Shown here piece after piece: positions 1 through 64,000 of a stretch of 64,000 nucleotides of DNA. A program made the position numbers and the translations under genes. Under the pieces are notes generated by a model. The model made no database searches. It was not told where the DNA came from and saw only the letters and a program-made list of their open reading frames with translations. Source of the stretch: an uncultured virus (IMG/VR IMGVR_UViG_3300021400_005597) (lineage: Duplodnaviria > Heunggongvirae > Uroviricota > Caudoviricetes). Each line of letters starts with the position of its first letter. Position 1 is the first letter of the stretch. Where the stretch lies: the IMG/VR virus record IMGVR_UViG_3300021400_005597, one strand, 5' to 3'.

Positions 1-9
1 CAATAAATG

Positions 10-1518
10 TTAGTTATAATCGTCGTCATCATAATCTTCATCATAATCTTCATTGTGATAGTTTGGAATACAGTCTAAAAACTGAGATAAATACAATATT
101 GTGCGTTCATCTGTAATATCACATCCATAATTAAGTTCTGCTGCTTCAAAAAATTCTTCAGGTGAGCGGCAATAACTTGCAAGCTCGCACAATTCTGATT
201 CCATCTGCATATCAAACTCGTCATCTTCTGAAATCCAAGGGGTTTCATAATAACCGCCATAGTCGATATCCTGATAACTATATCCACTACCATAGCCATA
301 GAAATTGTATTTCGGCTTTGGTTCATGTTCGATTAAATCAGCAGTAAGTCCGGATAAGGCTTTTCTTTTTTCTTTATTTTGTTCGATTAGTTTATCGTTT
401 GTTTTACAAAGACTGCTTATAAGTGCTTCTAAGCTTAATACATAGCCTTCAAACTGTGGTTGTCTTACCTTTACACCTGAATTACCATGCATATCACCAT
501 CGCAAGGTAAACAAAGACTGCAAGCCGGCACATTTCTTTTCTTAAATGCCATACCCTCATCAAACATACCGGTAGAACCCGAGTCGTATTCGTCATTAAG
601 GTCTTTAGGACGCTTTTTATTGCTTATAGGGGTTACTGTAAAAGTCTGTGTATCTTCTGGTTCAAGACTTAAGAGTGTCTGATAAGAAGTTTCAATCATA
701 TCGGTACTCATATTTTCCAAAGAACACAACATTCCTTCGTCATAACCTTCATAAGTAACATCTAAGGCAATACCTTTAAGATTGTTATATCCAAGATTTC
801 TTAGATTATCAACTATGGCTTTAAGACCTGTACATTTGCCTGATTCTTCATTTGCTGTAAAGGCGAAGATTACATTATCCGGCATCTGATTTTCCTGCAT
901 TAAAATAGTGCTTGCTGCATTTGTGCCTAAATTATCATATGTTCCTTTGAGATACTGATTATTTTCAGATAATTCACTAAATGGTTTAGTAATTTCCTCT
1001 ACATTATCAGCATGTGATGATACAATGATAATTTCGCTATTTTTATCAAGGTCTTTAAGAGTCGGTCTATGGCAAAACAAAAAGTGGTCTTTCTCAATTA
1101 TATGATATTCAGTACACTCTAATTCCTTTTTAATGGCTTCAAGTTTATCTTTTACATAAAAACCTGTATCATTATGTGAATAACACTTTTTAGCAAGGTT
1201 TTCCAATACCTTGATATGTCTTTGTTCTCTTTCAGATAATTCAAAAGCAGGTAATGGCTCAATTTCTGGTTCTTCTTCTATATCTTCTTCTTCATCGTCT
1301 TTATAAGAAGTAGCTATCAGATCCTTGAAATCATCTTTGGTTTTTTTGCTTAATCCCTGCCGTTTAATTCTGGTTTCTTTTAAGGCGTAGGACTTGATTT
1401 CAATAGTGATTTCATCTGCTGTATTGTCAGCTCCTAATTCCTTACAATATTCAAGCCATTTATAACCCGGTACTTGAGAACGGGATATTGTTATTGTTGG
1501 GTGTTTATCTATTTCCAT
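10..1518 (-). CDS. M28/M20-type zinc peptidase-like protein with acidic C-terminus
   Basis: Motifs SSHAD, GTYDN, ANEE, LDVT, DMH match M28/M20 metal ligands. Confidence 0.65.
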   Translation of the reverse strand: MEIDKHPTITISRSQVPGYKWLEYCKELGADNTADEITIEIKSYALKETRIKRQGLSKKTKDDFKDLIATSYKDDEEEDIEEEPEIEPLPAFELSEREQRHIKVLENLAKKCYSHNDTGFYVKDKLEAIKKELECTEYHIIEKDHFLFCHRPTLKDLDKNSEIIIVSSHADNVEEITKPFSELSENNQYLKGTYDNLGTNAASTILMQENQMPDNVIFAFTANEESGKCTGLKAIVDNLRNLGYNNLKGIALDVTYEGYDEGMLCSLENMSTDMIETSYQTLLSLEPEDTQTFTVTPISNKKRPKDLNDEYDSGSTGMFDEGMAFKKRNVPACSLCLPCDGDMHGNSGVKVRQPQFEGYVLSLEALISSLCKTNDKLIEQNKEKRKALSGLTADLIEHEPKPKYNFYGYGSGYSYQDIDYGGYYETPWISEDDEFDMQMESELCELASYCRSPEEFFEAAELNYGCDITDERTILYLSQFLDCIPNYHNEDYDEDYDDDDYN

Positions 1519-1520
1519 TT

Positions 1521-2300
1521 TTATTCCTTTTCTACAGACTGATCATTAACTAATTCATCATATTCATCTTTAGATTTAACTAAAGTCCAATCAAAATCTT
1601 CATAGACGAATCCTTCTTCTTGGTCATATTCAAGTATAGGAAGTTCGAAACCTTCAATATATCCATTTTCATTATGGATAATACCACGATATCCCTGCTC
1701 TTCTTCCCAAGCTAAATGGAATGTGCATTTATCTGCTAATTTTTCAAGCCATGCTACGGGTGGGCACCAAGGTGTATCAAACCTGATTTCCAATTTATCG
1801 CCTTTTTTGGTTGTATAAGTATCGCAACCATTCCATTTACAGCCCCATTGCTTATAATGGTAATCATACCAATTAAAGCAGCCATATTTGTCAAAATTTT
1901 CAATATATCTGTTTCCCATTTCACACATTTCATCGATATATTCCGACTGTGTGATAAATGTTGTACATCTCATACCTATACCATCTTCATCTTTAACCCA
2001 AACATTATCTTCACTATGTAAATGAGCGTGTCGTTCTTCTTTTGAATTTACAATCTCTTTAGCATATTGGATATTGTCTTCAGAAATTTCATATTTTTCT
2101 AATAAATCTTTTGGCACTTTCTTTGTACATTTTTCTGATAAACTTAGATATATTGCTTCTTTTTTAGTAGGCGAAATAGTCCTATTAAATGATTCAGGGA
2201 TTGGTGCAATAATGCTGAAATCTACATTTCCATTAGCGTCCAATACTAAATCTTTATCTTTCTTTGAAATTGTTAAGTAGTTATCAACCCAATTTGGCAT
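1521..2300 (-). CDS. DUF1281/Api92-like ferredoxin-fold protein
   Basis: N-terminal MPNWVDN, NWYD...WGCKWN, FDTPWCPP. Confidence 0.7.
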   Translation of the reverse strand: MPNWVDNYLTISKKDKDLVLDANGNVDFSIIAPIPESFNRTISPTKKEAIYLSLSEKCTKKVPKDLLEKYEISEDNIQYAKEIVNSKEERHAHLHSEDNVWVKDEDGIGMRCTTFITQSEYIDEMCEMGNRYIENFDKYGCFNWYDYHYKQWGCKWNGCDTYTTKKGDKLEIRFDTPWCPPVAWLEKLADKCTFHLAWEEEQGYRGIIHNENGYIEGFELPILEYDQEEGFVYEDFDWTLVKSKDEYDELVNDQSVEKE

Positions 2301-2473
2301 AATAAAGTCTCCTTTCGATTTGTATATTTATATATGTATAAAAAGGAGTAAAAAATATAAGAGTCTTAGTAAAGAAAAGCATACGGGGTTAGGATAAAAC
2401 AAAATACCCACCTGAGGACAAGGCGGGTACTTTGTGGTTGGTTTTATAAAGGAGGTATGATGCGATTGTTGGC

Positions 2474-2851
2474 TTATTCAAATAATGGATCGTTTCCAAG
2501 ATAAGGTACACCATTTACATGCCATACCTGTGGGTGGGTGTTCTTATAAAGGAACTCTTCGTCAGTTGTTTTGGTGGTATTTGTTTTGTCATTCTTGGCA
2601 GTTTCATTGCCATTTGAATGGCCTGTAAAATTAGGACCACCGTTTGAATGTCCTACAAATGAGATTTCGATGCCTGTAGGACCAACGAATCTTGTTGTAG
2701 TATGGTTAAGGTTTTTAGTAGTCTCTGTGGAAACTACTGTTTCCTTTGTGTTTTTAGGTGTATTTTCTACATTTGCAGTATTGCAAGCTGTGAAAACGAT
2801 TGATGTTAATAATGTTGCTGCGATGATTGTAGTTTTAATAGTTTTATTCAT
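2474..2851 (-). CDS. Small lipoprotein
   Basis: Signal peptide with lipobox VFTAC; repeated FxGHSNG. Confidence 0.7.
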   Translation of the reverse strand: MNKTIKTTIIAATLLTSIVFTACNTANVENTPKNTKETVVSTETTKNLNHTTTRFVGPTGIEISFVGHSNGGPNFTGHSNGNETAKNDKTNTTKTTDEEFLYKNTHPQVWHVNGVPYLGNDPLFE

Positions 2852-3070
2852 ATTTAATACCGTCCTTTCGTTTTACGGGGTTTTGTTTTTTTTACACATA
2901 TATATGTAAAATAAAAAATAAAAAAATTTGTTCATCTTGGGTTTGGGTTCGAACCTTGTTTCTGGAGTTAATATAACAAGATTTTCAGGACGGTAGTAGT
3001 CAAAATGAAAATTTGACACTTTTATAGGTATCTAACATTTCTGCGATATAAAAAAGAGCCATGTGGCTCT

Positions 3071-3238
3071 TTATTTTAGTTTTTCGTACTTTTCATTTAT
3101 CCATTGACTGATAAGTGCGGATTTTGTTGTGTTGGTTTTCTCTGCTATTTCTTTTAATCTACGCCTTTCTTCTAATGTTACGGATGCATAAATAATAGCT
3201 CTTTCAATATTAGTTTTGTCATTTGCCTGATTTTCCAT
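3071..3238 (-). CDS. CopG/ribbon-helix-helix DNA-binding protein (55 aa, not in ORF track)
   Basis: Manual translation MENQANDKTNIERAIIYASVTLEERRRLKEIAEKTNTTKSALISQWINEKYEKLK; RBS AGAGG; TTGACT...TATAAT upstream; hairpin 3053-3072 downstream. Confidence 0.7.
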   Translation of the reverse strand: MENQANDKTNIERAIIYASVTLEERRRLKEIAEKTNTTKSALISQWINEKYEKLK

Positions 3239-3323
3239 AAAGCACCTCTTTTTTTTATTTTAATTATATAGAAAATAAGGGCTTATAGTCAATTAAGAAA
3301 AAAAGAACCCAGGGAGCGGGTTC

Positions 3324-3845
3324 TTAATAGTCTTCTTGTAAATCATCATTTTCCAAGTCGAGTTCAGTAAACTTATCAGATTTAATATATTCAGATATAA
3401 GTTCAAATTGGTTATTGATATATTTACGGATAGATATTAATTCTTCAAATGTAGGATAAGAACTATATCTTGAATTTGTATATTCTTGTCTTAAATCCTT
3501 TAAAAATGTTTTAGTTTCTCTCCATTCTTCTCTGCTTAGTCTTGGTAAGAAATTAGGAAAACTATCTTTTATTTCAATCACTAATTTTAATATATTATGA
3601 TCATTTGTCAAAAAATCTGGTATAGGAAGCTGATACCAATCGCATTGTTTTTCTCCAGCATATAGGAATCCTTTATATAGTCGTTCCAGTATATTTGCTG
3701 CTCTGCTTATATCCCCATAACAGAAAGTCTCTTCAGTTACTTTATTAAGACTATTTAAATCTGAAATGGCGTGATTAAAGTATTTATTGTCCATTGGATT
3801 AGCATTTTCAGCGATTTGATTTAAAATACTTTGAGGGATTATCAT
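3324..3845 (-). CDS. HEPN-domain protein
   Basis: LERLYKGFL, NDHNILKL and Y..SRY resemble HEPN; start moved to ATG 3845 after AAAGGAG. Confidence 0.6.
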   Translation of the reverse strand: MIIPQSILNQIAENANPMDNKYFNHAISDLNSLNKVTEETFCYGDISRAANILERLYKGFLYAGEKQCDWYQLPIPDFLTNDHNILKLVIEIKDSFPNFLPRLSREEWRETKTFLKDLRQEYTNSRYSSYPTFEELISIRKYINNQFELISEYIKSDKFTELDLENDDLQEDY

Positions 3846-3847
3846 AA

Positions 3848-4165
3848 TTATCTCCTTTTCCAAAGGACAATTCCCTTACCTCTTTCCATATCATTAGGCT
3901 CACAAGAAAGATTTAATTGAAAACAGTATTTGTTTTCATCGATATCATCCATTGTATCGTATAAATCTTTATTTACAAAACCTTCATTTAATTCAATAAC
4001 TAAACCGATCCAATTATTAAAATGGTTGTTACTGATACAGCTTCTTTCAGCATATATTTCATTGATATATTTTGCATCATCACAAGATAATAATGCCTGA
4101 ATAATTTTATATACATCTGCTTTTTCTGCTGTATTATCAAGGTTTTGGAATTCCTCTGTGTACAT
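3848..4165 (-). CDS. Degenerate minimal nucleotidyltransferase (MNT)-like protein
   Basis: Size, INEIYAERSC and GIVLWK ends, position upstream of HEPN; GS and DxD motifs absent. Confidence 0.5.
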   Translation of the reverse strand: MYTEEFQNLDNTAEKADVYKIIQALLSCDDAKYINEIYAERSCISNNHFNNWIGLVIELNEGFVNKDLYDTMDDIDENKYCFQLNLSCEPNDMERGKGIVLWKRR

Positions 4166-4365
4166 ATTGTTCTCCTTTATATGTGAAAAATTGAGTGTAA
4201 TATGGTTAGTATAATATGTAAAATAAAAAATTAAAAAATAAGAGCCTGTCGTAACAAGCCCTTTGCAAAAGCGTGAATGCTTTTAGATATGTATTAATTT
4301 TAGTAGAATATTGGATAAAAGTCAAATTAAAAGAGCAAAGATTTTACTCTCTGCTCTTTATAGTT

Positions 4366-7300
4366 TTAATCATATACATACATTGTTTTACCATTATTTA
4401 GGTATTCCGTGTATGCCGGGTTACTTGTGGTATGTCCATCACCCCTAGGGATTCGTTGTGGCGGCATAATATCGAGAGCTTGTTCATCAAATTTTACATC
4501 AAAACTATCCCAAGCTTCGAATGACATCTTATAACCATCTTCATAATAATCACCATAGAATGATTTCAATACTTCCATAGCACCGTCATCATATTCATAG
4601 ACATTATCGCCTTTAAGGAACCAGCCTTCAAATGAATACATATCTTCTTCTGTTGAGATATCTTCCATATCATTTGCAGCGTCTAATACTGCCTGTGCAT
4701 CATCTATACCAAGTGTACTGCACATTTTAAGAAGTGCTGGGAAGATTGCTGATGTTGTATCATCTACAATGCCGGCTGCAAAGTATAAGGCTCTTTTTGA
4801 AATATACTGGCTGAAACTTCCCGGACTTTGTGGGAATACTGAGAACCATCTCTTTGCAAGAGTCATCCAGTATAATCTCCATGTCGCCTGAGTAACGATA
4901 TCATTTTCAAGTTTGCCATATCTTGCTGCTAAAACATCTTTATAGTTGCTATCATTAATAAATGGCTTATTGATTGAAAGCAAGAATGCAGCGGTCATAT
5001 AATCATCTGATGAACCGTTCATTACTATACTATCGCCAACAAGTTTTTGGACAATAGACATATTCTGTGAGTCCATATACTGATTTACAGCATTTAACTG
5101 TTCAAGTTTTAACTGCTCATACATATGCTCACCGACAACATCTTGGAAAGTTAAGTAATGTGGTGTCTTAAAATTATCAAGCTGTGCCAAGCCTTCATAG
5201 GTCATCATAGTAATAATATCACAAGTTGGAACGATATGGCCTGCACAATGACCGTTACACATGCCCACATAACCTGCAGCTTCGTTATTAACTGGAACAA
5301 AATTATGTTGTTCTTCGACACTTGAATATGAATTTAAGTATCTGATTGTCATTGGGAAACCGCCCGGTCCGGGAACAGTTTTTTCTAACCACTCATACTG
5401 CCAAACTTCAACATAATCTACTGTTTCTACAAAATGGATATCACCATAAGGATAGTCGTGTGAATACCAAGGCACTTCTACATAATCATCACAATGCTTT
5501 TGTGCATTTGCGTACCAACTATAGTCCATATTACCCTTAATACAGCTTACGGCGATATTGTTGCCTTTACCGTAATTATTTTCTGTAATGACCTCAATAT
5601 TTAATGAATTTGCGTTATTTGCATCTAAATTAAATATATGAATGTTCTCTGCATTAGGATGTGGATTTAATTTGTCAGCTAATGGTGTTATTTTATTTTC
5701 CATTTTATTGCCACCAAGGGCCTGATATACTTCCTTAAACTGTCCATTTTTATTAGGAACGATAACATTCAAATAGAAAGATACATAAGAGTAATTTGTG
5801 GCATTGCCGTTATATCCTAAATATTTTTTAAGTTTTGTTACAAGGTCAATTACATCGGGTGAAGAAAATACATTATTATATTCATCGTGGAAATAAATAT
5901 TATTACATTCTGCGTTAAATTGAACACTTGAACCGCCATTTTTGCCTATATAACCCGGAATTAATGAACCATCGTCCTGCTCTTGTAAGTAATCTACATG
6001 AGGTGCTCTATGACCATTATTACAGTAGAAAATTGCACTCTCTACGCCATTACCCGCACCATATTTCTTAAGTTTATAACCTGATGGATTACCCTCAGCA
6101 TCTTTAATCATAATATATTTTACAGGATCTACGCCATTGGTATCATATTTATTAACAGAGTGAGATGCTGCATACATATAATAGCAATATGCTAATGCTG
6201 ATGGCCATTCTTCAAAGCCTATCTCATTAAGCATTTTGGTGTGCATCATATTCATAATCGGAATAATATTTGCATTAGGCTCTACGCTGTTACGCTCTTT
6301 TATTGCTGAAACATATGTATCTTTGAATACTTTTTCACCATTACCCCATGTTGAAACATTATCTGATTCTTCCCATACATAGGATTTATCATATGTTGAT
6401 GTTTCCTGAGGAGTACAAGGAAGACCATATTTACCTACTACAACGGTATTTAAGAACTGTCTTTCGGTATTTGTGTCCATAATATATGTATATTCAGCAC
6501 CGATATCATAAGTAACTGCATTGGCAATAGCCTGACAATAATTAAGATTATCAAGGTTTCCTTGTAAATTAGTACCTGTAGATGCAAAATGAATAGCGTA
6601 ATAACATAATAAAACAATGATTACAACGGCAGCTACAATAACAACGATAAGTAAAAACAAAACTGCAGCAATAATTGCTATAATCCAGCCTACAGGAGTT
6701 GCTGCAACACCTACTGTTGCTGCTCCACCTGCACCTGCTACACCACCGGCTGCTACGCCGCCAGCTGCAACGCCACCTGCACCTACAACGCTACTTGCTA
6801 AAGTTGCACCTTTTGCTGCAAGAGCTCCTACTTTACCACCCTTAGCGAGTAAATCTGCAAGTCTGGCAAGTCTTTGAGCATTTCTTCTTGCTCTGTCTGC
6901 TTTCTTTTGCATTTTAAGGAGTTTCTTGGCATCTTTTGCGGTTTTCTTTGCACCTAAAACAGCCTTACTGCCTTTCTTTGCATTGGCGGTTGCCTTTGCT
7001 GTTTTCTTGGCTGCTGTTGCTCCTTTTTTACCGGAGATGACTGTTTTTTTACCAAGTGGATCTCTTTGCAGTTTTTCAATGATTTGTTTATTCTTTTTTT
7101 GTAATACAGCGTCTGTCTTAAAGTCTTTGGCACTTTTACGAAGTGGATGTCTTAATTTTTCTGTTGTTTCATAGAATGCTTTTGAAGTCTTTTCAACAGT
7201 TTCGCCTTTGGATTTGAAATTTTTAGCTTTATTAAGTAAATCATTATATCTAGCCGGATCAATATATTTATATTTTTCGGCTTGCTCAGTAAATAATTCT

Positions 7301-8193
7301 GCTTTTCTATGTAAAGTTTTGGCATATGCTTTAGAACCTTGGTAAAAGGCTTTGGTAGATGAGTGAGCCATTATTTTGGCACCTGTGATACCAGGTCTTA
7401 TAATAGCAGATGAAACATTATAGCCTTGTTTCATGTTATCGTCCATTAAACTTTGAGCAACTATTCTTCTACCGTATGATTTAAGACCGCCTACATAGCC
7501 ATTAACTAAACCCTGCCCCGGAACTTGTCCACTTGTAATTGAACTTAAGGCTTTTGAGGAGTTCTGCATATTGGTTATTGCTTTTACTCCACTTTCAATG
7601 TCAGATGCTTTCATTTGTTTCAAAGCATCGTATTTATTGATAATAGAGGTGAACTCAGGGTTTAATATACCCTTTCCGTCAGCTGTTTTTTTTATAAATA
7701 CGCTGTTGTTATTCATAAACTGATTAAGTTCACTTACCATTTCGTCAGTAACTTTGTTATCTTTCTGGCTTGAGAAATAATTTTGTACGAAAGAATTATT
7801 TTGTTTGAGGCTTTCGACATTTTTATTATCAAATAAAGCAATATCCTGAATACATTTATTAACACCGGCTTGCGATGTTAAATTATAGTCTTCAAGATTG
7901 ATGTTTGCATTTTTCAGGTGTTCATTTGAAAGATTACAGTATTGTAAGTTTTCATGAGTAACTGCTTTTTCAATATGAAGCATAGGAATGGCTAAAGATG
8001 CAACGGCAGCAACTTTTTTGATTTCATTCTTTTGTGTATGCACCCAGTTTTCATCAGTATGTGTCTGCGATACACTAATTTCTTTTGCTGTTCTTGCACC
8101 GGCCATTACCTTTGATAATGCACTTTCAGTTACTTTGCTTGTTCTGTTTTGAAAATTTAATGACATTGCGTCTTTGAACAAGTTGTTATCCAT
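4366..8193 (-). CDS. Large membrane-anchored conjugation-associated protein
   Basis: Lys/Ala-rich cytoplasmic part, Gly/Ala repeats, one long hydrophobic segment, CNGHCAGH motif; lies downstream of virB4. Confidence 0.55.
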   Translation of the reverse strand: MDNNLFKDAMSLNFQNRTSKVTESALSKVMAGARTAKEISVSQTHTDENWVHTQKNEIKKVAAVASLAIPMLHIEKAVTHENLQYCNLSNEHLKNANINLEDYNLTSQAGVNKCIQDIALFDNKNVESLKQNNSFVQNYFSSQKDNKVTDEMVSELNQFMNNNSVFIKKTADGKGILNPEFTSIINKYDALKQMKASDIESGVKAITNMQNSSKALSSITSGQVPGQGLVNGYVGGLKSYGRRIVAQSLMDDNMKQGYNVSSAIIRPGITGAKIMAHSSTKAFYQGSKAYAKTLHRKAELFTEQAEKYKYIDPARYNDLLNKAKNFKSKGETVEKTSKAFYETTEKLRHPLRKSAKDFKTDAVLQKKNKQIIEKLQRDPLGKKTVISGKKGATAAKKTAKATANAKKGSKAVLGAKKTAKDAKKLLKMQKKADRARRNAQRLARLADLLAKGGKVGALAAKGATLASSVVGAGGVAAGGVAAGGVAGAGGAATVGVAATPVGWIIAIIAAVLFLLIVVIVAAVVIIVLLCYYAIHFASTGTNLQGNLDNLNYCQAIANAVTYDIGAEYTYIMDTNTERQFLNTVVVGKYGLPCTPQETSTYDKSYVWEESDNVSTWGNGEKVFKDTYVSAIKERNSVEPNANIIPIMNMMHTKMLNEIGFEEWPSALAYCYYMYAASHSVNKYDTNGVDPVKYIMIKDAEGNPSGYKLKKYGAGNGVESAIFYCNNGHRAPHVDYLQEQDDGSLIPGYIGKNGGSSVQFNAECNNIYFHDEYNNVFSSPDVIDLVTKLKKYLGYNGNATNYSYVSFYLNVIVPNKNGQFKEVYQALGGNKMENKITPLADKLNPHPNAENIHIFNLDANNANSLNIEVITENNYGKGNNIAVSCIKGNMDYSWYANAQKHCDDYVEVPWYSHDYPYGDIHFVETVDYVEVWQYEWLEKTVPGPGGFPMTIRYLNSYSSVEEQHNFVPVNNEAAGYVGMCNGHCAGHIVPTCDIITMMTYEGLAQLDNFKTPHYLTFQDVVGEHMYEQLKLEQLNAVNQYMDSQNMSIVQKLVGDSIVMNGSSDDYMTAAFLLSINKPFINDSNYKDVLAARYGKLENDIVTQATWRLYWMTLAKRWFSVFPQSPGSFSQYISKRALYFAAGIVDDTTSAIFPALLKMCSTLGIDDAQAVLDAANDMEDISTEEDMYSFEGWFLKGDNVYEYDDGAMEVLKSFYGDYYEDGYKMSFEAWDSFDVKFDEQALDIMPPQRIPRGDGHTTSNPAYTEYLNNGKTMYVYD

Positions 8194-8218
8194 ATCAAAA
8201 CTCCTTTAATATTTATCT

Positions 8219-8938
8219 TTACTGGTTTTCTGCTTTTAAGGTTTCTATTTCTGCTTTAACTAATCTTTCTGCTTCGTCAATAATAGACTCTTCATATTCG
8301 ATTTCTTCTTTGACTGCGTTAATATCCATATCATCTAAAACATCGAATGTTACCAAATCTGTATGGCAAAGAAGTCTGATAATATTACCACCTTGTAATC
8401 CTTCATCAGTCTGAATATCTGTTGTAAGCTGATTAGGAGTAGTTCTTGTTAAATAGAATAAGAGTGGGTTAACGATATTACAGTATAATCTGTTCTTTGC
8501 TGTGTCTAAATCTTCTTCATCAAAGTTTTCAATCACCTGTAAGACAAATAATGCCTGATGGTCAAAATCGTTAAGAAGATTGTCTTTTTTGAACTTTTCA
8601 AGTCTGAGCCATAATAATTTAAGATCATTGGACTCGGCATTTGGGAATACAAGGTCTACTGTATAAAAGTCCGGTAAAGTACGATTAGGATATAAATATA
8701 CCTCGCACTTGTTGATGTTGATGATTGTATGTGGTGGTAAATGTTCAAAATCGTTATTTTCTACCATATAATTGGTATAGGTAAGTTTTGCTTTTGATTT
8801 ACCATCATTATCTTTACCGGAGAGTCTTTGGCAAAATTCCTGTATCTGATAATCACTTAACTGTATTACATCAGATAAATCTCCCGTTTGCTGTCTAGCC
8901 TCGTCAAAATATTCGGTAAAATCTAAATTTTCAGACAT
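8219..8938 (-). CDS. Hypothetical protein
   Basis: 239 aa ORF with AGGAG RBS and motif upstream. Confidence 0.7.
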   Translation of the reverse strand: MSENLDFTEYFDEARQQTGDLSDVIQLSDYQIQEFCQRLSGKDNDGKSKAKLTYTNYMVENNDFEHLPPHTIININKCEVYLYPNRTLPDFYTVDLVFPNAESNDLKLLWLRLEKFKKDNLLNDFDHQALFVLQVIENFDEEDLDTAKNRLYCNIVNPLLFYLTRTTPNQLTTDIQTDEGLQGGNIIRLLCHTDLVTFDVLDDMDINAVKEEIEYEESIIDEAERLVKAEIETLKAENQ

Positions 8939-9070
8939 ATTATTATCTCCTTTTCTTAATTTGAATAAAAAAATGCTAATAATATATGTGAAAAAATATT
9001 TTTATAATTGTATATGTAAAATTAAGGGTAAAAAATAGAAAAAAGACCAAATAAATGGCCTTTTTATTAG

Positions 9071-10348
9071 TTAGATTACTAATTCTTCGTTTGTAATAGA
9101 CTGCTCTTTCAGAGCTTTCTTTGCTTTGGTAATACTTCCATTATATTTTTCAAGTAATGGAATAAGTTCAGGATTATTTCTGATGATTGCCATATATTCT
9201 CTTTGTTTATCCAGTTTTGGATATCTGGCTTTATTTCTATCGAACATATTGACACTTGGTGCGGGAGCATCTATTTCGTCCAATATATGAGCGGTAGAAC
9301 TTTTATGGAAATACTTAACGCCTTGTCTATTTTTTTTGTATTGGTTTGGCATTTTTTTATATTTATAAGTGTGTTTTAATTCGACCTTATTAATATCATT
9401 AATTGAACCAATTTTACCTTGCTCCATTAGGAATAATCTAACAAGAGATGGGCTTATTTTTAATTTTTGAGATATTTGTTGTTGATTGTAGCCTTGTTCG
9501 TATAATTCTATTGTTTTATCGGAACGGTGTTGTCGCCGTGTATATTCTTCTATACCGGAATGTCTTATGGCATATAATTGTGTTGCATCCTTGCATTCAG
9601 GGTGGCTTTCTTGATATGCTTTTAGATCGGCATGAACTGTGGCACGGGTAATGCCTAATTCGTCTGCTATTTCTTGTTGTGTATAACCATGTGATGAACC
9701 TTTACAATTATACATTTCCCATACTAATTGGCGACGGTTTTCAACAACTTTATCGTGCTGTGTTTGATGTAATTCAGGGTATTCTGCAATAATTATATCT
9801 CTGATAATCGCTAATCCCGGTTGCGGTATAGCTAATAATTTGCAAAGCATTTCTTTATCACTTAAATATGGAGATTCGACTGATGCATATACTTTAACAA
9901 GAGCATCTTTTCTATTATCTACCAAATATAACAAATAACTGGATACTTCTTTAGTTTGTTTATAATTTTTATAAGCATCCATATCTTGTGCTGTTGCAGA
10001 GAAGAAATTTTTAGCTATTTGTCTTGCATAGTCAGAGTCGGTAAATGAATATACATCGTAAGGCTCACACCAAAAGCCCAAATCATTTAAAGCATTTTCT
10101 CTATCATTAGGATATTGTGCTAAATATGAATTACGGACATTAATAAGTTTATCTAATAAAATAGGATTTTCAGACTCTACTTCTTCAATTTTCTTAGGCA
10201 TATCTACAAAATTATTGCGATACATTACTCTGGCACTTGCTTTTGGGATGCCATAATATCTACAAAATATGTCTAAACTAAACCTATCTTGTTCAATTAA
10301 TGTACGCATTGTATTGACTCGGTTTTGATAAATTTGGTAAATATCCAT
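9071..10348 (-). CDS. DNA-binding protein with two HTH motifs
   Basis: YTQQEIADELGITRATVHADL and YNQQQISQKLKISPSLVRLFL. Confidence 0.7.
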   Translation of the reverse strand: MDIYQIYQNRVNTMRTLIEQDRFSLDIFCRYYGIPKASARVMYRNNFVDMPKKIEEVESENPILLDKLINVRNSYLAQYPNDRENALNDLGFWCEPYDVYSFTDSDYARQIAKNFFSATAQDMDAYKNYKQTKEVSSYLLYLVDNRKDALVKVYASVESPYLSDKEMLCKLLAIPQPGLAIIRDIIIAEYPELHQTQHDKVVENRRQLVWEMYNCKGSSHGYTQQEIADELGITRATVHADLKAYQESHPECKDATQLYAIRHSGIEEYTRRQHRSDKTIELYEQGYNQQQISQKLKISPSLVRLFLMEQGKIGSINDINKVELKHTYKYKKMPNQYKKNRQGVKYFHKSSTAHILDEIDAPAPSVNMFDRNKARYPKLDKQREYMAIIRNNPELIPLLEKYNGSITKAKKALKEQSITNEELVI

Positions 10349-10359
10349 ATTAGTACCTC

Positions 10360-10680
10360 TTATAAATCAGTAAAATCCTTAAGTATCTTCTCATCTTCTT
10401 CTGTTAATTCTAGTTCAATACCATTTTGAATAACTTCGTTATAGCCTTGAGCTGCACTATAGGCTATTTTATCTGCCATTTCTTCTCCACAGATTTCTTT
10501 GATTGCTCTGCCTTTGAATTTACACATTAAGTCTTCATATAAAATCATATTAACAGTTTCTTGATATACTTCTTTCGCTTCATTCTTTGACATAGTAGGT
10601 ATTGCTTTTAAAGTGTCATTCACTTTAAGCATTGTCTCTTGTAACATATCATTAGGGGATAAGCGTAAATTTTCATTCAT
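10360..10680 (-). CDS. Small acidic helical protein (paralogue of 10683-10985)
   Basis: Aligns by eye with its neighbour. Confidence 0.6.
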   Translation of the reverse strand: MNENLRLSPNDMLQETMLKVNDTLKAIPTMSKNEAKEVYQETVNMILYEDLMCKFKGRAIKEICGEEMADKIAYSAAQGYNEVIQNGIELELTEEDEKILKDFTDL

Positions 10681-10682
10681 AG

Positions 10683-10985
10683 TTATTCACCTTTCATTGG
10701 AAATAATAAATTCAATACTTCTTTATCTTCTTCAGCAATCTCACAAGGTTCTTCTTCTAAAGAGAACTCTTTGTCGTAAATTTCATTTGCTCTATCGAAA
10801 ACTTTAATAGCTTGTTCTTTGCTTAAATGTGTCATAATAGCATCATCTATATTGTCTGAATAGATTTTAGCGTCTAATAACTCTGTTGCCATCTCTCTGT
10901 AGTTTTCTTCAATCTCTCTTTTTGACTTAAATAAGATAGACGACAAAACTTCTTGTGATTTTTCAATAATTTCTTGTCTTTCCAT
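10683..10985 (-). CDS. Small acidic helical protein
   Basis: RBS AGGAG; operon context. Confidence 0.6.
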   Translation of the reverse strand: MERQEIIEKSQEVLSSILFKSKREIEENYREMATELLDAKIYSDNIDDAIMTHLSKEQAIKVFDRANEIYDKEFSLEEEPCEIAEEDKEVLNLLFPMKGE

Positions 10986-11008
10986 AAAAAACTCCTTTTT
11001 TTATTTTA

Positions 11009-11488
11009 TTATAACATACTATCTATATACTCGTCATATGGATCAGGAATATAAGGCTCAATGTAAAAGTCAGCGTCCTCAATATTGATGCCCTGGTCTT
11101 CAAGCGTTATTGACTCGACCGTGCTTACATACTTAGACCACGGTGCTGTTTCATCTGATAAAATACTGTTAACCATTTCTTCGAGTTCTTTTTGGATATC
11201 TTCTTGCTCGGCACCGGAATTAAAGCCTAGACCTTCATAAACTGCTGTAATTTGATATTGGTCCTTGTCATCAGCTTCAACCTCTATATTTGCTCTTACA
11301 TCGATTATTAAAGTCTGATTGTCATTAAGAACATATGTATTATCGGCATCTGCATCTTTTGTTGCAAAGACTTCTGTTATTTTATCGCAAAGAGCGTTTA
11401 ATACAGGTTCATTTTCTGCCAAGTCCTTTATTGATTCTGTAAATTTAACTAATATTGAATAATCTTGAGTAGTTTTTGCTTCTGTCAT
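11009..11488 (-). CDS. Acidic hypothetical protein
   Basis: RBS AGGAG; motif 32 nt upstream. Confidence 0.65.
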   Translation of the reverse strand: MTEAKTTQDYSILVKFTESIKDLAENEPVLNALCDKITEVFATKDADADNTYVLNDNQTLIIDVRANIEVEADDKDQYQITAVYEGLGFNSGAEQEDIQKELEEMVNSILSDETAPWSKYVSTVESITLEDQGINIEDADFYIEPYIPDPYDEYIDSML

Positions 11489-11551
11489 AAGAAAGTTCTC
11501 CTTTTAATTTATTTAAGGATATATGTGAAGAAATGGATAAAAAATATAAAA

Positions 11552-11582
11552 AAGAACCGCAAGGATAATCTTACGGCTCTTT
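11552..11582 (-). terminator. Intrinsic terminator after virB4
   Basis: AAGAACCGCAAG...CTTACGGCTCTT stem with A-tract on + strand. Confidence 0.6.
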
Positions 11583-11601
11583 ATAAAGAAAGGAATAATG
11601 A

Positions 11602-14019
11602 CTATGAATTTTCTTTGGTAACTGCTGTTGTACTCATAAGTTCATATAACTTGGTATTTTTCGGGAACTTATCAATGAACGGTATTGTCTGATTACCTGT
11701 CCAAAGTAATCCCGAACCACGCTCTGTATTAGTGATATACTCTACATCGGCATCTGTCAAATGAAGAAGTTGCTGCAGAGCATCTCTATTCATTCTAGCC
11801 TGTGAGAGCATTCTTACAAAGGTAGAGTTATTGATGATACCGTGTGCATATGGTGAACGAAGGAGGTCTCCCACATCCTGAGTAATGCCCGTTGGTACAC
11901 CAAGGAACTTACGACATCTCTTCCAAATAGTCTCAATAAATTGTGCTGTTGAGTTATTTGCAAGGAGTAAGTGAAACTCGTCAATATAGAACCATGTCCA
12001 GATATTGTTACGCTTATTTTCCATCATATTGTTCCAGATATCATTAGTACAGATTTTAAGGGCTAACTCTCTCATTGTTGAGCCTACGCCGTTAATATCA
12101 TAAACGATAAATCTGTTGTCGATATCTACATTAGTACGATAAGCGAATGTATCAAATGCACCTGATGCATATGTTTCCATAATAAGTGCAAGTTCCTGAG
12201 CTTCCTGCTGTGGCTGATCAAGAAGTGCATCGAAAAGGTTCTGCATTGTTGGGCAAAGGTCTCTGTCGATTGTCTTCTTCTTGCCGTCTGGTCCAGGTGG
12301 TAAATCATTTAAGTGGTTGATATATTGCTGATAAATCTTTCTTACACATCTATCTACAATACTTCTCTGAATTGGATTAAGTTGTGCATTTCCGCCAATC
12401 ATTGTTTCCAAAAGACCACAGATAAAGTCTGTCTTCATTACAAGTGGATTGGATTCTTCATCACCTGATGTATCAATATCAAGGTCGAATGGGTTAATAT
12501 GTACGCCATTACCCGGGCTAATCTTGATAACTGTACCGCCAAGTGCTTCTGCAATTGGTGTATATTCTTTATCAGGATCGATAATGTATATACTTGACCT
12601 TGGGTTAGACATAAATACATTCATAATCTCTTCCTTTGCAGAGAAAGATTTACCTGTACCGGCTGAACCCAAGATAAGTCCATTAAAGTTCTGGCCCTTA
12701 AGCCTATTATAGATGATAAGTGTACGGTTAATCTGGTTAACGCCATAATAGAAACCACCCTTATCAAACTGATTGACTTCATCAAATGGAACCAATGTGC
12801 CAAGAGACTCTGTTGTTAACAACTGCTTTGAGAGTGTCTTATCAATACCAAGTGGCAGAGATGAAACAAAACCACGCTCCTGCTGCATTAAAAGTGGCTG
12901 GAATGAACACATTGCCTTTGCACCAGTATTCTTAATCATCTTGGTCTGTTTCTTTAAGTCATCAGCATTATCTGCGAAATGTGTGATTAAGATATTACAG
13001 AAGAATAATTTCTGGTCTCTGTTTCTTACATCGTCCATAAGTTCTTCAATTTCTTCATATGCAGATTTAAGGTCTCTTGAAACATGATCTGATTCAGAAA
13101 TTTCTGCTTCAACATTTCTTGACTTATTACGAAGGAAGTTAGTTGCTTCTGATTCGGGCATTGTAGTAATGTGAACTGTAATAAGTGTTTCAAATGGAAG
13201 TTCAGATAAATCTGATAAGAAATTGGAATTGATATAGTTGGCGAAATGCTCTAAGTAAAGAGTCTGTCCAAATCTTCCATCAATTTCAAAGTTCTGTCCC
13301 ATATATTTAAGATACTGTGGTGCTACAAGGTCTTTTGTTGTTAAGCCCTTTTGCATCATTTCCTTAAAGTTAATAGTTACATTACCTTCTCTATCGTGCT
13401 CAAAACAGAAATTCTTATCCTTATTTGAACGATAGATTGTATTAAGTAATTCAAGTCTGCCAGCAAGGTCTAACTCTGTTAAAGACTCTTTTGTACATTT
13501 CTTAAACGCAAGTTCGACATTATCTCCGGCAGCTTTAATATCTGTCATAGCTTCATCAACTGAGTCTGCTTCAACTCTTACTGTGATGAATTTTCTTGTT
13601 TCGATATTATTTTTTGCCTCTGATGCTTTTTCTTTAATAACTTCAGAGATTTCTTTTCTATAAATATCTAATTCATCACCTTTTTCTTCAGGTAAAATAG
13701 ACTCAATCTTGTTGTCATTTCCCTCTTTATAATTAAGAATGGTAAGGAAAACATCTTCTTTTGGACGGATTGTATTTAAGAACTTTTGATAAGTGTCATA
13801 AATAACCATCTGTTCTTCATTAGATTTTGTCTTAAAGGAAATATCCTTAAATTCATAAGTCTTTGAAAATACACCAGGAGTAATCTGAAATACACCATTT
13901 TCAAAACAGTTAATCCAAGGGAGTGAATCCTGTACTGTTTTTGGCATCTTACCCGGCTTATACTTCTTAACTTTCTTTTCTGCTTTTTCCATTAAAACAG
14001 ATTTGTTCGCTTTTGCCAT
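11602..14019 (-). CDS. virB4: VirB4-family conjugation ATPase
   Basis: Walker A GSAGTGKS, IIDPDKEY, YIDEFH, CRKFLG, TGITQ; follows prgI. Confidence 0.92.
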   Translation of the reverse strand: MAKANKSVLMEKAEKKVKKYKPGKMPKTVQDSLPWINCFENGVFQITPGVFSKTYEFKDISFKTKSNEEQMVIYDTYQKFLNTIRPKEDVFLTILNYKEGNDNKIESILPEEKGDELDIYRKEISEVIKEKASEAKNNIETRKFITVRVEADSVDEAMTDIKAAGDNVELAFKKCTKESLTELDLAGRLELLNTIYRSNKDKNFCFEHDREGNVTINFKEMMQKGLTTKDLVAPQYLKYMGQNFEIDGRFGQTLYLEHFANYINSNFLSDLSELPFETLITVHITTMPESEATNFLRNKSRNVEAEISESDHVSRDLKSAYEEIEELMDDVRNRDQKLFFCNILITHFADNADDLKKQTKMIKNTGAKAMCSFQPLLMQQERGFVSSLPLGIDKTLSKQLLTTESLGTLVPFDEVNQFDKGGFYYGVNQINRTLIIYNRLKGQNFNGLILGSAGTGKSFSAKEEIMNVFMSNPRSSIYIIDPDKEYTPIAEALGGTVIKISPGNGVHINPFDLDIDTSGDEESNPLVMKTDFICGLLETMIGGNAQLNPIQRSIVDRCVRKIYQQYINHLNDLPPGPDGKKKTIDRDLCPTMQNLFDALLDQPQQEAQELALIMETYASGAFDTFAYRTNVDIDNRFIVYDINGVGSTMRELALKICTNDIWNNMMENKRNNIWTWFYIDEFHLLLANNSTAQFIETIWKRCRKFLGVPTGITQDVGDLLRSPYAHGIINNSTFVRMLSQARMNRDALQQLLHLTDADVEYITNTERGSGLLWTGNQTIPFIDKFPKNTKLYELMSTTAVTKENS

Positions 14020-14085
14020 TTTATTTATTCCTTTCGTCTAAAATATTGTTGTTGCCAACACATATATATGTAAAATAAAAAAGTC

Positions 14086-14535
14086 TTATTTTATAGCCTT
14101 GTATGTGGCACTTTTTCTAACCTTAATCTTCTGTGGATTATTTTGTTTCTTCTTTTTATTAGGTTTAGCATTTGGATCATCGCTTGGTAAGAAAAACTTA
14201 GGTGTTTTTTCATATTCTTCCAAGGCTTGCCAATGAATTTCTTTTTTTCTGACAGCAGGGAGAATGAAATTATCATATATCATAAGCGGTCCAACCTTTT
14301 CAACGGGCTGTCCATAAATGGAACCCCACCCAATAAAGAAGAATGGAATTACGAATATTGCAGAGAAAATTGCTCTGTTATCAATTGCTGTAACATCTTT
14401 GAATACTACGAAAAATCCAAAGATAGCACCGGCTATACCTAAAGCACCACAAATAAGCTGTCTTAAGGTAAGCCCAAATACTACTTTAGGTTTATATTTT
14501 GTTATAACTGAATTTGGTGTAGGACATTGTATCAT
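14086..14535 (-). CDS. prgI: PrgI-family (VirB3-like) protein
   Basis: KYKPKVVFGLTLRQLIC, two TM helices, directly upstream of virB4. Confidence 0.85.
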   Translation of the reverse strand: MIQCPTPNSVITKYKPKVVFGLTLRQLICGALGIAGAIFGFFVVFKDVTAIDNRAIFSAIFVIPFFFIGWGSIYGQPVEKVGPLMIYDNFILPAVRKKEIHWQALEEYEKTPKFFLPSDDPNAKPNKKKKQNNPQKIKVRKSATYKAIK

Positions 14536-14550
14536 TTATTTATTTCCTCC

Positions 14551-15738
14551 TTAAACTCCAAATATATCATTTACTACGCTTTGGCTCTTGAACATTACAC
14601 CAACACCTGCTACGCCTAATGCAAGCATAATTATCATAGCTTCAAATGTTGGAATTCCAATCCAAGCCCACATACCTTGGTTAATTTGATTAGCCATACC
14701 TGTTCTGAGTAAAGAAACCATTAAAAGTGTTAATATCTGAGCCATGAATACTAAAACCATACATTGAGAGCAGCAAGCAAGGTATTTCTTTAAGTATCTT
14801 CCACCAGCACCACTCCAGCCATGTTCTGCTAAAAAGGCTAAACCGATAGGGAGAAATGCTCCTCTTACAAGGACTTCGAATACACGCATTAAAGAAACTA
14901 CGAAACTGCAAACTAATAAAATAATTGCAAAAAGTAAAAGTATAAGCTCTAATACACCGCCATTTGCCAAAGTAATGAGCCAAGAAAGTCCACCAGCATC
15001 TGCCATTGATTTTGCTTTTTGTATTGCAATTGCCTGAATATCAATAGAAGCTGAGCCACCAGTTACAATATGTAATGACTGAATAAAGGTTGCTAATGCT
15101 TCGCCAAGCCTGAAAATCAAATCAAATAACTGTGGTGAATATTCAACTGCTGCAACGCCTACAATAAGCTTTGCAAACATTTTTAAGAATGACTCTAAAG
15201 TCATTTGCTGTGAAATAGAATGTTCAAGTAATGATATAAAGAAAAATAATATTACTACTGCAAAACCGATAGTCTGCATTGGTGGAATAACTGAGTTTTT
15301 AACAATAGATCTTGCTTGTGTAAATACAGTTCCCATTGGGGCTGAAAAACCTTTCAAAAGAATTGTATCAGATGCAGCATCACCTAATTTTGCCATTAAA
15401 TAAAGAATTGTTCCTTCAATATTGGCAGTATATCCGGCAATAAGTTGGACTGTTTTACTGATAGGTTTACCTTCAGAATCGGTTACGCCATCAAAATAAT
15501 GTTCTGCTGTTGTCGGGCTATATCCATTTATTAAGTCTATTTGAGTTTGGTTATTACCGCCAAAACCCATTGAATGAGCGTTTAGAGTTACTCCCCCGCC
15601 ATGACCACCATTTTTACCAGCGGCGTGTACTGTTAATGGCATTGCCGTAAAAAGCAAAATTCCAAGCAAAAAAATTAAACCTGCTGATTTGAGAGGTTTT
15701 AACATTTTATTATTCATTTTGAATAAATTATTTGCCAT
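14551..15738 (-). CDS. VirB6/TrbL-like polytopic membrane protein
   Basis: Multiple TM segments, RYLKKYLACCSQ; between pilin and prgI. Confidence 0.7.
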   Translation of the reverse strand: MANNLFKMNNKMLKPLKSAGLIFLLGILLFTAMPLTVHAAGKNGGHGGGVTLNAHSMGFGGNNQTQIDLINGYSPTTAEHYFDGVTDSEGKPISKTVQLIAGYTANIEGTILYLMAKLGDAASDTILLKGFSAPMGTVFTQARSIVKNSVIPPMQTIGFAVVILFFFISLLEHSISQQMTLESFLKMFAKLIVGVAAVEYSPQLFDLIFRLGEALATFIQSLHIVTGGSASIDIQAIAIQKAKSMADAGGLSWLITLANGGVLELILLLFAIILLVCSFVVSLMRVFEVLVRGAFLPIGLAFLAEHGWSGAGGRYLKKYLACCSQCMVLVFMAQILTLLMVSLLRTGMANQINQGMWAWIGIPTFEAMIIMLALGVAGVGVMFKSQSVVNDIFGV

Positions 15739-15760
15739 AATGTGTCTCCTTAAAATTAAA

Positions 15761-15790
15761 AGGGGAGAAACCTTTTATGGAATCTCCCCT
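15761..15790 (-). terminator. Intrinsic terminator between pilin and virB6-like gene
   Basis: AGGGGAGA/TCTCCCCT stem followed by TTTAATTTT on minus strand. Confidence 0.65.
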
Positions 15791-15805
15791 CTCTTTTGTA
15801 ATTTA

Positions 15806-16147
15806 TTAGAATAAAATACCAGAGATCGGGCCCCAGAAAATAAGTCCGAATGCTACCATAACTGCTCCGATAACGATATCTCTTGCAGCTGATGCCTGTG
15901 ATTCAGGCTGGTCGTTTCTGATAGCCATAACGAGCTTAAATACGCCCAAAAGTACAAGTACACCACCAACGAGCGGGAAAATCTTGGTAGCAATAATATC
16001 TGTGATTGTTCTCATGATATTACTTGCCTGACCTGTTGCGAATGCGTCAGGTACATATGCCCCTGCTGCAACGGCTGCCATTGTACAATAGGCTTCTGCC
16101 TTTAACTTTGATAAATTGTTCTTAATAGTTACTAATGTTCCCTTCAT
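15806..16147 (-). CDS. VirB2/TrbC-like pilin
   Basis: 113 aa; leader ending DAFA; two hydrophobic helices joined by a short loop. Confidence 0.65.
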   Translation of the reverse strand: MKGTLVTIKNNLSKLKAEAYCTMAAVAAGAYVPDAFATGQASNIMRTITDIIATKIFPLVGGVLVLLGVFKLVMAIRNDQPESQASAARDIVIGAVMVAFGLIFWGPISGILF

Positions 16148-16394
16148 AATTTGTTCTCCTTTTCTATATTAAATAAGGGATAACGGATTTGAATATTCCG
16201 TTAAGTATATATAAAACTTTGGATAAGTTTTATTAACATTAACAAGTTTTTTATTGGCTAAAGAGCCTGAACAAAGGGAAGTGGCTCTTCGGCCAAAGGG
16301 ATAAGCTTTAACCCGTTAGGAAGAAATTTGTATTGGGCACTTTGTAGTGCACTATTATATGTAAAAAAATATTTTTTATTTTTGGTAGGGAAAA

Positions 16395-17687
16395 TTAACC
16401 CTGATATCTATAGATATGATGATAAAGAAACTGATGATTATCTCTGTCATATCCATAGCACTCTAATATCTCACGAACCTTATATCCTTCCATATAAACA
16501 ATGGTATCTATGGTCTTAAGCATTGTTCTTGCTTCTTCGTAAGAATAATCAGAACCGTATTTAACAAGGTCTGCTAATTTATCCAGGGTTTCGTAAGCGT
16601 TGGTTGAGTGAACAGTTAATGCACCATAGCCACCGGCGTTAAGAAGTGTCATTGCTGAACGCATCTCTCCACCTTTAACCTCACCGATGATAAACTCATT
16701 ACAGCCTTCAACGAGGGCCATCTTACCAAGGTCTTCAAGTGTTACTACAGGTTCGCCTTTAAATCCATGGGTTACATGCTTGAACATAAAACCTGACTGA
16801 TTGGTATAAAGTTCATCATTTTCCTGAATACAAAGTGTTTCTCGTGTCTTTGGAATATGTTCAATAAAGGCATTGAGAGCTGTTGATTTACCAGAGCCCG
16901 GAGGTCCTGCAAATACAACACACTTAGCATCTTTTGCTCTGTCGATTAAATATGTCTTAATATCTTTATTTAACATTCCTCTTTTTATCAGTTCATCAAA
17001 ATCCGGTTTCTTTTTAGATACCTTTCTTATATGAAGATATGGAATTTCAGGACAGGTAACCATTGGTGAAGAAACTGTAAAACGAAGAATAAAATTTTCA
17101 TCGTGTTTATCTGTAAATGTGATGATAGGGTTGCCACCGATATCAACTTTATTTCTAATAGCAAGGCCTTCTACAAATCTAATCATATCGGCATCATCTA
17201 AGAATACTGCGTTTGATTTATATGCTTTTCCTTTTACACGGACACGAATGTCATATGGTCCACAAATTTTGATATCAGATGTATCTTCGTGGTCAATAAG
17301 TGGCTGTAAGACATCATATTGGAATATGGCAAGGTTGATACGGTTCATCATAATATTGAAATCGTTGTCATTGCCCATTTCATTTGGGAACTGTCTACGA
17401 AGATATTTGCCACAATCACGATAAAACTCTTTTCGTGGTCTTTCTTCAGCCTGATACTGTTTGAACTGGTATTTTTCCTGCTGTGTGAAATAGTTCATAG
17501 TATCTTTGTAGATTTTGTCGAACTCAATCTGTGAAATATGGGTTCTTTTCTTAAGTAAACTCGTTGTATCAAATACCAGAGCTTCGTCATCTTCGGGAGT
17601 TCTATTTGATTCTGATACATAACCACCACGATTAAGGAGTGGTAATTCTTTCGTTGCAAGTGAACGGTCATTTAAAATCTCAGACAT
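16395..17687 (-). CDS. VirB11/CpaF-family secretion ATPase
   Basis: GPPGSGKST, IQENDEL, IGEVKGGE, TVHS. Confidence 0.88.
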   Translation of the reverse strand: MSEILNDRSLATKELPLLNRGGYVSESNRTPEDDEALVFDTTSLLKKRTHISQIEFDKIYKDTMNYFTQQEKYQFKQYQAEERPRKEFYRDCGKYLRRQFPNEMGNDNDFNIMMNRINLAIFQYDVLQPLIDHEDTSDIKICGPYDIRVRVKGKAYKSNAVFLDDADMIRFVEGLAIRNKVDIGGNPIITFTDKHDENFILRFTVSSPMVTCPEIPYLHIRKVSKKKPDFDELIKRGMLNKDIKTYLIDRAKDAKCVVFAGPPGSGKSTALNAFIEHIPKTRETLCIQENDELYTNQSGFMFKHVTHGFKGEPVVTLEDLGKMALVEGCNEFIIGEVKGGEMRSAMTLLNAGGYGALTVHSTNAYETLDKLADLVKYGSDYSYEEARTMLKTIDTIVYMEGYKVREILECYGYDRDNHQFLYHHIYRYQG

Positions 17688-17699
17688 AATTTCTCCTTT

Positions 17700-17891
17700 T
17701 TATTCAAGTTCTTCAATATCAATAGGCTCTACGGAAGCAGTATGGTTATTGGTTTTACTATCTGTAACGGGCATAAAATTGGATGCCAAAAATTCAGCTT
17801 CTTTAAGACGCTCTTTCTTCTTGACTTTATATTCCATATTTTTGATTGTTGCAGATAAATCTTGTTTCATATGATACCTATTAGAAATCAT
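17700..17891 (-). CDS. Small hypothetical protein heading the tra unit
   Basis: 63 aa ORF; ends IDIEELE; start uncertain. Confidence 0.45.
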   Translation of the reverse strand: MISNRYHMKQDLSATIKNMEYKVKKKERLKEAEFLASNFMPVTDSKTNNHTASVEPIDIEELE

Positions 17892-18061
17892 TAATTTTTT
17901 GTTATTTACAATTAAATATTTGTTAAGTGATATAAAAATTTGGAAGGCACTTAAAACTTCCGTAGAACCATAATCTTATATGTAAAAAATATTTTTTATT
18001 TTTATGGGGGATAAAACGAATAATAAAAGATGTTGAAGATGAATAATTATAATATGTATAT

Positions 18062-18182
18062 AGTCGTAATACGGCTTGTATTTTGGGATTTAATAGTTGT
18101 ATATCGGCTGTGTTTGATGATTGTTAAAGTGTGATGATTATTGCGATGAAAAGATTAGTATATTATTCCTTATTATACTTTT
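18062..18182. repeat. Copy 1 of duplicated regulatory/oriT-like block
   Basis: Two AGYYGTAWWWYGRCT boxes (18062, 18095) plus 29-mer ATTAGTATATTATTCCTTATTATACTTTT (18154-18182), matching 56327-56446. Confidence 0.8.
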
Positions 18183-18341
18183 ATAGTTTTCCTAAACTAT
18201 CAAATTTTCCGTTTGACTGTATCAAGGATATAGATGCTGTTATATTAAGTTCATCGAGTGTACACGAAAAAATTATATAAAAAATGAAATAAAATTTTGA
18301 AAAATTTATTTACATTTATCCACAAGAAAGGAGAAACGCTT

Positions 18342-18938
18342 ATGAACATAATGTTAACAACTGATAATGGCTACAATTTAATACCAGACAACACTTTTCT
18401 TTTAGAGAAAAGAAAAATTTTCCTTGAGGGAGAAATCACAAATGAAAAAGCATTAGAGTTAGCAAAAACGCTAATGATAATGAAAGCAAAAGATTTACCT
18501 ATTCAACTTTTTATCAACTCTCCGGGTGGTTCAATAGATGCCGGATTTATGATACTTGATATGCTTTTATCTTACCCGGGTGAGATTGAAACCTACTGCC
18601 TAGGCAGAGCATACTCGATGGCAGCAATCATTTTTATCCTATCAAAGAAAAGACATATCTTCCCATCTTCAAAGGTAATGTTACACGAGCCATTGGTATC
18701 TAACTTAGCCACATCAAGTACATCAGAGATTAAAGAAATGTCTGAGATGCTTGAGAGCTATAAGGGAAAACTAATCGATCTCTTGGCAAAGAGAACGGGC
18801 AAGAGCAAGAAGTTCTTCGAAAAAGAGCTTAAACAAGACAGGTACTATACTGCTGAAGAATGCCTTGAATTTAACTATGCTGACACATTAACAACACTTG
18901 CTGATATTAAGGAGGTAGACATATGGAACATGATGTAA
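18342..18938 (+). CDS. clpP: ClpP-family serine protease
   Basis: FINSPGGS, AYSMAA (Ser), MLHEP (His), QDRYY (Asp); ATG 18342 after AAAGGAG. Confidence 0.88.
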   Translation: MNIMLTTDNGYNLIPDNTFLLEKRKIFLEGEITNEKALELAKTLMIMKAKDLPIQLFINSPGGSIDAGFMILDMLLSYPGEIETYCLGRAYSMAAIIFILSKKRHIFPSSKVMLHEPLVSNLATSSTSEIKEMSEMLESYKGKLIDLLAKRTGKSKKFFEKELKQDRYYTAEECLEFNYADTLTTLADIKEVDIWNMM

Positions 18939-20179
18939 TGATACTCGGTAATGGAAAGACCACCACTTTCAATTCCTTTGAAACAAAACTGAACAATATG
19001 ACCTTGGTTTTAGGTTCATCAGGTTCAGGTAAAACAGAGAGGATTGTTAAGCCACAAATACTTAACACTTTTAATAATAACCTTATCATCTCAATGGCAA
19101 AGACCAATGATATGAGAACTTATCAGAAAATACTTGAGGATAGGGGTTATACAGTAGAGGTTATCGACTTTACTGATTTAAGGAAATGCACAATAGGGTT
19201 TGATCCATTTGTATTTATTGAGAATACAAGGGATATCAAAAACCTTGCAAAGTCAATTGTATCAACTACCGGTGAGTCATTTAAGCAAGATCCGTATTGG
19301 GATAATGTGGCTTGTCAGGCAATTACAGGACTTATTGCCTTAATGGACGAAAGATACTTACATGACCATGGTGTTATTCCATCTTTAACAGAGTTTATGA
19401 AGTATTATCGTGCTTTAAGTCCAAAGACTGACTCGATGAGTTCTATTGTAAATACCTCTTTAGACAGATTCTTTGATGACCTTTATATGCTTAATCACGA
19501 ATCATTTGCCTACCAGTCTTGGAAAGCTATCAGGGGTTTGGCATCTAAAACATCAAGTTGTGTATTTTCAAATCTTTACAGTATTATAGATGACCTATTT
19601 ACACCGGAAGTAGTTGCTGTATCTAAAATGGAAAAACAAGTTACCTGTGATTTCTTTGATGATGAAAAGACAGCATTATTTCTTATTACATCGCCAGTAG
19701 ATAAATCTGCTAATAAGTATATTGACCTTTTTTACACAGCCTTCTTTGCTAAGCTTTTTGAAGATCATAAATCAGTACCATTATCTACACCACTACACCT
19801 TATTTACGATGACTTTGCCTGTACTTCAAAGATTATTAACTTTGAACAGTATATCTCCATCTTTAGAAGCCTTAATGTTAGTATGACTATAATATTGCAG
19901 TCCATATCACAGCTTAATGAGTTATATGGTACATCGGCTAGTTCAACTATCATAGATAACTGCGACCGTACCATCTTTTTAGGAAGTTCAGATGTTACAA
20001 CCTGCCAGATTATCTCCAAAAGAGCTAATCAACCGTTGTACAACATCATCAATATGCCTATAAATTGGGAAATAGTCTTTGAGAGAGGACATAAACCTGA
20101 TTTAGTAGAGAAATACAACACTTATGAAGATAAATACTATAAATTATATTTTAATAATGTGGTTGAAATGGAGAAATAA
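18923..20179 (+). CDS. Soluble VirD4/TraG-like ATPase
   Basis: GSSGSGKT, DPYWDN, LIYDDF, ILQSISQLNELYG, IIDNCD; no N-terminal TM segment. Confidence 0.8.
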   Translation: MEHDVMILGNGKTTTFNSFETKLNNMTLVLGSSGSGKTERIVKPQILNTFNNNLIISMAKTNDMRTYQKILEDRGYTVEVIDFTDLRKCTIGFDPFVFIENTRDIKNLAKSIVSTTGESFKQDPYWDNVACQAITGLIALMDERYLHDHGVIPSLTEFMKYYRALSPKTDSMSSIVNTSLDRFFDDLYMLNHESFAYQSWKAIRGLASKTSSCVFSNLYSIIDDLFTPEVVAVSKMEKQVTCDFFDDEKTALFLITSPVDKSANKYIDLFYTAFFAKLFEDHKSVPLSTPLHLIYDDFACTSKIINFEQYISIFRSLNVSMTIILQSISQLNELYGTSASSTIIDNCDRTIFLGSSDVTTCQIISKRANQPLYNIINMPINWEIVFERGHKPDLVEKYNTYEDKYYKLYFNNVVEMEK

Positions 20180-20180
20180 G

Positions 20181-20336
20181 GGGGTCAATTTGTCGAACTA
20201 TTATAATTTTATATTTTTCACAAATTTCACCTATTTGCAAAACCGCTCTGAAACAACCATTTATATGGCTTTTAAGGAACCCAAAGGGGTCAGTTTGTCG
20301 AACTTTTTCACCTAAAGGGGTACAATTTGTCGAACT
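20181..20336 (+). repeat. Three direct repeats GGGGT(A)CARTTTGTCGAACT
   Basis: Copies at 20181, 20286, 20317. Confidence 0.8.
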
Positions 20337-20352
20337 TTTATAAGTAAATATA

Positions 20353-20380
20353 AATAAGGGGCTTAATTTAGCCCCTTATT
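20353..20380. terminator. Hairpin between convergent genes
   Basis: AATAAGGGGC-TTAATTTA-GCCCCTTATT. Confidence 0.6.
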
Positions 20381-21247
20381 TTCTATTAAGAATAATCTGT
20401 ATTTGCCATATGTAAGCCATTCTTTTGTTGTTATGGATAATATTAAGTTAATATAACTGATAAAATTATATGTAGGTAAATATTCTTCCATATCCATATT
20501 ATTTTGACTTATCAAAGTTTGTAAATAATCATCATGTGGCAGATAGAATGAGCCACTATTAAAATCTGTATGATATTTTGTAATTCGTTTTATAAATCTT
20601 TTTCTTATCTGATTTAATTCTTCGTCTGAAAGAACAAGATTTTGGTAATTATCGGCATATTTTTTAGCAGAAAACTTACCAAAGAATATACAATTTAAGG
20701 TCTTTTTAAGTCCGGGATATGCTATTAAGTGGTCTATATCAACAGGGTTACTCTTTTTAGGCTTAAAATCAGATGGATACTGATTTAATTTTATATACTC
20801 CAAATCCATTCTAAAGTTAGAATCAATGGTATCATAATATAAATCTAACCATTTTATCTGTGCGTGTGGGAATTTTGATAATATCTCCCACTCTTTATCT
20901 GCAATATTTAAGTAATTAAAATTATATTCAGAAAACATATCGTGGTACATTTCTGCCTCGTCTTCTGCCCCATTAAGCAAATATTTTACGCATTGGTCTA
21001 TAATTTTACGGCATTGTTCTATTTCAGAGCCATCAAGAGCGATTATTTTTTCATCTATGGCATATAATATACCTTTAATAATTCGTTCCTGATTTTTAGC
21101 ATTCGGGTTATTTTCGTACTTAAATCTTGAGTATTGTGATTGATTGCGAATACCTGCCTTATTACAAACATCCATATCTGTAATAAAAGGACAATAAGTT
21201 ACCCTTTGCATTAAATCTCTAAAATCTTCAGCGTTTATTCTTTTCAT
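20363..21247 (-). CDS. Putative XRE-like HTH protein
   Basis: N-terminal TDMDVCNKAGIRNQSQYSRF...P resembles an XRE HTH; sigmaA-like TTGTTT-N17-TATAAT upstream. Confidence 0.45.
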   Translation of the reverse strand: MKRINAEDFRDLMQRVTYCPFITDMDVCNKAGIRNQSQYSRFKYENNPNAKNQERIIKGILYAIDEKIIALDGSEIEQCRKIIDQCVKYLLNGAEDEAEMYHDMFSEYNFNYLNIADKEWEILSKFPHAQIKWLDLYYDTIDSNFRMDLEYIKLNQYPSDFKPKKSNPVDIDHLIAYPGLKKTLNCIFFGKFSAKKYADNYQNLVLSDEELNQIRKRFIKRITKYHTDFNSGSFYLPHDDYLQTLISQNNMDMEEYLPTYNFISYINLILSITTKEWLTYGKYRLFLIENKGLN

Positions 21248-21351
21248 ATCCTTTGTTCCTTTGTAAATAAAAACCCTTTGTCTTCTAATTATAAATCAAT
21301 ATAACTAAAAAACAAAGGGATTATTTATTATCATTTATTGAATTTTATGGA

Positions 21352-22479
21352 TTATTCTCCAATTTCTTCATCAAGTTCTTTCCTTAATTCGACAATCTTA
21401 TTCTTATAATGCTGTTTCTCTGCTTCAGTAAAAGAACCTTTTTCGATTTCCGGTAATTTTGCTTCCAGATCATTAAGCTGTTTTATAAGATTGGGACGAT
21501 TTACTTTTGATGCAAGTGCATGGAATTTTATTACACAACCATAATTCTTATCACCGCCACCGATAACTTGTTCGAATTCGGCTCTAAAACGGCAATTATC
21601 GTACTTTTCTACAATTTCTTGTGTAGTAACAAGAGGCAAATTGCCAATACATTTACCTTTCCAGTCAATACCGATAGCTGGTTCAGGTGGTCCTTGTGGT
21701 GGTGTATAGGTATATCTTCTTACAGTAAGATTGATAGGCTCTTTATTATTAACTGCCATCTGAAGTTCTTTCAAGATGTCCTGCCTTTGTGTTCCATCAG
21801 GATTTTGGAACATAACGCCTTTCAATCTTGTATCATAAGTCTTTTTAATAATATCCTTATGGTCTGTTAACATGCAAAGATACTGAAGATTTTCTTCGTA
21901 CTGTTTGTTTTCTGATAAAGAAATATGGTCGATATCTTTACCTGTAATCATTTTTTTAGATACAAGTCTTTGGATATCATCTTTATTTAAACAATAAAGA
22001 CAACTTTCAACAAAATTATATCTAAAATCGAAAGTTATTAAGTCTTGCCTCTTCGGAAGATTTACAAGGCATTCTCTTGCAATAGAAAGAAGCGGTGTGT
22101 TATTCACCTTTAATGAATCACTTAAATAAACGGAACTATCTACCAAAGCATTGATTTTATTGGCCAGATTATCAATATTTTCGATAAAGGCTGCTGAATC
22201 AAGCAAAGTATCGGCGTTAGTTGCGACATTTTTAAGGTTTTCATATAAAACTTCTGCTTCTTCTACTGTCTTAAAGACAATTTTTGGTTTCTTCTCAAAT
22301 TTTGAGAACAAATCAAGTGTTTCTAATGTTTGCTTAACAGATAGAAGTTCAAATGGCATAAATGATGAGATATACTGATAACGGTCTGTGGAAATCTTTT
22401 CCTCATACTGTTTTTTAAGCTCATTATACTCATTTAATACATCATTGGCTCTATCTTGATATGTGGTTTCTGTTGCCAT
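21352..22479 (-). CDS. HIRAN-domain protein
   Basis: LKGVMFQNPDGTQRQDIL...EPAIGI...IGNLP. Confidence 0.65.
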   Translation of the reverse strand: MATETTYQDRANDVLNEYNELKKQYEEKISTDRYQYISSFMPFELLSVKQTLETLDLFSKFEKKPKIVFKTVEEAEVLYENLKNVATNADTLLDSAAFIENIDNLANKINALVDSSVYLSDSLKVNNTPLLSIARECLVNLPKRQDLITFDFRYNFVESCLYCLNKDDIQRLVSKKMITGKDIDHISLSENKQYEENLQYLCMLTDHKDIIKKTYDTRLKGVMFQNPDGTQRQDILKELQMAVNNKEPINLTVRRYTYTPPQGPPEPAIGIDWKGKCIGNLPLVTTQEIVEKYDNCRFRAEFEQVIGGGDKNYGCVIKFHALASKVNRPNLIKQLNDLEAKLPEIEKGSFTEAEKQHYKNKIVELRKELDEEIGE

Positions 22480-22531
22480 ATCATATCTCCTTTTTATCTG
22501 TTGTTATATGTAAATTATTTTGTAAAAAGTA

Positions 22532-23359
22532 TTATAACTTATCGAAACCAATAATTTGGAGATTGTCTGCATTTCTTAAAACTCTGATATCAATGAGTTC
22601 TCTGTCGCTTTTGCCACAGATTTGGTCATATTTAATAAGTTCATTAAAGAATGCTTCCCAATTAGGGATATTAAAGGTTTCACAACACTTTTGTAAGTTA
22701 GCTTCTTTTGAAAGGTTGATGTCAAAGGTTGTATTATATAAATGGTCAAATGGAATGGACTCAACCTGTTCAGATGTTGATGACTTTGTAAAAGCAAAGA
22801 GATGACTGCATAAAATTACAGGGATTCTTTCTTTTACAATGGTAATGTCGTTCTTAAGTGCTGTTCTGTAATAATACAACTGATTTTGGATATTAGAGTC
22901 AATTGTACCAATCTCATTTTCTTTGTTTTTATACCAGATACACTTATTTGTTCCCGATAATGTAAGATTTGGGGAATCGTTAAATGGTGCTTCATAATCT
23001 TCAGGATCATATAAAGCAAGGTAGATATCGTCATTGAAATACTCCCAATTATTATATGGAGAGATATTTTCCCAAGTATCGGTATCTTTGCATTTAAGCC
23101 AATAACAGTCTTCTAAAGAACGCATAGAATGGGAAATGAATAAAGAAGAACCATAAAATTCTCTAATAGATGATAAATCATCTCGTTTAAACGATACTTT
23201 CCTAAGCATTAACCATCTGCCAAGAGACTGTTGTAAATTGTTGGTATTTTCAGGTAAATACTGCTCATTGTACACTTCCATAATGCTTTCGAGCATATTC
23301 TGTTCATCTACTTTGATTTTACAGACCGGAATGTTCTTGTGCATTAAAGTTTTAATCAT
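22532..23359 (-). CDS. HipA-like kinase homologue, probably catalytically dead
   Basis: TLMHKNIPV, SLEDCYW, SPNLTLSG, LRNADNL typical of Firmicute HipA-like proteins; DRHxxN replaced by DRELID; start 23359 after AAAGGA. Confidence 0.6.
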   Translation of the reverse strand: MIKTLMHKNIPVCKIKVDEQNMLESIMEVYNEQYLPENTNNLQQSLGRWLMLRKVSFKRDDLSSIREFYGSSLFISHSMRSLEDCYWLKCKDTDTWENISPYNNWEYFNDDIYLALYDPEDYEAPFNDSPNLTLSGTNKCIWYKNKENEIGTIDSNIQNQLYYYRTALKNDITIVKERIPVILCSHLFAFTKSSTSEQVESIPFDHLYNTTFDINLSKEANLQKCCETFNIPNWEAFFNELIKYDQICGKSDRELIDIRVLRNADNLQIIGFDKL

Positions 23360-23441
23360 ATCTTTGTTCCTTTCTGGCATAGTGCCAATATAATACTGTA
23401 TTATATGTAAAAAAATAATCTTAAATTTTATAGGCAAAAAA

Positions 23442-23474
23442 TAAAACCACAAAGCATTTAACTTTGTGGTTTTA
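23442..23474 (-). terminator. Intrinsic terminator after dnaE
   Basis: TAAAACCACAAAG/CTTTGTGGTTTTA perfect 13 bp stem. Confidence 0.75.
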
Positions 23475-23477
23475 AAA

Positions 23478-26400
23478 TTAGATTTCTTCGATACATTCTT
23501 CTTCAGGTAAATCGGTTAAAACCTTTTTTTCCATATTCATATGCATCTCTTGTAAAAGTTTGTCAGTATCCATTTGCGAGTCATCTCGATTCTTTTTATA
23601 TCTTGATGTATCGCCCATTTTATTTATGGTTTGTATGGTGTCAGCTTCTTTACAGACGAAGAATCTCTGACTTTCAGGGGTAACAGATACATTTACTATT
23701 GTACTGCCACCATTTTCAATCTTCTCACAAAAATCATTAGCTAATCGTCTTTTAATTATTTGTCCGTTTTTATCCATTAACTGAACGGTTCTAAAAGCAT
23801 TATTTGATTTTGTGAACGATACCGGCTTTTTATCGCCAAACTTTTCAGATGGCATTGTGTAAACAAGGCATTTGATATTAAGTTGTGTATCTTTAAGGTC
23901 TGAGAATGATAAATCAAACTCATTTGTGGCATTTTTAAGTCTGTCTAAGTCTTCTTTATAATCAAAGACCGTATTAAGGTACTCGAGTTCTTTCTTACGG
24001 TTATAAAGTCTGTCCAAAGGTGATGCTTTGTAAAGAAGAAATTCGTCTAATGTCTTAACCTCAGGGTTTTTGAATGTTTCCATATCGGGCATTATTGCAT
24101 CTTCATTCTTTTTACCTTGTGGGCCTACTTCAATAAGCAACCTGAATTTCTCTGATGCATTATCAAAGTTTTTCTTTGCTTCATTATACTGAGCCAAGGC
24201 TTCCTGATAATTAAGGATTTCTTCATAGGCTTTACTACCATTAAATTCTTTTTCATATTTAGCCTTTAATTCATTGAGATTTTGTTCTGCTTCTTTTAAT
24301 GTAGTATTGTTTTTGCAGACATTTTGATATGCTGGAGCATATCTTTCAACCCATGTAACTAATCTCTTTCTGTCGTTTGCAACAAGTTCTGCTTCAAAAC
24401 GGTTTTGTACTTCACTCTTATACAACCATCTTTGCTTAAACATACCAAGTTCAGCGAACTTTGTAATGGCTGACAAAGTTGCATTAGGATTTCTATAAAT
24501 AAACTCCTGAATACTGTCTGTCGGAATATAATCAGCCTCGCCTAAACCTTTTATCATAGCAAGACCAAATCTTACACCTGTTTTGCCATTTACGGTTTCT
24601 GTACTGAAATAGTTCTTTGAATGTTTAAGGTCTGGTGGGAATACTTCTACATTTTTTTGTTGCATCTCTGTAAAGAAGTTAGTAAATTCATCAAGGCTCT
24701 TTGCTGCATTTAATGATGAACGGTAGAAATCTTCTTTATGATATTCCTTTAAGTAAGCGGTAAATAAGGCTATCTGAGCATAAGCAACAGCGTGGGATTT
24801 ATTGAAACCATATTTAGCAAATGGCATCATCTGTTCAAACAAATCTTCTGCCTGTTCTTTCGTAATACCCTGCTTTTTCATACAGCCTTCGATATTACGC
24901 TTTGGATCGCCATAAATGAACGCTTCTTTTTCGTGGGCAAGTTTATCAACTTTCTTTTTGCTCATATATCTACGCACAATATCAGCACCACCAAGAGAAT
25001 ATCCTGCCATATCACGGAAGATTTGCATAATCTGTTCCTGATAAATAGGACAGCCATATGTATTCTTAAGGATATTATTTAAGGCTTCGCAATCAAGTGT
25101 AATACTCTTTGGTGGGACATCTTTTACTGAGCCATCAGGATTGTAGAATGCTGAATTTTCTTTCTTTTCAAAAGGAACTTCAGTATTTTGGCTTAATGGG
25201 AAGATTTCCTTAATTTTTTCCTTATATTCATCTAGTGATAATACATTATGCCACTTTGTAGCAATTATTTCAGGAATATAATTAAGCGGTCCAGGTCTGT
25301 ATGCTGCATTTAAGAGTACAAGGTCGTCGAATTTATCCGGCTTAAATTTAATAAGCATATCTTTCATACCCGGAGACTCAAACTGAAATACGCCTTGTGT
25401 TAAGCCTTTATCAAAGATATTCTCAAAGATTTTACTATCTGATGCTATCTGGTCTCTTTTTGAATAATCCTGCAGGGAATAATCAATATTATTTTTATCA
25501 GACGGATCTTTTGTAATTTCTGTGATAATATCAAGGTTTTTAAGGCCTAAAAAGTCCATTTTAAGTAAGCCCTTGGCTTCTGCTTGTGCCATCTGGCATT
25601 GTGTAGAGTAATTATCCTTTGTAGCGTTATGGTATAAAGGAATAATATCTCTTATCGGATCCTTTGAAATGATAACACCAGCAGCGTGCTGTCCATATCC
25701 CATAAAGATGCCATCAACCTGAATAGCAAGTTTAAGAATTTGCTGGCTTAAAACATCGCTGTATTTTTCTCTTAACATATTAAAGATTTCATTACCGTTG
25801 ATGTTTCTTTCTTCACCATTTTCAGTTATCTTCTTTTTGGCAAAGTTCTGATAATCCTTGGATAATTCATCTGCTTTTGATAAGTATTTCTTTTTAGTGA
25901 TGTTTTCATATTCATTTTTATCAGATGTAGCTAAATTAGGATTTTTCTCCAGATATTCATATATATCCTTTGAAAGCAGATATCTTGCGGCAAGACGGAT
26001 ATTACCTGTACTCATTCTATTATCTTCTTCTGCATCCTTGTCTTCATCTGCTTTGGACTCGTTATAGAGCTTTGTAATAATACGGCATACTTTGTCTTCA
26101 CCATATTTATTTTGGGTATATTCGAATACTTTTTCACGGATATCTGTCTTAAAATCAGAATCAATATCTGGCATTGATACACGCTCTGTATTAAGGAAAC
26201 GCTCAAAAAGGAGTCCATGTTTAATTGGATCGATGTCAGTAATACCGAGTAAATAACAAGCAAGAGAACCTGCTGCTGAACCTCTGCCCGGTCCTATACC
26301 CATACCAATACGGCTATATCCGTTTTTATCGATGTATTCCTCTAATTCAGGGATAGATAATGGAGCATCTGCTATTGCTTTAGCATTAGGTAAATAGCCA

Positions 26401-27887
26401 AGTAATCTTCCATATCTTAAATAATCTTGCACAATTAAGTGATAACTTGCATAGCCCATATTGCAGATTACATCAATTTCTTTATTAAGTCTTTCCTGAT
26501 ATTCAGGAGTAAGACCATTCGGGAATTTTTCCTTAACGCCTTCATATACAAGACGAACAAATTCTGCATTTTCATTTTCACAGAACTTTGGATAATGGTT
26601 ACTCTTATCAGGGAATTCTACTGAACACTCTTTAAGACTGTTCTCGATATTTGCAATAGCACTATCTACTATCTGCTCTTTGGTTAAATCACCGTGGTCT
26701 GTGATAATTTTTAATAATTCGGCTCTTAATTCTTCGTCATTTTTAATGCAGTATTCAGGATCATCTTTGGTTTGTGGCTGATACTGATTAAAACGGCGGT
26801 ATTTTTCCACATTTCTTTTAAGTAATTCATTTTCATACTGTTTACTTCTTTTTGTAACGCCAATATGTACATCGTTAGATGCAATAAAATGTGGGTTTCC
26901 AACCGAAATGGCGAAATCTACAATGTTATTATAGATAATCTCTTCGGTTTCCAAGCCATGATTTTGCAGTTCAAAATAAAAATCATTTTTACCGAAGATA
27001 TTTTCAAGTTCTTTGTAAAGGGCTGTGTTTTCTTTGAGCACTTCGGCTTTGTATTCTTCTGAATTAAGTTTGTCTAATTCAGCCTTAAGTTCATCGTGTT
27101 TCTCATTATATTTTAAGATATTCTTATACGCTTTTTCTAACTCTTTAATGTTATTTTCTTCTTCAATAACTTTCATCTGTTCCTGAGCTTCGTCATAGCG
27201 TTCTTTTGCCCTTTCCCATTTCTTTAAGGAAGAATCATCACCTGTGAGTTTGAACTCTTTATTCGCAAGGTTGTAGTCTTTTTTAAGTGCTCTTGGTGTT
27301 TGTTTTAAGAATAAATAACTTTTATACTTTTCAGCATTAACTTCGTCATTTTTATCAACAGATTTCTCTAATTTACTGAGTTTTTCTTTTACTCTGTTTT
27401 CATCAAGCCCCATATTCTGTCCAAAAATACCTGCAATACAGGCTGATGTACAAAATACATGTCCTTTGGAGATGTTCTTTCTAAGAATATCCAAATCCAT
27501 AATAGGCTGATCTTTTTCATTAGTATTAAAAGCAGAGTCAGAAATTGCTCTTGATAATGACTGGTAACCTTCATAATCCTTGGCAATTAAAATCATATGT
27601 TTTTTCTTATCACCAAAATAGCACTCTATACCCGGGATAATCTCAAAATCAAGTTCAGGCTTCTTTTGTGTGCCATTTGCTTCAGCTTTTTCATTAAAAT
27701 CTTTTATTGCTTTCTTTTTATTGTTTACGATATCTCTTAAATCTTCAAATTCGGTGAAAACACCGTGTCCTGTTGCTGCAACTTTCTTACAACCTTCGCT
27801 AATATAAGAGTTTATGGCTAAATCCATATTGGTTGTTGCGTCAAAGTTATCTTCAAAATGTGAGTGAATTGAACCATACATACGCAT
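23478..27887 (-). CDS. dnaE: DNA polymerase III alpha subunit (DnaE-type) with insertions
   Basis: PHP domain (HSH, GIECY, SNDVH), GPGRGSAAGS, FERFLN, MPDIDSDF, KMDFLGL, GVFQFES, YQEQIM, YGFNKSHA. Confidence 0.95.
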   Translation of the reverse strand: MRMYGSIHSHFEDNFDATTNMDLAINSYISEGCKKVAATGHGVFTEFEDLRDIVNNKKKAIKDFNEKAEANGTQKKPELDFEIIPGIECYFGDKKKHMILIAKDYEGYQSLSRAISDSAFNTNEKDQPIMDLDILRKNISKGHVFCTSACIAGIFGQNMGLDENRVKEKLSKLEKSVDKNDEVNAEKYKSYLFLKQTPRALKKDYNLANKEFKLTGDDSSLKKWERAKERYDEAQEQMKVIEEENNIKELEKAYKNILKYNEKHDELKAELDKLNSEEYKAEVLKENTALYKELENIFGKNDFYFELQNHGLETEEIIYNNIVDFAISVGNPHFIASNDVHIGVTKRSKQYENELLKRNVEKYRRFNQYQPQTKDDPEYCIKNDEELRAELLKIITDHGDLTKEQIVDSAIANIENSLKECSVEFPDKSNHYPKFCENENAEFVRLVYEGVKEKFPNGLTPEYQERLNKEIDVICNMGYASYHLIVQDYLRYGRLLGYLPNAKAIADAPLSIPELEEYIDKNGYSRIGMGIGPGRGSAAGSLACYLLGITDIDPIKHGLLFERFLNTERVSMPDIDSDFKTDIREKVFEYTQNKYGEDKVCRIITKLYNESKADEDKDAEEDNRMSTGNIRLAARYLLSKDIYEYLEKNPNLATSDKNEYENITKKKYLSKADELSKDYQNFAKKKITENGEERNINGNEIFNMLREKYSDVLSQQILKLAIQVDGIFMGYGQHAAGVIISKDPIRDIIPLYHNATKDNYSTQCQMAQAEAKGLLKMDFLGLKNLDIITEITKDPSDKNNIDYSLQDYSKRDQIASDSKIFENIFDKGLTQGVFQFESPGMKDMLIKFKPDKFDDLVLLNAAYRPGPLNYIPEIIATKWHNVLSLDEYKEKIKEIFPLSQNTEVPFEKKENSAFYNPDGSVKDVPPKSITLDCEALNNILKNTYGCPIYQEQIMQIFRDMAGYSLGGADIVRRYMSKKKVDKLAHEKEAFIYGDPKRNIEGCMKKQGITKEQAEDLFEQMMPFAKYGFNKSHAVAYAQIALFTAYLKEYHKEDFYRSSLNAAKSLDEFTNFFTEMQQKNVEVFPPDLKHSKNYFSTETVNGKTGVRFGLAMIKGLGEADYIPTDSIQEFIYRNPNATLSAITKFAELGMFKQRWLYKSEVQNRFEAELVANDRKRLVTWVERYAPAYQNVCKNNTTLKEAEQNLNELKAKYEKEFNGSKAYEEILNYQEALAQYNEAKKNFDNASEKFRLLIEVGPQGKKNEDAIMPDMETFKNPEVKTLDEFLLYKASPLDRLYNRKKELEYLNTVFDYKEDLDRLKNATNEFDLSFSDLKDTQLNIKCLVYTMPSEKFGDKKPVSFTKSNNAFRTVQLMDKNGQIIKRRLANDFCEKIENGGSTIVNVSVTPESQRFFVCKEADTIQTINKMGDTSRYKKNRDDSQMDTDKLLQEMHMNMEKKVLTDLPEEECIEEI

Positions 27888-28050
27888 AATATAAATACTC
27901 CTTTTATTTAATAATCGTATCTATATATGTAAAAAAACAAAAAATAAATAAGGCAACCATATTAGTTGCCTTAAAGATTATTTATATATTTTTTAATAGT
28001 TAGTGAATAAAAATCTAAATTAAGTGCTTTATCTTGAGCCAGAATTATTA

Positions 28051-28398
28051 TTATAAACTACCATAATTTTGTCCCTCCAAGAGTTCTAACCAGCAATCAT
28101 CTTCTGCTAAACGGCCGTTAGTTTTGAAAACGATATCTAAAGGATTATAAAAATCTAATCCAAGTTCTCTTAATACTTCTTTGCAATGATCTCTGTTTTT
28201 AGGGAAACAGCGAGATTCTAAGAAATCTTCGAAATCATCGAAAGTCGGAGTTTCATTTACACCAAAGGCACGAAAAACCAAGTCATCTGTATAATTGGTT
28301 ACTTCGACTTCATTGGTTCTATAATCAACCCAAATAACAGATGATAATTTATCACCATTATAATAATTGATTTTTAAGAGATTTTCTTTATTTGTCAT
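28051..28398 (-). CDS. HipA N-terminal-like small protein (paralogue 1)
   Basis: FLESRCFPKNR...LGLDFYNPL...TNGRLAEDDCW; start 28398 after AGGAG. Confidence 0.6.
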   Translation of the reverse strand: MTNKENLLKINYYNGDKLSSVIWVDYRTNEVEVTNYTDDLVFRAFGVNETPTFDDFEDFLESRCFPKNRDHCKEVLRELGLDFYNPLDIVFKTNGRLAEDDCWLELLEGQNYGSL

Positions 28399-28450
28399 TG
28401 AGTTCTCCTTTTTCCTAATTATATATGTTAAATAAAAATTGAAAAAATAT

Positions 28451-28759
28451 TCATTCCTCAACAATAGTTAAAGTGAAGTTGTCTTCGCTCATTCTGCCAT
28501 TAGTAACACTAATAATATTTAATGGATCGTAAAAATCAAGGCCAAGTTGCCTTAATCTAAGTTTTTGTCCATCGGCATATCTTGAGAAGCATCTTGACTC
28601 TACGAATTCCATAAAATCGGCATATGTAGGATTTTCATTTATGCCAAATGCTCTATCAAGTGGTTGGTCTGTAAAATTTGTAATATTAACTTTCTTTGAG
28701 CCAAGGTCAGCAGTTATTATAGTACATAATCTATCACCATTTTTATATTCAAGTTTCAT
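28451..28759 (-). CDS. HipA N-terminal-like small protein (paralogue 2)
   Basis: RAFGINENPT..FVESRCF...LGLDFYDPL...TNGRMSED; clearly homologous to neighbour. Confidence 0.6.
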   Translation of the reverse strand: MKLEYKNGDRLCTIITADLGSKKVNITNFTDQPLDRAFGINENPTYADFMEFVESRCFSRYADGQKLRLRQLGLDFYDPLNIISVTNGRMSEDNFTLTIVEE

Positions 28760-28826
28760 AGTGTATCTCTTTTTGCTTTATTATAACATATCTGTTAATA
28801 GTATATGCTAAATAAAAAATCAAACT

Positions 28827-29702
28827 TTATTCATCACTAGGTAATTCTTCGTAATTTTCTTCGATCTGTTTTTCGATTTTTTCCATATCTACTGTTATAT
28901 TGTTAGTGGCAAGTAAAGCTGCTGAATATACAAACTGTGAGTATGTTTCATCAAAATAATCGGCTTTAGATATGTATATTGGATAGGTTTCCATTCCATC
29001 AAAGAAAGTAATGTCTCCGTTATAATCGCTAAATGTGTGGACAGAAACCATATTATCAGATATTTCAAAATATTGAAGACATCTTTTACTTTTTCTGTCG
29101 ATATAGACATAGTTTTCTGTTTTATTTGCTTCAACATGCACGATATCTATTGTTTTGCCATCTATTTTAATTGTATCAAGGTATTTAGCATATGATATGT
29201 TATCAAGGCTTAAATTAAGGGTATATTTGTCTATAATGGTATCAGAGTTATCAACCAAAAAGGCTTTGGTTATATCTGCATCTTCATATGATATTAAGCC
29301 GTATAACTGTCCGTTTTTAAGGATTGTTCCAAACTGTGAGTTGCCCCAGGTAAAGAATGATGACTGATTATCTTTATCTACGATGATATCTTCGTTTGCC
29401 AGAGCCTTAACTTTCATTACATCAGGATTGATGGTATAGTTATCGTCCATTGTAATGCTTTGATAAGAAACAGTTGAAAGGTCTGTATCATAGGCAACAA
29501 TATTGCATTTAATATTTTCGCTAGGAATAATGGTATCTGCGTAAAGATTAAACCATTGTGTTTTATATTTAGTTGTACCTATAAAATTAGTATAGACTAA
29601 AAATACAGCAAAGCCCGAAATTACCAAGGCAATCAGGATTAGTACCCAAAAATCTTTTATAAAGGCTTTAATTACATCAAATATAAGTGTTTTTGTTTTC
29701 AT
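28827..29702 (-). CDS. Membrane-anchored hypothetical protein
   Basis: N-terminal TM helix. Confidence 0.6.
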   Translation of the reverse strand: MKTKTLIFDVIKAFIKDFWVLILIALVISGFAVFLVYTNFIGTTKYKTQWFNLYADTIIPSENIKCNIVAYDTDLSTVSYQSITMDDNYTINPDVMKVKALANEDIIVDKDNQSSFFTWGNSQFGTILKNGQLYGLISYEDADITKAFLVDNSDTIIDKYTLNLSLDNISYAKYLDTIKIDGKTIDIVHVEANKTENYVYIDRKSKRCLQYFEISDNMVSVHTFSDYNGDITFFDGMETYPIYISKADYFDETYSQFVYSAALLATNNITVDMEKIEKQIEENYEELPSDE

Positions 29703-29713
29703 TATTATCCTTC

Positions 29714-31606
29714 CTAGGCGATATTGCCTGCTATAAGTTCGTTTAAGATAGTATTTCTGTTTAAGTCTGATGTGTTACCGATTACCTTTTCTAAAATACC
29801 CGGTAAAGTAATGATGGTAACTTTTTGTTTTGCTCTTGTTACGGCTGTATAGAACATTTTTTTGGAAATAAACTCTGAATATGACGGCAGCAGTATGCAA
29901 ACATGATTATATTCACTACCCTGAGATTTATGGATTGTAATAGCATATCCTAAATCCATATCTTCCGGGTGCGTTGTTGTTACGGTTCTGTCATTATCTA
30001 TTGCTACTGTATATTCATTATTTCTCTTTTCATAGCCGGTAATCTTACCAATTTCTCCATTAAAGTAGGAATTATTTACATTTTTGCCCTTATAATAACG
30101 GGTATGCGTGAAAATTACGGTATCTCCTACTCTAAATTGGCTATTATTGCATCTTTCGGCTGAAGACATACGCTTATTTTGTATAATTCTGTTAATAATC
30201 GGTGTTGATGCAATTACATCTTCTCTTTTATAAGGGGTGATAAAGCAATCTGCATCTATATTTGAGACATAATTTAATATCTCATTTTCATTGACAGTAA
30301 GTATTTCAAATGTATCATCGCAGATAAGGTCTGTTTGCTGATTATTGATTTTTTCAGCATTCTTCGCTATTGTTCCGACAAATCTGAAACTTTCTGTTAA
30401 CTTTTCTACATAAACGCCCATCTGGATTAAGTCTCTTAAAAGGTCTCCTGCTCCTACCGATGGTAACTGATTGGTGTCGCCAACTAATATGATTTTAGTA
30501 TTGAAAATATCAACAGCGTCTAATATCATCTTAAAGATAGGAAGGTCAGCCATAGATGATTCTTCAATAATTAAGAGCCTTATATTCTTTGTTTTAAGAT
30601 AGGTCTGTTCTGTTATATCAGTAATGTGGTTATCTACATCAATATTGAGAAATTTATGCATTGTAGATACTTCAACTTCCACATCATTCATAACTTCTTT
30701 TACTCTTTTGGCTGCTCTGCCGGTTGGAGAAATAATTTGGATAGGTTTATCAGGGTAATTATCTCTAAACTGTGTTACAAGTTCTTTTAAGATAGTGGTT
30801 TTTCCCGTACCCGGTCCGCCTGTAAGAATAGCAAAACGGCCATTATGTGTAATAAGGTTCTTAATAGCATCATTCTGCTTTTGAGACAGATTTTCAGCAT
30901 AAGTATAATTGAAATTATGATAAGGAGAATTTACCTTTAAGTATTTTTTTACTGTCTGATAGATAAATTTCTCTGTTTTATATAATTCAGGAGTAGTAAT
31001 TAAAGTTGACATATTGAAATCATCAGTCTTAAAGAAGAATTCTTTATGCCAATAATTAAGATATGTTGCAACATTTCCCCTATCAAGTTCGTGTCCGTTT
31101 TTCTTAAGAAGCCTTAAAACCCTGCTTTCTAAAGTCTGATAAGAAAGCCAGGTATTGCCATGGTCTGCTGAACAGTTAAGCACATATTTTATAGCTTCTT
31201 TTATTTCGATAAGTCTTTGATTAAATGTTTTAATATTAACATTTCTATCAATAGCATTGAAATTGATATTGTTATCAGAAAAATCAAGGCTTAGTAAGAA
31301 AAATGGGTTTTCTTTGAATTTCTGAGCACAATTCATAGGATAGATTTCGATTATTCTTTTATACTGCTCATAATTAAGAAAGCTCTTTGTAAGATGAAAG
31401 AAATCCACGCATTGAATAATCTGCTGTTTTTCAAAAATATTACCCCAATAATCAACAGCACGAAGATTGCTAAAATCATCATAATCCAAAATAGTATCTT
31501 CCGGTGCATATGGGATATCTGATATGATTGGCATTAAATCATATTTGGGATATATTACGCTTTTTTTAGTTATTTCATCATATCTTATTTTATCTACTAC
31601 TATCAT
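29714..31606 (-). CDS. RecD2-like SF1 helicase
   Basis: GGPGTGKTT, SPTGRAAKR, EESSM, GDTNQLPSVGAG, YAITIHKSQGSEY, YTAVTRAK. Confidence 0.9.
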   Translation of the reverse strand: MIVVDKIRYDEITKKSVIYPKYDLMPIISDIPYAPEDTILDYDDFSNLRAVDYWGNIFEKQQIIQCVDFFHLTKSFLNYEQYKRIIEIYPMNCAQKFKENPFFLLSLDFSDNNINFNAIDRNVNIKTFNQRLIEIKEAIKYVLNCSADHGNTWLSYQTLESRVLRLLKKNGHELDRGNVATYLNYWHKEFFFKTDDFNMSTLITTPELYKTEKFIYQTVKKYLKVNSPYHNFNYTYAENLSQKQNDAIKNLITHNGRFAILTGGPGTGKTTILKELVTQFRDNYPDKPIQIISPTGRAAKRVKEVMNDVEVEVSTMHKFLNIDVDNHITDITEQTYLKTKNIRLLIIEESSMADLPIFKMILDAVDIFNTKIILVGDTNQLPSVGAGDLLRDLIQMGVYVEKLTESFRFVGTIAKNAEKINNQQTDLICDDTFEILTVNENEILNYVSNIDADCFITPYKREDVIASTPIINRIIQNKRMSSAERCNNSQFRVGDTVIFTHTRYYKGKNVNNSYFNGEIGKITGYEKRNNEYTVAIDNDRTVTTTHPEDMDLGYAITIHKSQGSEYNHVCILLPSYSEFISKKMFYTAVTRAKQKVTIITLPGILEKVIGNTSDLNRNTILNELIAGNIA

Positions 31607-31698
31607 ATTTCATAACCTCTTGGTATATATGTAAAATAAAAATACAAAAAAAAGACACAGCAAACAGCTGTATCTTTTCTTATGCTTATAAAAGGACT

Positions 31699-32436
31699 TT
31701 ATTCTAAATCATATTCGCTATTTTTGATATTCTCAATGTCCTGACGGATTTCCTGAATATTATTATCAAGCACTCTGATTTGTGTTTTATAATGGTCTTT
31801 TCTTATCATAGCACCCTCGAGACTGTCTTCAAGGGCTTCAATATCCTTTTCTGTATTGGCAGATTCAAATGACCTTGTGAGTTCTTTTAATGTACTGATA
31901 AGTTTAGGAATGGATTCGTGCGTGTATACCTCGTAAGGAATACCATATTTATGAAGCATATCCGTAATTTCCTTATCTTTTGCAATAGCTTCATCTAAGG
32001 TTTGAAGTCTGCCGGATTTCTGATAAGCGTGTGGATCTTTGTCCCTATCTATAACAAAATTAAAACTTGGATAGTTCCAAAACTGTCTGATAACACTATC
32101 TTCAAATTTCTGGTTTGGCTCTTTAAGGTAAATAGCAGAAAGCATAATAGGAGAATCTGTTACTACAACCTGCACCTGTCCCATAAGTCTTTCAACACGA
32201 TGCGTCTGCTCTGCAAATAAGACCTTTTGTCCATATAAGGAACCATTTAAGATAGATTCAGCATACTCAGATATCGACCTTCGTGGGCTATTTAAGTCAT
32301 ATACTAATTCTTTGGCATATTCTGATACATATTCGGCTAAAATACCTGCCTTTTTAAGTTCTGAACAAATTGTCCAAGCAGCAGTAGTTTTACCGGTTCC
32401 CGGGCCACCAAAAGCATTTACAACAATAGTTTTCAT
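31699..32436 (-). CDS. P-loop kinase/ATPase (NadR/AAA_28-like)
   Basis: GGPGTGKTT, EYAKE, VTDSP. Confidence 0.7.
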   Translation of the reverse strand: MKTIVVNAFGGPGTGKTTAAWTICSELKKAGILAEYVSEYAKELVYDLNSPRRSISEYAESILNGSLYGQKVLFAEQTHRVERLMGQVQVVVTDSPIMLSAIYLKEPNQKFEDSVIRQFWNYPSFNFVIDRDKDPHAYQKSGRLQTLDEAIAKDKEITDMLHKYGIPYEVYTHESIPKLISTLKELTRSFESANTEKDIEALEDSLEGAMIRKDHYKTQIRVLDNNIQEIRQDIENIKNSEYDLE

Positions 32437-32540
32437 ATCTTGCTCCTTTTTAATTTATTTAAGGATATATGTAAAAAATAATCTGTAAAATAAAAAAGCA
32501 CAGAAAATACTGTGCTTAATTATTGAAAGAAAGGACAAAA

Positions 32541-32894
32541 TCAATCGTTTAATTTGACATAAGGCATATAATCTTCTTTGTTAAAATCAATTACTACCTT
32601 AATGAACTGCATAAATCTCTGATACTGTGATTCACACTTTTCTGTACCGATTTCTTCTGGTAATACTGCATCATATACATATCCATCAAGTTTTCCACTC
32701 TCACCGGTATAGGCTGCGATAAATACAGGGATACCAAGCTCTTCTAACTTTTTTGTGAAGGCATTGATAGCAATTTTTGCTTCATGTACAGAATCAATAT
32801 TTGAAAAATCATATTTATTCATATTCTTTTTAAGCTTTTCTTCTGTATCATTCTGTGCTAAAATTTCTGGCTGCTGGTTATTTACTGATTTCAT
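32541..32894 (-). CDS. Hypothetical protein in par operon
   Basis: RBS AGGAG; terminator at about 32496-32518. Confidence 0.6.
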   Translation of the reverse strand: MKSVNNQQPEILAQNDTEEKLKKNMNKYDFSNIDSVHEAKIAINAFTKKLEELGIPVFIAAYTGESGKLDGYVYDAVLPEEIGTEKCESQYQRFMQFIKVVIDFNKEDYMPYVKLND

Positions 32895-32909
32895 AATTAT
32901 TATCTCCTT

Positions 32910-33515
32910 TTAATCTAGTAATTGTTCGAGCATTGATAATGCATCGAAATCATCGTCATTGTTACTTGTGTTATTATCTTCAAATGTAAGTGGTTTTTCA
33001 CTTTCAATAGGTAGTGGCTCATTAAAGACAGGTTTTGGCTTAACCGGTTCAGTCTGTATTGTGGACTTTATAGTATCTGCCTTTTCCTTAATTACTCTTA
33101 CCTGAGTCTTTATTTTTGCATTCCTTAATATTGGTATTACTCTTTTATCAAGGTCGAAAAACTCGGGTGAGCCTTTGAAGAAATATTTATAAAGATAAGC
33201 ACCCAGGAAATTTCTTATTGCGACCTTTACGAAATATCCTGCAGAAACATCAGATTTTAAGGAATTTAATAATTTTATTAAATCGGGATCTTTAGTTTCG
33301 CAAAATGCTAAGCGTATATCTTGTGGAGGGGTAATTTTGTATTTGCCCCTCTGTGATAAGATTTTCTTTAGGGCTTTATCATTATATTCAGACGGATCAG
33401 TAAGGGTTCTTAAACTCATTCGTATGATTTTACGAAAATTTCTTGTGCCTATATCATTTAAGAGCCCCAACAAATCAGCGTCTCTTTTGGATAAATGGAG
33501 TGTTATATATTTCAT
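32910..33515 (-). CDS. ParR-like adaptor with tandem RHH-like domains
   Basis: Overlaps parM stop; two beta-helix-helix-like units; acidic amphipathic C-terminal helix. Confidence 0.55.
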   Translation of the reverse strand: MKYITLHLSKRDADLLGLLNDIGTRNFRKIIRMSLRTLTDPSEYNDKALKKILSQRGKYKITPPQDIRLAFCETKDPDLIKLLNSLKSDVSAGYFVKVAIRNFLGAYLYKYFFKGSPEFFDLDKRVIPILRNAKIKTQVRVIKEKADTIKSTIQTEPVKPKPVFNEPLPIESEKPLTFEDNNTSNNDDDFDALSMLEQLLD

Positions 33516-34690
33516 GAATTCATTTCCTTCATTGTTTTGGCATAACGGAGCATATAATATCCGATTACATTACTGTATGCATAATTTAAGTCAGGAGTAT
33601 TATAGTTACCAGGTAATACTTTAAGGTTAGGAAGTCCAGAGAGCATTTCTTCAATCTGCTTATATCTGCTTTCACCTGTACCACCGGTTACAATAAGGTA
33701 TTTGTAATCTGTAAGGTTGGAGTATTCTTGCATAAGTCTTCTAATTGACTTTTCACAGAGTTTCTCATTTACTTTGTAAAGGATTTCTGAGAAATCAATT
33801 AAAGTGGTCTTGAATTCATCAGGATCGAAATATGGAGCTTCGCCTGTTTCAAGATACTTCTGCAACTCGAATACCTTTAATTCGATTGGATACTCGTTCT
33901 GGATTTCCTTGATTACTGACTCAAATACTGCTCTCATACCTGTATCTGAATATGTATTGTGGGAGTTCTTATAACCTGATTTGATAGCGAAGATGTCTTC
34001 TGTACCAAATCCACAGTCATAAATGATTGTTGATGATGTTAATACTGATTTACCAATATCTGATAAATCGCCATTATTATAAGCAATGGCACACAAAGTA
34101 CCTTGTGGCTGTTCCATTACATTGATATGGTCTTTATCAAGATTGAATTTGAATGTTGTCCAGTCTTTTGAACCAACTTTAATTGAAATATCGTAATCAT
34201 CGGATAAGGCTTCAATTAACTTCTGCTCGTCTCTTGCCTTATATGTTGCCGGAAGACCTGTCTGTAAAAAGATTTCATTGCCTTCTGATGTACCCCATAA
34301 ACCAAGAGCCATACCTGTTGCCATAATTACCTTAAATACATCTGAATTATAACGATAACGGGTATAGAGCGATGCGTCTGTTGTAGAATCGATATCTGAC
34401 TGGTCCATTAAAACCTCGGCTGACTCGCCTACAAGCCAGATTTCTCCGTTTTTGTTATTCCTAAACTGAATATCAGTATTCTTTACCTTGCCTACTACAT
34501 CAAGCACGGAAGGTGCCTTAATAGCAAAAGACGGGAATCTGAATATTCTTTTAGGTGATGCTCCCTTGACGCTTGAATAACCGCCATCAAGAGCAATAAT
34601 TGTCCTTGCCTTATACTGATTATTACCTAAAATCTTTGGCAAGGCTCTTTCTTTAATTTCTGATTTAGATTTAAAAATTGCTGTGTCCAT
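33512..34690 (-). CDS. ParM/StbA actin-like segregation ATPase
   Basis: ALDGGYSSVK, TGLP, EQPQG, YDCGFGT, VTGGTG. Confidence 0.88.
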   Translation of the reverse strand: MDTAIFKSKSEIKERALPKILGNNQYKARTIIALDGGYSSVKGASPKRIFRFPSFAIKAPSVLDVVGKVKNTDIQFRNNKNGEIWLVGESAEVLMDQSDIDSTTDASLYTRYRYNSDVFKVIMATGMALGLWGTSEGNEIFLQTGLPATYKARDEQKLIEALSDDYDISIKVGSKDWTTFKFNLDKDHINVMEQPQGTLCAIAYNNGDLSDIGKSVLTSSTIIYDCGFGTEDIFAIKSGYKNSHNTYSDTGMRAVFESVIKEIQNEYPIELKVFELQKYLETGEAPYFDPDEFKTTLIDFSEILYKVNEKLCEKSIRRLMQEYSNLTDYKYLIVTGGTGESRYKQIEEMLSGLPNLKVLPGNYNTPDLNYAYSNVIGYYMLRYAKTMKEMNS

Positions 34691-34798
34691 ATTTTTGTCC
34701 TTTCATAAAAATAATATGTTTTTGTTTACACTTACATATGTAAAATAAAAAATAAAAAAATTTAATCAAAAAAATAACACCCAGATGGGTGTTACTTT

Positions 34799-35098
34799 TT
34801 AATCTTCGTATGATGAACCTAATTCTGAATCTTTGTAAGTTATTTCGCCAAAATGTTCATACCATTTGTCGCAAATATCATCGCTAATTGCTTCTGTGAT
34901 TTTAAGAAGTTTATTCATTTTGTGTAATGGTATGCCTTTGTTATATTCTAGTGAAACAGTTCCGTCGCTATTAATCCAAGCTTTAGCTGATTTGTCATAT
35001 AAATCTTTTCCATAATGGACATAAACATTTTCTAATGGTTCACCTTCGCTGACATAAAAATATATCACATATCCGTCATAACTGAATATTTTGGGCAT
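34799..35098 (-). CDS. DUF4160-family protein
   Basis: MPKIFSYDGYVIYFY.SEGEP...VH...AKAWI...W.EHFG; start 35098. Confidence 0.75.
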   Translation of the reverse strand: MPKIFSYDGYVIYFYVSEGEPLENVYVHYGKDLYDKSAKAWINSDGTVSLEYNKGIPLHKMNKLLKITEAISDDICDKWYEHFGEITYKDSELGSSYED

Positions 35099-35372
35099 TT
35101 TCCATCTCCTTATCATCTTCAATCGCTATTTGAGCGAATGTACGCAACTCGGGTAATAAATTAAATAATTCTTGTTTATTATATCCTTCTACATCTGAAA
35201 ATTTTTCACTTGGATAAGTAAAAGTGAATTTATCAAAATCAATATTATTTGAATTTATTCTTTCATAATATAATTTGATAGATTCTTTCCCATTTTCAAT
35301 AAAAATTTTTGAACGGGCTATAATTAAATTTCTAATTGGGAGTTCAATAAATGATATATGATCTCTTGCCAT
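35076..35372 (-). CDS. Partner of DUF4160 (putative antitoxin)
   Basis: Overlaps DUF4160 start; extended -10 TGATATAAT upstream. Confidence 0.55.
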   Translation of the reverse strand: MARDHISFIELPIRNLIIARSKIFIENGKESIKLYYERINSNNIDFDKFTFTYPSEKFSDVEGYNKQELFNLLPELRTFAQIAIEDDKEMENAQNIQL

Positions 35373-35458
35373 AGTATTATCCTCTTTTTTTATTTAATTA
35401 TATCATATTTCTGTTCCCGCCGCACTTTATACAAGAAAATTTAGAGTCTGGGTTAGGA

Positions 35459-36142
35459 TTACTCCTTTGGATATTTCTCTCTTAACTGATTGATTTCGTC
35501 ATCTGATAATGAATTTAACAGCTCTAAATAGCTGTTTTCATCATCTTCGGTTTTACAATAGTTTGCTTTGGTCTCTTCAAAGAGCCTTTGAATAAACTCT
35601 TCTCTTGATTCATCAAAGGTTTGTGTGTTTTCTTCATCTGTAAGTGATGTATTTGATAAAGAAACATCAGCGGATTGTTCTTCAATAACCTCTTTCATAG
35701 CATTAATGCCATCAGAGGTGTCAAGCAAGAGAATTTCTTTACCATTTTCATCTGTATAAGTAAAAGTACCGAAGATTTCATAATAAGTAAAAGCCCTTAA
35801 AGCGATATAATCATCTTCTGTTAAAATGGTAGTGTCTTTGATTAAGTAATGTTCTCTAAATGTATCACCAAAGTTTTTAGCAACGAAACATCTAAAATCA
35901 TAAACATCCATTAAAGCAAGTTCATCTTTGGTTATATCCTGATATGATGGCGAATTTTCAATATCTCCTAAATCAAGGTCTGAAAAGTCGGGATTATTTA
36001 TAAAACTTACAGTTTCAGTTACGGCTGTTTGTGTTGTGGCTACATTTTCTTGTACCTTAGCACAACCAGAAACCATAAGTATGGAAGATAATACCAAAGT
36101 GGTGATTATTATTTTTTTAGCAGGTTTTCTTAATAGTTCCAT
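35459..36142 (-). CDS. Lipoprotein
   Basis: Lipobox VSGC. Confidence 0.7.
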   Translation of the reverse strand: MELLRKPAKKIIITTLVLSSILMVSGCAKVQENVATTQTAVTETVSFINNPDFSDLDLGDIENSPSYQDITKDELALMDVYDFRCFVAKNFGDTFREHYLIKDTTILTEDDYIALRAFTYYEIFGTFTYTDENGKEILLLDTSDGINAMKEVIEEQSADVSLSNTSLTDEENTQTFDESREEFIQRLFEETKANYCKTEDDENSYLELLNSLSDDEINQLREKYPKE

Positions 36143-36680
36143 AAATCATATTATCCTTTATAAAGCCATTGATGATTACATTATCTTCATTTGATAAGTC
36201 AGGGTTATTTACATATACGCAAGGGATTACATCTCTTTCCTTGATTTCGCCCCTGATACATTGATTTCTATGAATATCAATAAAGCATTTACTTGAATCT
36301 TCAATAATATTTGCGACTATACCTTCTAAAATAACCTTACTTGGTAAAGAAGAATATGGCATAAAGATGATTTTTCTCTCATTAGCCGTAAGATTATTGG
36401 TGTTTTTGGATAATACAATAAAGGAAGATGCATAAATAATGACCTGATCCTCGATTGTATATCCGATAGAACCATAGATAAATAAGATATCTCCACTCTG
36501 AACGCCTCTGGTTCTTCTTGCTTCATTGTTTTCGGAAAAGATGATTTTTACCTTTTCCTGATTAAGAACTAAATCTGAAAAGACATATCCCGTCATAATA
36601 GCTCTTGCAAAATCTGAATTTGTTGAATCTAAAATTTCGTCAATTAAGACTGTTGTTGTAATCTGATTAATGTTATCCAT
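36117..36680 (-). CDS. Divergent SSB/OB-fold-like protein
   Basis: SKVILEG...IHRN...DVIPCV resembles clostridial SSB motifs. Confidence 0.4.
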   Translation of the reverse strand: MDNINQITTTVLIDEILDSTNSDFARAIMTGYVFSDLVLNQEKVKIIFSENNEARRTRGVQSGDILFIYGSIGYTIEDQVIIYASSFIVLSKNTNNLTANERKIIFMPYSSLPSKVILEGIVANIIEDSSKCFIDIHRNQCIRGEIKERDVIPCVYVNNPDLSNEDNVIINGFIKDNMIYGTIKKTC

Positions 36681-38436
36681 ATGTTACCTCTGTTAATTTA
36701 GCTTTTAATGTATTATTTTCCCATTCACAGGACAATTCCTGTCTCTGTCCATCATTATCAATAGCAATCTTTTCAGTTCCTACCATTGATTTTGAGCAGT
36801 ATGGGTAGTCAATGAACTCTTTGGTCTGCAAAATACATACAAATTCTGATGCATTCTGGTCTTTAAGTGGAAATACAAAACAATTTGTTGGATCGCTGTG
36901 TTCACTAAATGTGAAATGTAATCCATTGTATTTATCATTAGACGGTCTGCCAAAGGACTGTTCATTGATAAGTAAGATTTTTGTGCCTTCAGCTATACTT
37001 TTACCGGTTGTATTGATAGATGCCTTGAACTTAAGGTTTTCATCAAATGAACCTCTTACAAGGAAATGGTAGTTAACTACATCAAATGTGATGAGGTTTT
37101 TGCCAAGGTCGATAGTTTCAATACTTGATTTGGTAAAGCGTTTACCATTGTATAATGCAGAGACTATAATAGGTACATTAGCATCCGGTGATGTTCTGTT
37201 TTCAAGTGGAGCAATCATAACAGAGATTTTCTCTTTATTGCCTATTCCACCCGGAATTACATAGAAATCATATACGGTGTATATAATATTATCTTTTGGA
37301 GTTGTATAAGTGCTTACTGTTTCGCCTTCATGTGCCAAGCCGGTGTTTGAGAAATTATATGCTGCTCTTTCCGGCTCAAATTCATCGTTGTTATTGTTAA
37401 TAACAACTGCCGGCTCAATTACTGTTTCAGGTGTAATACTTTGCTCTAATTTCTCGTTTCTAGGCTCATTCACATAGTCAAGCAACTTATTCTCGCTCTT
37501 TGTTTCTTCTTTGACTATTTGGGGCGCTGGGGAACTCTCAATAGGTATTTCTTCGAATTCTTCAGGTTCTGGTTCATCATAAAATGCTGAAAAGTCAATT
37601 TCTCCATCGTCATCAGTAGATTCAATAGGAAGTGGTTCACTATTTGGTTTATCTTCTACTGTTTCGGTTGTATCTTCGATATCGTAGAACTCTGAAAAGT
37701 CGATTTCATCACTATCTGTATCTGTAGTTTGTGATGTTTCGTTTATAAAAGTATTGTCTGTTAAAGGAACATCATCTATTACGAGATTATCCATATCAGG
37801 ACTTGTTACGGGCTCTTCGTAAAACTGTGAAAAATCTATTTCATCGGTTGATTCTGTAACAGCGTCAACTTCTGTAGTAGACTCCTGCAAGGTAGTATCA
37901 ACTTCGTTAGTGGACATGTCCACATCAGTAGTGGACGCTTCGTTTACTGGTTCGGATTTTATTTCTTCAACAGGCTCTGTTTTAAGTTCTTTATATTCCA
38001 TAGCCTGCTCTTTTAATGATTTAGGTACATCAGGTTCTTTATGAGTATTAAGCGAATTTAATACTGAATTAGCCGATAAACTTGCGATAACTGCTTCTTC
38101 AGATACATTATCCTTAATCTCAAAGAGATCTTCTTTAGTAACATATAAGTCTTCTTCTGTTACAAAGGAAAATAACGGAATAAAGTTCTTTGGGCAGGAA
38201 TATGTGCCATTCTCTGTATTTATGATGACGATATCGCCATCTGTTTCATAACTTAAATGGAATTCGCTGATTAAGACATCAATACAGATACCAATAATTT
38301 TGTTCATTTTATTGATAAGTTCCTGATTTTCAGGAGACAGACTCTTACCAAACATAAGAGCCTGACTATTTTTTGAAAAGATATCCTGATTGACGCTAAA
38401 CGCTTTTTCAATGATTTCTTCGTAAGGTGTTTTCAT
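36673..38436 (-). CDS. Acidic protein with three EIDFSxFY repeats
   Basis: Low-complexity acidic linker; directly downstream of virD4. Confidence 0.7.
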   Translation of the reverse strand: MKTPYEEIIEKAFSVNQDIFSKNSQALMFGKSLSPENQELINKMNKIIGICIDVLISEFHLSYETDGDIVIINTENGTYSCPKNFIPLFSFVTEEDLYVTKEDLFEIKDNVSEEAVIASLSANSVLNSLNTHKEPDVPKSLKEQAMEYKELKTEPVEEIKSEPVNEASTTDVDMSTNEVDTTLQESTTEVDAVTESTDEIDFSQFYEEPVTSPDMDNLVIDDVPLTDNTFINETSQTTDTDSDEIDFSEFYDIEDTTETVEDKPNSEPLPIESTDDDGEIDFSAFYDEPEPEEFEEIPIESSPAPQIVKEETKSENKLLDYVNEPRNEKLEQSITPETVIEPAVVINNNNDEFEPERAAYNFSNTGLAHEGETVSTYTTPKDNIIYTVYDFYVIPGGIGNKEKISVMIAPLENRTSPDANVPIIVSALYNGKRFTKSSIETIDLGKNLITFDVVNYHFLVRGSFDENLKFKASINTTGKSIAEGTKILLINEQSFGRPSNDKYNGLHFTFSEHSDPTNCFVFPLKDQNASEFVCILQTKEFIDYPYCSKSMVGTEKIAIDNDGQRQELSCEWENNTLKAKLTEVTYG

Positions 38437-38454
38437 TAGTTTTATGTCCTTTCA

Positions 38455-40944
38455 TTAAAATGCTGTTGCACTTGATTCATTTATATCAAAGTTCATAAAA
38501 TAACTTTCTGCTTTATTGAGTATTTCATCATTTGTTGTAGCACCAAAGAAGTTAGCCAGAGTTTCATTGGTAATTGGCAGAACTTCAGGAATTGCTGAAT
38601 TGATTTTGGCTCTCTTTGTAAGATTTGGTGTTGAAAGAGCCGGATAAATGGATGTATCAAACTTATAACATTCCGGTGCTCCACAAGACTCAGCATAGTC
38701 ATTTGTATATTTATAGTTAGGATGCTGCAGATAATCATATTTCTCAGCAAGAAGTGGTTGTTCACCGTAAATAAGGACTAATTCATCGTTGTAATCCATA
38801 CGGCCTAATTCTTCTGGTTTTAAGAGTTCTCTTGAGTCTATCTGATAACTTTGAGAACCGCCCTTTTTACCGTCAATAGACTGCGAATAGGTCTTAACAG
38901 TTGATGCACCAATCTTCTTTGAAATGTATTCATTATTGGTATTTTCATCACCACCAAGGAAAATAGTGAATGGTGAGTTTGCATCAATAACTTCATAGTC
39001 TTTTTCATACATACCTTTAAGCTGTGAGATTGTCTGGCAGATTGTGGTAGATGAAATCTCATATTTACGCATTGTTGAGAGTTTTTCCTTATATTCAGGG
39101 ATTTCACCAATATTAGGGAACTCATCAATAAGCATTCTTACATGGATTGGAAGTCTTGGATTGGAGCCTGTAACTACCTTTGCATTTTTAAGTTCGGAAA
39201 CAAACTTATCTGCTGCCTGTTTGGTAGGTCTTATTGTAATCAAACGGTTATCTTCATCATAGATTTCATACCAGTCATCATGAAGTGTTACAGGTGCATT
39301 TACGGTTGTAGTAAATAAACCAAGAATTTTCTTCTTTTGTTTAATCTTACCGTGGCCATTAGGTCTTTCTGTATTATGTACGATATGGCAATTTTTGATT
39401 TTTTTAACATCTTCATCTACAATGCCGGCATTTACCTCGCTCCTTGAATAGAACTTAACTAATTCATTATTGCCAGGTAATCTAAGCATCTTTGTTCCAT
39501 CCATCTGTCTTTCACCGAACTGATAAAGAATATCAAACAACTGTGTATAAACAAATGAAAGTAAGAAATTATATGTTTTGTCATTAGTTGCCATCTTAAG
39601 GAAAAGTGCAGTTTTCTGCTTTGCAAAGTCTTGTAAATCAAGAGTATCTGTAGATGTTAAATCACGCATCTGTCTGATATTGAATGGTCCAAGACGAACT
39701 GCTACTACCATTAAGACGGTTGTAGATGTCTTTTCAGGAGCAATACGGAAGTTTTCCCACTCACGAAGAGCATAAGGCTTTTCAATAAGGTCTGGTGTAT
39801 CTGAAAGTCCTTGTCTGTTTGCTTCATACTGACGCATATTCTCGAAAATAGCAGCAAGTTTAGATGCATTTGCTGTATTATTCTTACCATCGCCGAGTTT
39901 TACACCGTCCATAAGCTCGATACCGCAATCAGGTGTCCATTTAGAGTTTGCCAAACGGGTTAATTCACAAAGGTTAGCGAAACAAGGCTCATATAAAAGG
40001 CCACCGGTAACTTCAGGGATTTGTGCATAAGGTATGTTAGAACCGGTAGGGCAAGTAACTAAAAATGATACACAAGCACAAAGGAACTCATTCATTGAGT
40101 CGTCCCAGAACTGATCACCTTTTGATGCCCCAGTTTCTGCTGTATTTGTGATAAATGCCTTTACCAACTTTTTGATATCAGACTCTTGCTTGCAATATTT
40201 CATTGGGTTATAAGAGTCGCAATGAAGTTCTGCTTCTGCTTCTCCGTTATTTGCTGTTAGTGCAGATACATCAAGGATTTTAATACGGTATCCATTTCTT
40301 CTTAATGCTTCGCCACAACTTGCCAAAATCTCTCCAGATGGATCGGTGATAACATAAGAAGTATTCATCTGCAAAAGATTAGGCTTAAGCCAGAATCTTG
40401 TTTTTCCGGAGCCGGAAGCACCTAAAATCAAAGTGTTCATAGCTCTTTTATGTTTTCTGGTATCAAGTGATGCATAAAAATTCTTTGAAAAGATAACATT
40501 GTAGCCCTCTTTAACTGAATTTTTATTCTTTGCATCAGGGATATCTGCGAACTTTTGTGTTAATTCTTTTTCGTTATTCCATCTACTTGAACCTTTAAGT
40601 ACATCAAGGTCATTGTGGAGACGGATTCTGTCATAAAAGTAATATGCCAAAAATACAAGCCCAACTAATCCAGCCACGCCAAATGCTAATACTATCTGGT
40701 CAGGGTGAACATAATTTGATGGATTGAAACAGTCAAATGTATGCCCATTAAGATTGGCTGTTAACTGCTTAAATACTTCATCTAATCCTGCTTTTTTTCC
40801 ACATTGATCTTGTGCATAGAAAAACTCCAGAGCAGCAATCAAGGTTAATGGAACAAAAACAATAACCTGCATTATCGTAGTTTCCAAATATTCCTTTTTT
40901 AACTGTTCAGGAGACTTCTGTTTTCCTCTCTTATTTGCCTTCAT
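38455..40944 (-). CDS. virD4: VirD4/TraG type IV coupling protein
   Basis: Two N-terminal TMs, GASGSGKT, KPNLLQ, ITDPSGE, DEFPNIG, QTISQLK. Confidence 0.92.
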   Translation of the reverse strand: MKANKRGKQKSPEQLKKEYLETTIMQVIVFVPLTLIAALEFFYAQDQCGKKAGLDEVFKQLTANLNGHTFDCFNPSNYVHPDQIVLAFGVAGLVGLVFLAYYFYDRIRLHNDLDVLKGSSRWNNEKELTQKFADIPDAKNKNSVKEGYNVIFSKNFYASLDTRKHKRAMNTLILGASGSGKTRFWLKPNLLQMNTSYVITDPSGEILASCGEALRRNGYRIKILDVSALTANNGEAEAELHCDSYNPMKYCKQESDIKKLVKAFITNTAETGASKGDQFWDDSMNEFLCACVSFLVTCPTGSNIPYAQIPEVTGGLLYEPCFANLCELTRLANSKWTPDCGIELMDGVKLGDGKNNTANASKLAAIFENMRQYEANRQGLSDTPDLIEKPYALREWENFRIAPEKTSTTVLMVVAVRLGPFNIRQMRDLTSTDTLDLQDFAKQKTALFLKMATNDKTYNFLLSFVYTQLFDILYQFGERQMDGTKMLRLPGNNELVKFYSRSEVNAGIVDEDVKKIKNCHIVHNTERPNGHGKIKQKKKILGLFTTTVNAPVTLHDDWYEIYDEDNRLITIRPTKQAADKFVSELKNAKVVTGSNPRLPIHVRMLIDEFPNIGEIPEYKEKLSTMRKYEISSTTICQTISQLKGMYEKDYEVIDANSPFTIFLGGDENTNNEYISKKIGASTVKTYSQSIDGKKGGSQSYQIDSRELLKPEELGRMDYNDELVLIYGEQPLLAEKYDYLQHPNYKYTNDYAESCGAPECYKFDTSIYPALSTPNLTKRAKINSAIPEVLPITNETLANFFGATTNDEILNKAESYFMNFDINESSATAF

Positions 40945-41074
40945 AAACCATAATCCTTTCTATTTATATATTTGTATATCCTTGTAAAATCAGATATCTA
41001 TATATGTAAAAAAAATAAATGAAAAAATTAGGGCAAAAAAATACCACCCATATAGGGTGGTACTTATCTTTTGA

Positions 41075-42844
41075 TTATTCAAGGTCTACATCTATTGAAG
41101 TATCTTTATCAATAGTTTCTGAAATGGATTTTGTTTCATCAAGCTGATATTTAAGGATATCTTGTTCAGCACGGAGTGCGTCCATTTCTTCATTTAATGC
41201 TTCGATAGTGTCTTTAATATTGTCATTATATTCATTATATTCATCTAAAGCAGCTTGTCCTGCTTCTTTGAATTGTTCAGATACTTTTTCGTCTCGAACA
41301 AATTGGTTTAATGTATCGAGAATTACATCATCGTTTTTATTTGCCAATTGTTTCTTGAGTCCTTCAGGAATATCTGATTTAGCAACAATTTCTTTAATAT
41401 TGGCATTTTTATCAGCAGAACCGATTTCTTTTTTAACTTCAGACATTCTATCTTTGACAGCACCAAGTTTTTGTGCAAGTTCATTTGTTTTTGCCTGACA
41501 GAACTCTTTTGAATCGGCAATTCTGGCAATTTCTTTTACTGGAACTAAATCCATTTTATACAAATTTCCATTATCGTTTTGGAAATTACCTATAACCTGG
41601 TTTAATAACTTATCATGAACCTGAGATGAATTCTCACCAAAAAGTGCATCATCTTGCTCTTTAAAGGCATCTATTGCTTCTTGTATATCAGTATCTGCAA
41701 ATTTACCTTGTAAAAGACCTACAATAATCTCTTTCTTTTGTTGATATTTTGCTTGTGGTGGTAATTCTGGATTTACCATTTGTGTAGCTTTTTCATTAAC
41801 CAACTCGATTACTTTTTTAAGTTGTCTTTGTGATTTATGTATAGTAATTGAATTGGAACTAAGTTTTGGTCTATGACAAATTTCTTGTATCTCTTTATCG
41901 GTTAATGTACCCGCTTTAAGCCTTTTGAAATCATTATTACTTACTATAGTCATATTATGAATTTCATCAGTAAAACGAAATAACGCTGTTTTAAGTTCCT
42001 GTTCAGTACCATTTATTGGTATTTGTGTAACTTTGCCACCACAATCTATTGCATCAATAGTTTTATCTGCTGGGTTTACCTTTAAATATATATCTGATTT
42101 TTGTTCAATATCGCAAAGAATAGCCACATTTCCTTTTTTCGCATTTCTGATAAATTTAGTTAATTCGGAATCATCATACATCTTTTGAGCGGCATAAGTT
42201 TCAGCATATTCTTTTGCATTAGGAATAATTGCGTGGTTTTGGAAAAGATATGTGTTTTTAACGGCCATTTCAAGATTGAAAGAATTAAGGTCTTTTCCTG
42301 TATTATTAAAACGACAAGTAGCATCCAGAGCTATTCTTTCATTTGTATTTGATACTGAAATACCATTATCAAACAACTTAGTCTTAATAACCTCTGAAAA
42401 TGTGGAATAATTATCAGAAAATACAGGTGTAATAACTGTTCCTGCTTCAAGCTCATTATTTGTAAGATTAAGTGCTATCTGCTGTGGGGTGCATCTTCTG
42501 GCATACTCCGGATCATTAATTTGTACATATGAATACGCCTTTAAGAAAGCATCTTTATCTTCTTTTCTTACAAAGAACAGTTGGCTGTCATTATTTGCAC
42601 CAAGAATTGTATAAGGGATATTGTTTAATTGGCAATACTCTTTAAGTCTTTCGACATATTGATGCTTAACATTGGAAGAAAAAGGTTCTTTACCTTGTCC
42701 TATGTAATTTTTCATAGTTTCAAGGTATTCTCTTTCCTTAACAGTCATAATATCTGGTCTTTTTTTGATATAATTATCAATAATCTTTAATATTTTATTG
42801 AGTAAGTCCATCAAGACTTGTGGATCAGTTGAAAAATCAGCCAT
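41075..42844 (-). CDS. Hypothetical protein, possibly PcfB/DUF3801-like N-terminus, coiled-coil C-terminus
   Basis: IPYTIL...FFVRKEDKDAF; position upstream of virD4. Confidence 0.4.
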   Translation of the reverse strand: MADFSTDPQVLMDLLNKILKIIDNYIKKRPDIMTVKEREYLETMKNYIGQGKEPFSSNVKHQYVERLKEYCQLNNIPYTILGANNDSQLFFVRKEDKDAFLKAYSYVQINDPEYARRCTPQQIALNLTNNELEAGTVITPVFSDNYSTFSEVIKTKLFDNGISVSNTNERIALDATCRFNNTGKDLNSFNLEMAVKNTYLFQNHAIIPNAKEYAETYAAQKMYDDSELTKFIRNAKKGNVAILCDIEQKSDIYLKVNPADKTIDAIDCGGKVTQIPINGTEQELKTALFRFTDEIHNMTIVSNNDFKRLKAGTLTDKEIQEICHRPKLSSNSITIHKSQRQLKKVIELVNEKATQMVNPELPPQAKYQQKKEIIVGLLQGKFADTDIQEAIDAFKEQDDALFGENSSQVHDKLLNQVIGNFQNDNGNLYKMDLVPVKEIARIADSKEFCQAKTNELAQKLGAVKDRMSEVKKEIGSADKNANIKEIVAKSDIPEGLKKQLANKNDDVILDTLNQFVRDEKVSEQFKEAGQAALDEYNEYNDNIKDTIEALNEEMDALRAEQDILKYQLDETKSISETIDKDTSIDVDLE

Positions 42845-42930
42845 AATAATACTCCTTTTTAATTTATTTGTTTATATATGATAAATTTTTGGTAAAAAAT
42901 AGAAAGGCTGGTATTTAGCCAGCCTTATAT

Positions 42931-43461
42931 TTAATCAACTACGAATGAACCATTGATAATACATGGTGTTTTATAAGACATATAGACTATCTTATATCCC
43001 GGATATCTTTCAAAGATTTTAGCAGGAATTCTGCTTTTAGATGTAAATGTTAATACAGCTTCCATTTCTTCACCCGGGATTTTGATTGTCGGGAAAAGGA
43101 TATTTCCATCTTTTATCTGACAAATTGTTAAAAGTTTATTCTTCTTAATAATAGAAAGATATCTTTCGTCCTTTGTAAGAAGATACTGTGCATAGGCAAT
43201 CTCATTACAATTCTGGTCATAAAAGTATGAATCTGAACGCTTGAGCTGAATTTTTTCGCCATCCAAATATCCGAATAAGAAACCGGCATTGAATAATTCA
43301 GTAGTTAATGCTTTAAGATTGTCATATTCGGTTTCTACTAATCTCGCAGATGGTTCGAATACATCTTTGAAATATGATGGATCAGAATATGCAAAAAAAC
43401 ATACTTCTCTTGGCTTCATATAAAAGGTTTTGGTGTTGCAGTCTCTTAATACACAATACAT
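42931..43461 (-). CDS. Hypothetical protein (possible SseB-like C-terminus)
   Basis: FPTI..PG...VLTFTS. Confidence 0.4.
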   Translation of the reverse strand: MYCVLRDCNTKTFYMKPREVCFFAYSDPSYFKDVFEPSARLVETEYDNLKALTTELFNAGFLFGYLDGEKIQLKRSDSYFYDQNCNEIAYAQYLLTKDERYLSIIKKNKLLTICQIKDGNILFPTIKIPGEEMEAVLTFTSKSRIPAKIFERYPGYKIVYMSYKTPCIINGSFVVD

Positions 43462-43462
43462 A

Positions 43463-44959
43463 TTATTCCTCGCTTTCTACTGAATCTTCATTGGTTTCAT
43501 CTGTTTCTGTACTTTGGGTAGCGTCTGTACCCTGCCCGTTATATACTTCAACATTGGTTAATACAATGTCATAGTCATCTGTTAAGCCACTAATGGTGAT
43601 TACGCCCTCAATACCTACGCCCTTAAATTCAGTTTCATATACCTTGTCGAACTTATTATAGGTAAGTTTATTGGTTGAGCCATTAGAGAACTTGATATAT
43701 GCAGCACCCGTGCTTTCAGGAGTTTCAATTACGATTTTGCAGTTTCTGTCTTCCGGGAACCATAAATCATATTTGATAATATTAGCCTTTGTGAGTGATG
43801 CAATCTCTTCTTCTTCAAAGATTTCAGGCTCATATACCTCATAATATTCATATGGATCTACGGGTTCTGTATAGTTTATACAACCAACAATATTGGTTTC
43901 CTGGAACTTATAGGCATCATCTGCGTTTAATAATTCTTCATCATCTGTATAAAGGCCACATACAATTCTTGAGTCATAGTATTTATCTTCAACTGTTGTT
44001 AAAAACTCATTATAATCGTCGATTGTGTAGTTTTCGCTGTCTAAATAAGGATATTCTTTTAATTCAGGGTAAACTAACTGTTCATTGTAATTAGTATTAT
44101 CTGAGTAAAAAACATCTTTGCAAAGACGGAACATGCCAAGATGGTTAATATTGTAATAACCTTCAACCAAATAATCAGGTACTGTAATCTGCCAGAAATG
44201 TTCTCTTAATGTAGAAAACTTGGTTGATTCGAATAATTCATAATCTTTGAATGCGTGGATATTGGCTTCGCCTGTAATATACTGATAATTAGTACCTGTA
44301 TAAATCTCAAAGTCATAGGTCTGCCCTTTTGTTGCACCAAGAATGATACCGTCTTTTACAGAGTTATCTCTGATATCAATTCCACCAACCTTATCAATAA
44401 GGACCTGTGATGCTTCTAATTTGGCAATTTCTGATAAAGAAGTATTAGGAAGAACTGATTCGATATCAGAATTAGCAAGGTCGATATAATACCTTCCGCC
44501 GGATGTACGCTGTAAATCACGAAGTCCGAATGTAATGCCGCAGTTATAATATCTTTCAAAGAAAATATTTTGCAGCATGTTTGTGGTTGAGTAATAGACG
44601 ATGGTATCTCCAGGGAAAAGAGTTGGGATATTCTGCTCTGATTCAAGAGTATAGAACATCATTTCGCCATTTCTTGTTCTGTAAGCGTCTTCTAAGTCAT
44701 AATCGTCATATACTTCATTAGTCATATCCTGAAATAATGGATAATATATACCGTTATGAACTACATAAAACTGCCCATCTGTGAGATATGTTTCATAATC
44801 AGGGGTACTTGAGTCCACTCCAAGCGTGGAAGTTTCATCAGTAACCAAGCCCTCAATGATTTCACCGCTATATACGATAGGTTCTGTACTAGAACACGCA
44901 GTTAATGGGGCAATTAAACAAGCTGAAAGCAATATTGGTAATAATTTGTGTTTTTTCAT
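43463..44959 (-). CDS. Acidic lipoprotein
   Basis: Lipobox LTAC. Confidence 0.7.
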   Translation of the reverse strand: MKKHKLLPILLSACLIAPLTACSSTEPIVYSGEIIEGLVTDETSTLGVDSSTPDYETYLTDGQFYVVHNGIYYPLFQDMTNEVYDDYDLEDAYRTRNGEMMFYTLESEQNIPTLFPGDTIVYYSTTNMLQNIFFERYYNCGITFGLRDLQRTSGGRYYIDLANSDIESVLPNTSLSEIAKLEASQVLIDKVGGIDIRDNSVKDGIILGATKGQTYDFEIYTGTNYQYITGEANIHAFKDYELFESTKFSTLREHFWQITVPDYLVEGYYNINHLGMFRLCKDVFYSDNTNYNEQLVYPELKEYPYLDSENYTIDDYNEFLTTVEDKYYDSRIVCGLYTDDEELLNADDAYKFQETNIVGCINYTEPVDPYEYYEVYEPEIFEEEEIASLTKANIIKYDLWFPEDRNCKIVIETPESTGAAYIKFSNGSTNKLTYNKFDKVYETEFKGVGIEGVITISGLTDDYDIVLTNVEVYNGQGTDATQSTETDETNEDSVESEE

Positions 44960-45099
44960 ATTTTGCTCCTTGTCATCAAAAGATATGAATATATGTAAAA
45001 TAATTTTTTTAATTTTTAAGTGGAGAATTTTAGTGGGTGAACTGCATAAAAAAAGACTGCCTTTATAAGACAGTCTTAAAGTCGTATAACTTTTTATAT

Positions 45100-45738
45100 T
45101 TATTCATTATTTTTTTCGTGATAATAATATTTTCCGGGATTATTCCATCTTTCTTCTGCTTCTATGTCTTCTACCTGTAAATCAAGTTCATCTTTAAATT
45201 TAAGTCTATATATATCATTATGCATAAGTTTATCATCAATAGGTGTAAAAAACTTTTCAAATAAAGCTAGAAGCATTATGCGTTCTTTATATTTCCAGTA
45301 TTCATCGATTGTAAGAGTAGGAATATTTGGATCATAGTCGTCCATACTTTGAGAGAGTAAGAAATTAACTTCTTCTTCTCTTCTATCATCTATTATCTTT
45401 TCTATTTCTTTATAGCGTTTACTGTTTTGTTTTAATGTATCGCTGCTGTTGTTTCTTACATAGTCATACATCTTTTTGCTGCTTAAGAGCATCTGTTTTT
45501 GCTGTTTAGAAAAATATCTTGTTTTCTTTTTCCCCTTTTGTACAATAACACCCTTTTCCCATATGCCTAATTGTTTTAAGGCTCTTGATACCTGTTGTCT
45601 GTAATTTTTCCAATCTGTGCTCTGTTGGTCGATAATTTCTTTCTTGTTCTTAATTTTCTTTTCATGTGGAAGATTGTATTCGTTGATTATTTCATTTACT
45701 AAGTCTGCAACGCTGTATTTCTCTGACATATAAATCAT
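45100..45738 (-). CDS. Hypothetical protein divergent from the sigma-like gene (possible regulator)
   Basis: Basic N-terminal half; lacks the CATATA motif upstream. Confidence 0.55.
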   Translation of the reverse strand: MIYMSEKYSVADLVNEIINEYNLPHEKKIKNKKEIIDQQSTDWKNYRQQVSRALKQLGIWEKGVIVQKGKKKTRYFSKQQKQMLLSSKKMYDYVRNNSSDTLKQNSKRYKEIEKIIDDRREEEVNFLLSQSMDDYDPNIPTLTIDEYWKYKERIMLLALFEKFFTPIDDKLMHNDIYRLKFKDELDLQVEDIEAEERWNNPGKYYYHEKNNE

Positions 45739-46036
45739 CCCCTTTCTGTCTTTAAAAACATTACCTACCTGTATTTATTTTACAGCAAGAAAAAAAGTGT
45801 TTCAATATTTCTTGTAAATTGTGTAGATACTTTTAATAATTATGTAGATATGTTATTGCGTATTTATTGAGTTTTCGGTAATTTTTAAGGTATGTGTAAA
45901 TATATTTTTTGTAAATAGTTTCTATCTTTTAAGACAAAATAGTGATTTAATGTGAGCATCGGGAGCTCGTTAATTACATATAAAAAGAAAAATATTTTTC
46001 TTAAAAATTTTCTTAAAAAATTTTTTGAAAGGATTT

Positions 46037-46083
46037 TAACAAGATATTGTGGTTAATTTGGAGTTCTCAAATACATGTTGCGA
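46037..46083. promoter_or_regulatory. Candidate tandem NrdR boxes
   Basis: TAACAAGATATTGTGG (46037) and CAAATACATGTTGCGA (46068), 31 bp apart. Confidence 0.45.
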
Positions 46084-46236
46084 AATGAGTAAAATATCCC
46101 CTTGGTTTTTAATATTCCGTGCTCTATTTTTAAAATTTTTTTTTACATATGTATGTAGCGATTTTTGGGGATAGGGGATTTTTTTACTCTAAATCGCTTG
46201 GTCATAGTTTAATTTTTTGTTTTTAGGAGGTTAAAA

Positions 46237-47052
46237 ATGATTAAAAACGATGAATCTTTAATTGATCGAATAACTTCGATCCCTGATGGTAATTCGATAC
46301 CTCAGGACATTTCCACAGAACTTCAAAACACAGCAGCTAAAGACTTATCTTGGGAATTATTTAGTGTTACACACGCTAAAGAGTCTCTTTTAGGTAATTT
46401 CGGCAACTCTGCTATCATTGCAAGAAAGCTTATGGAACCGTTAATTTTTAGTGCATCTAATAATGTGCTTAAAGGTGCTGTTATGACTATTCAGGAAAAG
46501 GAAGACTTATTAAGTAATGCTTTTATTGAGCTTTTGGACGCTTGTAAGTCTTACAATGAGATGAAAGGTAAGTTTCCTGTATATTCAAAGACTTTTATCG
46601 TTGGGGCAATTCGTAACACTTTTGAGACAAATATCTCTCATTATGACAGAAAGAAAATCATTGAGGATATTGTTACGGAAGAAATGAAGAAAGATCCTAC
46701 TCTTTCTTTAGAAGATGCTATCGAGAAAGCAAAACTCAGAACAGTAAGACCTGCTTCTATTGATGAAACCAATGAAGATGGTAAGTCATTAGGAGAAACC
46801 TTAGAGTCTGATTGTACTATTGAAGAAGAATATGACAAATTGGCCAGAGAAAGAAAAAGCGAAATTATGATTAAGTTCTTCAAACTTAATGCTAAAAATG
46901 GTCAGGTCAGCATTTTACAGTCATTCGGTCTTTGGAATGAAGTAGTAAGTCTTTTTAAGGATAATGACAGGTTGTTTGATGAATTTGCTAAAAAGGTTAA
47001 TGGTGCTTATAACAGACTTTATAGCGATGAATTAGAAGAAATGGAGATATAG
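46237..47052 (+). CDS. Sigma70-family RNA polymerase sigma factor-like protein, degenerate region 4
   Basis: Region 2 EKEDLLSNAFIELLDACKSYNEMKGKFPVYSKTFIVGAI; region 3.2 ASIDETNEDGKSLGETL; RBS AGGAGG. Confidence 0.75.
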   Translation: MIKNDESLIDRITSIPDGNSIPQDISTELQNTAAKDLSWELFSVTHAKESLLGNFGNSAIIARKLMEPLIFSASNNVLKGAVMTIQEKEDLLSNAFIELLDACKSYNEMKGKFPVYSKTFIVGAIRNTFETNISHYDRKKIIEDIVTEEMKKDPTLSLEDAIEKAKLRTVRPASIDETNEDGKSLGETLESDCTIEEEYDKLARERKSEIMIKFFKLNAKNGQVSILQSFGLWNEVVSLFKDNDRLFDEFAKKVNGAYNRLYSDELEEMEI

Positions 47053-47054
47053 TT

Positions 47055-48197
47055 ATGGATTATAATTATTTAACAAGAGAAGAACTGATTGAAGAAATTC
47101 AGAAATTCGAAGCAATGAGCGATAATGAGATAAAAGAATATAATAAGTTCCACAAACACTCTGCTGCTTCAAGAATGCAGGAAATTAAAGATGTTCTTGC
47201 TGAGAAACTTGATATTGATAAAGATGCTCAGTATCAGGCAAATGCTATCAATATTTGTAAGAATTTAGGCGTTAATTACAATATTAACAGAGATTATAGC
47301 CCTGAAAACAGAGACAAGGTAGATGATGAATATAAAGTAATTACTGTAGCCTTGGCAAAGGGAATACTTAAAAACTCATTTGAGCCTGAAAAAATACAAA
47401 AGAAACTCTATAAAAAGAATGTTATCTCTAGTGCTGATTTAACAGAAAGAGAGATAAATATTCGAATAGTAAGAACAATTATTTTGGACATTGTTCATTT
47501 AACACCTGAACAGTATCATAGCATCTACTCTACCAAAATCAACAAGAGTCTTCATGTATATGATTTTGTTCGCAAGATTGTAGATAGCTGTTCTACTGAA
47601 GAAAAGGACCTTTATGGCATTGATAATAAGGAAATCTTGTTCAACCTTGTATTCCCTGAATATATTGAAAAAACAAAGACTACAGGTGAATGTTTCCAGA
47701 ATTATATCTACGCCAAGGGTAGCCAGAAAGCAGCTTTAATTAAGGCCGGCAAGATTAAGGATACTAAATTAAATGCCAATAGACCTTATGACGAGTTTTG
47801 TATGGCTATTGATGATGTCCCAGTTTCAAAGCACGGTGTACTTGTTGATAAGAAGATTTGGGAAAGTATTGAACAAGCCTTTCAGGTAATGGGTACTACT
47901 GATAGAAAGAGAATGCTTTTGATGCTTGATGATTATAAGAGGTTCTTCGTAGATTTAAGGTATTCTGTACCGGGATTTACAGATATTATCAAGGCAAGAA
48001 GTATCTATACATCTCCTATGGACTTTTATTATAGCCAATTGTCCAAAGAAGACAGAATTGAATTATTCGATACTTATTATGAGCTCAAAAAGAAAGAAGG
48101 ACAAACAGTTGCCCTTGACCTTTTGAAAGAGTTCGTAGATGAAAACCATGACGAAATTGAAAAAATGGCGTATGATGAATTTGAACTTGATGAATAA
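47055..48197 (+). CDS. Hypothetical protein co-transcribed with the sigma-like gene
   Basis: Starts 2 nt after the sigma stop codon. Confidence 0.7.
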   Translation: MDYNYLTREELIEEIQKFEAMSDNEIKEYNKFHKHSAASRMQEIKDVLAEKLDIDKDAQYQANAINICKNLGVNYNINRDYSPENRDKVDDEYKVITVALAKGILKNSFEPEKIQKKLYKKNVISSADLTEREINIRIVRTIILDIVHLTPEQYHSIYSTKINKSLHVYDFVRKIVDSCSTEEKDLYGIDNKEILFNLVFPEYIEKTKTTGECFQNYIYAKGSQKAALIKAGKIKDTKLNANRPYDEFCMAIDDVPVSKHGVLVDKKIWESIEQAFQVMGTTDRKRMLLMLDDYKRFFVDLRYSVPGFTDIIKARSIYTSPMDFYYSQLSKEDRIELFDTYYELKKKEGQTVALDLLKEFVDENHDEIEKMAYDEFELDE

Positions 48198-48212
48198 ATT
48201 TAAGTAATAATA

Positions 48213-48254
48213 GAAACACCATCTTGATCTTATTAAAGAAAAAGGTGGTGTTTT
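48213..48254. terminator. Bidirectional terminator at convergence
   Basis: AAACACCATC...GGTGGTGTTT. Confidence 0.6.
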
Positions 48255-48272
48255 TATTATGCTTATAAATTT

Positions 48273-48725
48273 TTATTCTTTATCTTCGCCTAAATCATTA
48301 TAAGGTGAGAAATCAAATTGTTCAGCAAATTTTTCTGCATCCAGGTTATAATCGTTAATAGTATCTTCAAGCTCTGCAAAGGAATGACAATCTATCTCGA
48401 TTTGTCTTAAGTAATAGGACTCGCTCACAAAGCCATCTGTATCTTCATATCGTAGAGGTTCTTCAGTAAAGTTATCCAATATATCCATGAATTCATCATA
48501 ATCAGATGCGTCTTTGATAGAGTCTTCTAATATTCCCTTGTCATAATCATCTAAATGATTATAATGCTCTATTATTTTAGAACGCTTAAAGGCTTCGAAA
48601 AGTTTATGAGCATCTTCACTACTAGATGCGTAAAAGGTAAATTCAGTTGACAGCCCTGTTTCTGTTTGGCCAAGACCATTATCAACTTCCCACGCTGTTG
48701 ATATAGTATATAAATTTCCGTCCAT
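48273..48725 (-). CDS. Acidic hypothetical protein
   Basis: RBS GGAG; 150 aa. Confidence 0.6.
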   Translation of the reverse strand: MDGNLYTISTAWEVDNGLGQTETGLSTEFTFYASSSEDAHKLFEAFKRSKIIEHYNHLDDYDKGILEDSIKDASDYDEFMDILDNFTEEPLRYEDTDGFVSESYYLRQIEIDCHSFAELEDTINDYNLDAEKFAEQFDFSPYNDLGEDKE

Positions 48726-48733
48726 AAACTCTC

Positions 48734-49153
48734 CTACATTTCTAAATCTTCAATCTGCTGCGACATTTCCTGAGCTTCCTTCTTAATCTCTTCAAAAGAC
48801 ATTTTAGAATATTTACTTGGCTCTTTATTAAGTCTTGACTGTACACTTTCTTCAATTTCTGTCATTTGAGCCTGCCTATCAGCGACATTTCTGCCATGGA
48901 TATTAGCACAGGTTTTTCTTATTTCGATAAAGGCTGTATTTATCTCATTTAATGAGACAAATGGCTCCTTTTTTGAGCGTTCTGTCTTTAAGTCGGCTAA
49001 AACATCGGTAATATTTTTGCCATTTGAGAATAAAAGGTTTTTATTGTCATCTTCTGTTACAAATGATAAATCAACACTATCATTAAAATAACGAAGAAGT
49101 GTTAATTTAGTGGTTTCCGAGAATTGTACGGGAATAATATTATTGTACTCCAT
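48734..49153 (-). CDS. Hypothetical protein
   Basis: RBS AAAGGA; motif 32 nt upstream. Confidence 0.6.
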   Translation of the reverse strand: MEYNNIIPVQFSETTKLTLLRYFNDSVDLSFVTEDDNKNLLFSNGKNITDVLADLKTERSKKEPFVSLNEINTAFIEIRKTCANIHGRNVADRQAQMTEIEESVQSRLNKEPSKYSKMSFEEIKKEAQEMSQQIEDLEM

Positions 49154-49244
49154 ATATAAATATCCTTTCTTAATTTGATATGTATATATGTTAAAATTTT
49201 AGTAAAATATAAAGCCCATAAGATTTAACTTATGAGCTTTAGTT

Positions 49245-51338
49245 TTAATCAAGTTCGGTCTGGTCTTTAGATGGATTTTCAAGTTCTTCAAGGGCGTTGG
49301 CTATAATCTCTTGCTCTCCTTCGAATTCTTTATTTACCAAGCCATCTGCATAATCAATTGTAATATCATTTAAGAGCATCTGGTTCATCTCTTCTAGACT
49401 ATTAAAGGAAATGCTATGTAAAACAATGTCATCACTTTTTCTGTCCATTCCTTTATAAATTTGACCGATTTTATTAAGTTTAAGGTTTTCTAAATCTACT
49501 TCAAGCCTTGTAAAGATTGTACCTATGCTGGATAATTGTTCTTTATCATCAGGAGCATATAAAGATTTGGCTCTTAATGTGAGTGGCATCTTTGTAAAGT
49601 CAAAGGAGTAACTCTTATCTTTCGTATCTCTAGTGCAAAAAGACTTAAGAAATTCGTCCTTTGTTGGTATTTCCAATTTGTTTACACAAACTTTCCCGTC
49701 AGAATTCCATGTGTAACTACCAGGTATGAAATCTTTTTTAAGTTTCTGACATGCTAAATTATATAAATTATCAATAGCCTTAGTAAGTTGCGGGTTACTT
49801 GAAATAGATGCATAAGCCGAGCCAGGTAATTCAAAATCTTTAGCAGTAATAGACTGCCCTATACCAACAAGGCTTTCTATAGCCTCTTTTTGTTCTGCCC
49901 TAGAATATATTCGGTTTTCAGGCTTACGGTATCTGTCAATATACTTATCGAAGTTCTCGAATGCTTTAATACTTGTTTGTTTTGCATCATATGACTCTTT
50001 TAATAATTTATGTGATGTGTCCATCATTTTTTGGTAAGTAGCAAAAAGAGCGGTATCTTTGGCTTCTGTAAGCGTCTCTTTTAGTTCGGTAAACATATTT
50101 TTAAGTTCATTGACTATATTATTAAGCTGCTTTTGCTCCTCAAACTGAACAGGTTCAATAGGTATTGCTGTGGCTGCATCTGATAAATCAGCACTTGGAG
50201 AATATGCTTTTGGCATATAAGGTGTAATTGACTGATCATCAAGAGTGGATACAATCTGCTTAATACTCTCTCTTTTATCATGAAGTTTAGTATCAGCTCT
50301 TTCATAAGCCTTTAAACACTTGCTGCCATTAAGTAAGTATTGTTTTTCGGCATTGGCAATATTAAGCATTGTATTTGCTAAAAATGATGTGGTTTTTGCT
50401 TTAATAGCATATATATCTTCTGTAAATTCTGATGATATTTGTGCAAGAAGTATTCCACCTGAAAAGTCTATTGCAGCCATCTGAATATCATTAACAGTTT
50501 CTTCAAGTGCATCTTTATCAATTGAATTAATACCTTTCATTACGGTGGTGTCTAATTCATTTAACAGTTTATCCGCTTCTTTATATGTTTTAATTAAGTT
50601 ATTAACAGTTGTCTGGTAATAGCTTTGTGTTAGTGTTGCAACAGATGCTGAAATTGACTGTATTGAATGTTTTACAGTATTTCTTATTGAAGAAATGAAT
50701 GAATATCTTGCATTTCCCTGAGCAGATTGTGAATAACCGATGGCCTTGTTAATATCTCGTTTTGAATCATCAATTAACTTATCAAACGGGTATGTAGCTA
50801 GGCTTGTTTTTTCATCTATTAAGAAATTATCCTCAAACTGTTTGATAGAATTATTTACATTTTCTTCTGATTGTAAAACATCAAGGTGTGCTTCTGAAAG
50901 TGCTATTTCGCTTGAGCAAAGAGCATCATACATACTCTTGGCTTCAGGGATATATTTAACAGACTCTTTTAATTCAAGTATTGTTTCTAATTTAACCTTC
51001 TCTCTTTCAAGATAATGGATTTTAGAAATCATTGTGTCTATCTTATTTTGAAGTTTCTGGGATTCAAAGTCTTGCAAAACATCCGGCTGACTTTTAAGTG
51101 CTTCAAAATCATATGAAAATATATCATTATAATCCTGCTCAATTTCTATAAGCAATTTACGGTATTCTGCTATGGTTTTTGTTTCACCAAGCATTACATT
51201 ATCGCTGAGTTTATAATCAGGTAATGTTGTTAAAATGAATTTATTCATTTCGGCAGCAAAAGACTCTGCATATTCCTTGGACAAAGCCTTATTATATTTG
51301 TTTAAATCAGCAGAATATTTAGTTATAAAATTATTCAT
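49245..51338 (-). CDS. Large helical/coiled-coil hypothetical protein
   Basis: Start moved to ATG 51338 after AGAGG. Confidence 0.65.
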   Translation of the reverse strand: MNNFITKYSADLNKYNKALSKEYAESFAAEMNKFILTTLPDYKLSDNVMLGETKTIAEYRKLLIEIEQDYNDIFSYDFEALKSQPDVLQDFESQKLQNKIDTMISKIHYLEREKVKLETILELKESVKYIPEAKSMYDALCSSEIALSEAHLDVLQSEENVNNSIKQFEDNFLIDEKTSLATYPFDKLIDDSKRDINKAIGYSQSAQGNARYSFISSIRNTVKHSIQSISASVATLTQSYYQTTVNNLIKTYKEADKLLNELDTTVMKGINSIDKDALEETVNDIQMAAIDFSGGILLAQISSEFTEDIYAIKAKTTSFLANTMLNIANAEKQYLLNGSKCLKAYERADTKLHDKRESIKQIVSTLDDQSITPYMPKAYSPSADLSDAATAIPIEPVQFEEQKQLNNIVNELKNMFTELKETLTEAKDTALFATYQKMMDTSHKLLKESYDAKQTSIKAFENFDKYIDRYRKPENRIYSRAEQKEAIESLVGIGQSITAKDFELPGSAYASISSNPQLTKAIDNLYNLACQKLKKDFIPGSYTWNSDGKVCVNKLEIPTKDEFLKSFCTRDTKDKSYSFDFTKMPLTLRAKSLYAPDDKEQLSSIGTIFTRLEVDLENLKLNKIGQIYKGMDRKSDDIVLHSISFNSLEEMNQMLLNDITIDYADGLVNKEFEGEQEIIANALEELENPSKDQTELD

Positions 51339-51351
51339 ATATACCTCTCTA

Positions 51352-51501
51352 TTACATCTCAAAACCTAAATCGTCATCTTCTAAATCAGGAGTTTCCTTC
51401 TCAATTTCATCAGGAGCTGGCTTTTTTGGTTCGATGGACTTAAACTCAAGCATGTTATAAAGGTTTTCTTGCGTTTCCTTATCAAGTTCAATAATATTCA
51501 T
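51352..51501 (-). CDS. 49 aa acidic peptide (not in ORF track)
   Basis: MNIIELDKETQENLYNMLEFKSIEPKKPAPDEIEKETPDLEDDDLGFEM; RBS AAAGGAG; motif 36 nt upstream. Confidence 0.65.
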   Translation of the reverse strand: MNIIELDKETQENLYNMLEFKSIEPKKPAPDEIEKETPDLEDDDLGFEM

Positions 51502-51617
51502 GAATGATAATCTCCTTTCGTAAATTTATTTGGTTATATATGATAAATTTTTTGTAAAAAATATATATGGGGAATTAAAAAGACACCTTACTTGGTAAAA
51601 GAAGATGTCTTTAAGGT

Positions 51618-52106
51618 TTAATGTTCATATTTGATAGTATTTAAGAGTTCTAATGCTTTATTTATGTCCTTTTTAGTAAAACCCTTTTTATAACTAGTCT
51701 TTAAGAGTGCAGGGAGTAAAGAATATGTGGTAAAATCTCTGAAATAATAGTCATCTATTATAATAAATGATGATATATTAAGGTCTTTATGATCATTTAG
51801 CCATCTTACTATTTCTTTACCCCTTTTTAATGATATTTCTTCTATGGGCGTGATTGAATCTATTCTTATATTATATTTAGTGAGTTTTTCTTCTAAATAG
51901 GTATAGGAATTTGGGGCTTTATTAAATTTGTCTATACGCCATGATGATGATAAAACCACTCTTGTATCTTCTTCTTTATTACTTTGTTCATAAAGTAAAG
52001 CAAAGTTTTTAAGGTTTTCATCATCAATGCCTAATTCACCTTGGTAATATTCGGTTGTACAGACATTATTAAGAACCCCATCTATATCCAAGAAGATTAT
52101 TCTCAT
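51618..52106 (-). CDS. HAD phosphatase (HAD_SAK_2, RNA-repair-associated type)
   Basis: FLDIDGVLN, VLSSSWR, RGKEI..WL, IIIDD. Confidence 0.8.
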   Translation of the reverse strand: MRIIFLDIDGVLNNVCTTEYYQGELGIDDENLKNFALLYEQSNKEEDTRVVLSSSWRIDKFNKAPNSYTYLEEKLTKYNIRIDSITPIEEISLKRGKEIVRWLNDHKDLNISSFIIIDDYYFRDFTTYSLLPALLKTSYKKGFTKKDINKALELLNTIKYEH

Positions 52107-54178
52107 TATTTCTTCTCCTTTTTAGGGAAAGATATATCAAACTTAAATCCATAACCCTTAGCGTATGTACCGTCCTGCTTTTGGTAACTGAATTCCTGAG
52201 TTCCGGCCAAAGTAAGATAAGCGTCATATTTGCCCTTTTGTGAGGTAAGGCCTTTAATAAGTGTTTTCTTGCCGGCTAATATACTGGTAATCTGGCTTTC
52301 AGTTAAGTCTTTACCCATAGCCTTATTTACAAACATACCGCACTTATTTACGCAAAATGCACCATACTTACTTACTGCGATATCGTGTCCGCATTTAGGA
52401 CATTTTCCGATAACTTTTACGCCGGCTCTTTCCTTTAATGGAGTAACAGTTCTTTGTTTCATATCGTTAACGGCAGCAGTTAATTCTTTGATAAGTTCGT
52501 CTTGTGTATCTTTTGCTGATAATTCGCCACTTCTTACCTTTGTTAAATACTGTTCCCATTTTGCTGACTCTGTTGGATTGAAAATAGGAATATTCTCAAA
52601 GTTACTTATTATAAGCATTGCTTTATTTGTGGCTGAATATACACCTTTACCCGATACATTGATATAGCCGTTTTCAATACATTCATTGATAATATTGGCT
52701 CTTGTTGCGGGAGTACCAATGGCATATTTAACCTTTTCGCCATCTTCATCTGTGTAGTTTTCAGGGTTATCAAGTGCTTTGATAAGTGATGCTACATTGT
52801 ATCTTGATGGTGGAGTTGATACACATTCTTTTACTGAGAATGCGATAGGTACTAATGTAAGGTCTTTTGTAAAGGTAACACCGCTTGGCTTAGGACCTTC
52901 ATAATCGTGATTGATTACAAACTCAAAACCTGAGTTAATATCGTATTTTTCTGTGTATTCGTATGTAACATCAGAGCCCTCAGGAATGGCTGTAACTTTT
53001 GTATGGCTGGTTTCCTTGTTGCTTGCAAAAATAGCCAGGAAACGCTTGCATATGAGCTCATATAAGGCTCTTTCTTCATCAGACATAGTTGCATTCTCTC
53101 CGGTTGGAATAATGGCTGTATGTCCTTCTGATGCGATTGCCTTGTCATTACAGTAGGTCTTATCTTTTAAGATAGTATCTGAGGTCTTGGTAAGAAGACT
53201 TGGTGATACGCTAACTAATGATAAAACCTTGTTTTTGATTGTTTCGATATCTGTTTCAGTTGAGATATATTCACAGTCTGTACGAGGATATGATACTGTT
53301 CTTTTTTCATATAAGGACTGTAAAACCTCAAGTGTCTTCTTATCTGACATTTTAAGAGCCTTGAATGCTGCCATCTGCAGGGTTGAGAGCTTAAACAGTT
53401 TATCTGGCTTCTTTGTCTTTTTCTCTGTTTTTACATCGACTACTTTGGCTGTATTAGTGTTTGGATTTATCCTTGATGCTTCATCTTCTGTATTTTTAGC
53501 ATCAGGGGAGATAAATTCAAGCCCATTATATGTAAACATTGGCTTATAAGTCTTTGTTTCCACATAATTGTTGATTTCGTTTTCCTTATTAACAATAGCG
53601 TAAACGATATAGCCCTTTACTCTTCCAAGTTTGCAAAGGTCGTTCATCATAAGTGTGGCTACTGCTGTAAAATTCATACCGAACTGATAATCTGTATGCT
53701 GTCTTACTAGGGCTGAATTGAATAAGTTGTTGTATTCATTATCATCTTTAAGGTTTTTAAGAGCTGATAAAATTGAGTGTTCTGAAAGGTCATTTGTCCA
53801 AAATCTCTTAACAGGTTTGGTATTATTCATCTTATTAAGAACAAGACGGACTAACAACTCACCTTCCTGGTCCGGATCGCCTGCGTGAATAATAAAGTCA
53901 TAATTGCCGGCATCATAGGTCTTTTTGATATTGGTAAAGACATCTTTTGTATTTTCTTTAACTTTATAATGGTATGGGTAGATGGTTGGATAGTCGGATA
54001 ATGACCATTTGCCATACTTTTCAGCATCAATTTCCTTTGGAGTCATTAAAGATACTAAATGACCTACCTGAGCACAAAAATCAAGATTATAATTAAATTC
54101 TGATTTGTGTGAGTCATATACAGCTTTAATCTTTCTCATTAAGTCTGGTTTCTCTGCGATTAATAAACCTTTTTCCAT
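52106..54178 (-). CDS. topB: Type IA DNA topoisomerase (Topo III-like)
   Basis: IAEKP, GHL, DPDQEGE, catalytic SYPRTD, GTPATRA, C-terminal CPKCG. Confidence 0.9.
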   Translation of the reverse strand: MEKGLLIAEKPDLMRKIKAVYDSHKSEFNYNLDFCAQVGHLVSLMTPKEIDAEKYGKWSLSDYPTIYPYHYKVKENTKDVFTNIKKTYDAGNYDFIIHAGDPDQEGELLVRLVLNKMNNTKPVKRFWTNDLSEHSILSALKNLKDDNEYNNLFNSALVRQHTDYQFGMNFTAVATLMMNDLCKLGRVKGYIVYAIVNKENEINNYVETKTYKPMFTYNGLEFISPDAKNTEDEASRINPNTNTAKVVDVKTEKKTKKPDKLFKLSTLQMAAFKALKMSDKKTLEVLQSLYEKRTVSYPRTDCEYISTETDIETIKNKVLSLVSVSPSLLTKTSDTILKDKTYCNDKAIASEGHTAIIPTGENATMSDEERALYELICKRFLAIFASNKETSHTKVTAIPEGSDVTYEYTEKYDINSGFEFVINHDYEGPKPSGVTFTKDLTLVPIAFSVKECVSTPPSRYNVASLIKALDNPENYTDEDGEKVKYAIGTPATRANIINECIENGYINVSGKGVYSATNKAMLIISNFENIPIFNPTESAKWEQYLTKVRSGELSAKDTQDELIKELTAAVNDMKQRTVTPLKERAGVKVIGKCPKCGHDIAVSKYGAFCVNKCGMFVNKAMGKDLTESQITSILAGKKTLIKGLTSQKGKYDAYLTLAGTQEFSYQKQDGTYAKGYGFKFDISFPKKEKK

Positions 54179-54192
54179 TGATTATCTCCTTT

Positions 54193-55677
54193 TTACATGA
54201 AATCTGTGCAAATATTTTGGAATATGTTAATTCCCTTAATCTTCTTAAAGTCATCAGGTGTTTTAATCTTACCCATTTGGATAGATGACGAGATATCTTC
54301 AAATAAATGGCTGACCTCTTTTGCATAAGCATCTTGTCCGTAATACTGTGGACCGCCGTCATAAAGCACATAGATGTATGAAAAATCAAAAGTTGGGATA
54401 TTTCTTACGGTATCTATAAATGTATCAACTTCTCGGTAAATAAGAAGTGTGTTAAAATCAGCACTTGCGACAAATACAAGCTGTGCATCAAGTATCTTCT
54501 CTTGTATCTGTGTAAGAATGTTATTGACTTTAATTGGTGTTACGGCAATATGGTTGTCTTGTATCTCGTTTTTTAACATCTGCTGTGGCTTTGAAAGAAG
54601 ATTGTTATAAACCACGGTATCCATTTTGGTGTCTTCTTCGTCTATGGCATCCGGGCGGAGTGCTTTATAATTGTCTTTTTCTATTTTCATCTTCTCTTTG
54701 GCTTCATCAACTGCCTGAGTAATGGTTTTGCCAGAGCCTATCACATAGCCTAGTGAAAGAGAATAAATCAAATCATCGTCCTGATCACTTAATTTATCTA
54801 ATGAGTATTGGATATTATTGATATTGCGGTTTATAGTATCGACATTTTCTACGCCCTCTAAAATAATGACGAATTCATCAGAATCAATTCTGTATGCTTT
54901 ATCACCGAAACTGTCAGCAAGCATTTTAGAAATATCCTTTATGAGTTTATCTCCAAAGGTGTGCCCAAGAGTCTGATTTGTTAAGGCAAGGTTATCAATA
55001 TCACCGTAAATAACAGAAAATACGGGTACCATATGCTTTGAAAACTCTTTTAATGCCTGCTTATTCTGTAAGCCGGTGTTTTCATCGTGGAAAGCAAGAT
55101 ATTTAAGTTCTTCAATACTTAAGTTATCGTTTTTATCTTTCTTTGTGGTCTTCTGCTTTTTAGGTTCTGTCTGTGTTTGAACCGGCTCTGCCTGGCCACT
55201 ATTTTTGGCTTCTTTTGATGCGACTAACTCTGCAAGTTCGTTATCATCATCTTTTTTAATGAAAGACATGATGCTCTTAAACATCTTATCTTTGATTTTA
55301 TTTGAAGATTTAGCATTCTTTTCTTCTAATTCTGCCTTAAGACGCTCAATTTCTTCGTCTTTCTGTCTTGAGAGTTTTGCTTCCTGCTCTTTTTGATAGC
55401 GTTCTTCGTTGGCCTTACGCTTTAATTCTTCTTCTCGTTCCTTTTGAGCAATAATATTTTCATCTATAATAGTTTCATCAGGGTTATAATCATCATTTAC
55501 AACGCTCTGGTTAATATTCTTAATCTGGTCAAGTAAATCATTACCATCAACATCTTCGATAGGCTCATTGATACCTGAAACCATAGAATGTACATCTTTT
55601 GGCTTTGTTTCGTCCAAATACTGATAGTAATAACTGTTCTTTTTATCATCTACTTTTGCAATAATGTTGGTGTCCAT
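54193..55677 (-). CDS. Degenerate GGDEF-domain protein
   Basis: DENTGLQN, DIDNL, GHTFGD, YRIDSDEF; start 55677 after AGGAG. Confidence 0.8.
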   Translation of the reverse strand: MDTNIIAKVDDKKNSYYYQYLDETKPKDVHSMVSGINEPIEDVDGNDLLDQIKNINQSVVNDDYNPDETIIDENIIAQKEREEELKRKANEERYQKEQEAKLSRQKDEEIERLKAELEEKNAKSSNKIKDKMFKSIMSFIKKDDDNELAELVASKEAKNSGQAEPVQTQTEPKKQKTTKKDKNDNLSIEELKYLAFHDENTGLQNKQALKEFSKHMVPVFSVIYGDIDNLALTNQTLGHTFGDKLIKDISKMLADSFGDKAYRIDSDEFVIILEGVENVDTINRNINNIQYSLDKLSDQDDDLIYSLSLGYVIGSGKTITQAVDEAKEKMKIEKDNYKALRPDAIDEEDTKMDTVVYNNLLSKPQQMLKNEIQDNHIAVTPIKVNNILTQIQEKILDAQLVFVASADFNTLLIYREVDTFIDTVRNIPTFDFSYIYVLYDGGPQYYGQDAYAKEVSHLFEDISSSIQMGKIKTPDDFKKIKGINIFQNICTDFM

Positions 55678-55687
55678 AGTTGTCTCC

Positions 55688-56224
55688 TTATGAAAATACA
55701 AAATTTATAAGTGCTTTTTCTTCCGTGCTTAAATCAGTAAGACTGAGTTCGTCGGTAAGATTTCTGCCTGATATATTAAATTTGATGATAAGAGCATTTA
55801 CCCTCTCTCTTGGGTAGAGTTTTTTGAAGAATGGTGAGTAAAAGATTAAATCATCATAATAAACCGGGTATTCGGTCGGGTTTTTAAGAGTGAACTTATA
55901 TAATAAATCAACTCTGGCTTTGGTACTAAATGGCATACCATAATCATGCACATAAGAGATAAGCTGTAAGTTAGGTGTATGAGTAATATCAATGTTTTCC
56001 CATACGGTGTCTTTATCTGTACGCACAGAATCGGTATCTATATCTGCCGATGTTGACATTTTATTGATATTGTCTTTAATTATCTTAGAACGGTCTTTAT
56101 TCTCGTTGTAGGTCTGTATCTGTGCTTTAGTGCCATACCAATCATCTGCCTTTTCGTCATATTTAAGATCTGAAAGCATAGCGATAGATTTAAGTTCAAA
56201 TGGAACCTTAATGTGTTCTGCCAT
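55688..56224 (-). CDS. Hypothetical protein
   Basis: ATG 56224 after GGAG; motif 31 nt upstream. Confidence 0.6.
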   Translation of the reverse strand: MAEHIKVPFELKSIAMLSDLKYDEKADDWYGTKAQIQTYNENKDRSKIIKDNINKMSTSADIDTDSVRTDKDTVWENIDITHTPNLQLISYVHDYGMPFSTKARVDLLYKFTLKNPTEYPVYYDDLIFYSPFFKKLYPRERVNALIIKFNISGRNLTDELSLTDLSTEEKALINFVFS

Positions 56225-56326
56225 ATGTTCATCTCCAATCTTCAAAGTTATGTATATATGTAAAATAAAATTTTGAAATTTATGATGGATAAAATAAGAT
56301 TGGTCGAATAATGAGTATTGATAGAT

Positions 56327-56446
56327 AGCCGTATATTGACTGTGTTTTTAGGGGGAAATAGTCGTATATTGGCTTGATTTGAAATATTTATAAATAAATA
56401 ATTATAAATAATTATTTATTAGTATATTATTCCTTATTATACTTTT
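56327..56446. repeat. Copy 2 of duplicated regulatory/oriT-like block, upstream of relaxase
   Basis: Boxes at 56327 and 56360 plus identical 29-mer at 56418-56446. Confidence 0.8.
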
Positions 56447-56492
56447 TATTTTTTACATATATATAAAAGTATTTATGAAAGGAATGAATATT

Positions 56493-57605
56493 ATGAATAA
56501 CAGAACTGTATTATCAATCAGCAAAATACACACATTTGCACAGTTAAGTTCATCTGATAAGCATAATACCAGACAAGAACTTACAGCAGAGAATATAGAT
56601 ACTACAAAGATTTATAATAATAAAATTTTAGTATCAACAGACGGATTGTCTTTTAGTGAGAAATGGAAAGAAAAGTTTAATCAAAAAGAAATTGAAATCG
56701 GACATCCTATTAAAAATAGAAAGAACGCTGTTTTGGCTCTTGAAATTATTACAGGTTTTTCGCATGAAATGTCTGATAAAATTGACCTTGATGAATGGGG
56801 CAAAAAGAATGTTGAATGGATAAAAGAACAATTCGGTGAAGATAATATTGTTTCTTCTATTATGCATCTTGATGAATCGTCTCCTCACATCCATACTATC
56901 GTAATACCTTTCAAAGATGATAGGTTGAATGCCAAAGCATATACGGGTGGAAAAGTTGCTATGTATAATCTTCAGACATCTTATGCAAATAAAATGGCTG
57001 ATTTTGGTTTGGTCCGTGGCAGAAAGAAAAGCAAGGCAAAAAGAAAGATGCTAGACAGGTTCTATTCTTCTGTTGATGAAATAGAAAAAATGGGGCCACC
57101 GGCTATCGGAGCATCTGAAAGTATTGACCAATATGTAAAAAGAATTGAAGAAAGTAATAAGACTTATGCTTTAGCTGCACTTAACCTTAAACAGCAGCTT
57201 GTTAATGAAAAATTAGACAGAGATGAAATTATTATGGCTCAAATGTCAAAATATGAAGATGCTATCAATCTTTACGAAGAACTTGTGGACAGATATGATG
57301 GTGATATCTGCAAAGCTAAGCAAAGGGTTAATCAGTATAGAAAAATAGAAATGGCTGTTCCTAAACCGGCATTGCAGAAATTGTTGGACGGAATGCTGCA
57401 GAAGTTTGATTTATTCCAGAGCCTTGAGTTTAAGAGACTTAATGATAAGAAAAAGAAACGCCTTATGCGTGATCCTTACAAAGAAGATATACCTGAAACT
57501 ATCGGTGAAATACCTGCAAGTTTCGGTGAAAACAACATATTAGATGATACAGATGATATTGCAAGTTCAGACGATACCGCATCTGCTTTATATAATATTA
57601 AATAA
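56493..57605 (+). CDS. MobV/Pre-family relaxase (plasmid recombination enzyme)
   Basis: HNTR, RKNAVLALE, HLDESSPHIH, LQTSY, GLVRG; likely start 56493 after AAAGGA. Confidence 0.88.
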   Translation: MNNRTVLSISKIHTFAQLSSSDKHNTRQELTAENIDTTKIYNNKILVSTDGLSFSEKWKEKFNQKEIEIGHPIKNRKNAVLALEIITGFSHEMSDKIDLDEWGKKNVEWIKEQFGEDNIVSSIMHLDESSPHIHTIVIPFKDDRLNAKAYTGGKVAMYNLQTSYANKMADFGLVRGRKKSKAKRKMLDRFYSSVDEIEKMGPPAIGASESIDQYVKRIEESNKTYALAALNLKQQLVNEKLDRDEIIMAQMSKYEDAINLYEELVDRYDGDICKAKQRVNQYRKIEMAVPKPALQKLLDGMLQKFDLFQSLEFKRLNDKKKKRLMRDPYKEDIPETIGEIPASFGENNILDDTDDIASSDDTASALYNIK

Positions 57606-57606
57606 A

Positions 57607-57636
57607 TTGACATAGATTTTATCCATAGTGTATTAT
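57607..57636 (+). promoter_or_regulatory. SigmaA-like promoter
   Basis: TTGACA-N18-TATTAT. Confidence 0.45.
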
Positions 57637-57687
57637 AAAAAAAGTTAAATTTTTATTTAACATATATAATTAGCAAGAAAAAATAGA

Positions 57688-58125
57688 ATGGAGAACTACA
57701 CTATGGATAATTTTTATTCAAATGAATATTCATCAACTAAAATTACATTTTTAGATAGAGCAAAGAATAACCCGATATTACCATTATTTATGCTATTATG
57801 GTGGGGAATTATTGGAATTTTAATGGCATCAGAGTTTATACCGGCTGTTAAGAAAATAACTGACCAATTGTTAAGTAAAGTTCCAAGCAATATAATAATG
57901 ATAGGTTTTTTAATTACAGCAATATTATTATTCTCATTCATTATTGTATTTAATATTATTTATCTTAAACCTTTATATACATTCACATTTAGTATGGGAA
58001 TAATTGGACTTTTGTTAATATTATTTGTGTTACATTTTGGAATTACGGCAAGTGTCTTTTTAGCACCGTTAATCTTACTTATTGACCTGGTAAAGATTAT
58101 GACACATAATCCTATTGTTTGGTAA
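57688..58125 (+). CDS. Integral membrane protein
   Basis: About four hydrophobic segments; alternative start 57703. Confidence 0.6.
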   Translation: MENYTMDNFYSNEYSSTKITFLDRAKNNPILPLFMLLWWGIIGILMASEFIPAVKKITDQLLSKVPSNIIMIGFLITAILLFSFIIVFNIIYLKPLYTFTFSMGIIGLLLILFVLHFGITASVFLAPLILLIDLVKIMTHNPIVW

Positions 58126-58144
58126 AATAAAATACTTATAATAG

Positions 58145-58174
58145 AAAAAAAGAGTGTTTTAAGCACTCTTTTTT
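58145..58174. terminator. Bidirectional terminator (near-twin at 58555-58583)
   Basis: AAAAAAGAGTG...CACTCTTTTTT. Confidence 0.7.
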
Positions 58175-58196
58175 ATTTTATTATATATAGCAATGA

Positions 58197-58451
58197 TTAA
58201 ATCTTTTTTAAGGTGGATTTTACTAGCATTGAACGAGTATCAAACTCGTCAAGAATGGATTTTTCTTCTAAAGTAATTTTAGGGCATAAACCTCTGATTG
58301 CAGCATCCACTTCTACACCAAGATGCTGTCTGTTTGCTGTATAATATAAGGTTTCAGGATCATGCTCTGAATAATATAATGCTGTTATAGTTGTTTTATA
58401 GAAATCGGTAACCTTAACACCTTCTATAAATCTTTCCATTTGTTCTGTCAT
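58197..58451 (-). CDS. Small hypothetical protein
   Basis: RBS GAGGAG; motif 32 nt upstream. Confidence 0.6.
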   Translation of the reverse strand: MTEQMERFIEGVKVTDFYKTTITALYYSEHDPETLYYTANRQHLGVEVDAAIRGLCPKITLEEKSILDEFDTRSMLVKSTLKKI

Positions 58452-58594
58452 AAGCTAGTCTCCTCTTTTGCTTTTGTATTATTATATGCAAAATAAAAAA
58501 TTAAAAAATCTTTTATTATAATATAGTATAAACAACGGTTTATCAATATAATAAAAAAAAGAGTGTGGGGAGCACTCTTTTTTATTGGTCATAT

Positions 58595-58786
58595 TTATTT
58601 ATTTTTAGGACATTTTTTATTGTTTCGGGGCGGCCACTCTAATGGTGTATGGCAATATTGACAATCATATCTGCTAGTGGAAATGAATATATCATTACCG
58701 CATATTGGACATATAAACCTTTTCACTCCTTTTATCATTATATAATCCGTAACAGGTACTTTTTCAATATTCTCATATTCAATCAT
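58595..58786 (-). CDS. Small zinc-ribbon protein
   Basis: CPICG...CQYCH; motif 32 nt upstream. Confidence 0.6.
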   Translation of the reverse strand: MIEYENIEKVPVTDYIMIKGVKRFICPICGNDIFISTSRYDCQYCHTPLEWPPRNNKKCPKNK

Positions 58787-58837
58787 TATTTTGTACTGCC
58801 CTTTATGTAATATACTATATATGTAAAAAAATTTTTT

Positions 58838-60010
58838 TTATTGTTCAATATTGTCTAAAAAATCAGAAAAAACATCATTTAATTCATTTTTTTGTTCATC
58901 ATCTAGCATATTTTCATCATTTTCGCTATCAAAAAGGTCATTTAATACATTTTCTGTATCAAAATCCTGGGTATTTTCTTCGGTTTGTTTGGTCTGTGCT
59001 GTAGGCTCTGTTTCTATGTTGGTTTCGGTAGTATTATCTATTGTTATAGTAGAATCGTTAATACCGTAGTATTTAGCCATATAATCTTCAAATGAAATTG
59101 CATTTTGCTCTAATTTTTCCGGTAAAACGATGTCTTTATTAAAACATTTAACAGTTAATGTGAACTTCTTTGTATCTTGTGTTGCATTAAGACCTACCAT
59201 ATCAATATCGTATGGGAAAAACAGTTCAGATATTAAATATGGAGTATTGCTCTGTGAAAAATCAAGTTCTATATCATTTGTATAAATTCCAAAGTCTGCT
59301 ATAAAGAAAGTGGCTGTACAAGTAATATCAGAACCAAAGGTTGCAAGTGTTTTAATGAGTTCTAGTGTGTAATTATCGCCATTTTCAAGTAATTTAGTGT
59401 TGTCATTTAAGAAAGCGGTGATATGTGGATCGGACATATTAAAAGTACATGTTGCTCTGTTTACCTTTGCATCTAACATATCTTCTTCTTTGACTCTTAC
59501 TACTGTATTTTGAACAATAAGCTCTTTCAGACTATCATAATTGATTTCTTCATCTGTTATATTTTCCGGTTCAGGGGTTTCAATATAAAACCACACATCG
59601 TTATCAAAATCATATTCATAAGATACGCTCTTATCATCTTTCTTTACAAGGTAAGACTCCATCTTATCAAGTGAACTTGTATCATCTATAGTATCAGGGG
59701 TTTTTATTTCTGAATAGGCTGCTGCACAAGTGTATGCAATATCATCGGTCTTTGTAAAGATGCCATCTGCACTAATGTTAAGGTCTATATCATAAGTATT
59801 ATTATCTTGTGGAATACCTATAGTATCTTCCCAACCAAAAATAAATTGGACACTATTGCCAAAATCTGTGTTTTGAAGGTAGAAATCTAAATCTTCCATT
59901 GTTATATGCTGCTCTTTTGGAATAGAACAAAGTATAATATATGACACAATAATAATTATACATGCGATGATAATTCCTTTATATTTTGATATAAATTCTC
60001 TGCCGTTCAT
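58838..60010 (-). CDS. Membrane-anchored acidic extracellular protein
   Basis: N-terminal TM; start moved to ATG 60010 after AAAGGA. Confidence 0.6.
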   Translation of the reverse strand: MNGREFISKYKGIIIACIIIIVSYIILCSIPKEQHITMEDLDFYLQNTDFGNSVQFIFGWEDTIGIPQDNNTYDIDLNISADGIFTKTDDIAYTCAAAYSEIKTPDTIDDTSSLDKMESYLVKKDDKSVSYEYDFDNDVWFYIETPEPENITDEEINYDSLKELIVQNTVVRVKEEDMLDAKVNRATCTFNMSDPHITAFLNDNTKLLENGDNYTLELIKTLATFGSDITCTATFFIADFGIYTNDIELDFSQSNTPYLISELFFPYDIDMVGLNATQDTKKFTLTVKCFNKDIVLPEKLEQNAISFEDYMAKYYGINDSTITIDNTTETNIETEPTAQTKQTEENTQDFDTENVLNDLFDSENDENMLDDEQKNELNDVFSDFLDNIEQ

Positions 60011-60120
60011 ATTAAGTCCTTTCGGGGTATGTATTATTTCCTTTAATATATGTAAAATTAAAAAAATAAAAAATAAACGCAAAAATATAGAGGGTTATTA
60101 GCCCTCTATACTTTTTAAGA

Positions 60121-63100
60121 TTATAATAAGATTTTCTTTTCAATGATATATTCAGAGAACTCATTTCTCATACCAATATCAATGTTCTGGCCCTTATGGA
60201 AGAATCTGAATATTGGGAAGAACTTAACCATTACATATGTGTTTTCGCCCTCAAGAGCATCATAATGTTTACTTGAAAGTTCGATAAAGTATTTATGGTC
60301 TCTATCTGGTCTCTTATGTCTTGGATAAGTGTTAATCCACTCAAATCCTCTGAAATGCTTATATCTTTCTTCTTCAGGATCGGTTAAGTAGTAAATTCTT
60401 GCAATCTTTGAAAGGATAAACAAGATAATGAATAAGATACCAAGTCCTGAGAATGTGATACCGCCACCGATAATAAGTCTCTTAATAGCCGGTGTGTTCC
60501 AAAGTGTATGTATCCAGCTGCCATGAATTACCGGTTCTTCAGCAGGTACGATTGTAGGCTCTTGTACTTCTTCCTCAGGTGCTGGTTTTTCTTCTTCAAT
60601 GGTTTCTTCATCAGTATTGAAGAGTTCTTCAAGATAGATATGTGTTCCATCTTCACCTAAATCAAGAGTCCATCTATCCATGGTAGATAAGCCGTCGCCG
60701 CCAAAGATAAGCATACCATTGTAAGTCCAACCACCGAATAAGTAATGGTTGATATGGTTTCCTACTGTTTCATCATCTTTAGTACCAATAGGTGCTGTAC
60801 CGTTTACTATGTCATCATAAGTTACCTTGATAACTGTATCGCCACAATGTAAGTAGAATACCTTTGCTCTGTATTTAGCAGTTACCGATATGTCTTTGGT
60901 ATATTCGTACCTATCAAATGTAGGCTTACCACCGTCATTCCAGAATTCTGTATTATCTTCGCCATCTACATAATAGCCTTCGAATACATAGCCTGTCTTA
61001 TTAGGTACTTCTACATTTGTATAACCCATACCATATACAACTGATACTGTATAAGGTTCTCCGATACCATCATTTACAGTTACGGTATATGTCTCTACTT
61101 CCCAAAGGTCTTTAAGTGGAATTCTTTGACCACTCTCACCCATATCATAGAGCCATTTACCTGCTGTGTACTTGCCTGTACCATCTACGATATTAGTTTC
61201 TCTTCCAAAGTAATCGAAACTGTAACCGTTAAACCTAAATCCTGCTTTACTCATTGTATCAAGGTTAGGTACATCTTCGCCAAAGTAAACTTTCTGCTCT
61301 TTAGTGTTATTATCATATGTTAAAATATACCACTTTGGAGTCCACTTAATAATAAAGTTATCAATGTCTCCATCAATGTACTGCCATACATCCTGAACAG
61401 GGTTTCCGTCTTTATCCCAAATAGGATTTCCGTCTTTATCTGTTATACCGTCATAGATATAACCTTCCTTTTCAGGAATATGTGGTAATTTATCGTAAGG
61501 TTCATCATAAACCTGCTCAATATGAATAGGATTATCAGTTTCCGTGTCTGTCTTTGGGTCATACTTTTTAGCATCAATATCGCCCTTAATGGTGCTAGGT
61601 GTGAAGACTGATGTTGCATATACAACTGTTTCACCCTTTGTTGGAAGCCATTTGAAGATGTCTTCTGATGCTTTTCCATCAGCATTCCAAATCATTACAG
61701 GCTCACCATTATTAGTAGGCTCTACTTTATAACCACCAAAGTCATAACCACGCTTTGTAGGAACTGTGATAATTCCATATGGTGTTTGATATGTTTCTGT
61801 TCTCATAGAGTAGTCATACTCGTACTCGGAACGATTACCAACACCGTTATTTACCTTACGGTCTGTTTCTGTTGCAATTCTAATGTCGATAGGGTTATTT
61901 GAATATCTAACGGTTACTGTAATGTCTCTGTCAAAGTTATAAGGATTATTTACAGGTGTTCCGTCAATATTAAATACCTTTTCGCCCGTATCTACATCAT
62001 ACCAACCGATAAATGTATATCCGTCCTTTTCAGGAACTTTATCTACATCGCTCTGTGGTAATTCGTAATCTTGGTCAAATGTAACATTAAGTGGAATATT
62101 AGGGGTATCTGCTTCGTTTGTGTTGTAGTAAACTACATAATCATTAGCAGTATATGTTGCCTTTGCATTTACATCCTGTGTATATTTCCAAAGGTTTCCA
62201 CTTACATTATCACCATTTTCGTCAAAAATCTGACCTAAATTATCATCATACCAACCATTGAATGTATAACCACGATAAGGCTTAAGTGATGATTTATCTG
62301 CATCTGATAAACCAAAGTTTTCATTGTAAGTCATATCTCTCTGGTCGGAAGCTACATCGTCTTCTTTATTGAAGTTGATGCTTAATGTGTAATGGTTAGG
62401 TGTGTATCTTGGATAAACATTAGTGTTATATAACAAATTCCAAGCACCATCTACTAAAGTACCATCAGCGTTATATACCTTACCTACCCATTTATTCATT
62501 ATTGTACCTCTAACTGGGTAACCATCTGGGTAACCATCAACATTATCTAAATAACCGATAATAGTTTGATTTGGCACTTGTGGATTGCCGTCATAAGGTG
62601 GTAATACTTCATGTTCCGGTGGTGTAGCATCCATATCTGTCAATGTATCAATTACATTATTTTCATAGTTATGTCTTTGGTTATTCCAACCGTGTCCATA
62701 GAAATCACACTTATTTACTCTGTATGTCTTACCATTTATGTACCAATTGCTGCCATAGTCATTAGGTCTTCCGTAAGGGAATGACAATACACCATAATAA
62801 CCATCAAGCGTATAACCTTCATATTCTCTGATAGTACCTGGAAATGCATCGGTGCTGTCATAAAGTACATTTGTTTGCTGTGTTCTAATAAAGTCTTCGC
62901 TTGTACTTGGGTTATTATTGCTATCCCAAGCAGTTGTTAATGACTCCATAGCTTCCGGATCAACTAAATCGCCATTAGCATCTTTCAACAAAATATGATC
63001 TGAATAATATAAATGATATGTTTTTGGCTCATAGACGGTTTTTATTGTTCTATCATTAGTCCACTTCCAAAGAGAAGTGTTACCATTTGCTTCAACTGTG

Positions 63101-63996
63101 CTATCATTTATGCGTGTATCATAATAATCATGTCCAGCAATTGAATGGTCAAAATATGGTCTTACTGCACTATTGCCGGTATCTTCCCAATCCCAACCGA
63201 TAAACTTATAGCCCGTTACAATTTCAGTTCCTAAAGGTTGGAAACCGCCACCTTCTACTGTACTACCTGTACCGGTTATATCCCAATAATACTGTTTTTC
63301 ATATGGTACTCTTTGGTAATGATCTGTAGAATAATCATTATACTGATACCACATAATTTCTACAGGACAGTCATAATATACTGTCTTTGAAGCCAACTGT
63401 GTATTTGCCTTATCAAGATAGTAATACAATGTATAAGCGTTAGGCACATATCTTGGATATACCGTTGTATCGGTTGCAAGTTTGAAAAGTCCTGTAATGT
63501 TATTACCTAAACCTTTTAACTTACTACTTCCATTATATGAGCCATCGGCATTAAAGATTTTAGTACCGCTACCCATATCGCCCATACGACCGTTTTCCCA
63601 AGCGTGTGTATTGCCGCTGCCTTGTGTTGTACTGTACCAACCTTCAAAAGTATAACCGTCATATACTTTTGCACTATTGCTTAATGATGTTACTGTATCA
63701 TAAGTTATTACATCTGTTTTAACATCAGGGTAATCTACACGAGTTCCAAACTTATTTGGAACAGTTACACCCATATCACCATCAAAAAGCTCATTTGTGT
63801 TATGTGTATCATATGTAATAGTGATATCTTTTGGAGCATATAAGCAATATAAATCAACTGCACCACTTGATGCAGGCAAGAATGAACCATCGCCACAATA
63901 TAAACCATTTGAATCATATACCTTTGGTGAAGATGTGGTTGTTCCTGCATAAATACCAAGTAAAGTATAGCCTTGATATTCAGGATACATATTCAT
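60121..63996 (-). CDS. Surface adhesin with InlB B-repeats (Listeria-Bacteroides repeats); probably 5'-truncated by the window edge
   Basis: Many GY.F.GWY repeats; C-terminal TM helix and cytoplasmic tail; no signal peptide visible. Confidence 0.75.
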   Translation of the reverse strand: MNMYPEYQGYTLLGIYAGTTTSSPKVYDSNGLYCGDGSFLPASSGAVDLYCLYAPKDITITYDTHNTNELFDGDMGVTVPNKFGTRVDYPDVKTDVITYDTVTSLSNSAKVYDGYTFEGWYSTTQGSGNTHAWENGRMGDMGSGTKIFNADGSYNGSSKLKGLGNNITGLFKLATDTTVYPRYVPNAYTLYYYLDKANTQLASKTVYYDCPVEIMWYQYNDYSTDHYQRVPYEKQYYWDITGTGSTVEGGGFQPLGTEIVTGYKFIGWDWEDTGNSAVRPYFDHSIAGHDYYDTRINDSTVEANGNTSLWKWTNDRTIKTVYEPKTYHLYYSDHILLKDANGDLVDPEAMESLTTAWDSNNNPSTSEDFIRTQQTNVLYDSTDAFPGTIREYEGYTLDGYYGVLSFPYGRPNDYGSNWYINGKTYRVNKCDFYGHGWNNQRHNYENNVIDTLTDMDATPPEHEVLPPYDGNPQVPNQTIIGYLDNVDGYPDGYPVRGTIMNKWVGKVYNADGTLVDGAWNLLYNTNVYPRYTPNHYTLSINFNKEDDVASDQRDMTYNENFGLSDADKSSLKPYRGYTFNGWYDDNLGQIFDENGDNVSGNLWKYTQDVNAKATYTANDYVVYYNTNEADTPNIPLNVTFDQDYELPQSDVDKVPEKDGYTFIGWYDVDTGEKVFNIDGTPVNNPYNFDRDITVTVRYSNNPIDIRIATETDRKVNNGVGNRSEYEYDYSMRTETYQTPYGIITVPTKRGYDFGGYKVEPTNNGEPVMIWNADGKASEDIFKWLPTKGETVVYATSVFTPSTIKGDIDAKKYDPKTDTETDNPIHIEQVYDEPYDKLPHIPEKEGYIYDGITDKDGNPIWDKDGNPVQDVWQYIDGDIDNFIIKWTPKWYILTYDNNTKEQKVYFGEDVPNLDTMSKAGFRFNGYSFDYFGRETNIVDGTGKYTAGKWLYDMGESGQRIPLKDLWEVETYTVTVNDGIGEPYTVSVVYGMGYTNVEVPNKTGYVFEGYYVDGEDNTEFWNDGGKPTFDRYEYTKDISVTAKYRAKVFYLHCGDTVIKVTYDDIVNGTAPIGTKDDETVGNHINHYLFGGWTYNGMLIFGGDGLSTMDRWTLDLGEDGTHIYLEELFNTDEETIEEEKPAPEEEVQEPTIVPAEEPVIHGSWIHTLWNTPAIKRLIIGGGITFSGLGILFIILFILSKIARIYYLTDPEEERYKHFRGFEWINTYPRHKRPDRDHKYFIELSSKHYDALEGENTYVMVKFFPIFRFFHKGQNIDIGMRNEFSEYIIEKKILL

Positions 63997-64000
63997 TTTA

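Follow-up and report, generated by a model that had tools for sequence, protein, structure and literature searches.

Diverged paralogous copies of a candidate relaxosome/operator region on a conjugative plasmid-like element

The window, that is, the whole 64,000-nucleotide stretch of DNA analysed here, belongs to a conjugative plasmid-like element of ~171 kb from gut metagenomes, equipped with a Firmicutes-type T4SS and a MobV relaxase. Two of its blocks, one preceding clpP (copy A) and the other preceding mobV (copy B), are, judging from their alignment, diverged paralogous copies, and each would constitute the core of a divergent promoter region. We tentatively favour the view that they are paralogous relaxosome/operator regions: block B would be the mobV oriT and autoregulatory site, and block A would bind the same proteins, co-regulate the T4SS half of the transfer genes and perhaps provide a second nick site. 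The parts of the two blocks, together with a related promoter, are as follows.

17975..18182, no strand: block A, control region flanked by orf63-VirB11-T4SS on the minus strand and by clpP-short T4CP on the plus strand, as aligned to block B
56253..56463, no strand: block B, control region flanked by orf185-GGDEF-TopoIII on the minus strand and by mobV on the plus strand, as aligned to block A and taking in the mobV promoter motif
17975..17987, minus strand: minus-strand promoter motif of copy A, TTTTACATATAAG, with 2 mismatches to the element-wide motif; heads orf63, VirB11-like and T4SS genes
56253..56265, minus strand: minus-strand promoter motif of copy B, TTTTACATATATA; heads orf185, GGDEF protein and TopoIII
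18001..18016, no strand: upstream element of copy A, TTTATGGGGGATAAAA
56279..56294, no strand: upstream element of copy B, TTTATGATGGATAAAA
18062..18076, plus strand: box 1A, AGTCGTAATACGGCT, the sole good palindrome
18095..18109, plus strand: box 2A, AGTTGTATATCGGCT
56327..56341, plus strand: box 1B, AGCCGTATATTGACT
56360..56374, plus strand: box 2B, AGTCGTATATTGGCT
18154..18182, plus strand: 29-mer of copy A, ATTAGTATATTATTCCTTATTATACTTTT, an imperfect inverted repeat AGTATA-N11-TATACT
56418..56446, plus strand: 29-mer of copy B, ATTAGTATATTATTCCTTATTATACTTTT, candidate MobV recognition site/oriT core and operator
56451..56463, plus strand: mobV promoter motif, TTTTACATATATA
44988..45027, minus strand: third transfer-gene promoter, heading 43463-44959 through to the long T4CP; repeat family D10

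The duplication itself is real: the four 15-mers, their 33 bp spacing and the coordinates of the 29-mer, as given in the sequence-only reading, were all confirmed by direct reading. The extent of ~120 bp that it had assigned to the block proved too short, since homology runs ~85 bp further left, where it reaches the minus-strand promoter motif and the upstream element; the homologous stretch thus measures ~205 bp (17975-18182 versus 56253-56446). The order of parts is the same in both copies, namely minus-strand promoter, upstream element, two 15-mers and 29-mer. The direct orientation was confirmed too: the identical 29-mers share a strand, and 38,264 bp separate them.

The alignment of A and B showed 140 identical columns out of 230, of which 111 fall among the 201 columns outside the 29-mer (55%). 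The 29-mer is identical at all 29 positions and is flanked on both sides by sequence of ~45% identity; a run of 29 identical columns was reached in none of 100,000 shuffles of the alignment columns. Allowing up to 3 mismatches, its 23-nt core occurs twice in the window, with 0 occurrences expected from 100 shuffles. The boxes are likewise more conserved than the three spacers (22/30 versus 45/105 identical positions between copies, Fisher p = 0.004), box 1 taken alone being identical at 9/15. Constraint across the block is therefore patchy, with the 29-mer and the boxes set apart from the spacers.

The start-to-start distance of the boxes is 33 bp in both copies, so that the two boxes lie on one helix face, and the distance from the second box to the 29-mer is 59 bp in copy A versus 58 bp in copy B. 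They had been described as quasi-palindromic, which is true of box 1A (6/7 Watson-Crick pairs) and not of the other three; because these pair at only 3/7 positions, the boxes are better termed direct repeats. A degenerate pattern of the boxes, searched with zero mismatches, found the four boxes only in the window, an exclusivity which is there by construction because the pattern was built from those four sites; with up to 2 mismatches it gave 17 matches, versus 10.0 +/- 3.3 expected.

On the minus strand, the upstream element of copy A reads T[AC]TCC, 25 nt before the promoter motif, and the boxes sit 62-75 bp past this motif. At the third transfer-gene promoter only the left part of the block is present, in register. 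On the plus strand, no usable promoter motif follows the 29-mer of copy A (5 mismatches by reading), and the plus-strand promoter of this copy has, to judge by these mismatches, decayed. Since the copy A 29-mer is intact despite the decayed promoter, the constraint on the 29-mer is independent of that promoter. The 29-mer of copy B starts 72 bp from the mobV ATG, on its upstream side, and leaves a gap of 4 nt to the mobV promoter motif, which is the geometry expected of an autoregulatory operator.

The genes to which we refer below map as follows.

9071-10348: HTH protein, with weak resolvase-HTH similarity
16395-17687, minus strand: VirB11-like, after orf63 and followed by T4SS genes, on the copy A side
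17700-17891, minus strand: orf63, headed by the copy A minus-strand promoter motif
18343 (ATG), plus strand: clpP, Pfam PF00574, downstream of copy A (clpP and T4CP together span 18343..20179)
18923-20179, plus strand: short VirD4/TraG-like T4CP, Pfam PF02534, downstream of copy A
46237-47052: sigma-like protein
56493..57605, plus strand: relaxase gene mobV, encoding 370 aa when read from its ATG at 56493, Pfam PF01076

ORF and Pfam analyses bore out the gene context originally claimed: MobV lies downstream of copy B, and copy A lies between the VirB11-like/T4SS array and the pair of ClpP and a short VirD4-like T4CP. On the minus-strand side, copy B faces orf185-GGDEF-TopoIII, and the array next to copy A starts with orf63. 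The window holds one mobV only. Its product matches PF01076 over residues 7-197 (E 3.2e-32, 112.4 bits against a cut-off of 25.5), and its translation contains both HxxR (KHNTR) and HLDESSPHIH. The motifs listed for the MOBV family include motif I HxxR and motif III HxDExxPHUH (PMC5090054). Motifs I and III of MobV align to the MobM structure 4lvi (E 5.8e-14); on these matches, MobV is a bona fide MOBV relaxase. Its identity to MOBV1 proteins is only ~27-29%, while closer relatives of MobV are 71%, 60% and 45% identical (proteins P0002-P0005).

The proposed match of the AGTATA...TATACT arms to a pMV158-type oriT, a likeness spotted post hoc, was upheld against a background of 1 unrelated match in 308 kb of AT-rich DNA. 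Specifically, the arms of pMV158 IR2 are (A)AAGTATA and TATACTTT, and the 29-mer reads AGTATA-N11-TATACTTT. When 103 MobV upstream regions were screened, such arms turned up in 2 only: that of the window itself and that of L068, a canonical MOBV1 locus, which carries AGTATAGTGTGATATACT ~77 bp upstream. The position is also that of a pMV158-type oriT, directly upstream of mob, on the coding strand and abutting the promoter. The MOBV1 nick motif GTGxG/T (GTGNGT) was found in neither block A nor block B, and the loop TTATTCCTTAT is without G. The sequence-only reading had stated that the GTGTG loop of pMV158 is absent; this stands for GTGxGT in both blocks, and needs amending for a lone GTGTG at 18129, in copy A only. 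Three overlapping inverted repeats with alternative hairpins, such as IR1-IR3, were not found, the predicted stem of the 29-mer comprising only 6+2 bp. As single-stranded DNA it folds weakly (-1.2 kcal/mol, with 45/200 shuffles folding equally well), and copy A folded over 141 nt gave z = 0.09. The published hairpin of pMV158 IR2 has -4.4 kcal/mol. Comparison with other MobV upstream regions gave no likeness above shuffled controls (top score 14.0 versus a null maximum of 14.0).

We compared the window with a 244 kb relative, G001, whose proteins are 72% (VirB11), 53% (VirB4), 62% (Alp), 45% (long T4CP) and 33% (MobV) identical. There, MobV, the orf185 homologue, GGDEF, T4CP, VirB11 and VirB4 form a single co-directional array. 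A module of ~18 kb encoding ClpP, the short T4CP, DnaE, helicase and Alp interrupts this array in the window, where one of the halves is headed by block A and the other by block B. A search of G001 found neither boxes nor 29-mer, nor any second copy of its own mob-upstream region. It had been proposed that a block not conserved in relatives would count against the sequence-only reading; the block is indeed missing from G001, the one diverged relative, an absence that is not decisive because the MobV of G001 is just 33% identical. In a ~95%-identical relative, a 9064-bp contig (run X2) spans the 2.4 kb around block B (55300-57700), and none of its 4 indels falls between box 1 and mobV.

Regarding possible box-binding proteins, the RHH and XRE candidates named at the outset did not emerge, the window ORFs scanned (54 with Pfam, 28 with PHROGs) yielding just one HTH protein and one sigma-like protein. 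No cognate regulator for the boxes was identified among them, with nothing to tie either of these two proteins to the boxes. The HTH protein and three small ORFs of the window were found nowhere in G001; the interval that holds them here (from VirB4 to the 8219-8938 gene) is contiguous there, and on this comparison they are lineage-specific, as the boxes are.

All together, the anatomy, the pattern of constraint, the gene context, the promoter motifs and the split of the array are observed in the sequence, while protein binding, nicking and regulation are what we infer from it. MobV would recognise the 29-mer, which would correspond to IR2 of the pMV158 oriT, a repeat that contains the nick site and is also the autoregulatory operator of the relaxase; the two 15-mers, directly repeated at a distance of three helical turns, would be sites for an auxiliary DNA-binding protein. 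Copy B most likely serves both as oriT of the element and as operator of mobV. Copy A retains every constrained part and the spacing, so it should bind the same proteins as copy B; such binding would couple expression of the T4SS half to the relaxosome, and copy A may also be a second nick site. It is improbable, in our estimate, that MobV nicks both 29-mers so as to sustain a reversible cointegrate or a two-part transferable genome, with the sites doubling as co-regulating operators. Resolution would then release a 38 kb circle (ClpP, two T4CPs, DnaE, Alp partition, sigma, TopoIII) and a circle of ~133 kb (MobV, T4SS), or else either part could be delivered alone to a recipient. Two functional oriTs in direct orientation would tend to split the element, and selection against such a pair should be expected. 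This point counts against the favoured reading, as do the missing nick motif, the weak hairpin, the lack of likeness to other MobV upstream regions, the absence of the block from G001, the poor conservation of box 1, the poor palindromes of three boxes, the failure to find a cognate box-binding protein and the post hoc nature of the arm match. Contigs of four runs across 55300-57700 showed no joint, this 2.4 kb stretch being one that cannot reveal a 38 kb joint.

The shared-operator half of the sequence-only reading gained support, given that the minus-strand promoter is conserved in both copies and that the same sites stand at promoters of linked transfer operons. A purely transcriptional module is, in our judgement, somewhat less likely than the favoured view; in it, one or two regulators encoded by the element would co-ordinate the two halves of the split transfer regulon through the boxes and the 29-mer as operators or activator sites, with no nicking of either copy and the oriT elsewhere. 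It would account well for the minus-strand promoter and upstream element conserved in A and B and shared by the third transfer promoter, for an array contiguous in G001 and here headed by one block per half, and for boxes that face the same side of the helix at 33 bp spacing, 62-75 bp past the promoter motif; the absence of GTGxG/T and the HTH protein and three small ORFs, lineage-specific like the boxes (none in G001), point the same way. The box degeneracy is operator-like, but the perfect conservation of 29 bp is longer and stricter than in typical operators. Moreover, a distance of 153-195 bp separates the 29-mer from the minus-strand promoter, and the copy A 29-mer is without an adjacent plus-strand promoter. 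MOBV oriTs characteristically lie just upstream of mob, and the arms are of pMV158 type.

The same perfect conservation argues against an evolutionary leftover, which we regard as quite improbable: a promoter region duplicated when the array was split or plasmids fused, with copy A functionless and the identity of the 29-mer due to conversion or chance. A run of 29/29 amid flanks of ~45% is unexpected under neutral decay (0/100,000 shuffles), the spacing is kept to within 1 bp despite diverged spacers, and an exact conversion tract of 29 bp would be unusually short. In favour of a leftover are the decayed plus-strand promoter of copy A, the poor conservation of box 1 (9/15) and the fact that G001 does without such a duplicate. 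Very improbable is a Xer/cer-like or res-like site for multimer resolution or 38 kb excision, with the 29-mer as crossover core (11 + 7 + 11 bp) and the boxes as accessory sites. An invariant 29 bp fits the size of a Xer-type core, with accessory repeats 44-92 bp off on one side and two directly oriented copies; however, Pfam found no integrase or resolvase catalytic domain in the 54 window ORFs, where only the HTH protein shows weak resolvase-HTH similarity, the box half-sites are unlike the 29-mer arms, in contrast to res subsites, and paired active direct-repeat sites on one monomer would be unstable.

Should the 29-mer prove to be the MobV site, an oriT type without the canonical GTGxG/T nick motif would be defined for a deep uncultured MOBV branch, carried by a giant T4SS-bearing element and not by a small mobilisable plasmid. 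Copy A, heading the T4SS genes, would in that case be a natural example of a relaxosome site turned into a regulatory cassette following an operon split; were it nicked too, the element would be a natural twin-oriT replicon, able to lose or pass on a 38 kb segment for replication and partition. Should the blocks be no more than shared operators, they would represent ordinary plasmid regulation.

As described for pMV158, the oriT lies upstream of mobM and overlaps the mobM promoters, and MobM binds IR2 and represses its own gene (PMC5863519). As in this MOBV1 prototype, the site described here is on the coding strand, a short way upstream of mob, and touches or overlaps its promoter, the 29-mer carries the AGTATA/TATACTTT arms of IR2, and MobV has the HxxR and HxDExxPHxH motifs of MobM. 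Unlike pMV158, the loop is of 11 nt (TTATTCCTTAT) instead of GTGTGT and lacks a GTGxG/T nick motif, a set of three overlapping repeats is missing and the 29-mer hairpin is weak; the site is present twice, with two 15-mer repeats alongside, on a ~171 kb T4SS-bearing replicon and not on a small rolling-circle plasmid.

Relaxase-mediated recombination is a property of Pre/RSA of pT181 and pE194. A precedent for the proposed recombination between two oriT copies was found in pBMB0228 of Bacillus thuringiensis, described as having two Mob/oriT modules, relaxase-mediated oriT-oriT recombination and a 24 bp core that suffices for it (PMC4902927). Both replicons carry two oriT-like sites in direct orientation on one plasmid, with a short core (24 bp versus 29 bp here). 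In pBMB0228, however, each oriT has its own mob gene, while here the window holds one mobV and copy A precedes clpP/T4CP; recombination was demonstrated there and would be hypothetical here. ICEclc of Pseudomonas is described as using oriT1 and oriT2 with one TraI relaxase (PMC6561031). It is, to the extent of that description, a natural conjugative element with two oriTs for a single relaxase, as might hold for the candidate sites here; it differs in relaxase family, host phylum and sequences, and in that its function was shown by deletion mutants. Finally, TraA of pIP501 at oriT/Ptra and the divergent traJ-traK promoters of RP4 exemplify relaxosome sites with a second role as operators of transfer operons. 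The candidate oriT described here would similarly lie within a promoter region, with relaxosome proteins regulating transfer genes; in contrast to the single copy of pIP501 and RP4, a second copy here heads the separated half of the transfer genes.

The two copies of the block, one preceding clpP and the short T4CP gene (copy A) and the other upstream of the MobV relaxase gene (copy B), were compared by aligning the two intergenic regions. The features involved are the following.

17975-18182: copy A
56253-56446: copy B (to 56463 with the mobV promoter motif)
18062 and 18095: boxes 1A and 2A, 15-mers
56327 and 56360: boxes 1B and 2B, 15-mers
18154-18182 and 56418-56446: 29-mer, AGTATA-N11-TATACT
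56493-57605, plus strand: mobV

On direct reading, all the coordinates and strings assigned to the 15-mers and the 29-mer by the sequence-only reading were correct. The duplication it had proposed is real; a run of 29 identical columns was reached in none of 100,000 column shuffles of the A/B alignment. The extent of about 120 bp was too short, the homology covering about 205 bp with one 13-nt indel, from a common TATATGTAAAA motif (17975 and 56253) through the whole of the 29-mer.

Identity between copies A and B along the alignment (identical columns/columns)
Promoter and upstream element: 32/44
Spacer between upstream element and box 1: 16/43
Box 1: 9/15
Spacer between box 1 and box 2: 9/18
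Box 2: 13/15
Spacer between box 2 and 29-mer: 20/44
29-mer: 29/29
22 columns after the 29-mer: 12/22

Boxes are more often identical between the copies than spacers (Fisher p = 0.004) and, judging from this alignment, the constraint on the 29-mer is much stricter than that on the boxes. The 15-mers had been described as quasi-palindromic; this holds for box 1A, with 6/7 Watson-Crick pairs, while the other three boxes form 3/7 each, which makes direct repeats the best description of the boxes, with a start-to-start distance of 33 bp, corresponding to three helical turns. With up to 3 mismatches allowed, the window has two matches to the 23-nt core of the 29-mer (0 expected, 100 shuffles). The only zero-mismatch matches to the degenerate box pattern are the four 15-mers, a uniqueness that holds by construction, the pattern having been derived from them. 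No further box copy stands out in the window, since at up to 2 mismatches 17 matches were found against 10.0 +/- 3.3 expected.

The genetic setting of the blocks was defined by comparison with a diverged relative, G001 (IMGVR_UViG_3300045988_184161, 244,052 bp, with 51-bp direct terminal repeats), found through VirB11 and the only viral contig matched by this protein, whether used singly or as an alignment.

Products encoded in the window, with identity to the G001 homologue
VirB4 (CD1110 type), Firmicutes-type T4SS: 53%
PrgI, Firmicutes-type T4SS
VirB11-like ATPase, Firmicutes-type T4SS: 72%
ClpP: no homologue in G001
Short VirD4-like T4CP
DnaE: 33%
RecD-like helicase
Actin-like partition ATPase (Alp): 62%
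Long T4CP: 45%
Topoisomerase III
MobV relaxase: 33%
46237-47052: sigma-like protein
54193-55701: GGDEF-domain protein within the transfer gene array, with a homologue in the G001 array too
60121-63996: surface protein with Listeria-Bacteroides repeats, longer than 1291 aa and continuing past the window end

Two contigs from independent collections, 171,554 and 171,595 bp long, carry the same MobV, which fits a circular replicon of about 171.5 kb. G001 is filed as a virus; no phage genes are evident in the parts compared, in which homologues of VirB4, VirB11, T4CP, MobV, Alp and DnaE are present, and it resembles a circular conjugative megaplasmid more than a phage.

Allowing up to 2 mismatches, the window has 42 copies of the motif TTTTACATATATA where 12.9 +/- 3.9 would be expected. 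Nearly every operon has one, oriented like the gene and preceding the ribosome-binding site by 20-50 nt, often straight after a terminator and without a -35 element, and the motif is taken to be the promoter of the element itself. Copies include:

2899-2911, 14063-14075, 27922-27934, 31624-31636, 40999-41011, 56253-56265 and 58816-58828: minus strand
46141-46153 and 56451-56463: plus strand

A scan with the sigma-70 consensus gave no enrichment over shuffles in either block region. Each block opens with a minus-strand promoter motif of this type. In copy B a plus-strand motif follows 4 nt past the 29-mer, ahead of mobV; in copy A, read directly, its counterpart has decayed to 5 mismatches, and clpP has a weaker motif of its own about 125 bp farther on. 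The promoter motif of G001 is a different one, TAGTAAT-N3-ACACTAT, with 32 copies in G001 and 0 in the window, so that each element may have its own transcription specificity.

In G001, a single co-directional array headed by MobV comprises MobV, the orf185 homologue, GGDEF, long T4CP, VirB11 and VirB4. Compared with this arrangement, mobV is inverted relative to orf185 in the window, and the array is broken between VirB11 and the 36673-38436 gene by a module of about 18 kb containing ClpP, short T4CP, DnaE, helicase and Alp. Each half of the array is headed by one block, through its minus-strand promoter. In addition, a third transfer promoter (44988-45027), ahead of the genes reaching the long T4CP, has the left part of the block, and in each of the three transfer promoters a T[AC]TCC element precedes the motif by exactly 25 nt. 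All together, the split array with a block at each head and the third promoter represent new evidence for a regulatory role, independent of nicking.

Homologues of the genes of the module (18297-36680) are dispersed in G001, where 64-66 kb and 120-131 kb were compared. The boxes and the 29-mer are absent from G001, and its own mob-upstream region occurs there only once. The weak similarity of that region to the blocks was discarded, as 5 of 300 shuffles scored as well and a T-rich tract and promoter similarity explain it. An HTH protein (425 aa, HTH_23 and resolvase-type HTH matches) and three small ORFs, at 9071-11488 between VirB4 and the 8219-8938 gene, occur nowhere in G001, where this interval is contiguous; these genes are lineage-specific, as are the boxes.

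Several local structures were recorded around the blocks. A perfect A/T-only hairpin (12 bp, 4-nt loop; 56393-56420) lies directly upstream of the 29-mer, overlapping it by 3 nt, in copy B only, and accounts for the folding z-score of about -3 of this copy. In copy A, a perfect 7-bp inverted repeat, ATAGTTT-TCCT-AAACTAT (18183-18200), straight after the 29-mer, has a loop similar to the TTCCT centre of the latter. A half box, AGTCGTATA (45079-45087), is found 79 bp past the third transfer promoter motif and may be a relic or chance; box 1 has a similar offset, 62-75 bp, in both blocks. The perfect DnaA-box-like 9-mer TTATCCACA (18316-18324), a single copy overlapping the weak clpP promoter motif, is probably due to chance. 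The Rfam scan of the window returned no family at gathering score, and the tRNA scan no tRNA. The iteron/oriV and partition-centromere readings of the blocks were rejected, as neither block has a rep or par gene next to it; moreover, the Alp gene has an upstream region of its own (34691-34798).

Parts of the stretch were found in twelve sequencing runs, with no RNA run among those listed. In a bovine gut metagenome (X2) with a relative about 95% identical, a single 9064-bp contig covers 55300-57700 and differs by 110 substitutions and 4 indels (56296, 56313, 56315 and 57678), none of the indels falling between box 1 and mobV. Among the changes listed, variation clusters at 56279-56315 (4 substitutions and 3 indels), an unconstrained spacer that separates the promoter element from box 1 and is a hot spot of strain variation. 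The 171,554-bp contig L001 ends at window position 56290, within this interval, a break that we interpret as a strain-variation tangle rather than a biological end. Another X2 contig (15,252 bp) starts with 35 nt that agree with 56420-56454 at all but one position, a weak hint that another locus may carry the 29-mer core. Contigs over 55300-57700, which could not bridge two block copies 38 kb apart, showed no joints and no start or end sites of molecules. Many loose ends at 56377-56431 were disregarded, since they arise from short, AT-rich matches with 80% likeness.

Outside the window, no match was obtained with the exact 29-mer or the double-box pattern among viral contigs or with the exact 23-mer among genome contigs, and in blastn PLSDB plasmids likewise had no match to block A (801 bp) or block B (171 bp, E up to 10). 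MobV matched only L001 (100% identical) among metagenome contigs, 27 loci among viral contigs (full-domain matches up to 34% identity), at least 80 loci among genome contigs (among the matches listed, up to 39% identity over short segments, best full match 31%) and 1771 plasmid records, every one below 60%. Closer relatives, 71, 60, 60 and 45% identical, are known as proteins only. VirB11, at E up to 1e-60, was found in 0 of 399 scored genomes in each of two class samples, two genomes per sample being unscored.

The assignment of the protein encoded downstream of copy B to the MobV relaxases was upheld (PF01076 at 112 bits, HxxR and HxDExxPHxH motifs); together with a match to the MobM structure 4lvi (E 5.8e-14), these similarities identify it as a genuine MOBV relaxase. 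In the simplest mechanism, MobV would bind the 29-mer. Specifically, the copy B 29-mer would serve both as the core of oriT and as an autoregulatory operator, the copy A 29-mer would be a paralogous site bringing the same proteins to the T4SS gene head, and the two phased 15-mers would be the site of an auxiliary protein, for which the HTH protein at 9071-10348 is a candidate solely by co-occurrence. We favour this combination tentatively, at somewhat short of an even chance.

A purely transcriptional module, to which the promoter opening each block would belong, is the likeliest of the rival readings, though less likely than not; the 29-mer is intact in copy A, where the adjacent plus-strand promoter is gone. 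That the blocks are a functionless leftover, as the decayed promoter of copy A might suggest, is improbable beside the complete identity of the 29-mers. A recombinase core site within the 29-mer, present as two identical copies, appears very improbable.

MobV binding to the 29-mer can be set against the pMV158 oriT, which, as described in an excerpt of PMC5863519, is located upstream of mobM, overlapping the mobM promoters, and is nicked at TGTG/TTATAC within IR2, whose binding by MobM represses mobM itself. The 29-mer resembles it in having pMV158-type arms and position, adjoining the mobV promoter. Among 103 MobV upstream regions (from the 104 of 108 loci with a tblastn match), AGTATA-N3-14-TATACT was present only at the window's own locus and at a canonical MOBV1 locus of Bacillus badius (L068), where AGTATAGTGTGATATACT precedes mob by about 77 bp; the window 29-mer begins 72 bp upstream of mobV. 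The arms have one unrelated occurrence in 308 kb of AT-rich DNA (window and G001). Because of this rarity, a chance match of arms and position is unlikely, although the match was noticed post hoc. Four findings speak against homology with the pMV158 oriT: the 29-mer loop is 11 nt long and without G, its hairpin is weak, local alignment of the 29-mer with the 102 other MobV upstream regions gave none better than shuffled controls, and neither block has a GTGxG/T nick motif, in agreement with the earlier remark that the pMV158 GTGTG loop is absent. The proposal of twin oriT/recombination sites or a shared operator is partly supported: the arms, the position and the transfer-array heads fit, and the nick motif is lacking.

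In conclusion, a regulatory role of the block is supported whether or not nicking occurs. Twin oriTs or relaxase-mediated oriT-oriT recombination have precedents in pBMB0228 and ICEclc, according to passages of PMC4902927 and PMC6561031, respectively, so that even the boldest reading would stay within known kinds.

What the first reader, a model, noticed from the sequence alone, without database searches (positions are those of the whole stretch)
46141..47052. Element-encoded sigma factor with degenerate region 4 and an autoregulatory copy of the motif
Seen: region 2 (EDLLSNAFIELLDACKSYNEMKGKFPVYSKTFIVGAI, compare EDLxQEGxIGLxKAxxxFDxxKGxFxTYAxxxIxGAI) and a region 3.2-like SIDE...GKSLGETL. 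After a region 4.1-like ILQSFGL there is no recognisable TLxEIA...SRERVRQ helix before AYNRL. The gene's own upstream has TTTTACATATG (46141) and a second TTACATATA (45974). Established: T4 gp55 is a sigma lacking region 4 that recognises -10-only promoters with a co-activator. Inference: this is an analogous -10-only sigma with positive feedback, possibly acting as an on/off switch for the whole element.
Basis: partly seen in the sequence, partly recalled or inferred. Interest (0 to 1): 0.85.

Follow-up and report, generated by a model that had tools for sequence, protein, structure and literature searches.

The report
Plasmid's private sigma factor and promoter
A large DNA-transfer plasmid from an uncultured animal-gut bacterium encodes a very divergent RNA polymerase sigma factor, and one invariant 11-base promoter box sits in front of nearly all its genes, including the sigma gene itself, so the plasmid may run its own transcription programme.

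Summary
ORF 46237-47052 (271 aa) is a highly divergent sigma-70-family protein. Residues 30-133 model as a sigma-2 domain (sigma70 Z 9.5). Sigma70_r2 is below Pfam's cut-off in this protein but passes it in 4 of 7 distant relatives. No region 3 or region 4 model matches any of the 8 family members. The C-terminal 75 residues are acidic, and their link to a sigma-4 HTH is weak.

The motif is real and larger than reported. TTTTACATATA has 13 exact intergenic copies against 0.06 expected. Nineteen TTACATAT sites all point at the downstream gene, mostly 20-90 nt before the start codon and upstream of the ribosome-binding site. They have T-tracts but no -35 hexamer, so the box sits like a -10 element. 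One copy lies 86 nt before the sigma gene. Two related metagenome loci (30-37% identical sigma) keep the motif.

Best reading (about 0.5): a private sigma that reads -10-type promoters across a Firmicute-type conjugative plasmid, with positive feedback. The link between sigma and motif is circumstantial. The T4 gp55 analogy is functional only. I class it as a new variant of a known kind, closest in concept to SigN of pBS32.

The parts
46237..47052 (+). Gene for a 271-aa divergent sigma-70-family protein (P0001)
   Evidence: ORF; Sigma70_r2 and TIGR02937 below cut-off; only 7 relatives among 1.84 billion representatives; Foldseek top 50 all sigma factors, best E 0.012
46324..46635 (+). Sigma-2 domain (regions 1.2-2.4), residues 30-133
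   Evidence: VIA-align: sigma70 6ca0_F Z 9.5 rmsd 2.5 over 89 residues; sigmaS 9.3; SigB 9.2; WhiG 8.9; gp55 8.8; sigmaE 8.2. This is the best conserved block in the family
46744..46809 (+). Acidic, low-confidence linker, residues 170-191 (possible region 3.2 finger)
   Evidence: pLDDT below 50 in the AF2 model. The assignment as 3.2 is inference only
46819..47037 (+). C-terminal three-helix domain, residues 195-267: degenerate or replaced region 4
   Evidence: No r4 profile hit. Isolated model has pLDDT 76.8 and finds no sigma-4 in the top 50 and nothing by Foldseek below E 3. It aligns weakly with the HTH of 3mzy_A and P0006. Net charge is -4
46141..46151 (+). Motif copy TTTTACATATG, 86 nt upstream of the sigma start codon (candidate autoregulatory promoter)
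   Evidence: conserved with its flanks in L008
45974..45982 (+). Second TTACATATA, 255 nt upstream, without the conserved T-run; doubtful as a promoter
46167..46177 (+). GGGGATAGGGG box in the predicted 5' leader of the sigma gene, conserved in L008 (GGGGGTAGGGG)
46087..46189 (.). Inverted repeat (arms 46087-46101 and 46175-46189) enclosing the sigma promoter box
   Evidence: I21. The fold has z -3.9 with 0 of 200 shuffles as good. Analogous repeats with other sequences occur in L008 and L009
47055..48197 (+). 380-aa gene of unknown family, 2 nt after the sigma stop; conserved partner gene
   Evidence: 35% identical to the gene after the sigma homologue in L009 and also present in L008. No family found. 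Relatives P0011-P0013
44990..45000 (-). Motif TTTTACATATA upstream of the divergent 498-aa lipoprotein gene (43463..44959)
   Evidence: the same arrangement is seen in L008 and L009
41001..41011 (-). Motif upstream of the T4SS coupling protein gene (38455..40944)
34735..34745 (-). Motif upstream of the actin-like (ParM-type) partition gene (33512..34690)
32466..32476 (-). Motif upstream of the AAA_28 gene (31699..32436)
31626..31636 (-). Motif 21 nt upstream of the RecD-like helicase start; the RBS lies between them
27924..27934 (-). Motif upstream of the DnaE-type DNA polymerase III alpha gene (23478..27887)
23402..23412 (-). Motif upstream of an RBS and ATG inside the longest-ORF call 22532..23452
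22505..22515 (-). Motif variant ATTTACATATA upstream of 21352..22479
17977..17987 (-). Motif 291 nt upstream of the T2SSE-type ATPase gene (16395..17687)
16356..16366 (-). Motif 210 nt upstream of 15806..16147
14065..14075 (-). Motif upstream of the VirB4-like ATPase gene (11602..14019)
9011..9021 (-). Motif upstream of 8219..8938
4213..4223 (-). Motif (TTTTACATATT) upstream of 3848..4165
2901..2911 (-). Motif upstream of 2474..2851
56255..56265 (-). Motif upstream of 55688..56245
56451..56461 (+). Motif upstream of the Mob_Pre relaxase gene (56475..57605)
58818..58828 (-). Motif upstream of a short unlisted ORF
60047..60057 (-). Motif upstream of an RBS and ATG inside the longest-ORF call 58838..60082

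Best explanation
The 271-aa protein is a very divergent sigma-70-family factor encoded by a large Firmicute-type conjugative plasmid of an uncultured animal-gut bacterium. Its sigma-2 domain would dock on the host core RNA polymerase and read the element's shared 11-bp box TTTTACATATA as a -10-type (extended -10) promoter element. Transcription would start a few bases downstream of the box. Its C-terminal domain is a decayed sigma-4 that no longer reads DNA, which fits the absence of a -35 hexamer; T-tracts take that place. The box heads most operons seen in the window: T4SS, coupling protein, relaxase, Pol III alpha, helicase, partition and a lipoprotein. It also heads the sigma gene's own two-gene operon, which would give positive feedback. 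Shown here: the sigma-2 fold and sequence, the lack of a recognisable region 4, the enrichment, orientation and position of the motif, and its conservation in two related loci. Inferred: RNAP binding, that this protein rather than another factor reads the box, the transcription start, and autoregulation.
For: Sigma identity. Sigma70_r2 E 6.9e-4, TIGR02937 1.7e-5 and phrog_1740 sigma 0.0026, all below the cut-offs. 4 of 7 relatives pass Pfam's r2 cut-off and 6 of 7 hit it at E<=10. The family profile hits sigma-H 3mzy_A at E 0.0077. hhalign to ECF sigmas covers region 2 at 85%. Foldseek's top 50 are all sigma factors. VIA gives sigma-2 at Z 9.5 to 8.0 for 26 chains. Promoter. TTACATAT occurs 28 times against 7.4 expected. 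The exact 11-mer occurs 13 times in intergenic DNA against 0.064, and 13 of the 15 exact copies lie in the 9% of the window that is intergenic. All 19 of 19 gene-proximal sites are co-oriented with the downstream gene. TTTACATAT is invariant at all 19, with T-tracts at -15..-13 and -8..-1 and no conserved hexamer elsewhere. The RBS and start codon lie 11-90 nt downstream at 17 of 19 sites; at 31627 the RBS starts 7 nt after the box, which rules out a -35 reading. Link to sigma. It is the only sigma-2-bearing ORF among 52 ORFs scanned. The box precedes its gene. In L008 (37% identical sigma) and L009 (30%), 4 of 4 TTTACATAT sites are gene-oriented promoter-position copies. These include the sigma gene of L008 and the divergent lipoprotein gene in both loci. 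Region 2 is the most conserved block of the family, matching the unchanged box. Degenerate region 4. The isolated C-terminal model finds no sigma-4. Net charge is -4, -4 and -2 in the three closest members. The residues conserved there are almost all hydrophobic.
Against: No experiment and no transcription start data exist. RNA contigs of a same-sample metatranscriptome cover only small pieces at depth about 3 and cannot show starts. Co-occurrence rests on three related elements only, and the box does not co-vary with the protein, so any other conserved factor would fit as well. Only 64 kb of an element of up to about 171 kb was seen. In L009 the sigma gene is preceded by a variant, TTCCATAT x2, not the canonical box. 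3 of the 19 sites contain a perfect TATAAT within the box (TTACATATAAT), so some recognition by a host housekeeping sigma is not excluded. The window protein itself is below every curated sigma cut-off, and the full model has only pLDDT 66.6. The Z values are in the range the tool warns can arise for helical folds.
Confidence: 0.5

Rival explanations
1. The box is read by a host sigma factor. This could be the housekeeping sigma using TATAxx inside the box as a -10 element, or a host alternative sigma with a CATA-type -10 (the sporulation sigmaE/sigmaK consensus, recalled from memory). The plasmid's sigma-like protein would then control something else.
For: 3 of the 19 sites contain a perfect TATAAT. 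A/T-rich upstream tracts are common at Firmicute promoters (recalled). Nothing ties the protein to the box physically.
Against: TTTACATAT is invariant at 19 of 19 sites, including a C that no housekeeping consensus needs. The usual sixth-position T is absent at most sites. There is no -35 hexamer and no TG. The generic sigma-70 scan finds no excess of promoters near the sigma gene: 17 found against 16.0 expected. Replication and partition genes depending on a sporulation sigma would be odd (inference).
Confidence: 0.15
2. Another element-encoded factor reads the box. Candidates are an RNA polymerase or activator encoded in the unseen part of the element, or the 425-aa protein with two sigma-4-type HTH motifs (9071..10348).
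For: Up to about 107 kb of the element lies outside the window. ORF 9071..10348 has strong sigma-4/HTH hits (Sigma70_r4 4.5e-7, HTH_23 8.2e-9). Such invariant promoter boxes are typical of phage-type polymerases (recalled).
Against: No ORF in the window has polymerase-like family hits. None of the 14 ORFs checked has a DxDGD-type motif; this was a crude check with a motif recalled from memory. The box sits where a -10 element sits, not where an upstream activator site would. L008 and L009 carry the sigma and the box together.
Confidence: 0.15
3. The box is mainly an operator for a plasmid-wide repressor, in the manner of global plasmid regulons such as KorA/KorB or ArtA, that overlaps ordinary promoters.
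For: Shared boxes in front of many plasmid operons are a known pattern. ArtA of pSK41 is described as a global regulator of plasmid genes (PMC2777438, abstract seen in the listing). 4 of the 19 sites extend into a palindrome such as ACATATGT or ACATATATATGT.
Against: The box is asymmetric and strictly gene-oriented at 19 of 19 sites. It keeps promoter-like spacing to the RBS, and no second conserved promoter element accompanies it.
Confidence: 0.1
4. The protein is a decayed or non-initiating sigma relative, for example a decoy that competes for core RNAP, and not a working specificity factor.
For: It is below the curated sigma cut-offs and has no recognisable regions 3 and 4. SigN of pBS32 is reported to be toxic when expressed at high levels (PMC10601692, abstract seen in the listing).
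Against: The gene is intact and conserved, with region 2 best preserved, across 30-37% identical homologues. It keeps a conserved downstream partner gene. A roughly 94% identical copy of the region sits in an independent bovine gut metagenome.
Confidence: 0.08

Closest known systems
SigN (ZpdN) of Bacillus subtilis plasmid pBS32
   Same: A plasmid-encoded sigma only weakly similar to known sigmas. It drives a regulon located on the plasmid, including replication-type genes, and activates its own gene from a SigN-dependent promoter, giving positive feedback (PMC6751061, abstract and passages read).
   Different: SigN promoters have -35 and -10 regions (same paper); here there is no -35 element. 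SigN is held off by a LexA-repressed SigA promoter; no such trigger was found here. There is no detectable sequence relation: tblastn of this protein against 72,556 plasmid records found nothing. I did not check whether pBS32 is among those records.
Bacteriophage T4 gp55 with gp33 (split late sigma)
   Same: gp55 docks on the beta' coiled-coil like sigma domain 2 and reads a -10-only late promoter. gp33 occupies the beta flap as a sigma-4 mimic that reads no -35 element, and fused gp55-gp33 proteins work (PMC2988020, passages; PMC7892883, abstract). The present protein looks like such a fusion: sigma-2 plus a non-basic C-terminal domain. gp55 (7d7c_F) matches the model at Z 8.8.
   Different: There is no specific relationship: gp55 ties with many sigma-2 domains. 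This protein keeps a C-terminal domain that aligns weakly with sigma-4. No gp33-like or clamp-dependent activator was found. The box differs from the T4 late box (recalled). The element is a conjugative plasmid, not a lytic phage.
ECF (group 4) and group 3 alternative sigma factors
   Same: The best profile hits are TIGR02937 sigma70-ECF, FliA/WhiG, SigI and SigB/F/G. Bacillaceae ECF sigma genes share the SYDETKGKF block at 31-35% identity over residues 86-177. ECF sigmas are described as often autoregulatory (PMC6751061, passage).
   Different: ECF sigmas have a canonical sigma-4 and bipartite promoters. Here r4 is undetectable and hhalign aligns region 2 only. The protein also has a 30-residue N-terminal extension and an extra helical segment at 135-169.
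TcdR/BotR/TetR/UviA (group 5) clostridial sigma factors
   Same: They are sigmas of low-GC Firmicutes, some of them encoded on mobile elements. Their -35 consensus, recalled from memory as TTTACA, is contained in the box.
   Different: Here TTTACA cannot be a -35 element, because the RBS follows within 7-25 nt at several sites. Those sigmas have a functional region 4. No family hit to them was returned.

Membership tests
Sigma-70 family | Sigma-2 domain (regions 1.2-2.4) by sequence | tested here: met
   Below cut-off in the window protein (Sigma70_r2 19.8 bits against 24; TIGR02937 24.5 against 42.9). Relatives found by phmmer pass the cut-off in 4 of 7 cases: 26.1, 26.8, 32.8 and 25.6 bits. 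hhalign to ECF sigmas gives 85% over region 2.
Sigma-70 family | Sigma-2 fold | tested here: met
   Model residues 30-133 against sigma70 6ca0_F: Z 9.5, rmsd 2.5, 89 aligned. 26 chains score Z>=8 and all 26 are sigma-2 domains. Foldseek's top 50 are all sigma factors at weak E values of 0.012 or more. The model's pLDDT is only 66.6.
Sigma-70 family | Sigma-4 domain (HTH that reads the -35 element and binds the beta flap) | tested here: inconclusive
   No Sigma70_r4 or r4_2 hit at E<=10 in any of 8 members. The isolated C-terminal model finds no sigma-4 chain in VIA-wide's top 50 and nothing by Foldseek below E 3. However, HMMER aligns residues up to 254 with the HTH of sigma-H 3mzy_A (E 0.0077) and with the HTH-like C-terminus of P0006.
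Sigma-70 family | Binds core RNA polymerase (beta' clamp helices) and confers promoter-specific initiation | not testable with these tools
   Needs biochemistry. No complex with a host beta' fragment was modelled.
T4 gp55-type late sigma | Small sigma-2-only protein with no sigma-4-equivalent domain, whose partner gp33 occupies the flap | tested here: not met
   The protein has 271 aa with a folded 75-residue C-terminal domain. gp55 7d7c_F is one of many tied sigma-2 matches (Z 8.8).
T4 gp55-type late sigma | Promoter made of a -10-type box only | tested here: met
   The alignment of 19 sites shows information only in TTTTACATATA and adjacent T-tracts, and the RBS lies downstream of the box.
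T4 gp55-type late sigma | Dependence on a co-activator and the sliding clamp | not tested
   No clamp or gp33-like gene was recognised in the window. The conserved 380-aa neighbour has no known family.
SigN-like plasmid sigma with a plasmid regulon | Plasmid-borne sigma, regulon on the same plasmid, own gene behind a cognate promoter | tested here: inconclusive
   At sequence level this is met: the box heads at least 19 genes or operons, including its own. That the box is cognate to this protein is inferred.
SigN-like plasmid sigma with a plasmid regulon | Bipartite -35/-10 promoter | tested here: not met
   No conserved -35 hexamer in the 19-site alignment.
Group 5 (TcdR-type) sigma | TTTACA used as a -35 element read by region 4 (consensus recalled from memory) | tested here: not met
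   The RBS and start codon follow the box too closely for a -35 reading, for example 21 nt to the ATG at 31627. No r4 was detected.

The most novel reading that the evidence does not exclude
A roughly 170-kb conjugative plasmid of gut Firmicutes runs an orthogonal transcription system. Nearly every operon, including replication, partition, DNA transfer and surface proteins, would be read only by a private sigma. In this sigma, sigma-4 has decayed into a domain that reads no DNA, making it a natural single-chain counterpart of the T4 gp55-gp33 split sigma. It would recognise an 11-bp extended -10 box and sustain itself by positive feedback. The sigma promoter, enclosed in a structurally conserved inverted repeat, could act as the ignition point after transfer into a new cell.
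Probability: 0.3. Interest if true: 0.8.

Novelty: new variant of a known kind. Interest (0 to 1): 0.62.

Why it matters
Gram-positive conjugation is described as controlled by repressors, quorum peptides and antitermination acting on host-type promoters. A term search of the 2019 review PMC6540685 found 'sigma factor' only twice, and neither case is element-encoded. A plasmid that puts transfer, replication and partition behind one private sigma would be insulated from host promoter rules. That could help explain host range and silencing escape of large gut plasmids. It would also add a cellular-plasmid example of -35-independent sigma function, known so far from phage T4. The box and sigma pair would be a compact orthogonal expression part for Firmicutes. 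The protein family has 7 members at E <= 0.001 among 1.84 billion representative proteins and no match in 72,556 plasmid records, so it is essentially undescribed.

Tried and rejected
- **Complex of sigma with the 380-aa neighbour:** no verdict (runs 0.64, 0.14, 0.15; the mark is 0.32). This is not evidence either way.
- **Own genome:** none is held for this window, so the box could not be counted outside the element.
- **More relatives.** The word-index search found only the protein itself. tblastn against plasmids found nothing for P0001, P0008 or P0006, and blastn of 44000-49000 against plasmids found nothing. Five viral-contig scans found no relative. Genome contigs returned only ordinary Bacillaceae ECF sigma genes. 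Contigs of P0004, P0006-P0009 and P0013 could not be fetched, so co-occurrence rests on L008 and L009 alone.
- **Partner protein:** no Pfam, NCBIfam or usable PHROG hit, and nothing from the protein atlas.
- **Rfam over the whole window:** no family.
- **PDB by sequence with the single protein:** nothing relevant.
- **Reading TTTACA as a -35 element:** rejected on geometry.
- **RNA evidence:** contigs of a same-sample metatranscriptome (X6) lie on a few short pieces at depth about 3, including one depth bin at 46005-46671. A second RNA run (X13) has next to nothing. Contigs cannot show starts, and DNA carry-over is not excluded.
- **Element-encoded polymerase:** a crude regex for a DxDGD-type motif (recalled) in 14 ORFs found none.
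- **Argument errors:** searches failed on their arguments and were repeated in corrected form.
Full report
**What is at the coordinates**

The finding spans the upstream region and body of one ORF, 46237..47052 on the + strand, 271 aa. A 380-aa ORF follows 2 nt after the stop (47055..48197). Upstream there is a 498-bp gap to a divergent 212-aa ORF (45100..45738).

**Context**

The window is 64 kb at about 33% G+C, with almost all genes on the - strand. Pfam identifies these genes:
- a VirB4-like ATPase, a PrgI-family protein and a T2SSE-type ATPase
- two T4SS coupling proteins and a Mob_Pre relaxase
- a DnaE-type Pol III alpha and a RecD-like helicase
- an actin-like partition protein, a type IA topoisomerase, ClpP and a GGDEF protein
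- a surface protein with Listeria-Bacteroides repeats

The VirB4 is 33-36% identical to the 'CD1110 family' ATPases of Clostridium, Paenibacillus and Ruminococcus plasmids. The protein index records this ORF on a contig of 171,595 bp, and no whole genome is held. The element is therefore a large Firmicute-type conjugative plasmid, or a similar element, known only from metagenomes. Its DNA is complete in one animal-gut run that may be its source. A roughly 94% identical relative covers 41334-50543 in an independent bovine-gut run.

**Is it a sigma factor?**

By sequence the window protein sits just under every curated threshold:

| Library | Model | E-value | Bits vs cut-off |
|---|---|---|---|
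| Pfam | Sigma70_r2, residues 86-129 | 6.9e-4 | 19.8 vs 24 |
| NCBIfam | TIGR02937 | 1.7e-5 | 24.5 vs 42.9 |
| PHROGs | phrog_1740 sigma | 0.0026 | none given |

FliA/WhiG, SigI and SigB/F/G models give weaker NCBIfam hits.

The family is tiny.
- phmmer over 1.84 billion representatives found 7 proteins at E<=0.001, and a profile search added two more.
- Of the 7 relatives scanned, 4 pass Pfam's r2 cut-off, 2 hit below it and 1 has no hit.
- The family profile finds sigma-H 3mzy_A (E 0.0077) and FliA.
- hhalign against Bacillaceae ECF sigmas, which share the SYDETKGKF block, aligns region 2 at 85% probability.

The AF2 model built on 8 sequences has pLDDT 66.6.
- Foldseek's top 50 PDB chains are all sigma factors, at weak E values of 0.012 or more.
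- VIA-align places residues 30-133 on sigma-2 domains: sigma70 Z 9.5 (rmsd 2.5, 89 residues), sigmaS 9.3, SigB 9.2, WhiG 8.9, T4 gp55 8.8, sigma32 8.5 and sigmaE 8.2.

The sigma-2 assignment is therefore sound. gp55 is not a privileged match.

**Region 4**

- No region 3 or region 4 model hits any of the 8 members at E<=10.
- The segment 170-191 is acidic and modelled with pLDDT below 50, as a linker would be.
- Residues 195-267 form three helices in the model.
- Modelled alone (pLDDT 76.8), this domain finds no sigma-4 chain among VIA-wide's top 50. The best hit is Z 7.2, to an adenovirus protein.
- Foldseek finds nothing below E 3; an ECF sigma appears only at rank 17 with E 7.7.
- HMMER's alignments to 3mzy_A and to relative P0006 run through the C-terminus. 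They pair GLWNEVVSLFKDNDRLFDEF with the HTH of those proteins.
- The domain has net charge -4, -4 and -2 in the three closest members.
- The residues invariant there are almost all hydrophobic.

I read this as a sigma-4 that has decayed as a DNA reader but is kept, perhaps for the beta flap. That last point is inference.

**The motif**

- TTACATAT occurs 28 times against 7.4+-2.7 expected, and none of 100 shuffles reached 28.
- Nineteen of the 28 lie just upstream of a gene and are co-oriented with it. Two of these fall inside the 5' end of a longest-ORF call but are followed by an RBS and an ATG.
- Of the other 9, seven are inside coding sequence without the T-run, one is the opposite-strand reading of a palindromic site, and one is the 45974 copy.
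- The exact 11-mer TTTTACATATA has 13 intergenic copies against 0.064 in shuffled intergenic DNA. My shuffle is an approximate dinucleotide shuffle.
- 13 of the 15 exact copies lie in the 9% of the window that is intergenic.
- In the 19-site alignment TTTACATAT is invariant and the next base is A in 16. T-tracts sit at -8..-1 and -15..-13, and nothing else is conserved.
- At 17 of the 19 sites an RBS and start codon follow within 11-90 nt. At 31627 the RBS begins 7 nt after the box, and at 22506 it begins 14 nt after.

The box must therefore act as a -10-type element, not a -35 element. One- and two-mismatch variants (TTTAACATATA, TTTATCATATA, TTTCACATATA) sit upstream of further genes. The box heads transfer, replication, partition and surface genes alike.

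**The sigma gene's own promoter**

TTTTACATATG lies at 46141-46151, 86 nt before the ATG. The 45974 copy has AA where all 19 sites have TT, so I doubt that it works.

**Related loci**

Two metagenome loci carry homologues of the sigma: L008 at 37% identity and L009 at 30%.
- Both keep the downstream partner gene; the L009 partner is 35% identical to the window's.
- Both keep the divergent lipoprotein gene; the L009 lipoprotein is 55% identical to the window's.
- All 4 of 4 TTTACATAT sites in these loci are gene-oriented and 35-90 nt before a start codon.
- In L008 one such site sits before the sigma gene, with flanks that align to the window (TTTTTAAAA..TTTTTTTACATAT and TTGGGGnTAGGGG).
- In L009 the sigma gene is preceded by two copies of a variant, TTCCATAT, in 27-nt direct repeats.

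The box thus travels with this gene family. It is unchanged while the proteins diverge to 30% identity, and their region 2 stays the best conserved block.

**Mechanism and rivals**

The most economical reading is that the protein binds host core RNAP through sigma-2. It would read the box as an extended -10 element and need no -35 contact. It would transcribe most of the element and its own operon. I give this about 0.5. The rivals are:
- recognition by a host sigma; 3 of the 19 sites contain TATAAT
- another factor from the unseen part of the element, or the HTH protein at 9071..10348
- a global operator
- a non-initiating sigma relative

No polymerase-like ORF was seen in the window. The generic sigma-70 scan shows no excess of promoters around the gene.

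**Comparison with known systems**

- **SigN of pBS32** is the closest concept. It is a plasmid sigma with a plasmid regulon and positive feedback, but it uses -35/-10 promoters and a LexA-gated trigger (PMC6751061; abstract and passages read).
- **T4 gp55/gp33** is the closest mechanism. gp55 acts as sigma-2 on a -10-only promoter, gp33 is a sigma-4 mimic on the flap, and fused gp55-gp33 is functional (PMC2988020, passages; PMC7892883, abstract).
- **Review of Gram-positive conjugation control.** A term search of PMC6540685 found no element-encoded sigma.
- **Other literature searches.** 'Plasmid-encoded sigma factor' with 'conjugative' returned 1 paper, which is not on such a system by its title and abstract in the listing; I did not open it. 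A four-term search on sigma factors and plasmid transfer genes gave 20 papers, of which 15 were listed. By their titles and abstracts none describes such a system in Firmicutes; I did not open them except PMC6540685.
- **Earlier notes of this scan.** Unchecked AI notes describe plasmid-private sigma factors with shared promoters in Microbacterium and Acaryochloris plasmids. The theme may be recurrent; I tested none of those claims.

**Verdict**

This is a new variant of a known kind: a plasmid-private sigma that is -35-independent. The key link between the sigma and the box is still untested.

Noticed in passing
window 9071-10348 (-): A 425-aa protein with two sigma-4/LuxR-type HTH motifs (residues about 205-247 and 277-321; Sigma70_r4 4.5e-7, HTH_23 8.2e-9, TIGR02937 positions 121-155) but no sigma-2. 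It could be an ordinary regulator, or a trans-acting DNA reader for the region-4-poor sigma.
   Followed up: partly
window 46087-46189; L008 373-438; L009 3649-3736: In all three loci the box in front of the sigma gene lies between the arms of an inverted repeat. The arm sequences differ: ATCCCC/GGGGAT, ACCCCC/GGGGGT and AGAGCG/CGCTCT. Folds give z -3.9 (window), -3.85 (L009) and -0.85 (L008). This could be a regulator site pair, a cruciform, or a hairpin formed in transferred single-stranded DNA.
   Followed up: partly
window 46167-46177; L008 432-442: A GGGGATAGGGG / GGGGGTAGGGG box is conserved in the predicted 5' leader of the sigma gene. The window leader also folds into a hairpin (AGCGATTT...AAATCGCT; z -3.4).
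   Followed up: partly
window 45100-45738 (-): A 212-aa ORF of unknown family lies between the lipoprotein gene and the sigma gene. It is absent from L008 and L009. It is preceded by a sigma-70-like TTGAAA-17-TAAAAT (45805-45777) rather than the box, so it may be host-transcribed. Direct repeats AATTGTGTAGATA / AATTATGTAGATA sit 21 bp apart at 45817-45850.
   Followed up: no
window 4178-4188 and 8983-8993 (-): A second, variant box (TTTCACATATA) lies downstream of the main box at two promoters. The copy at 4178 sits directly against the RBS, which would leave almost no leader.
   Followed up: no
L009 3568-3594 and 3664-3690: The sigma homologue of L009 is preceded by two 27-nt direct repeats, 96 nt apart, each holding the variant TTCCATAT instead of TTACATAT.
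   Followed up: partly
window 23478-27887, 29714-31606, 33512-34690, 52106-54178, 18297-18938, 54193-55701: The element carries its own DnaE-type Pol III alpha, RecD-like helicase, actin-like partition ATPase, type IA topoisomerase, ClpP and a GGDEF protein, plus two T4SS coupling proteins (18923-20179 and 38455-40944). This is an unusually self-sufficient plasmid backbone.
   Followed up: no
window 41334-50543: An independent bovine-gut metagenome run (X3) holds a contig about 94% identical across this stretch (577 differences and 29 gaps over 9.2 kb). The element family is therefore present in more than one study.
   Followed up: partly
protein P0005 (67 aa): A 67-aa database protein is 55% identical to residues 211-254 only. 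It may be a truncated gene call, or a free-standing version of the C-terminal domain.
   Followed up: no
window 2902, 14066, 34732-34743, 46143: At 4 of the 19 sites the box extends into a palindrome (ACATATATATGT, TTACATATGTAA or ACATATGT). The copy at 34732-34743 reads as the box on both strands.
   Followed up: no
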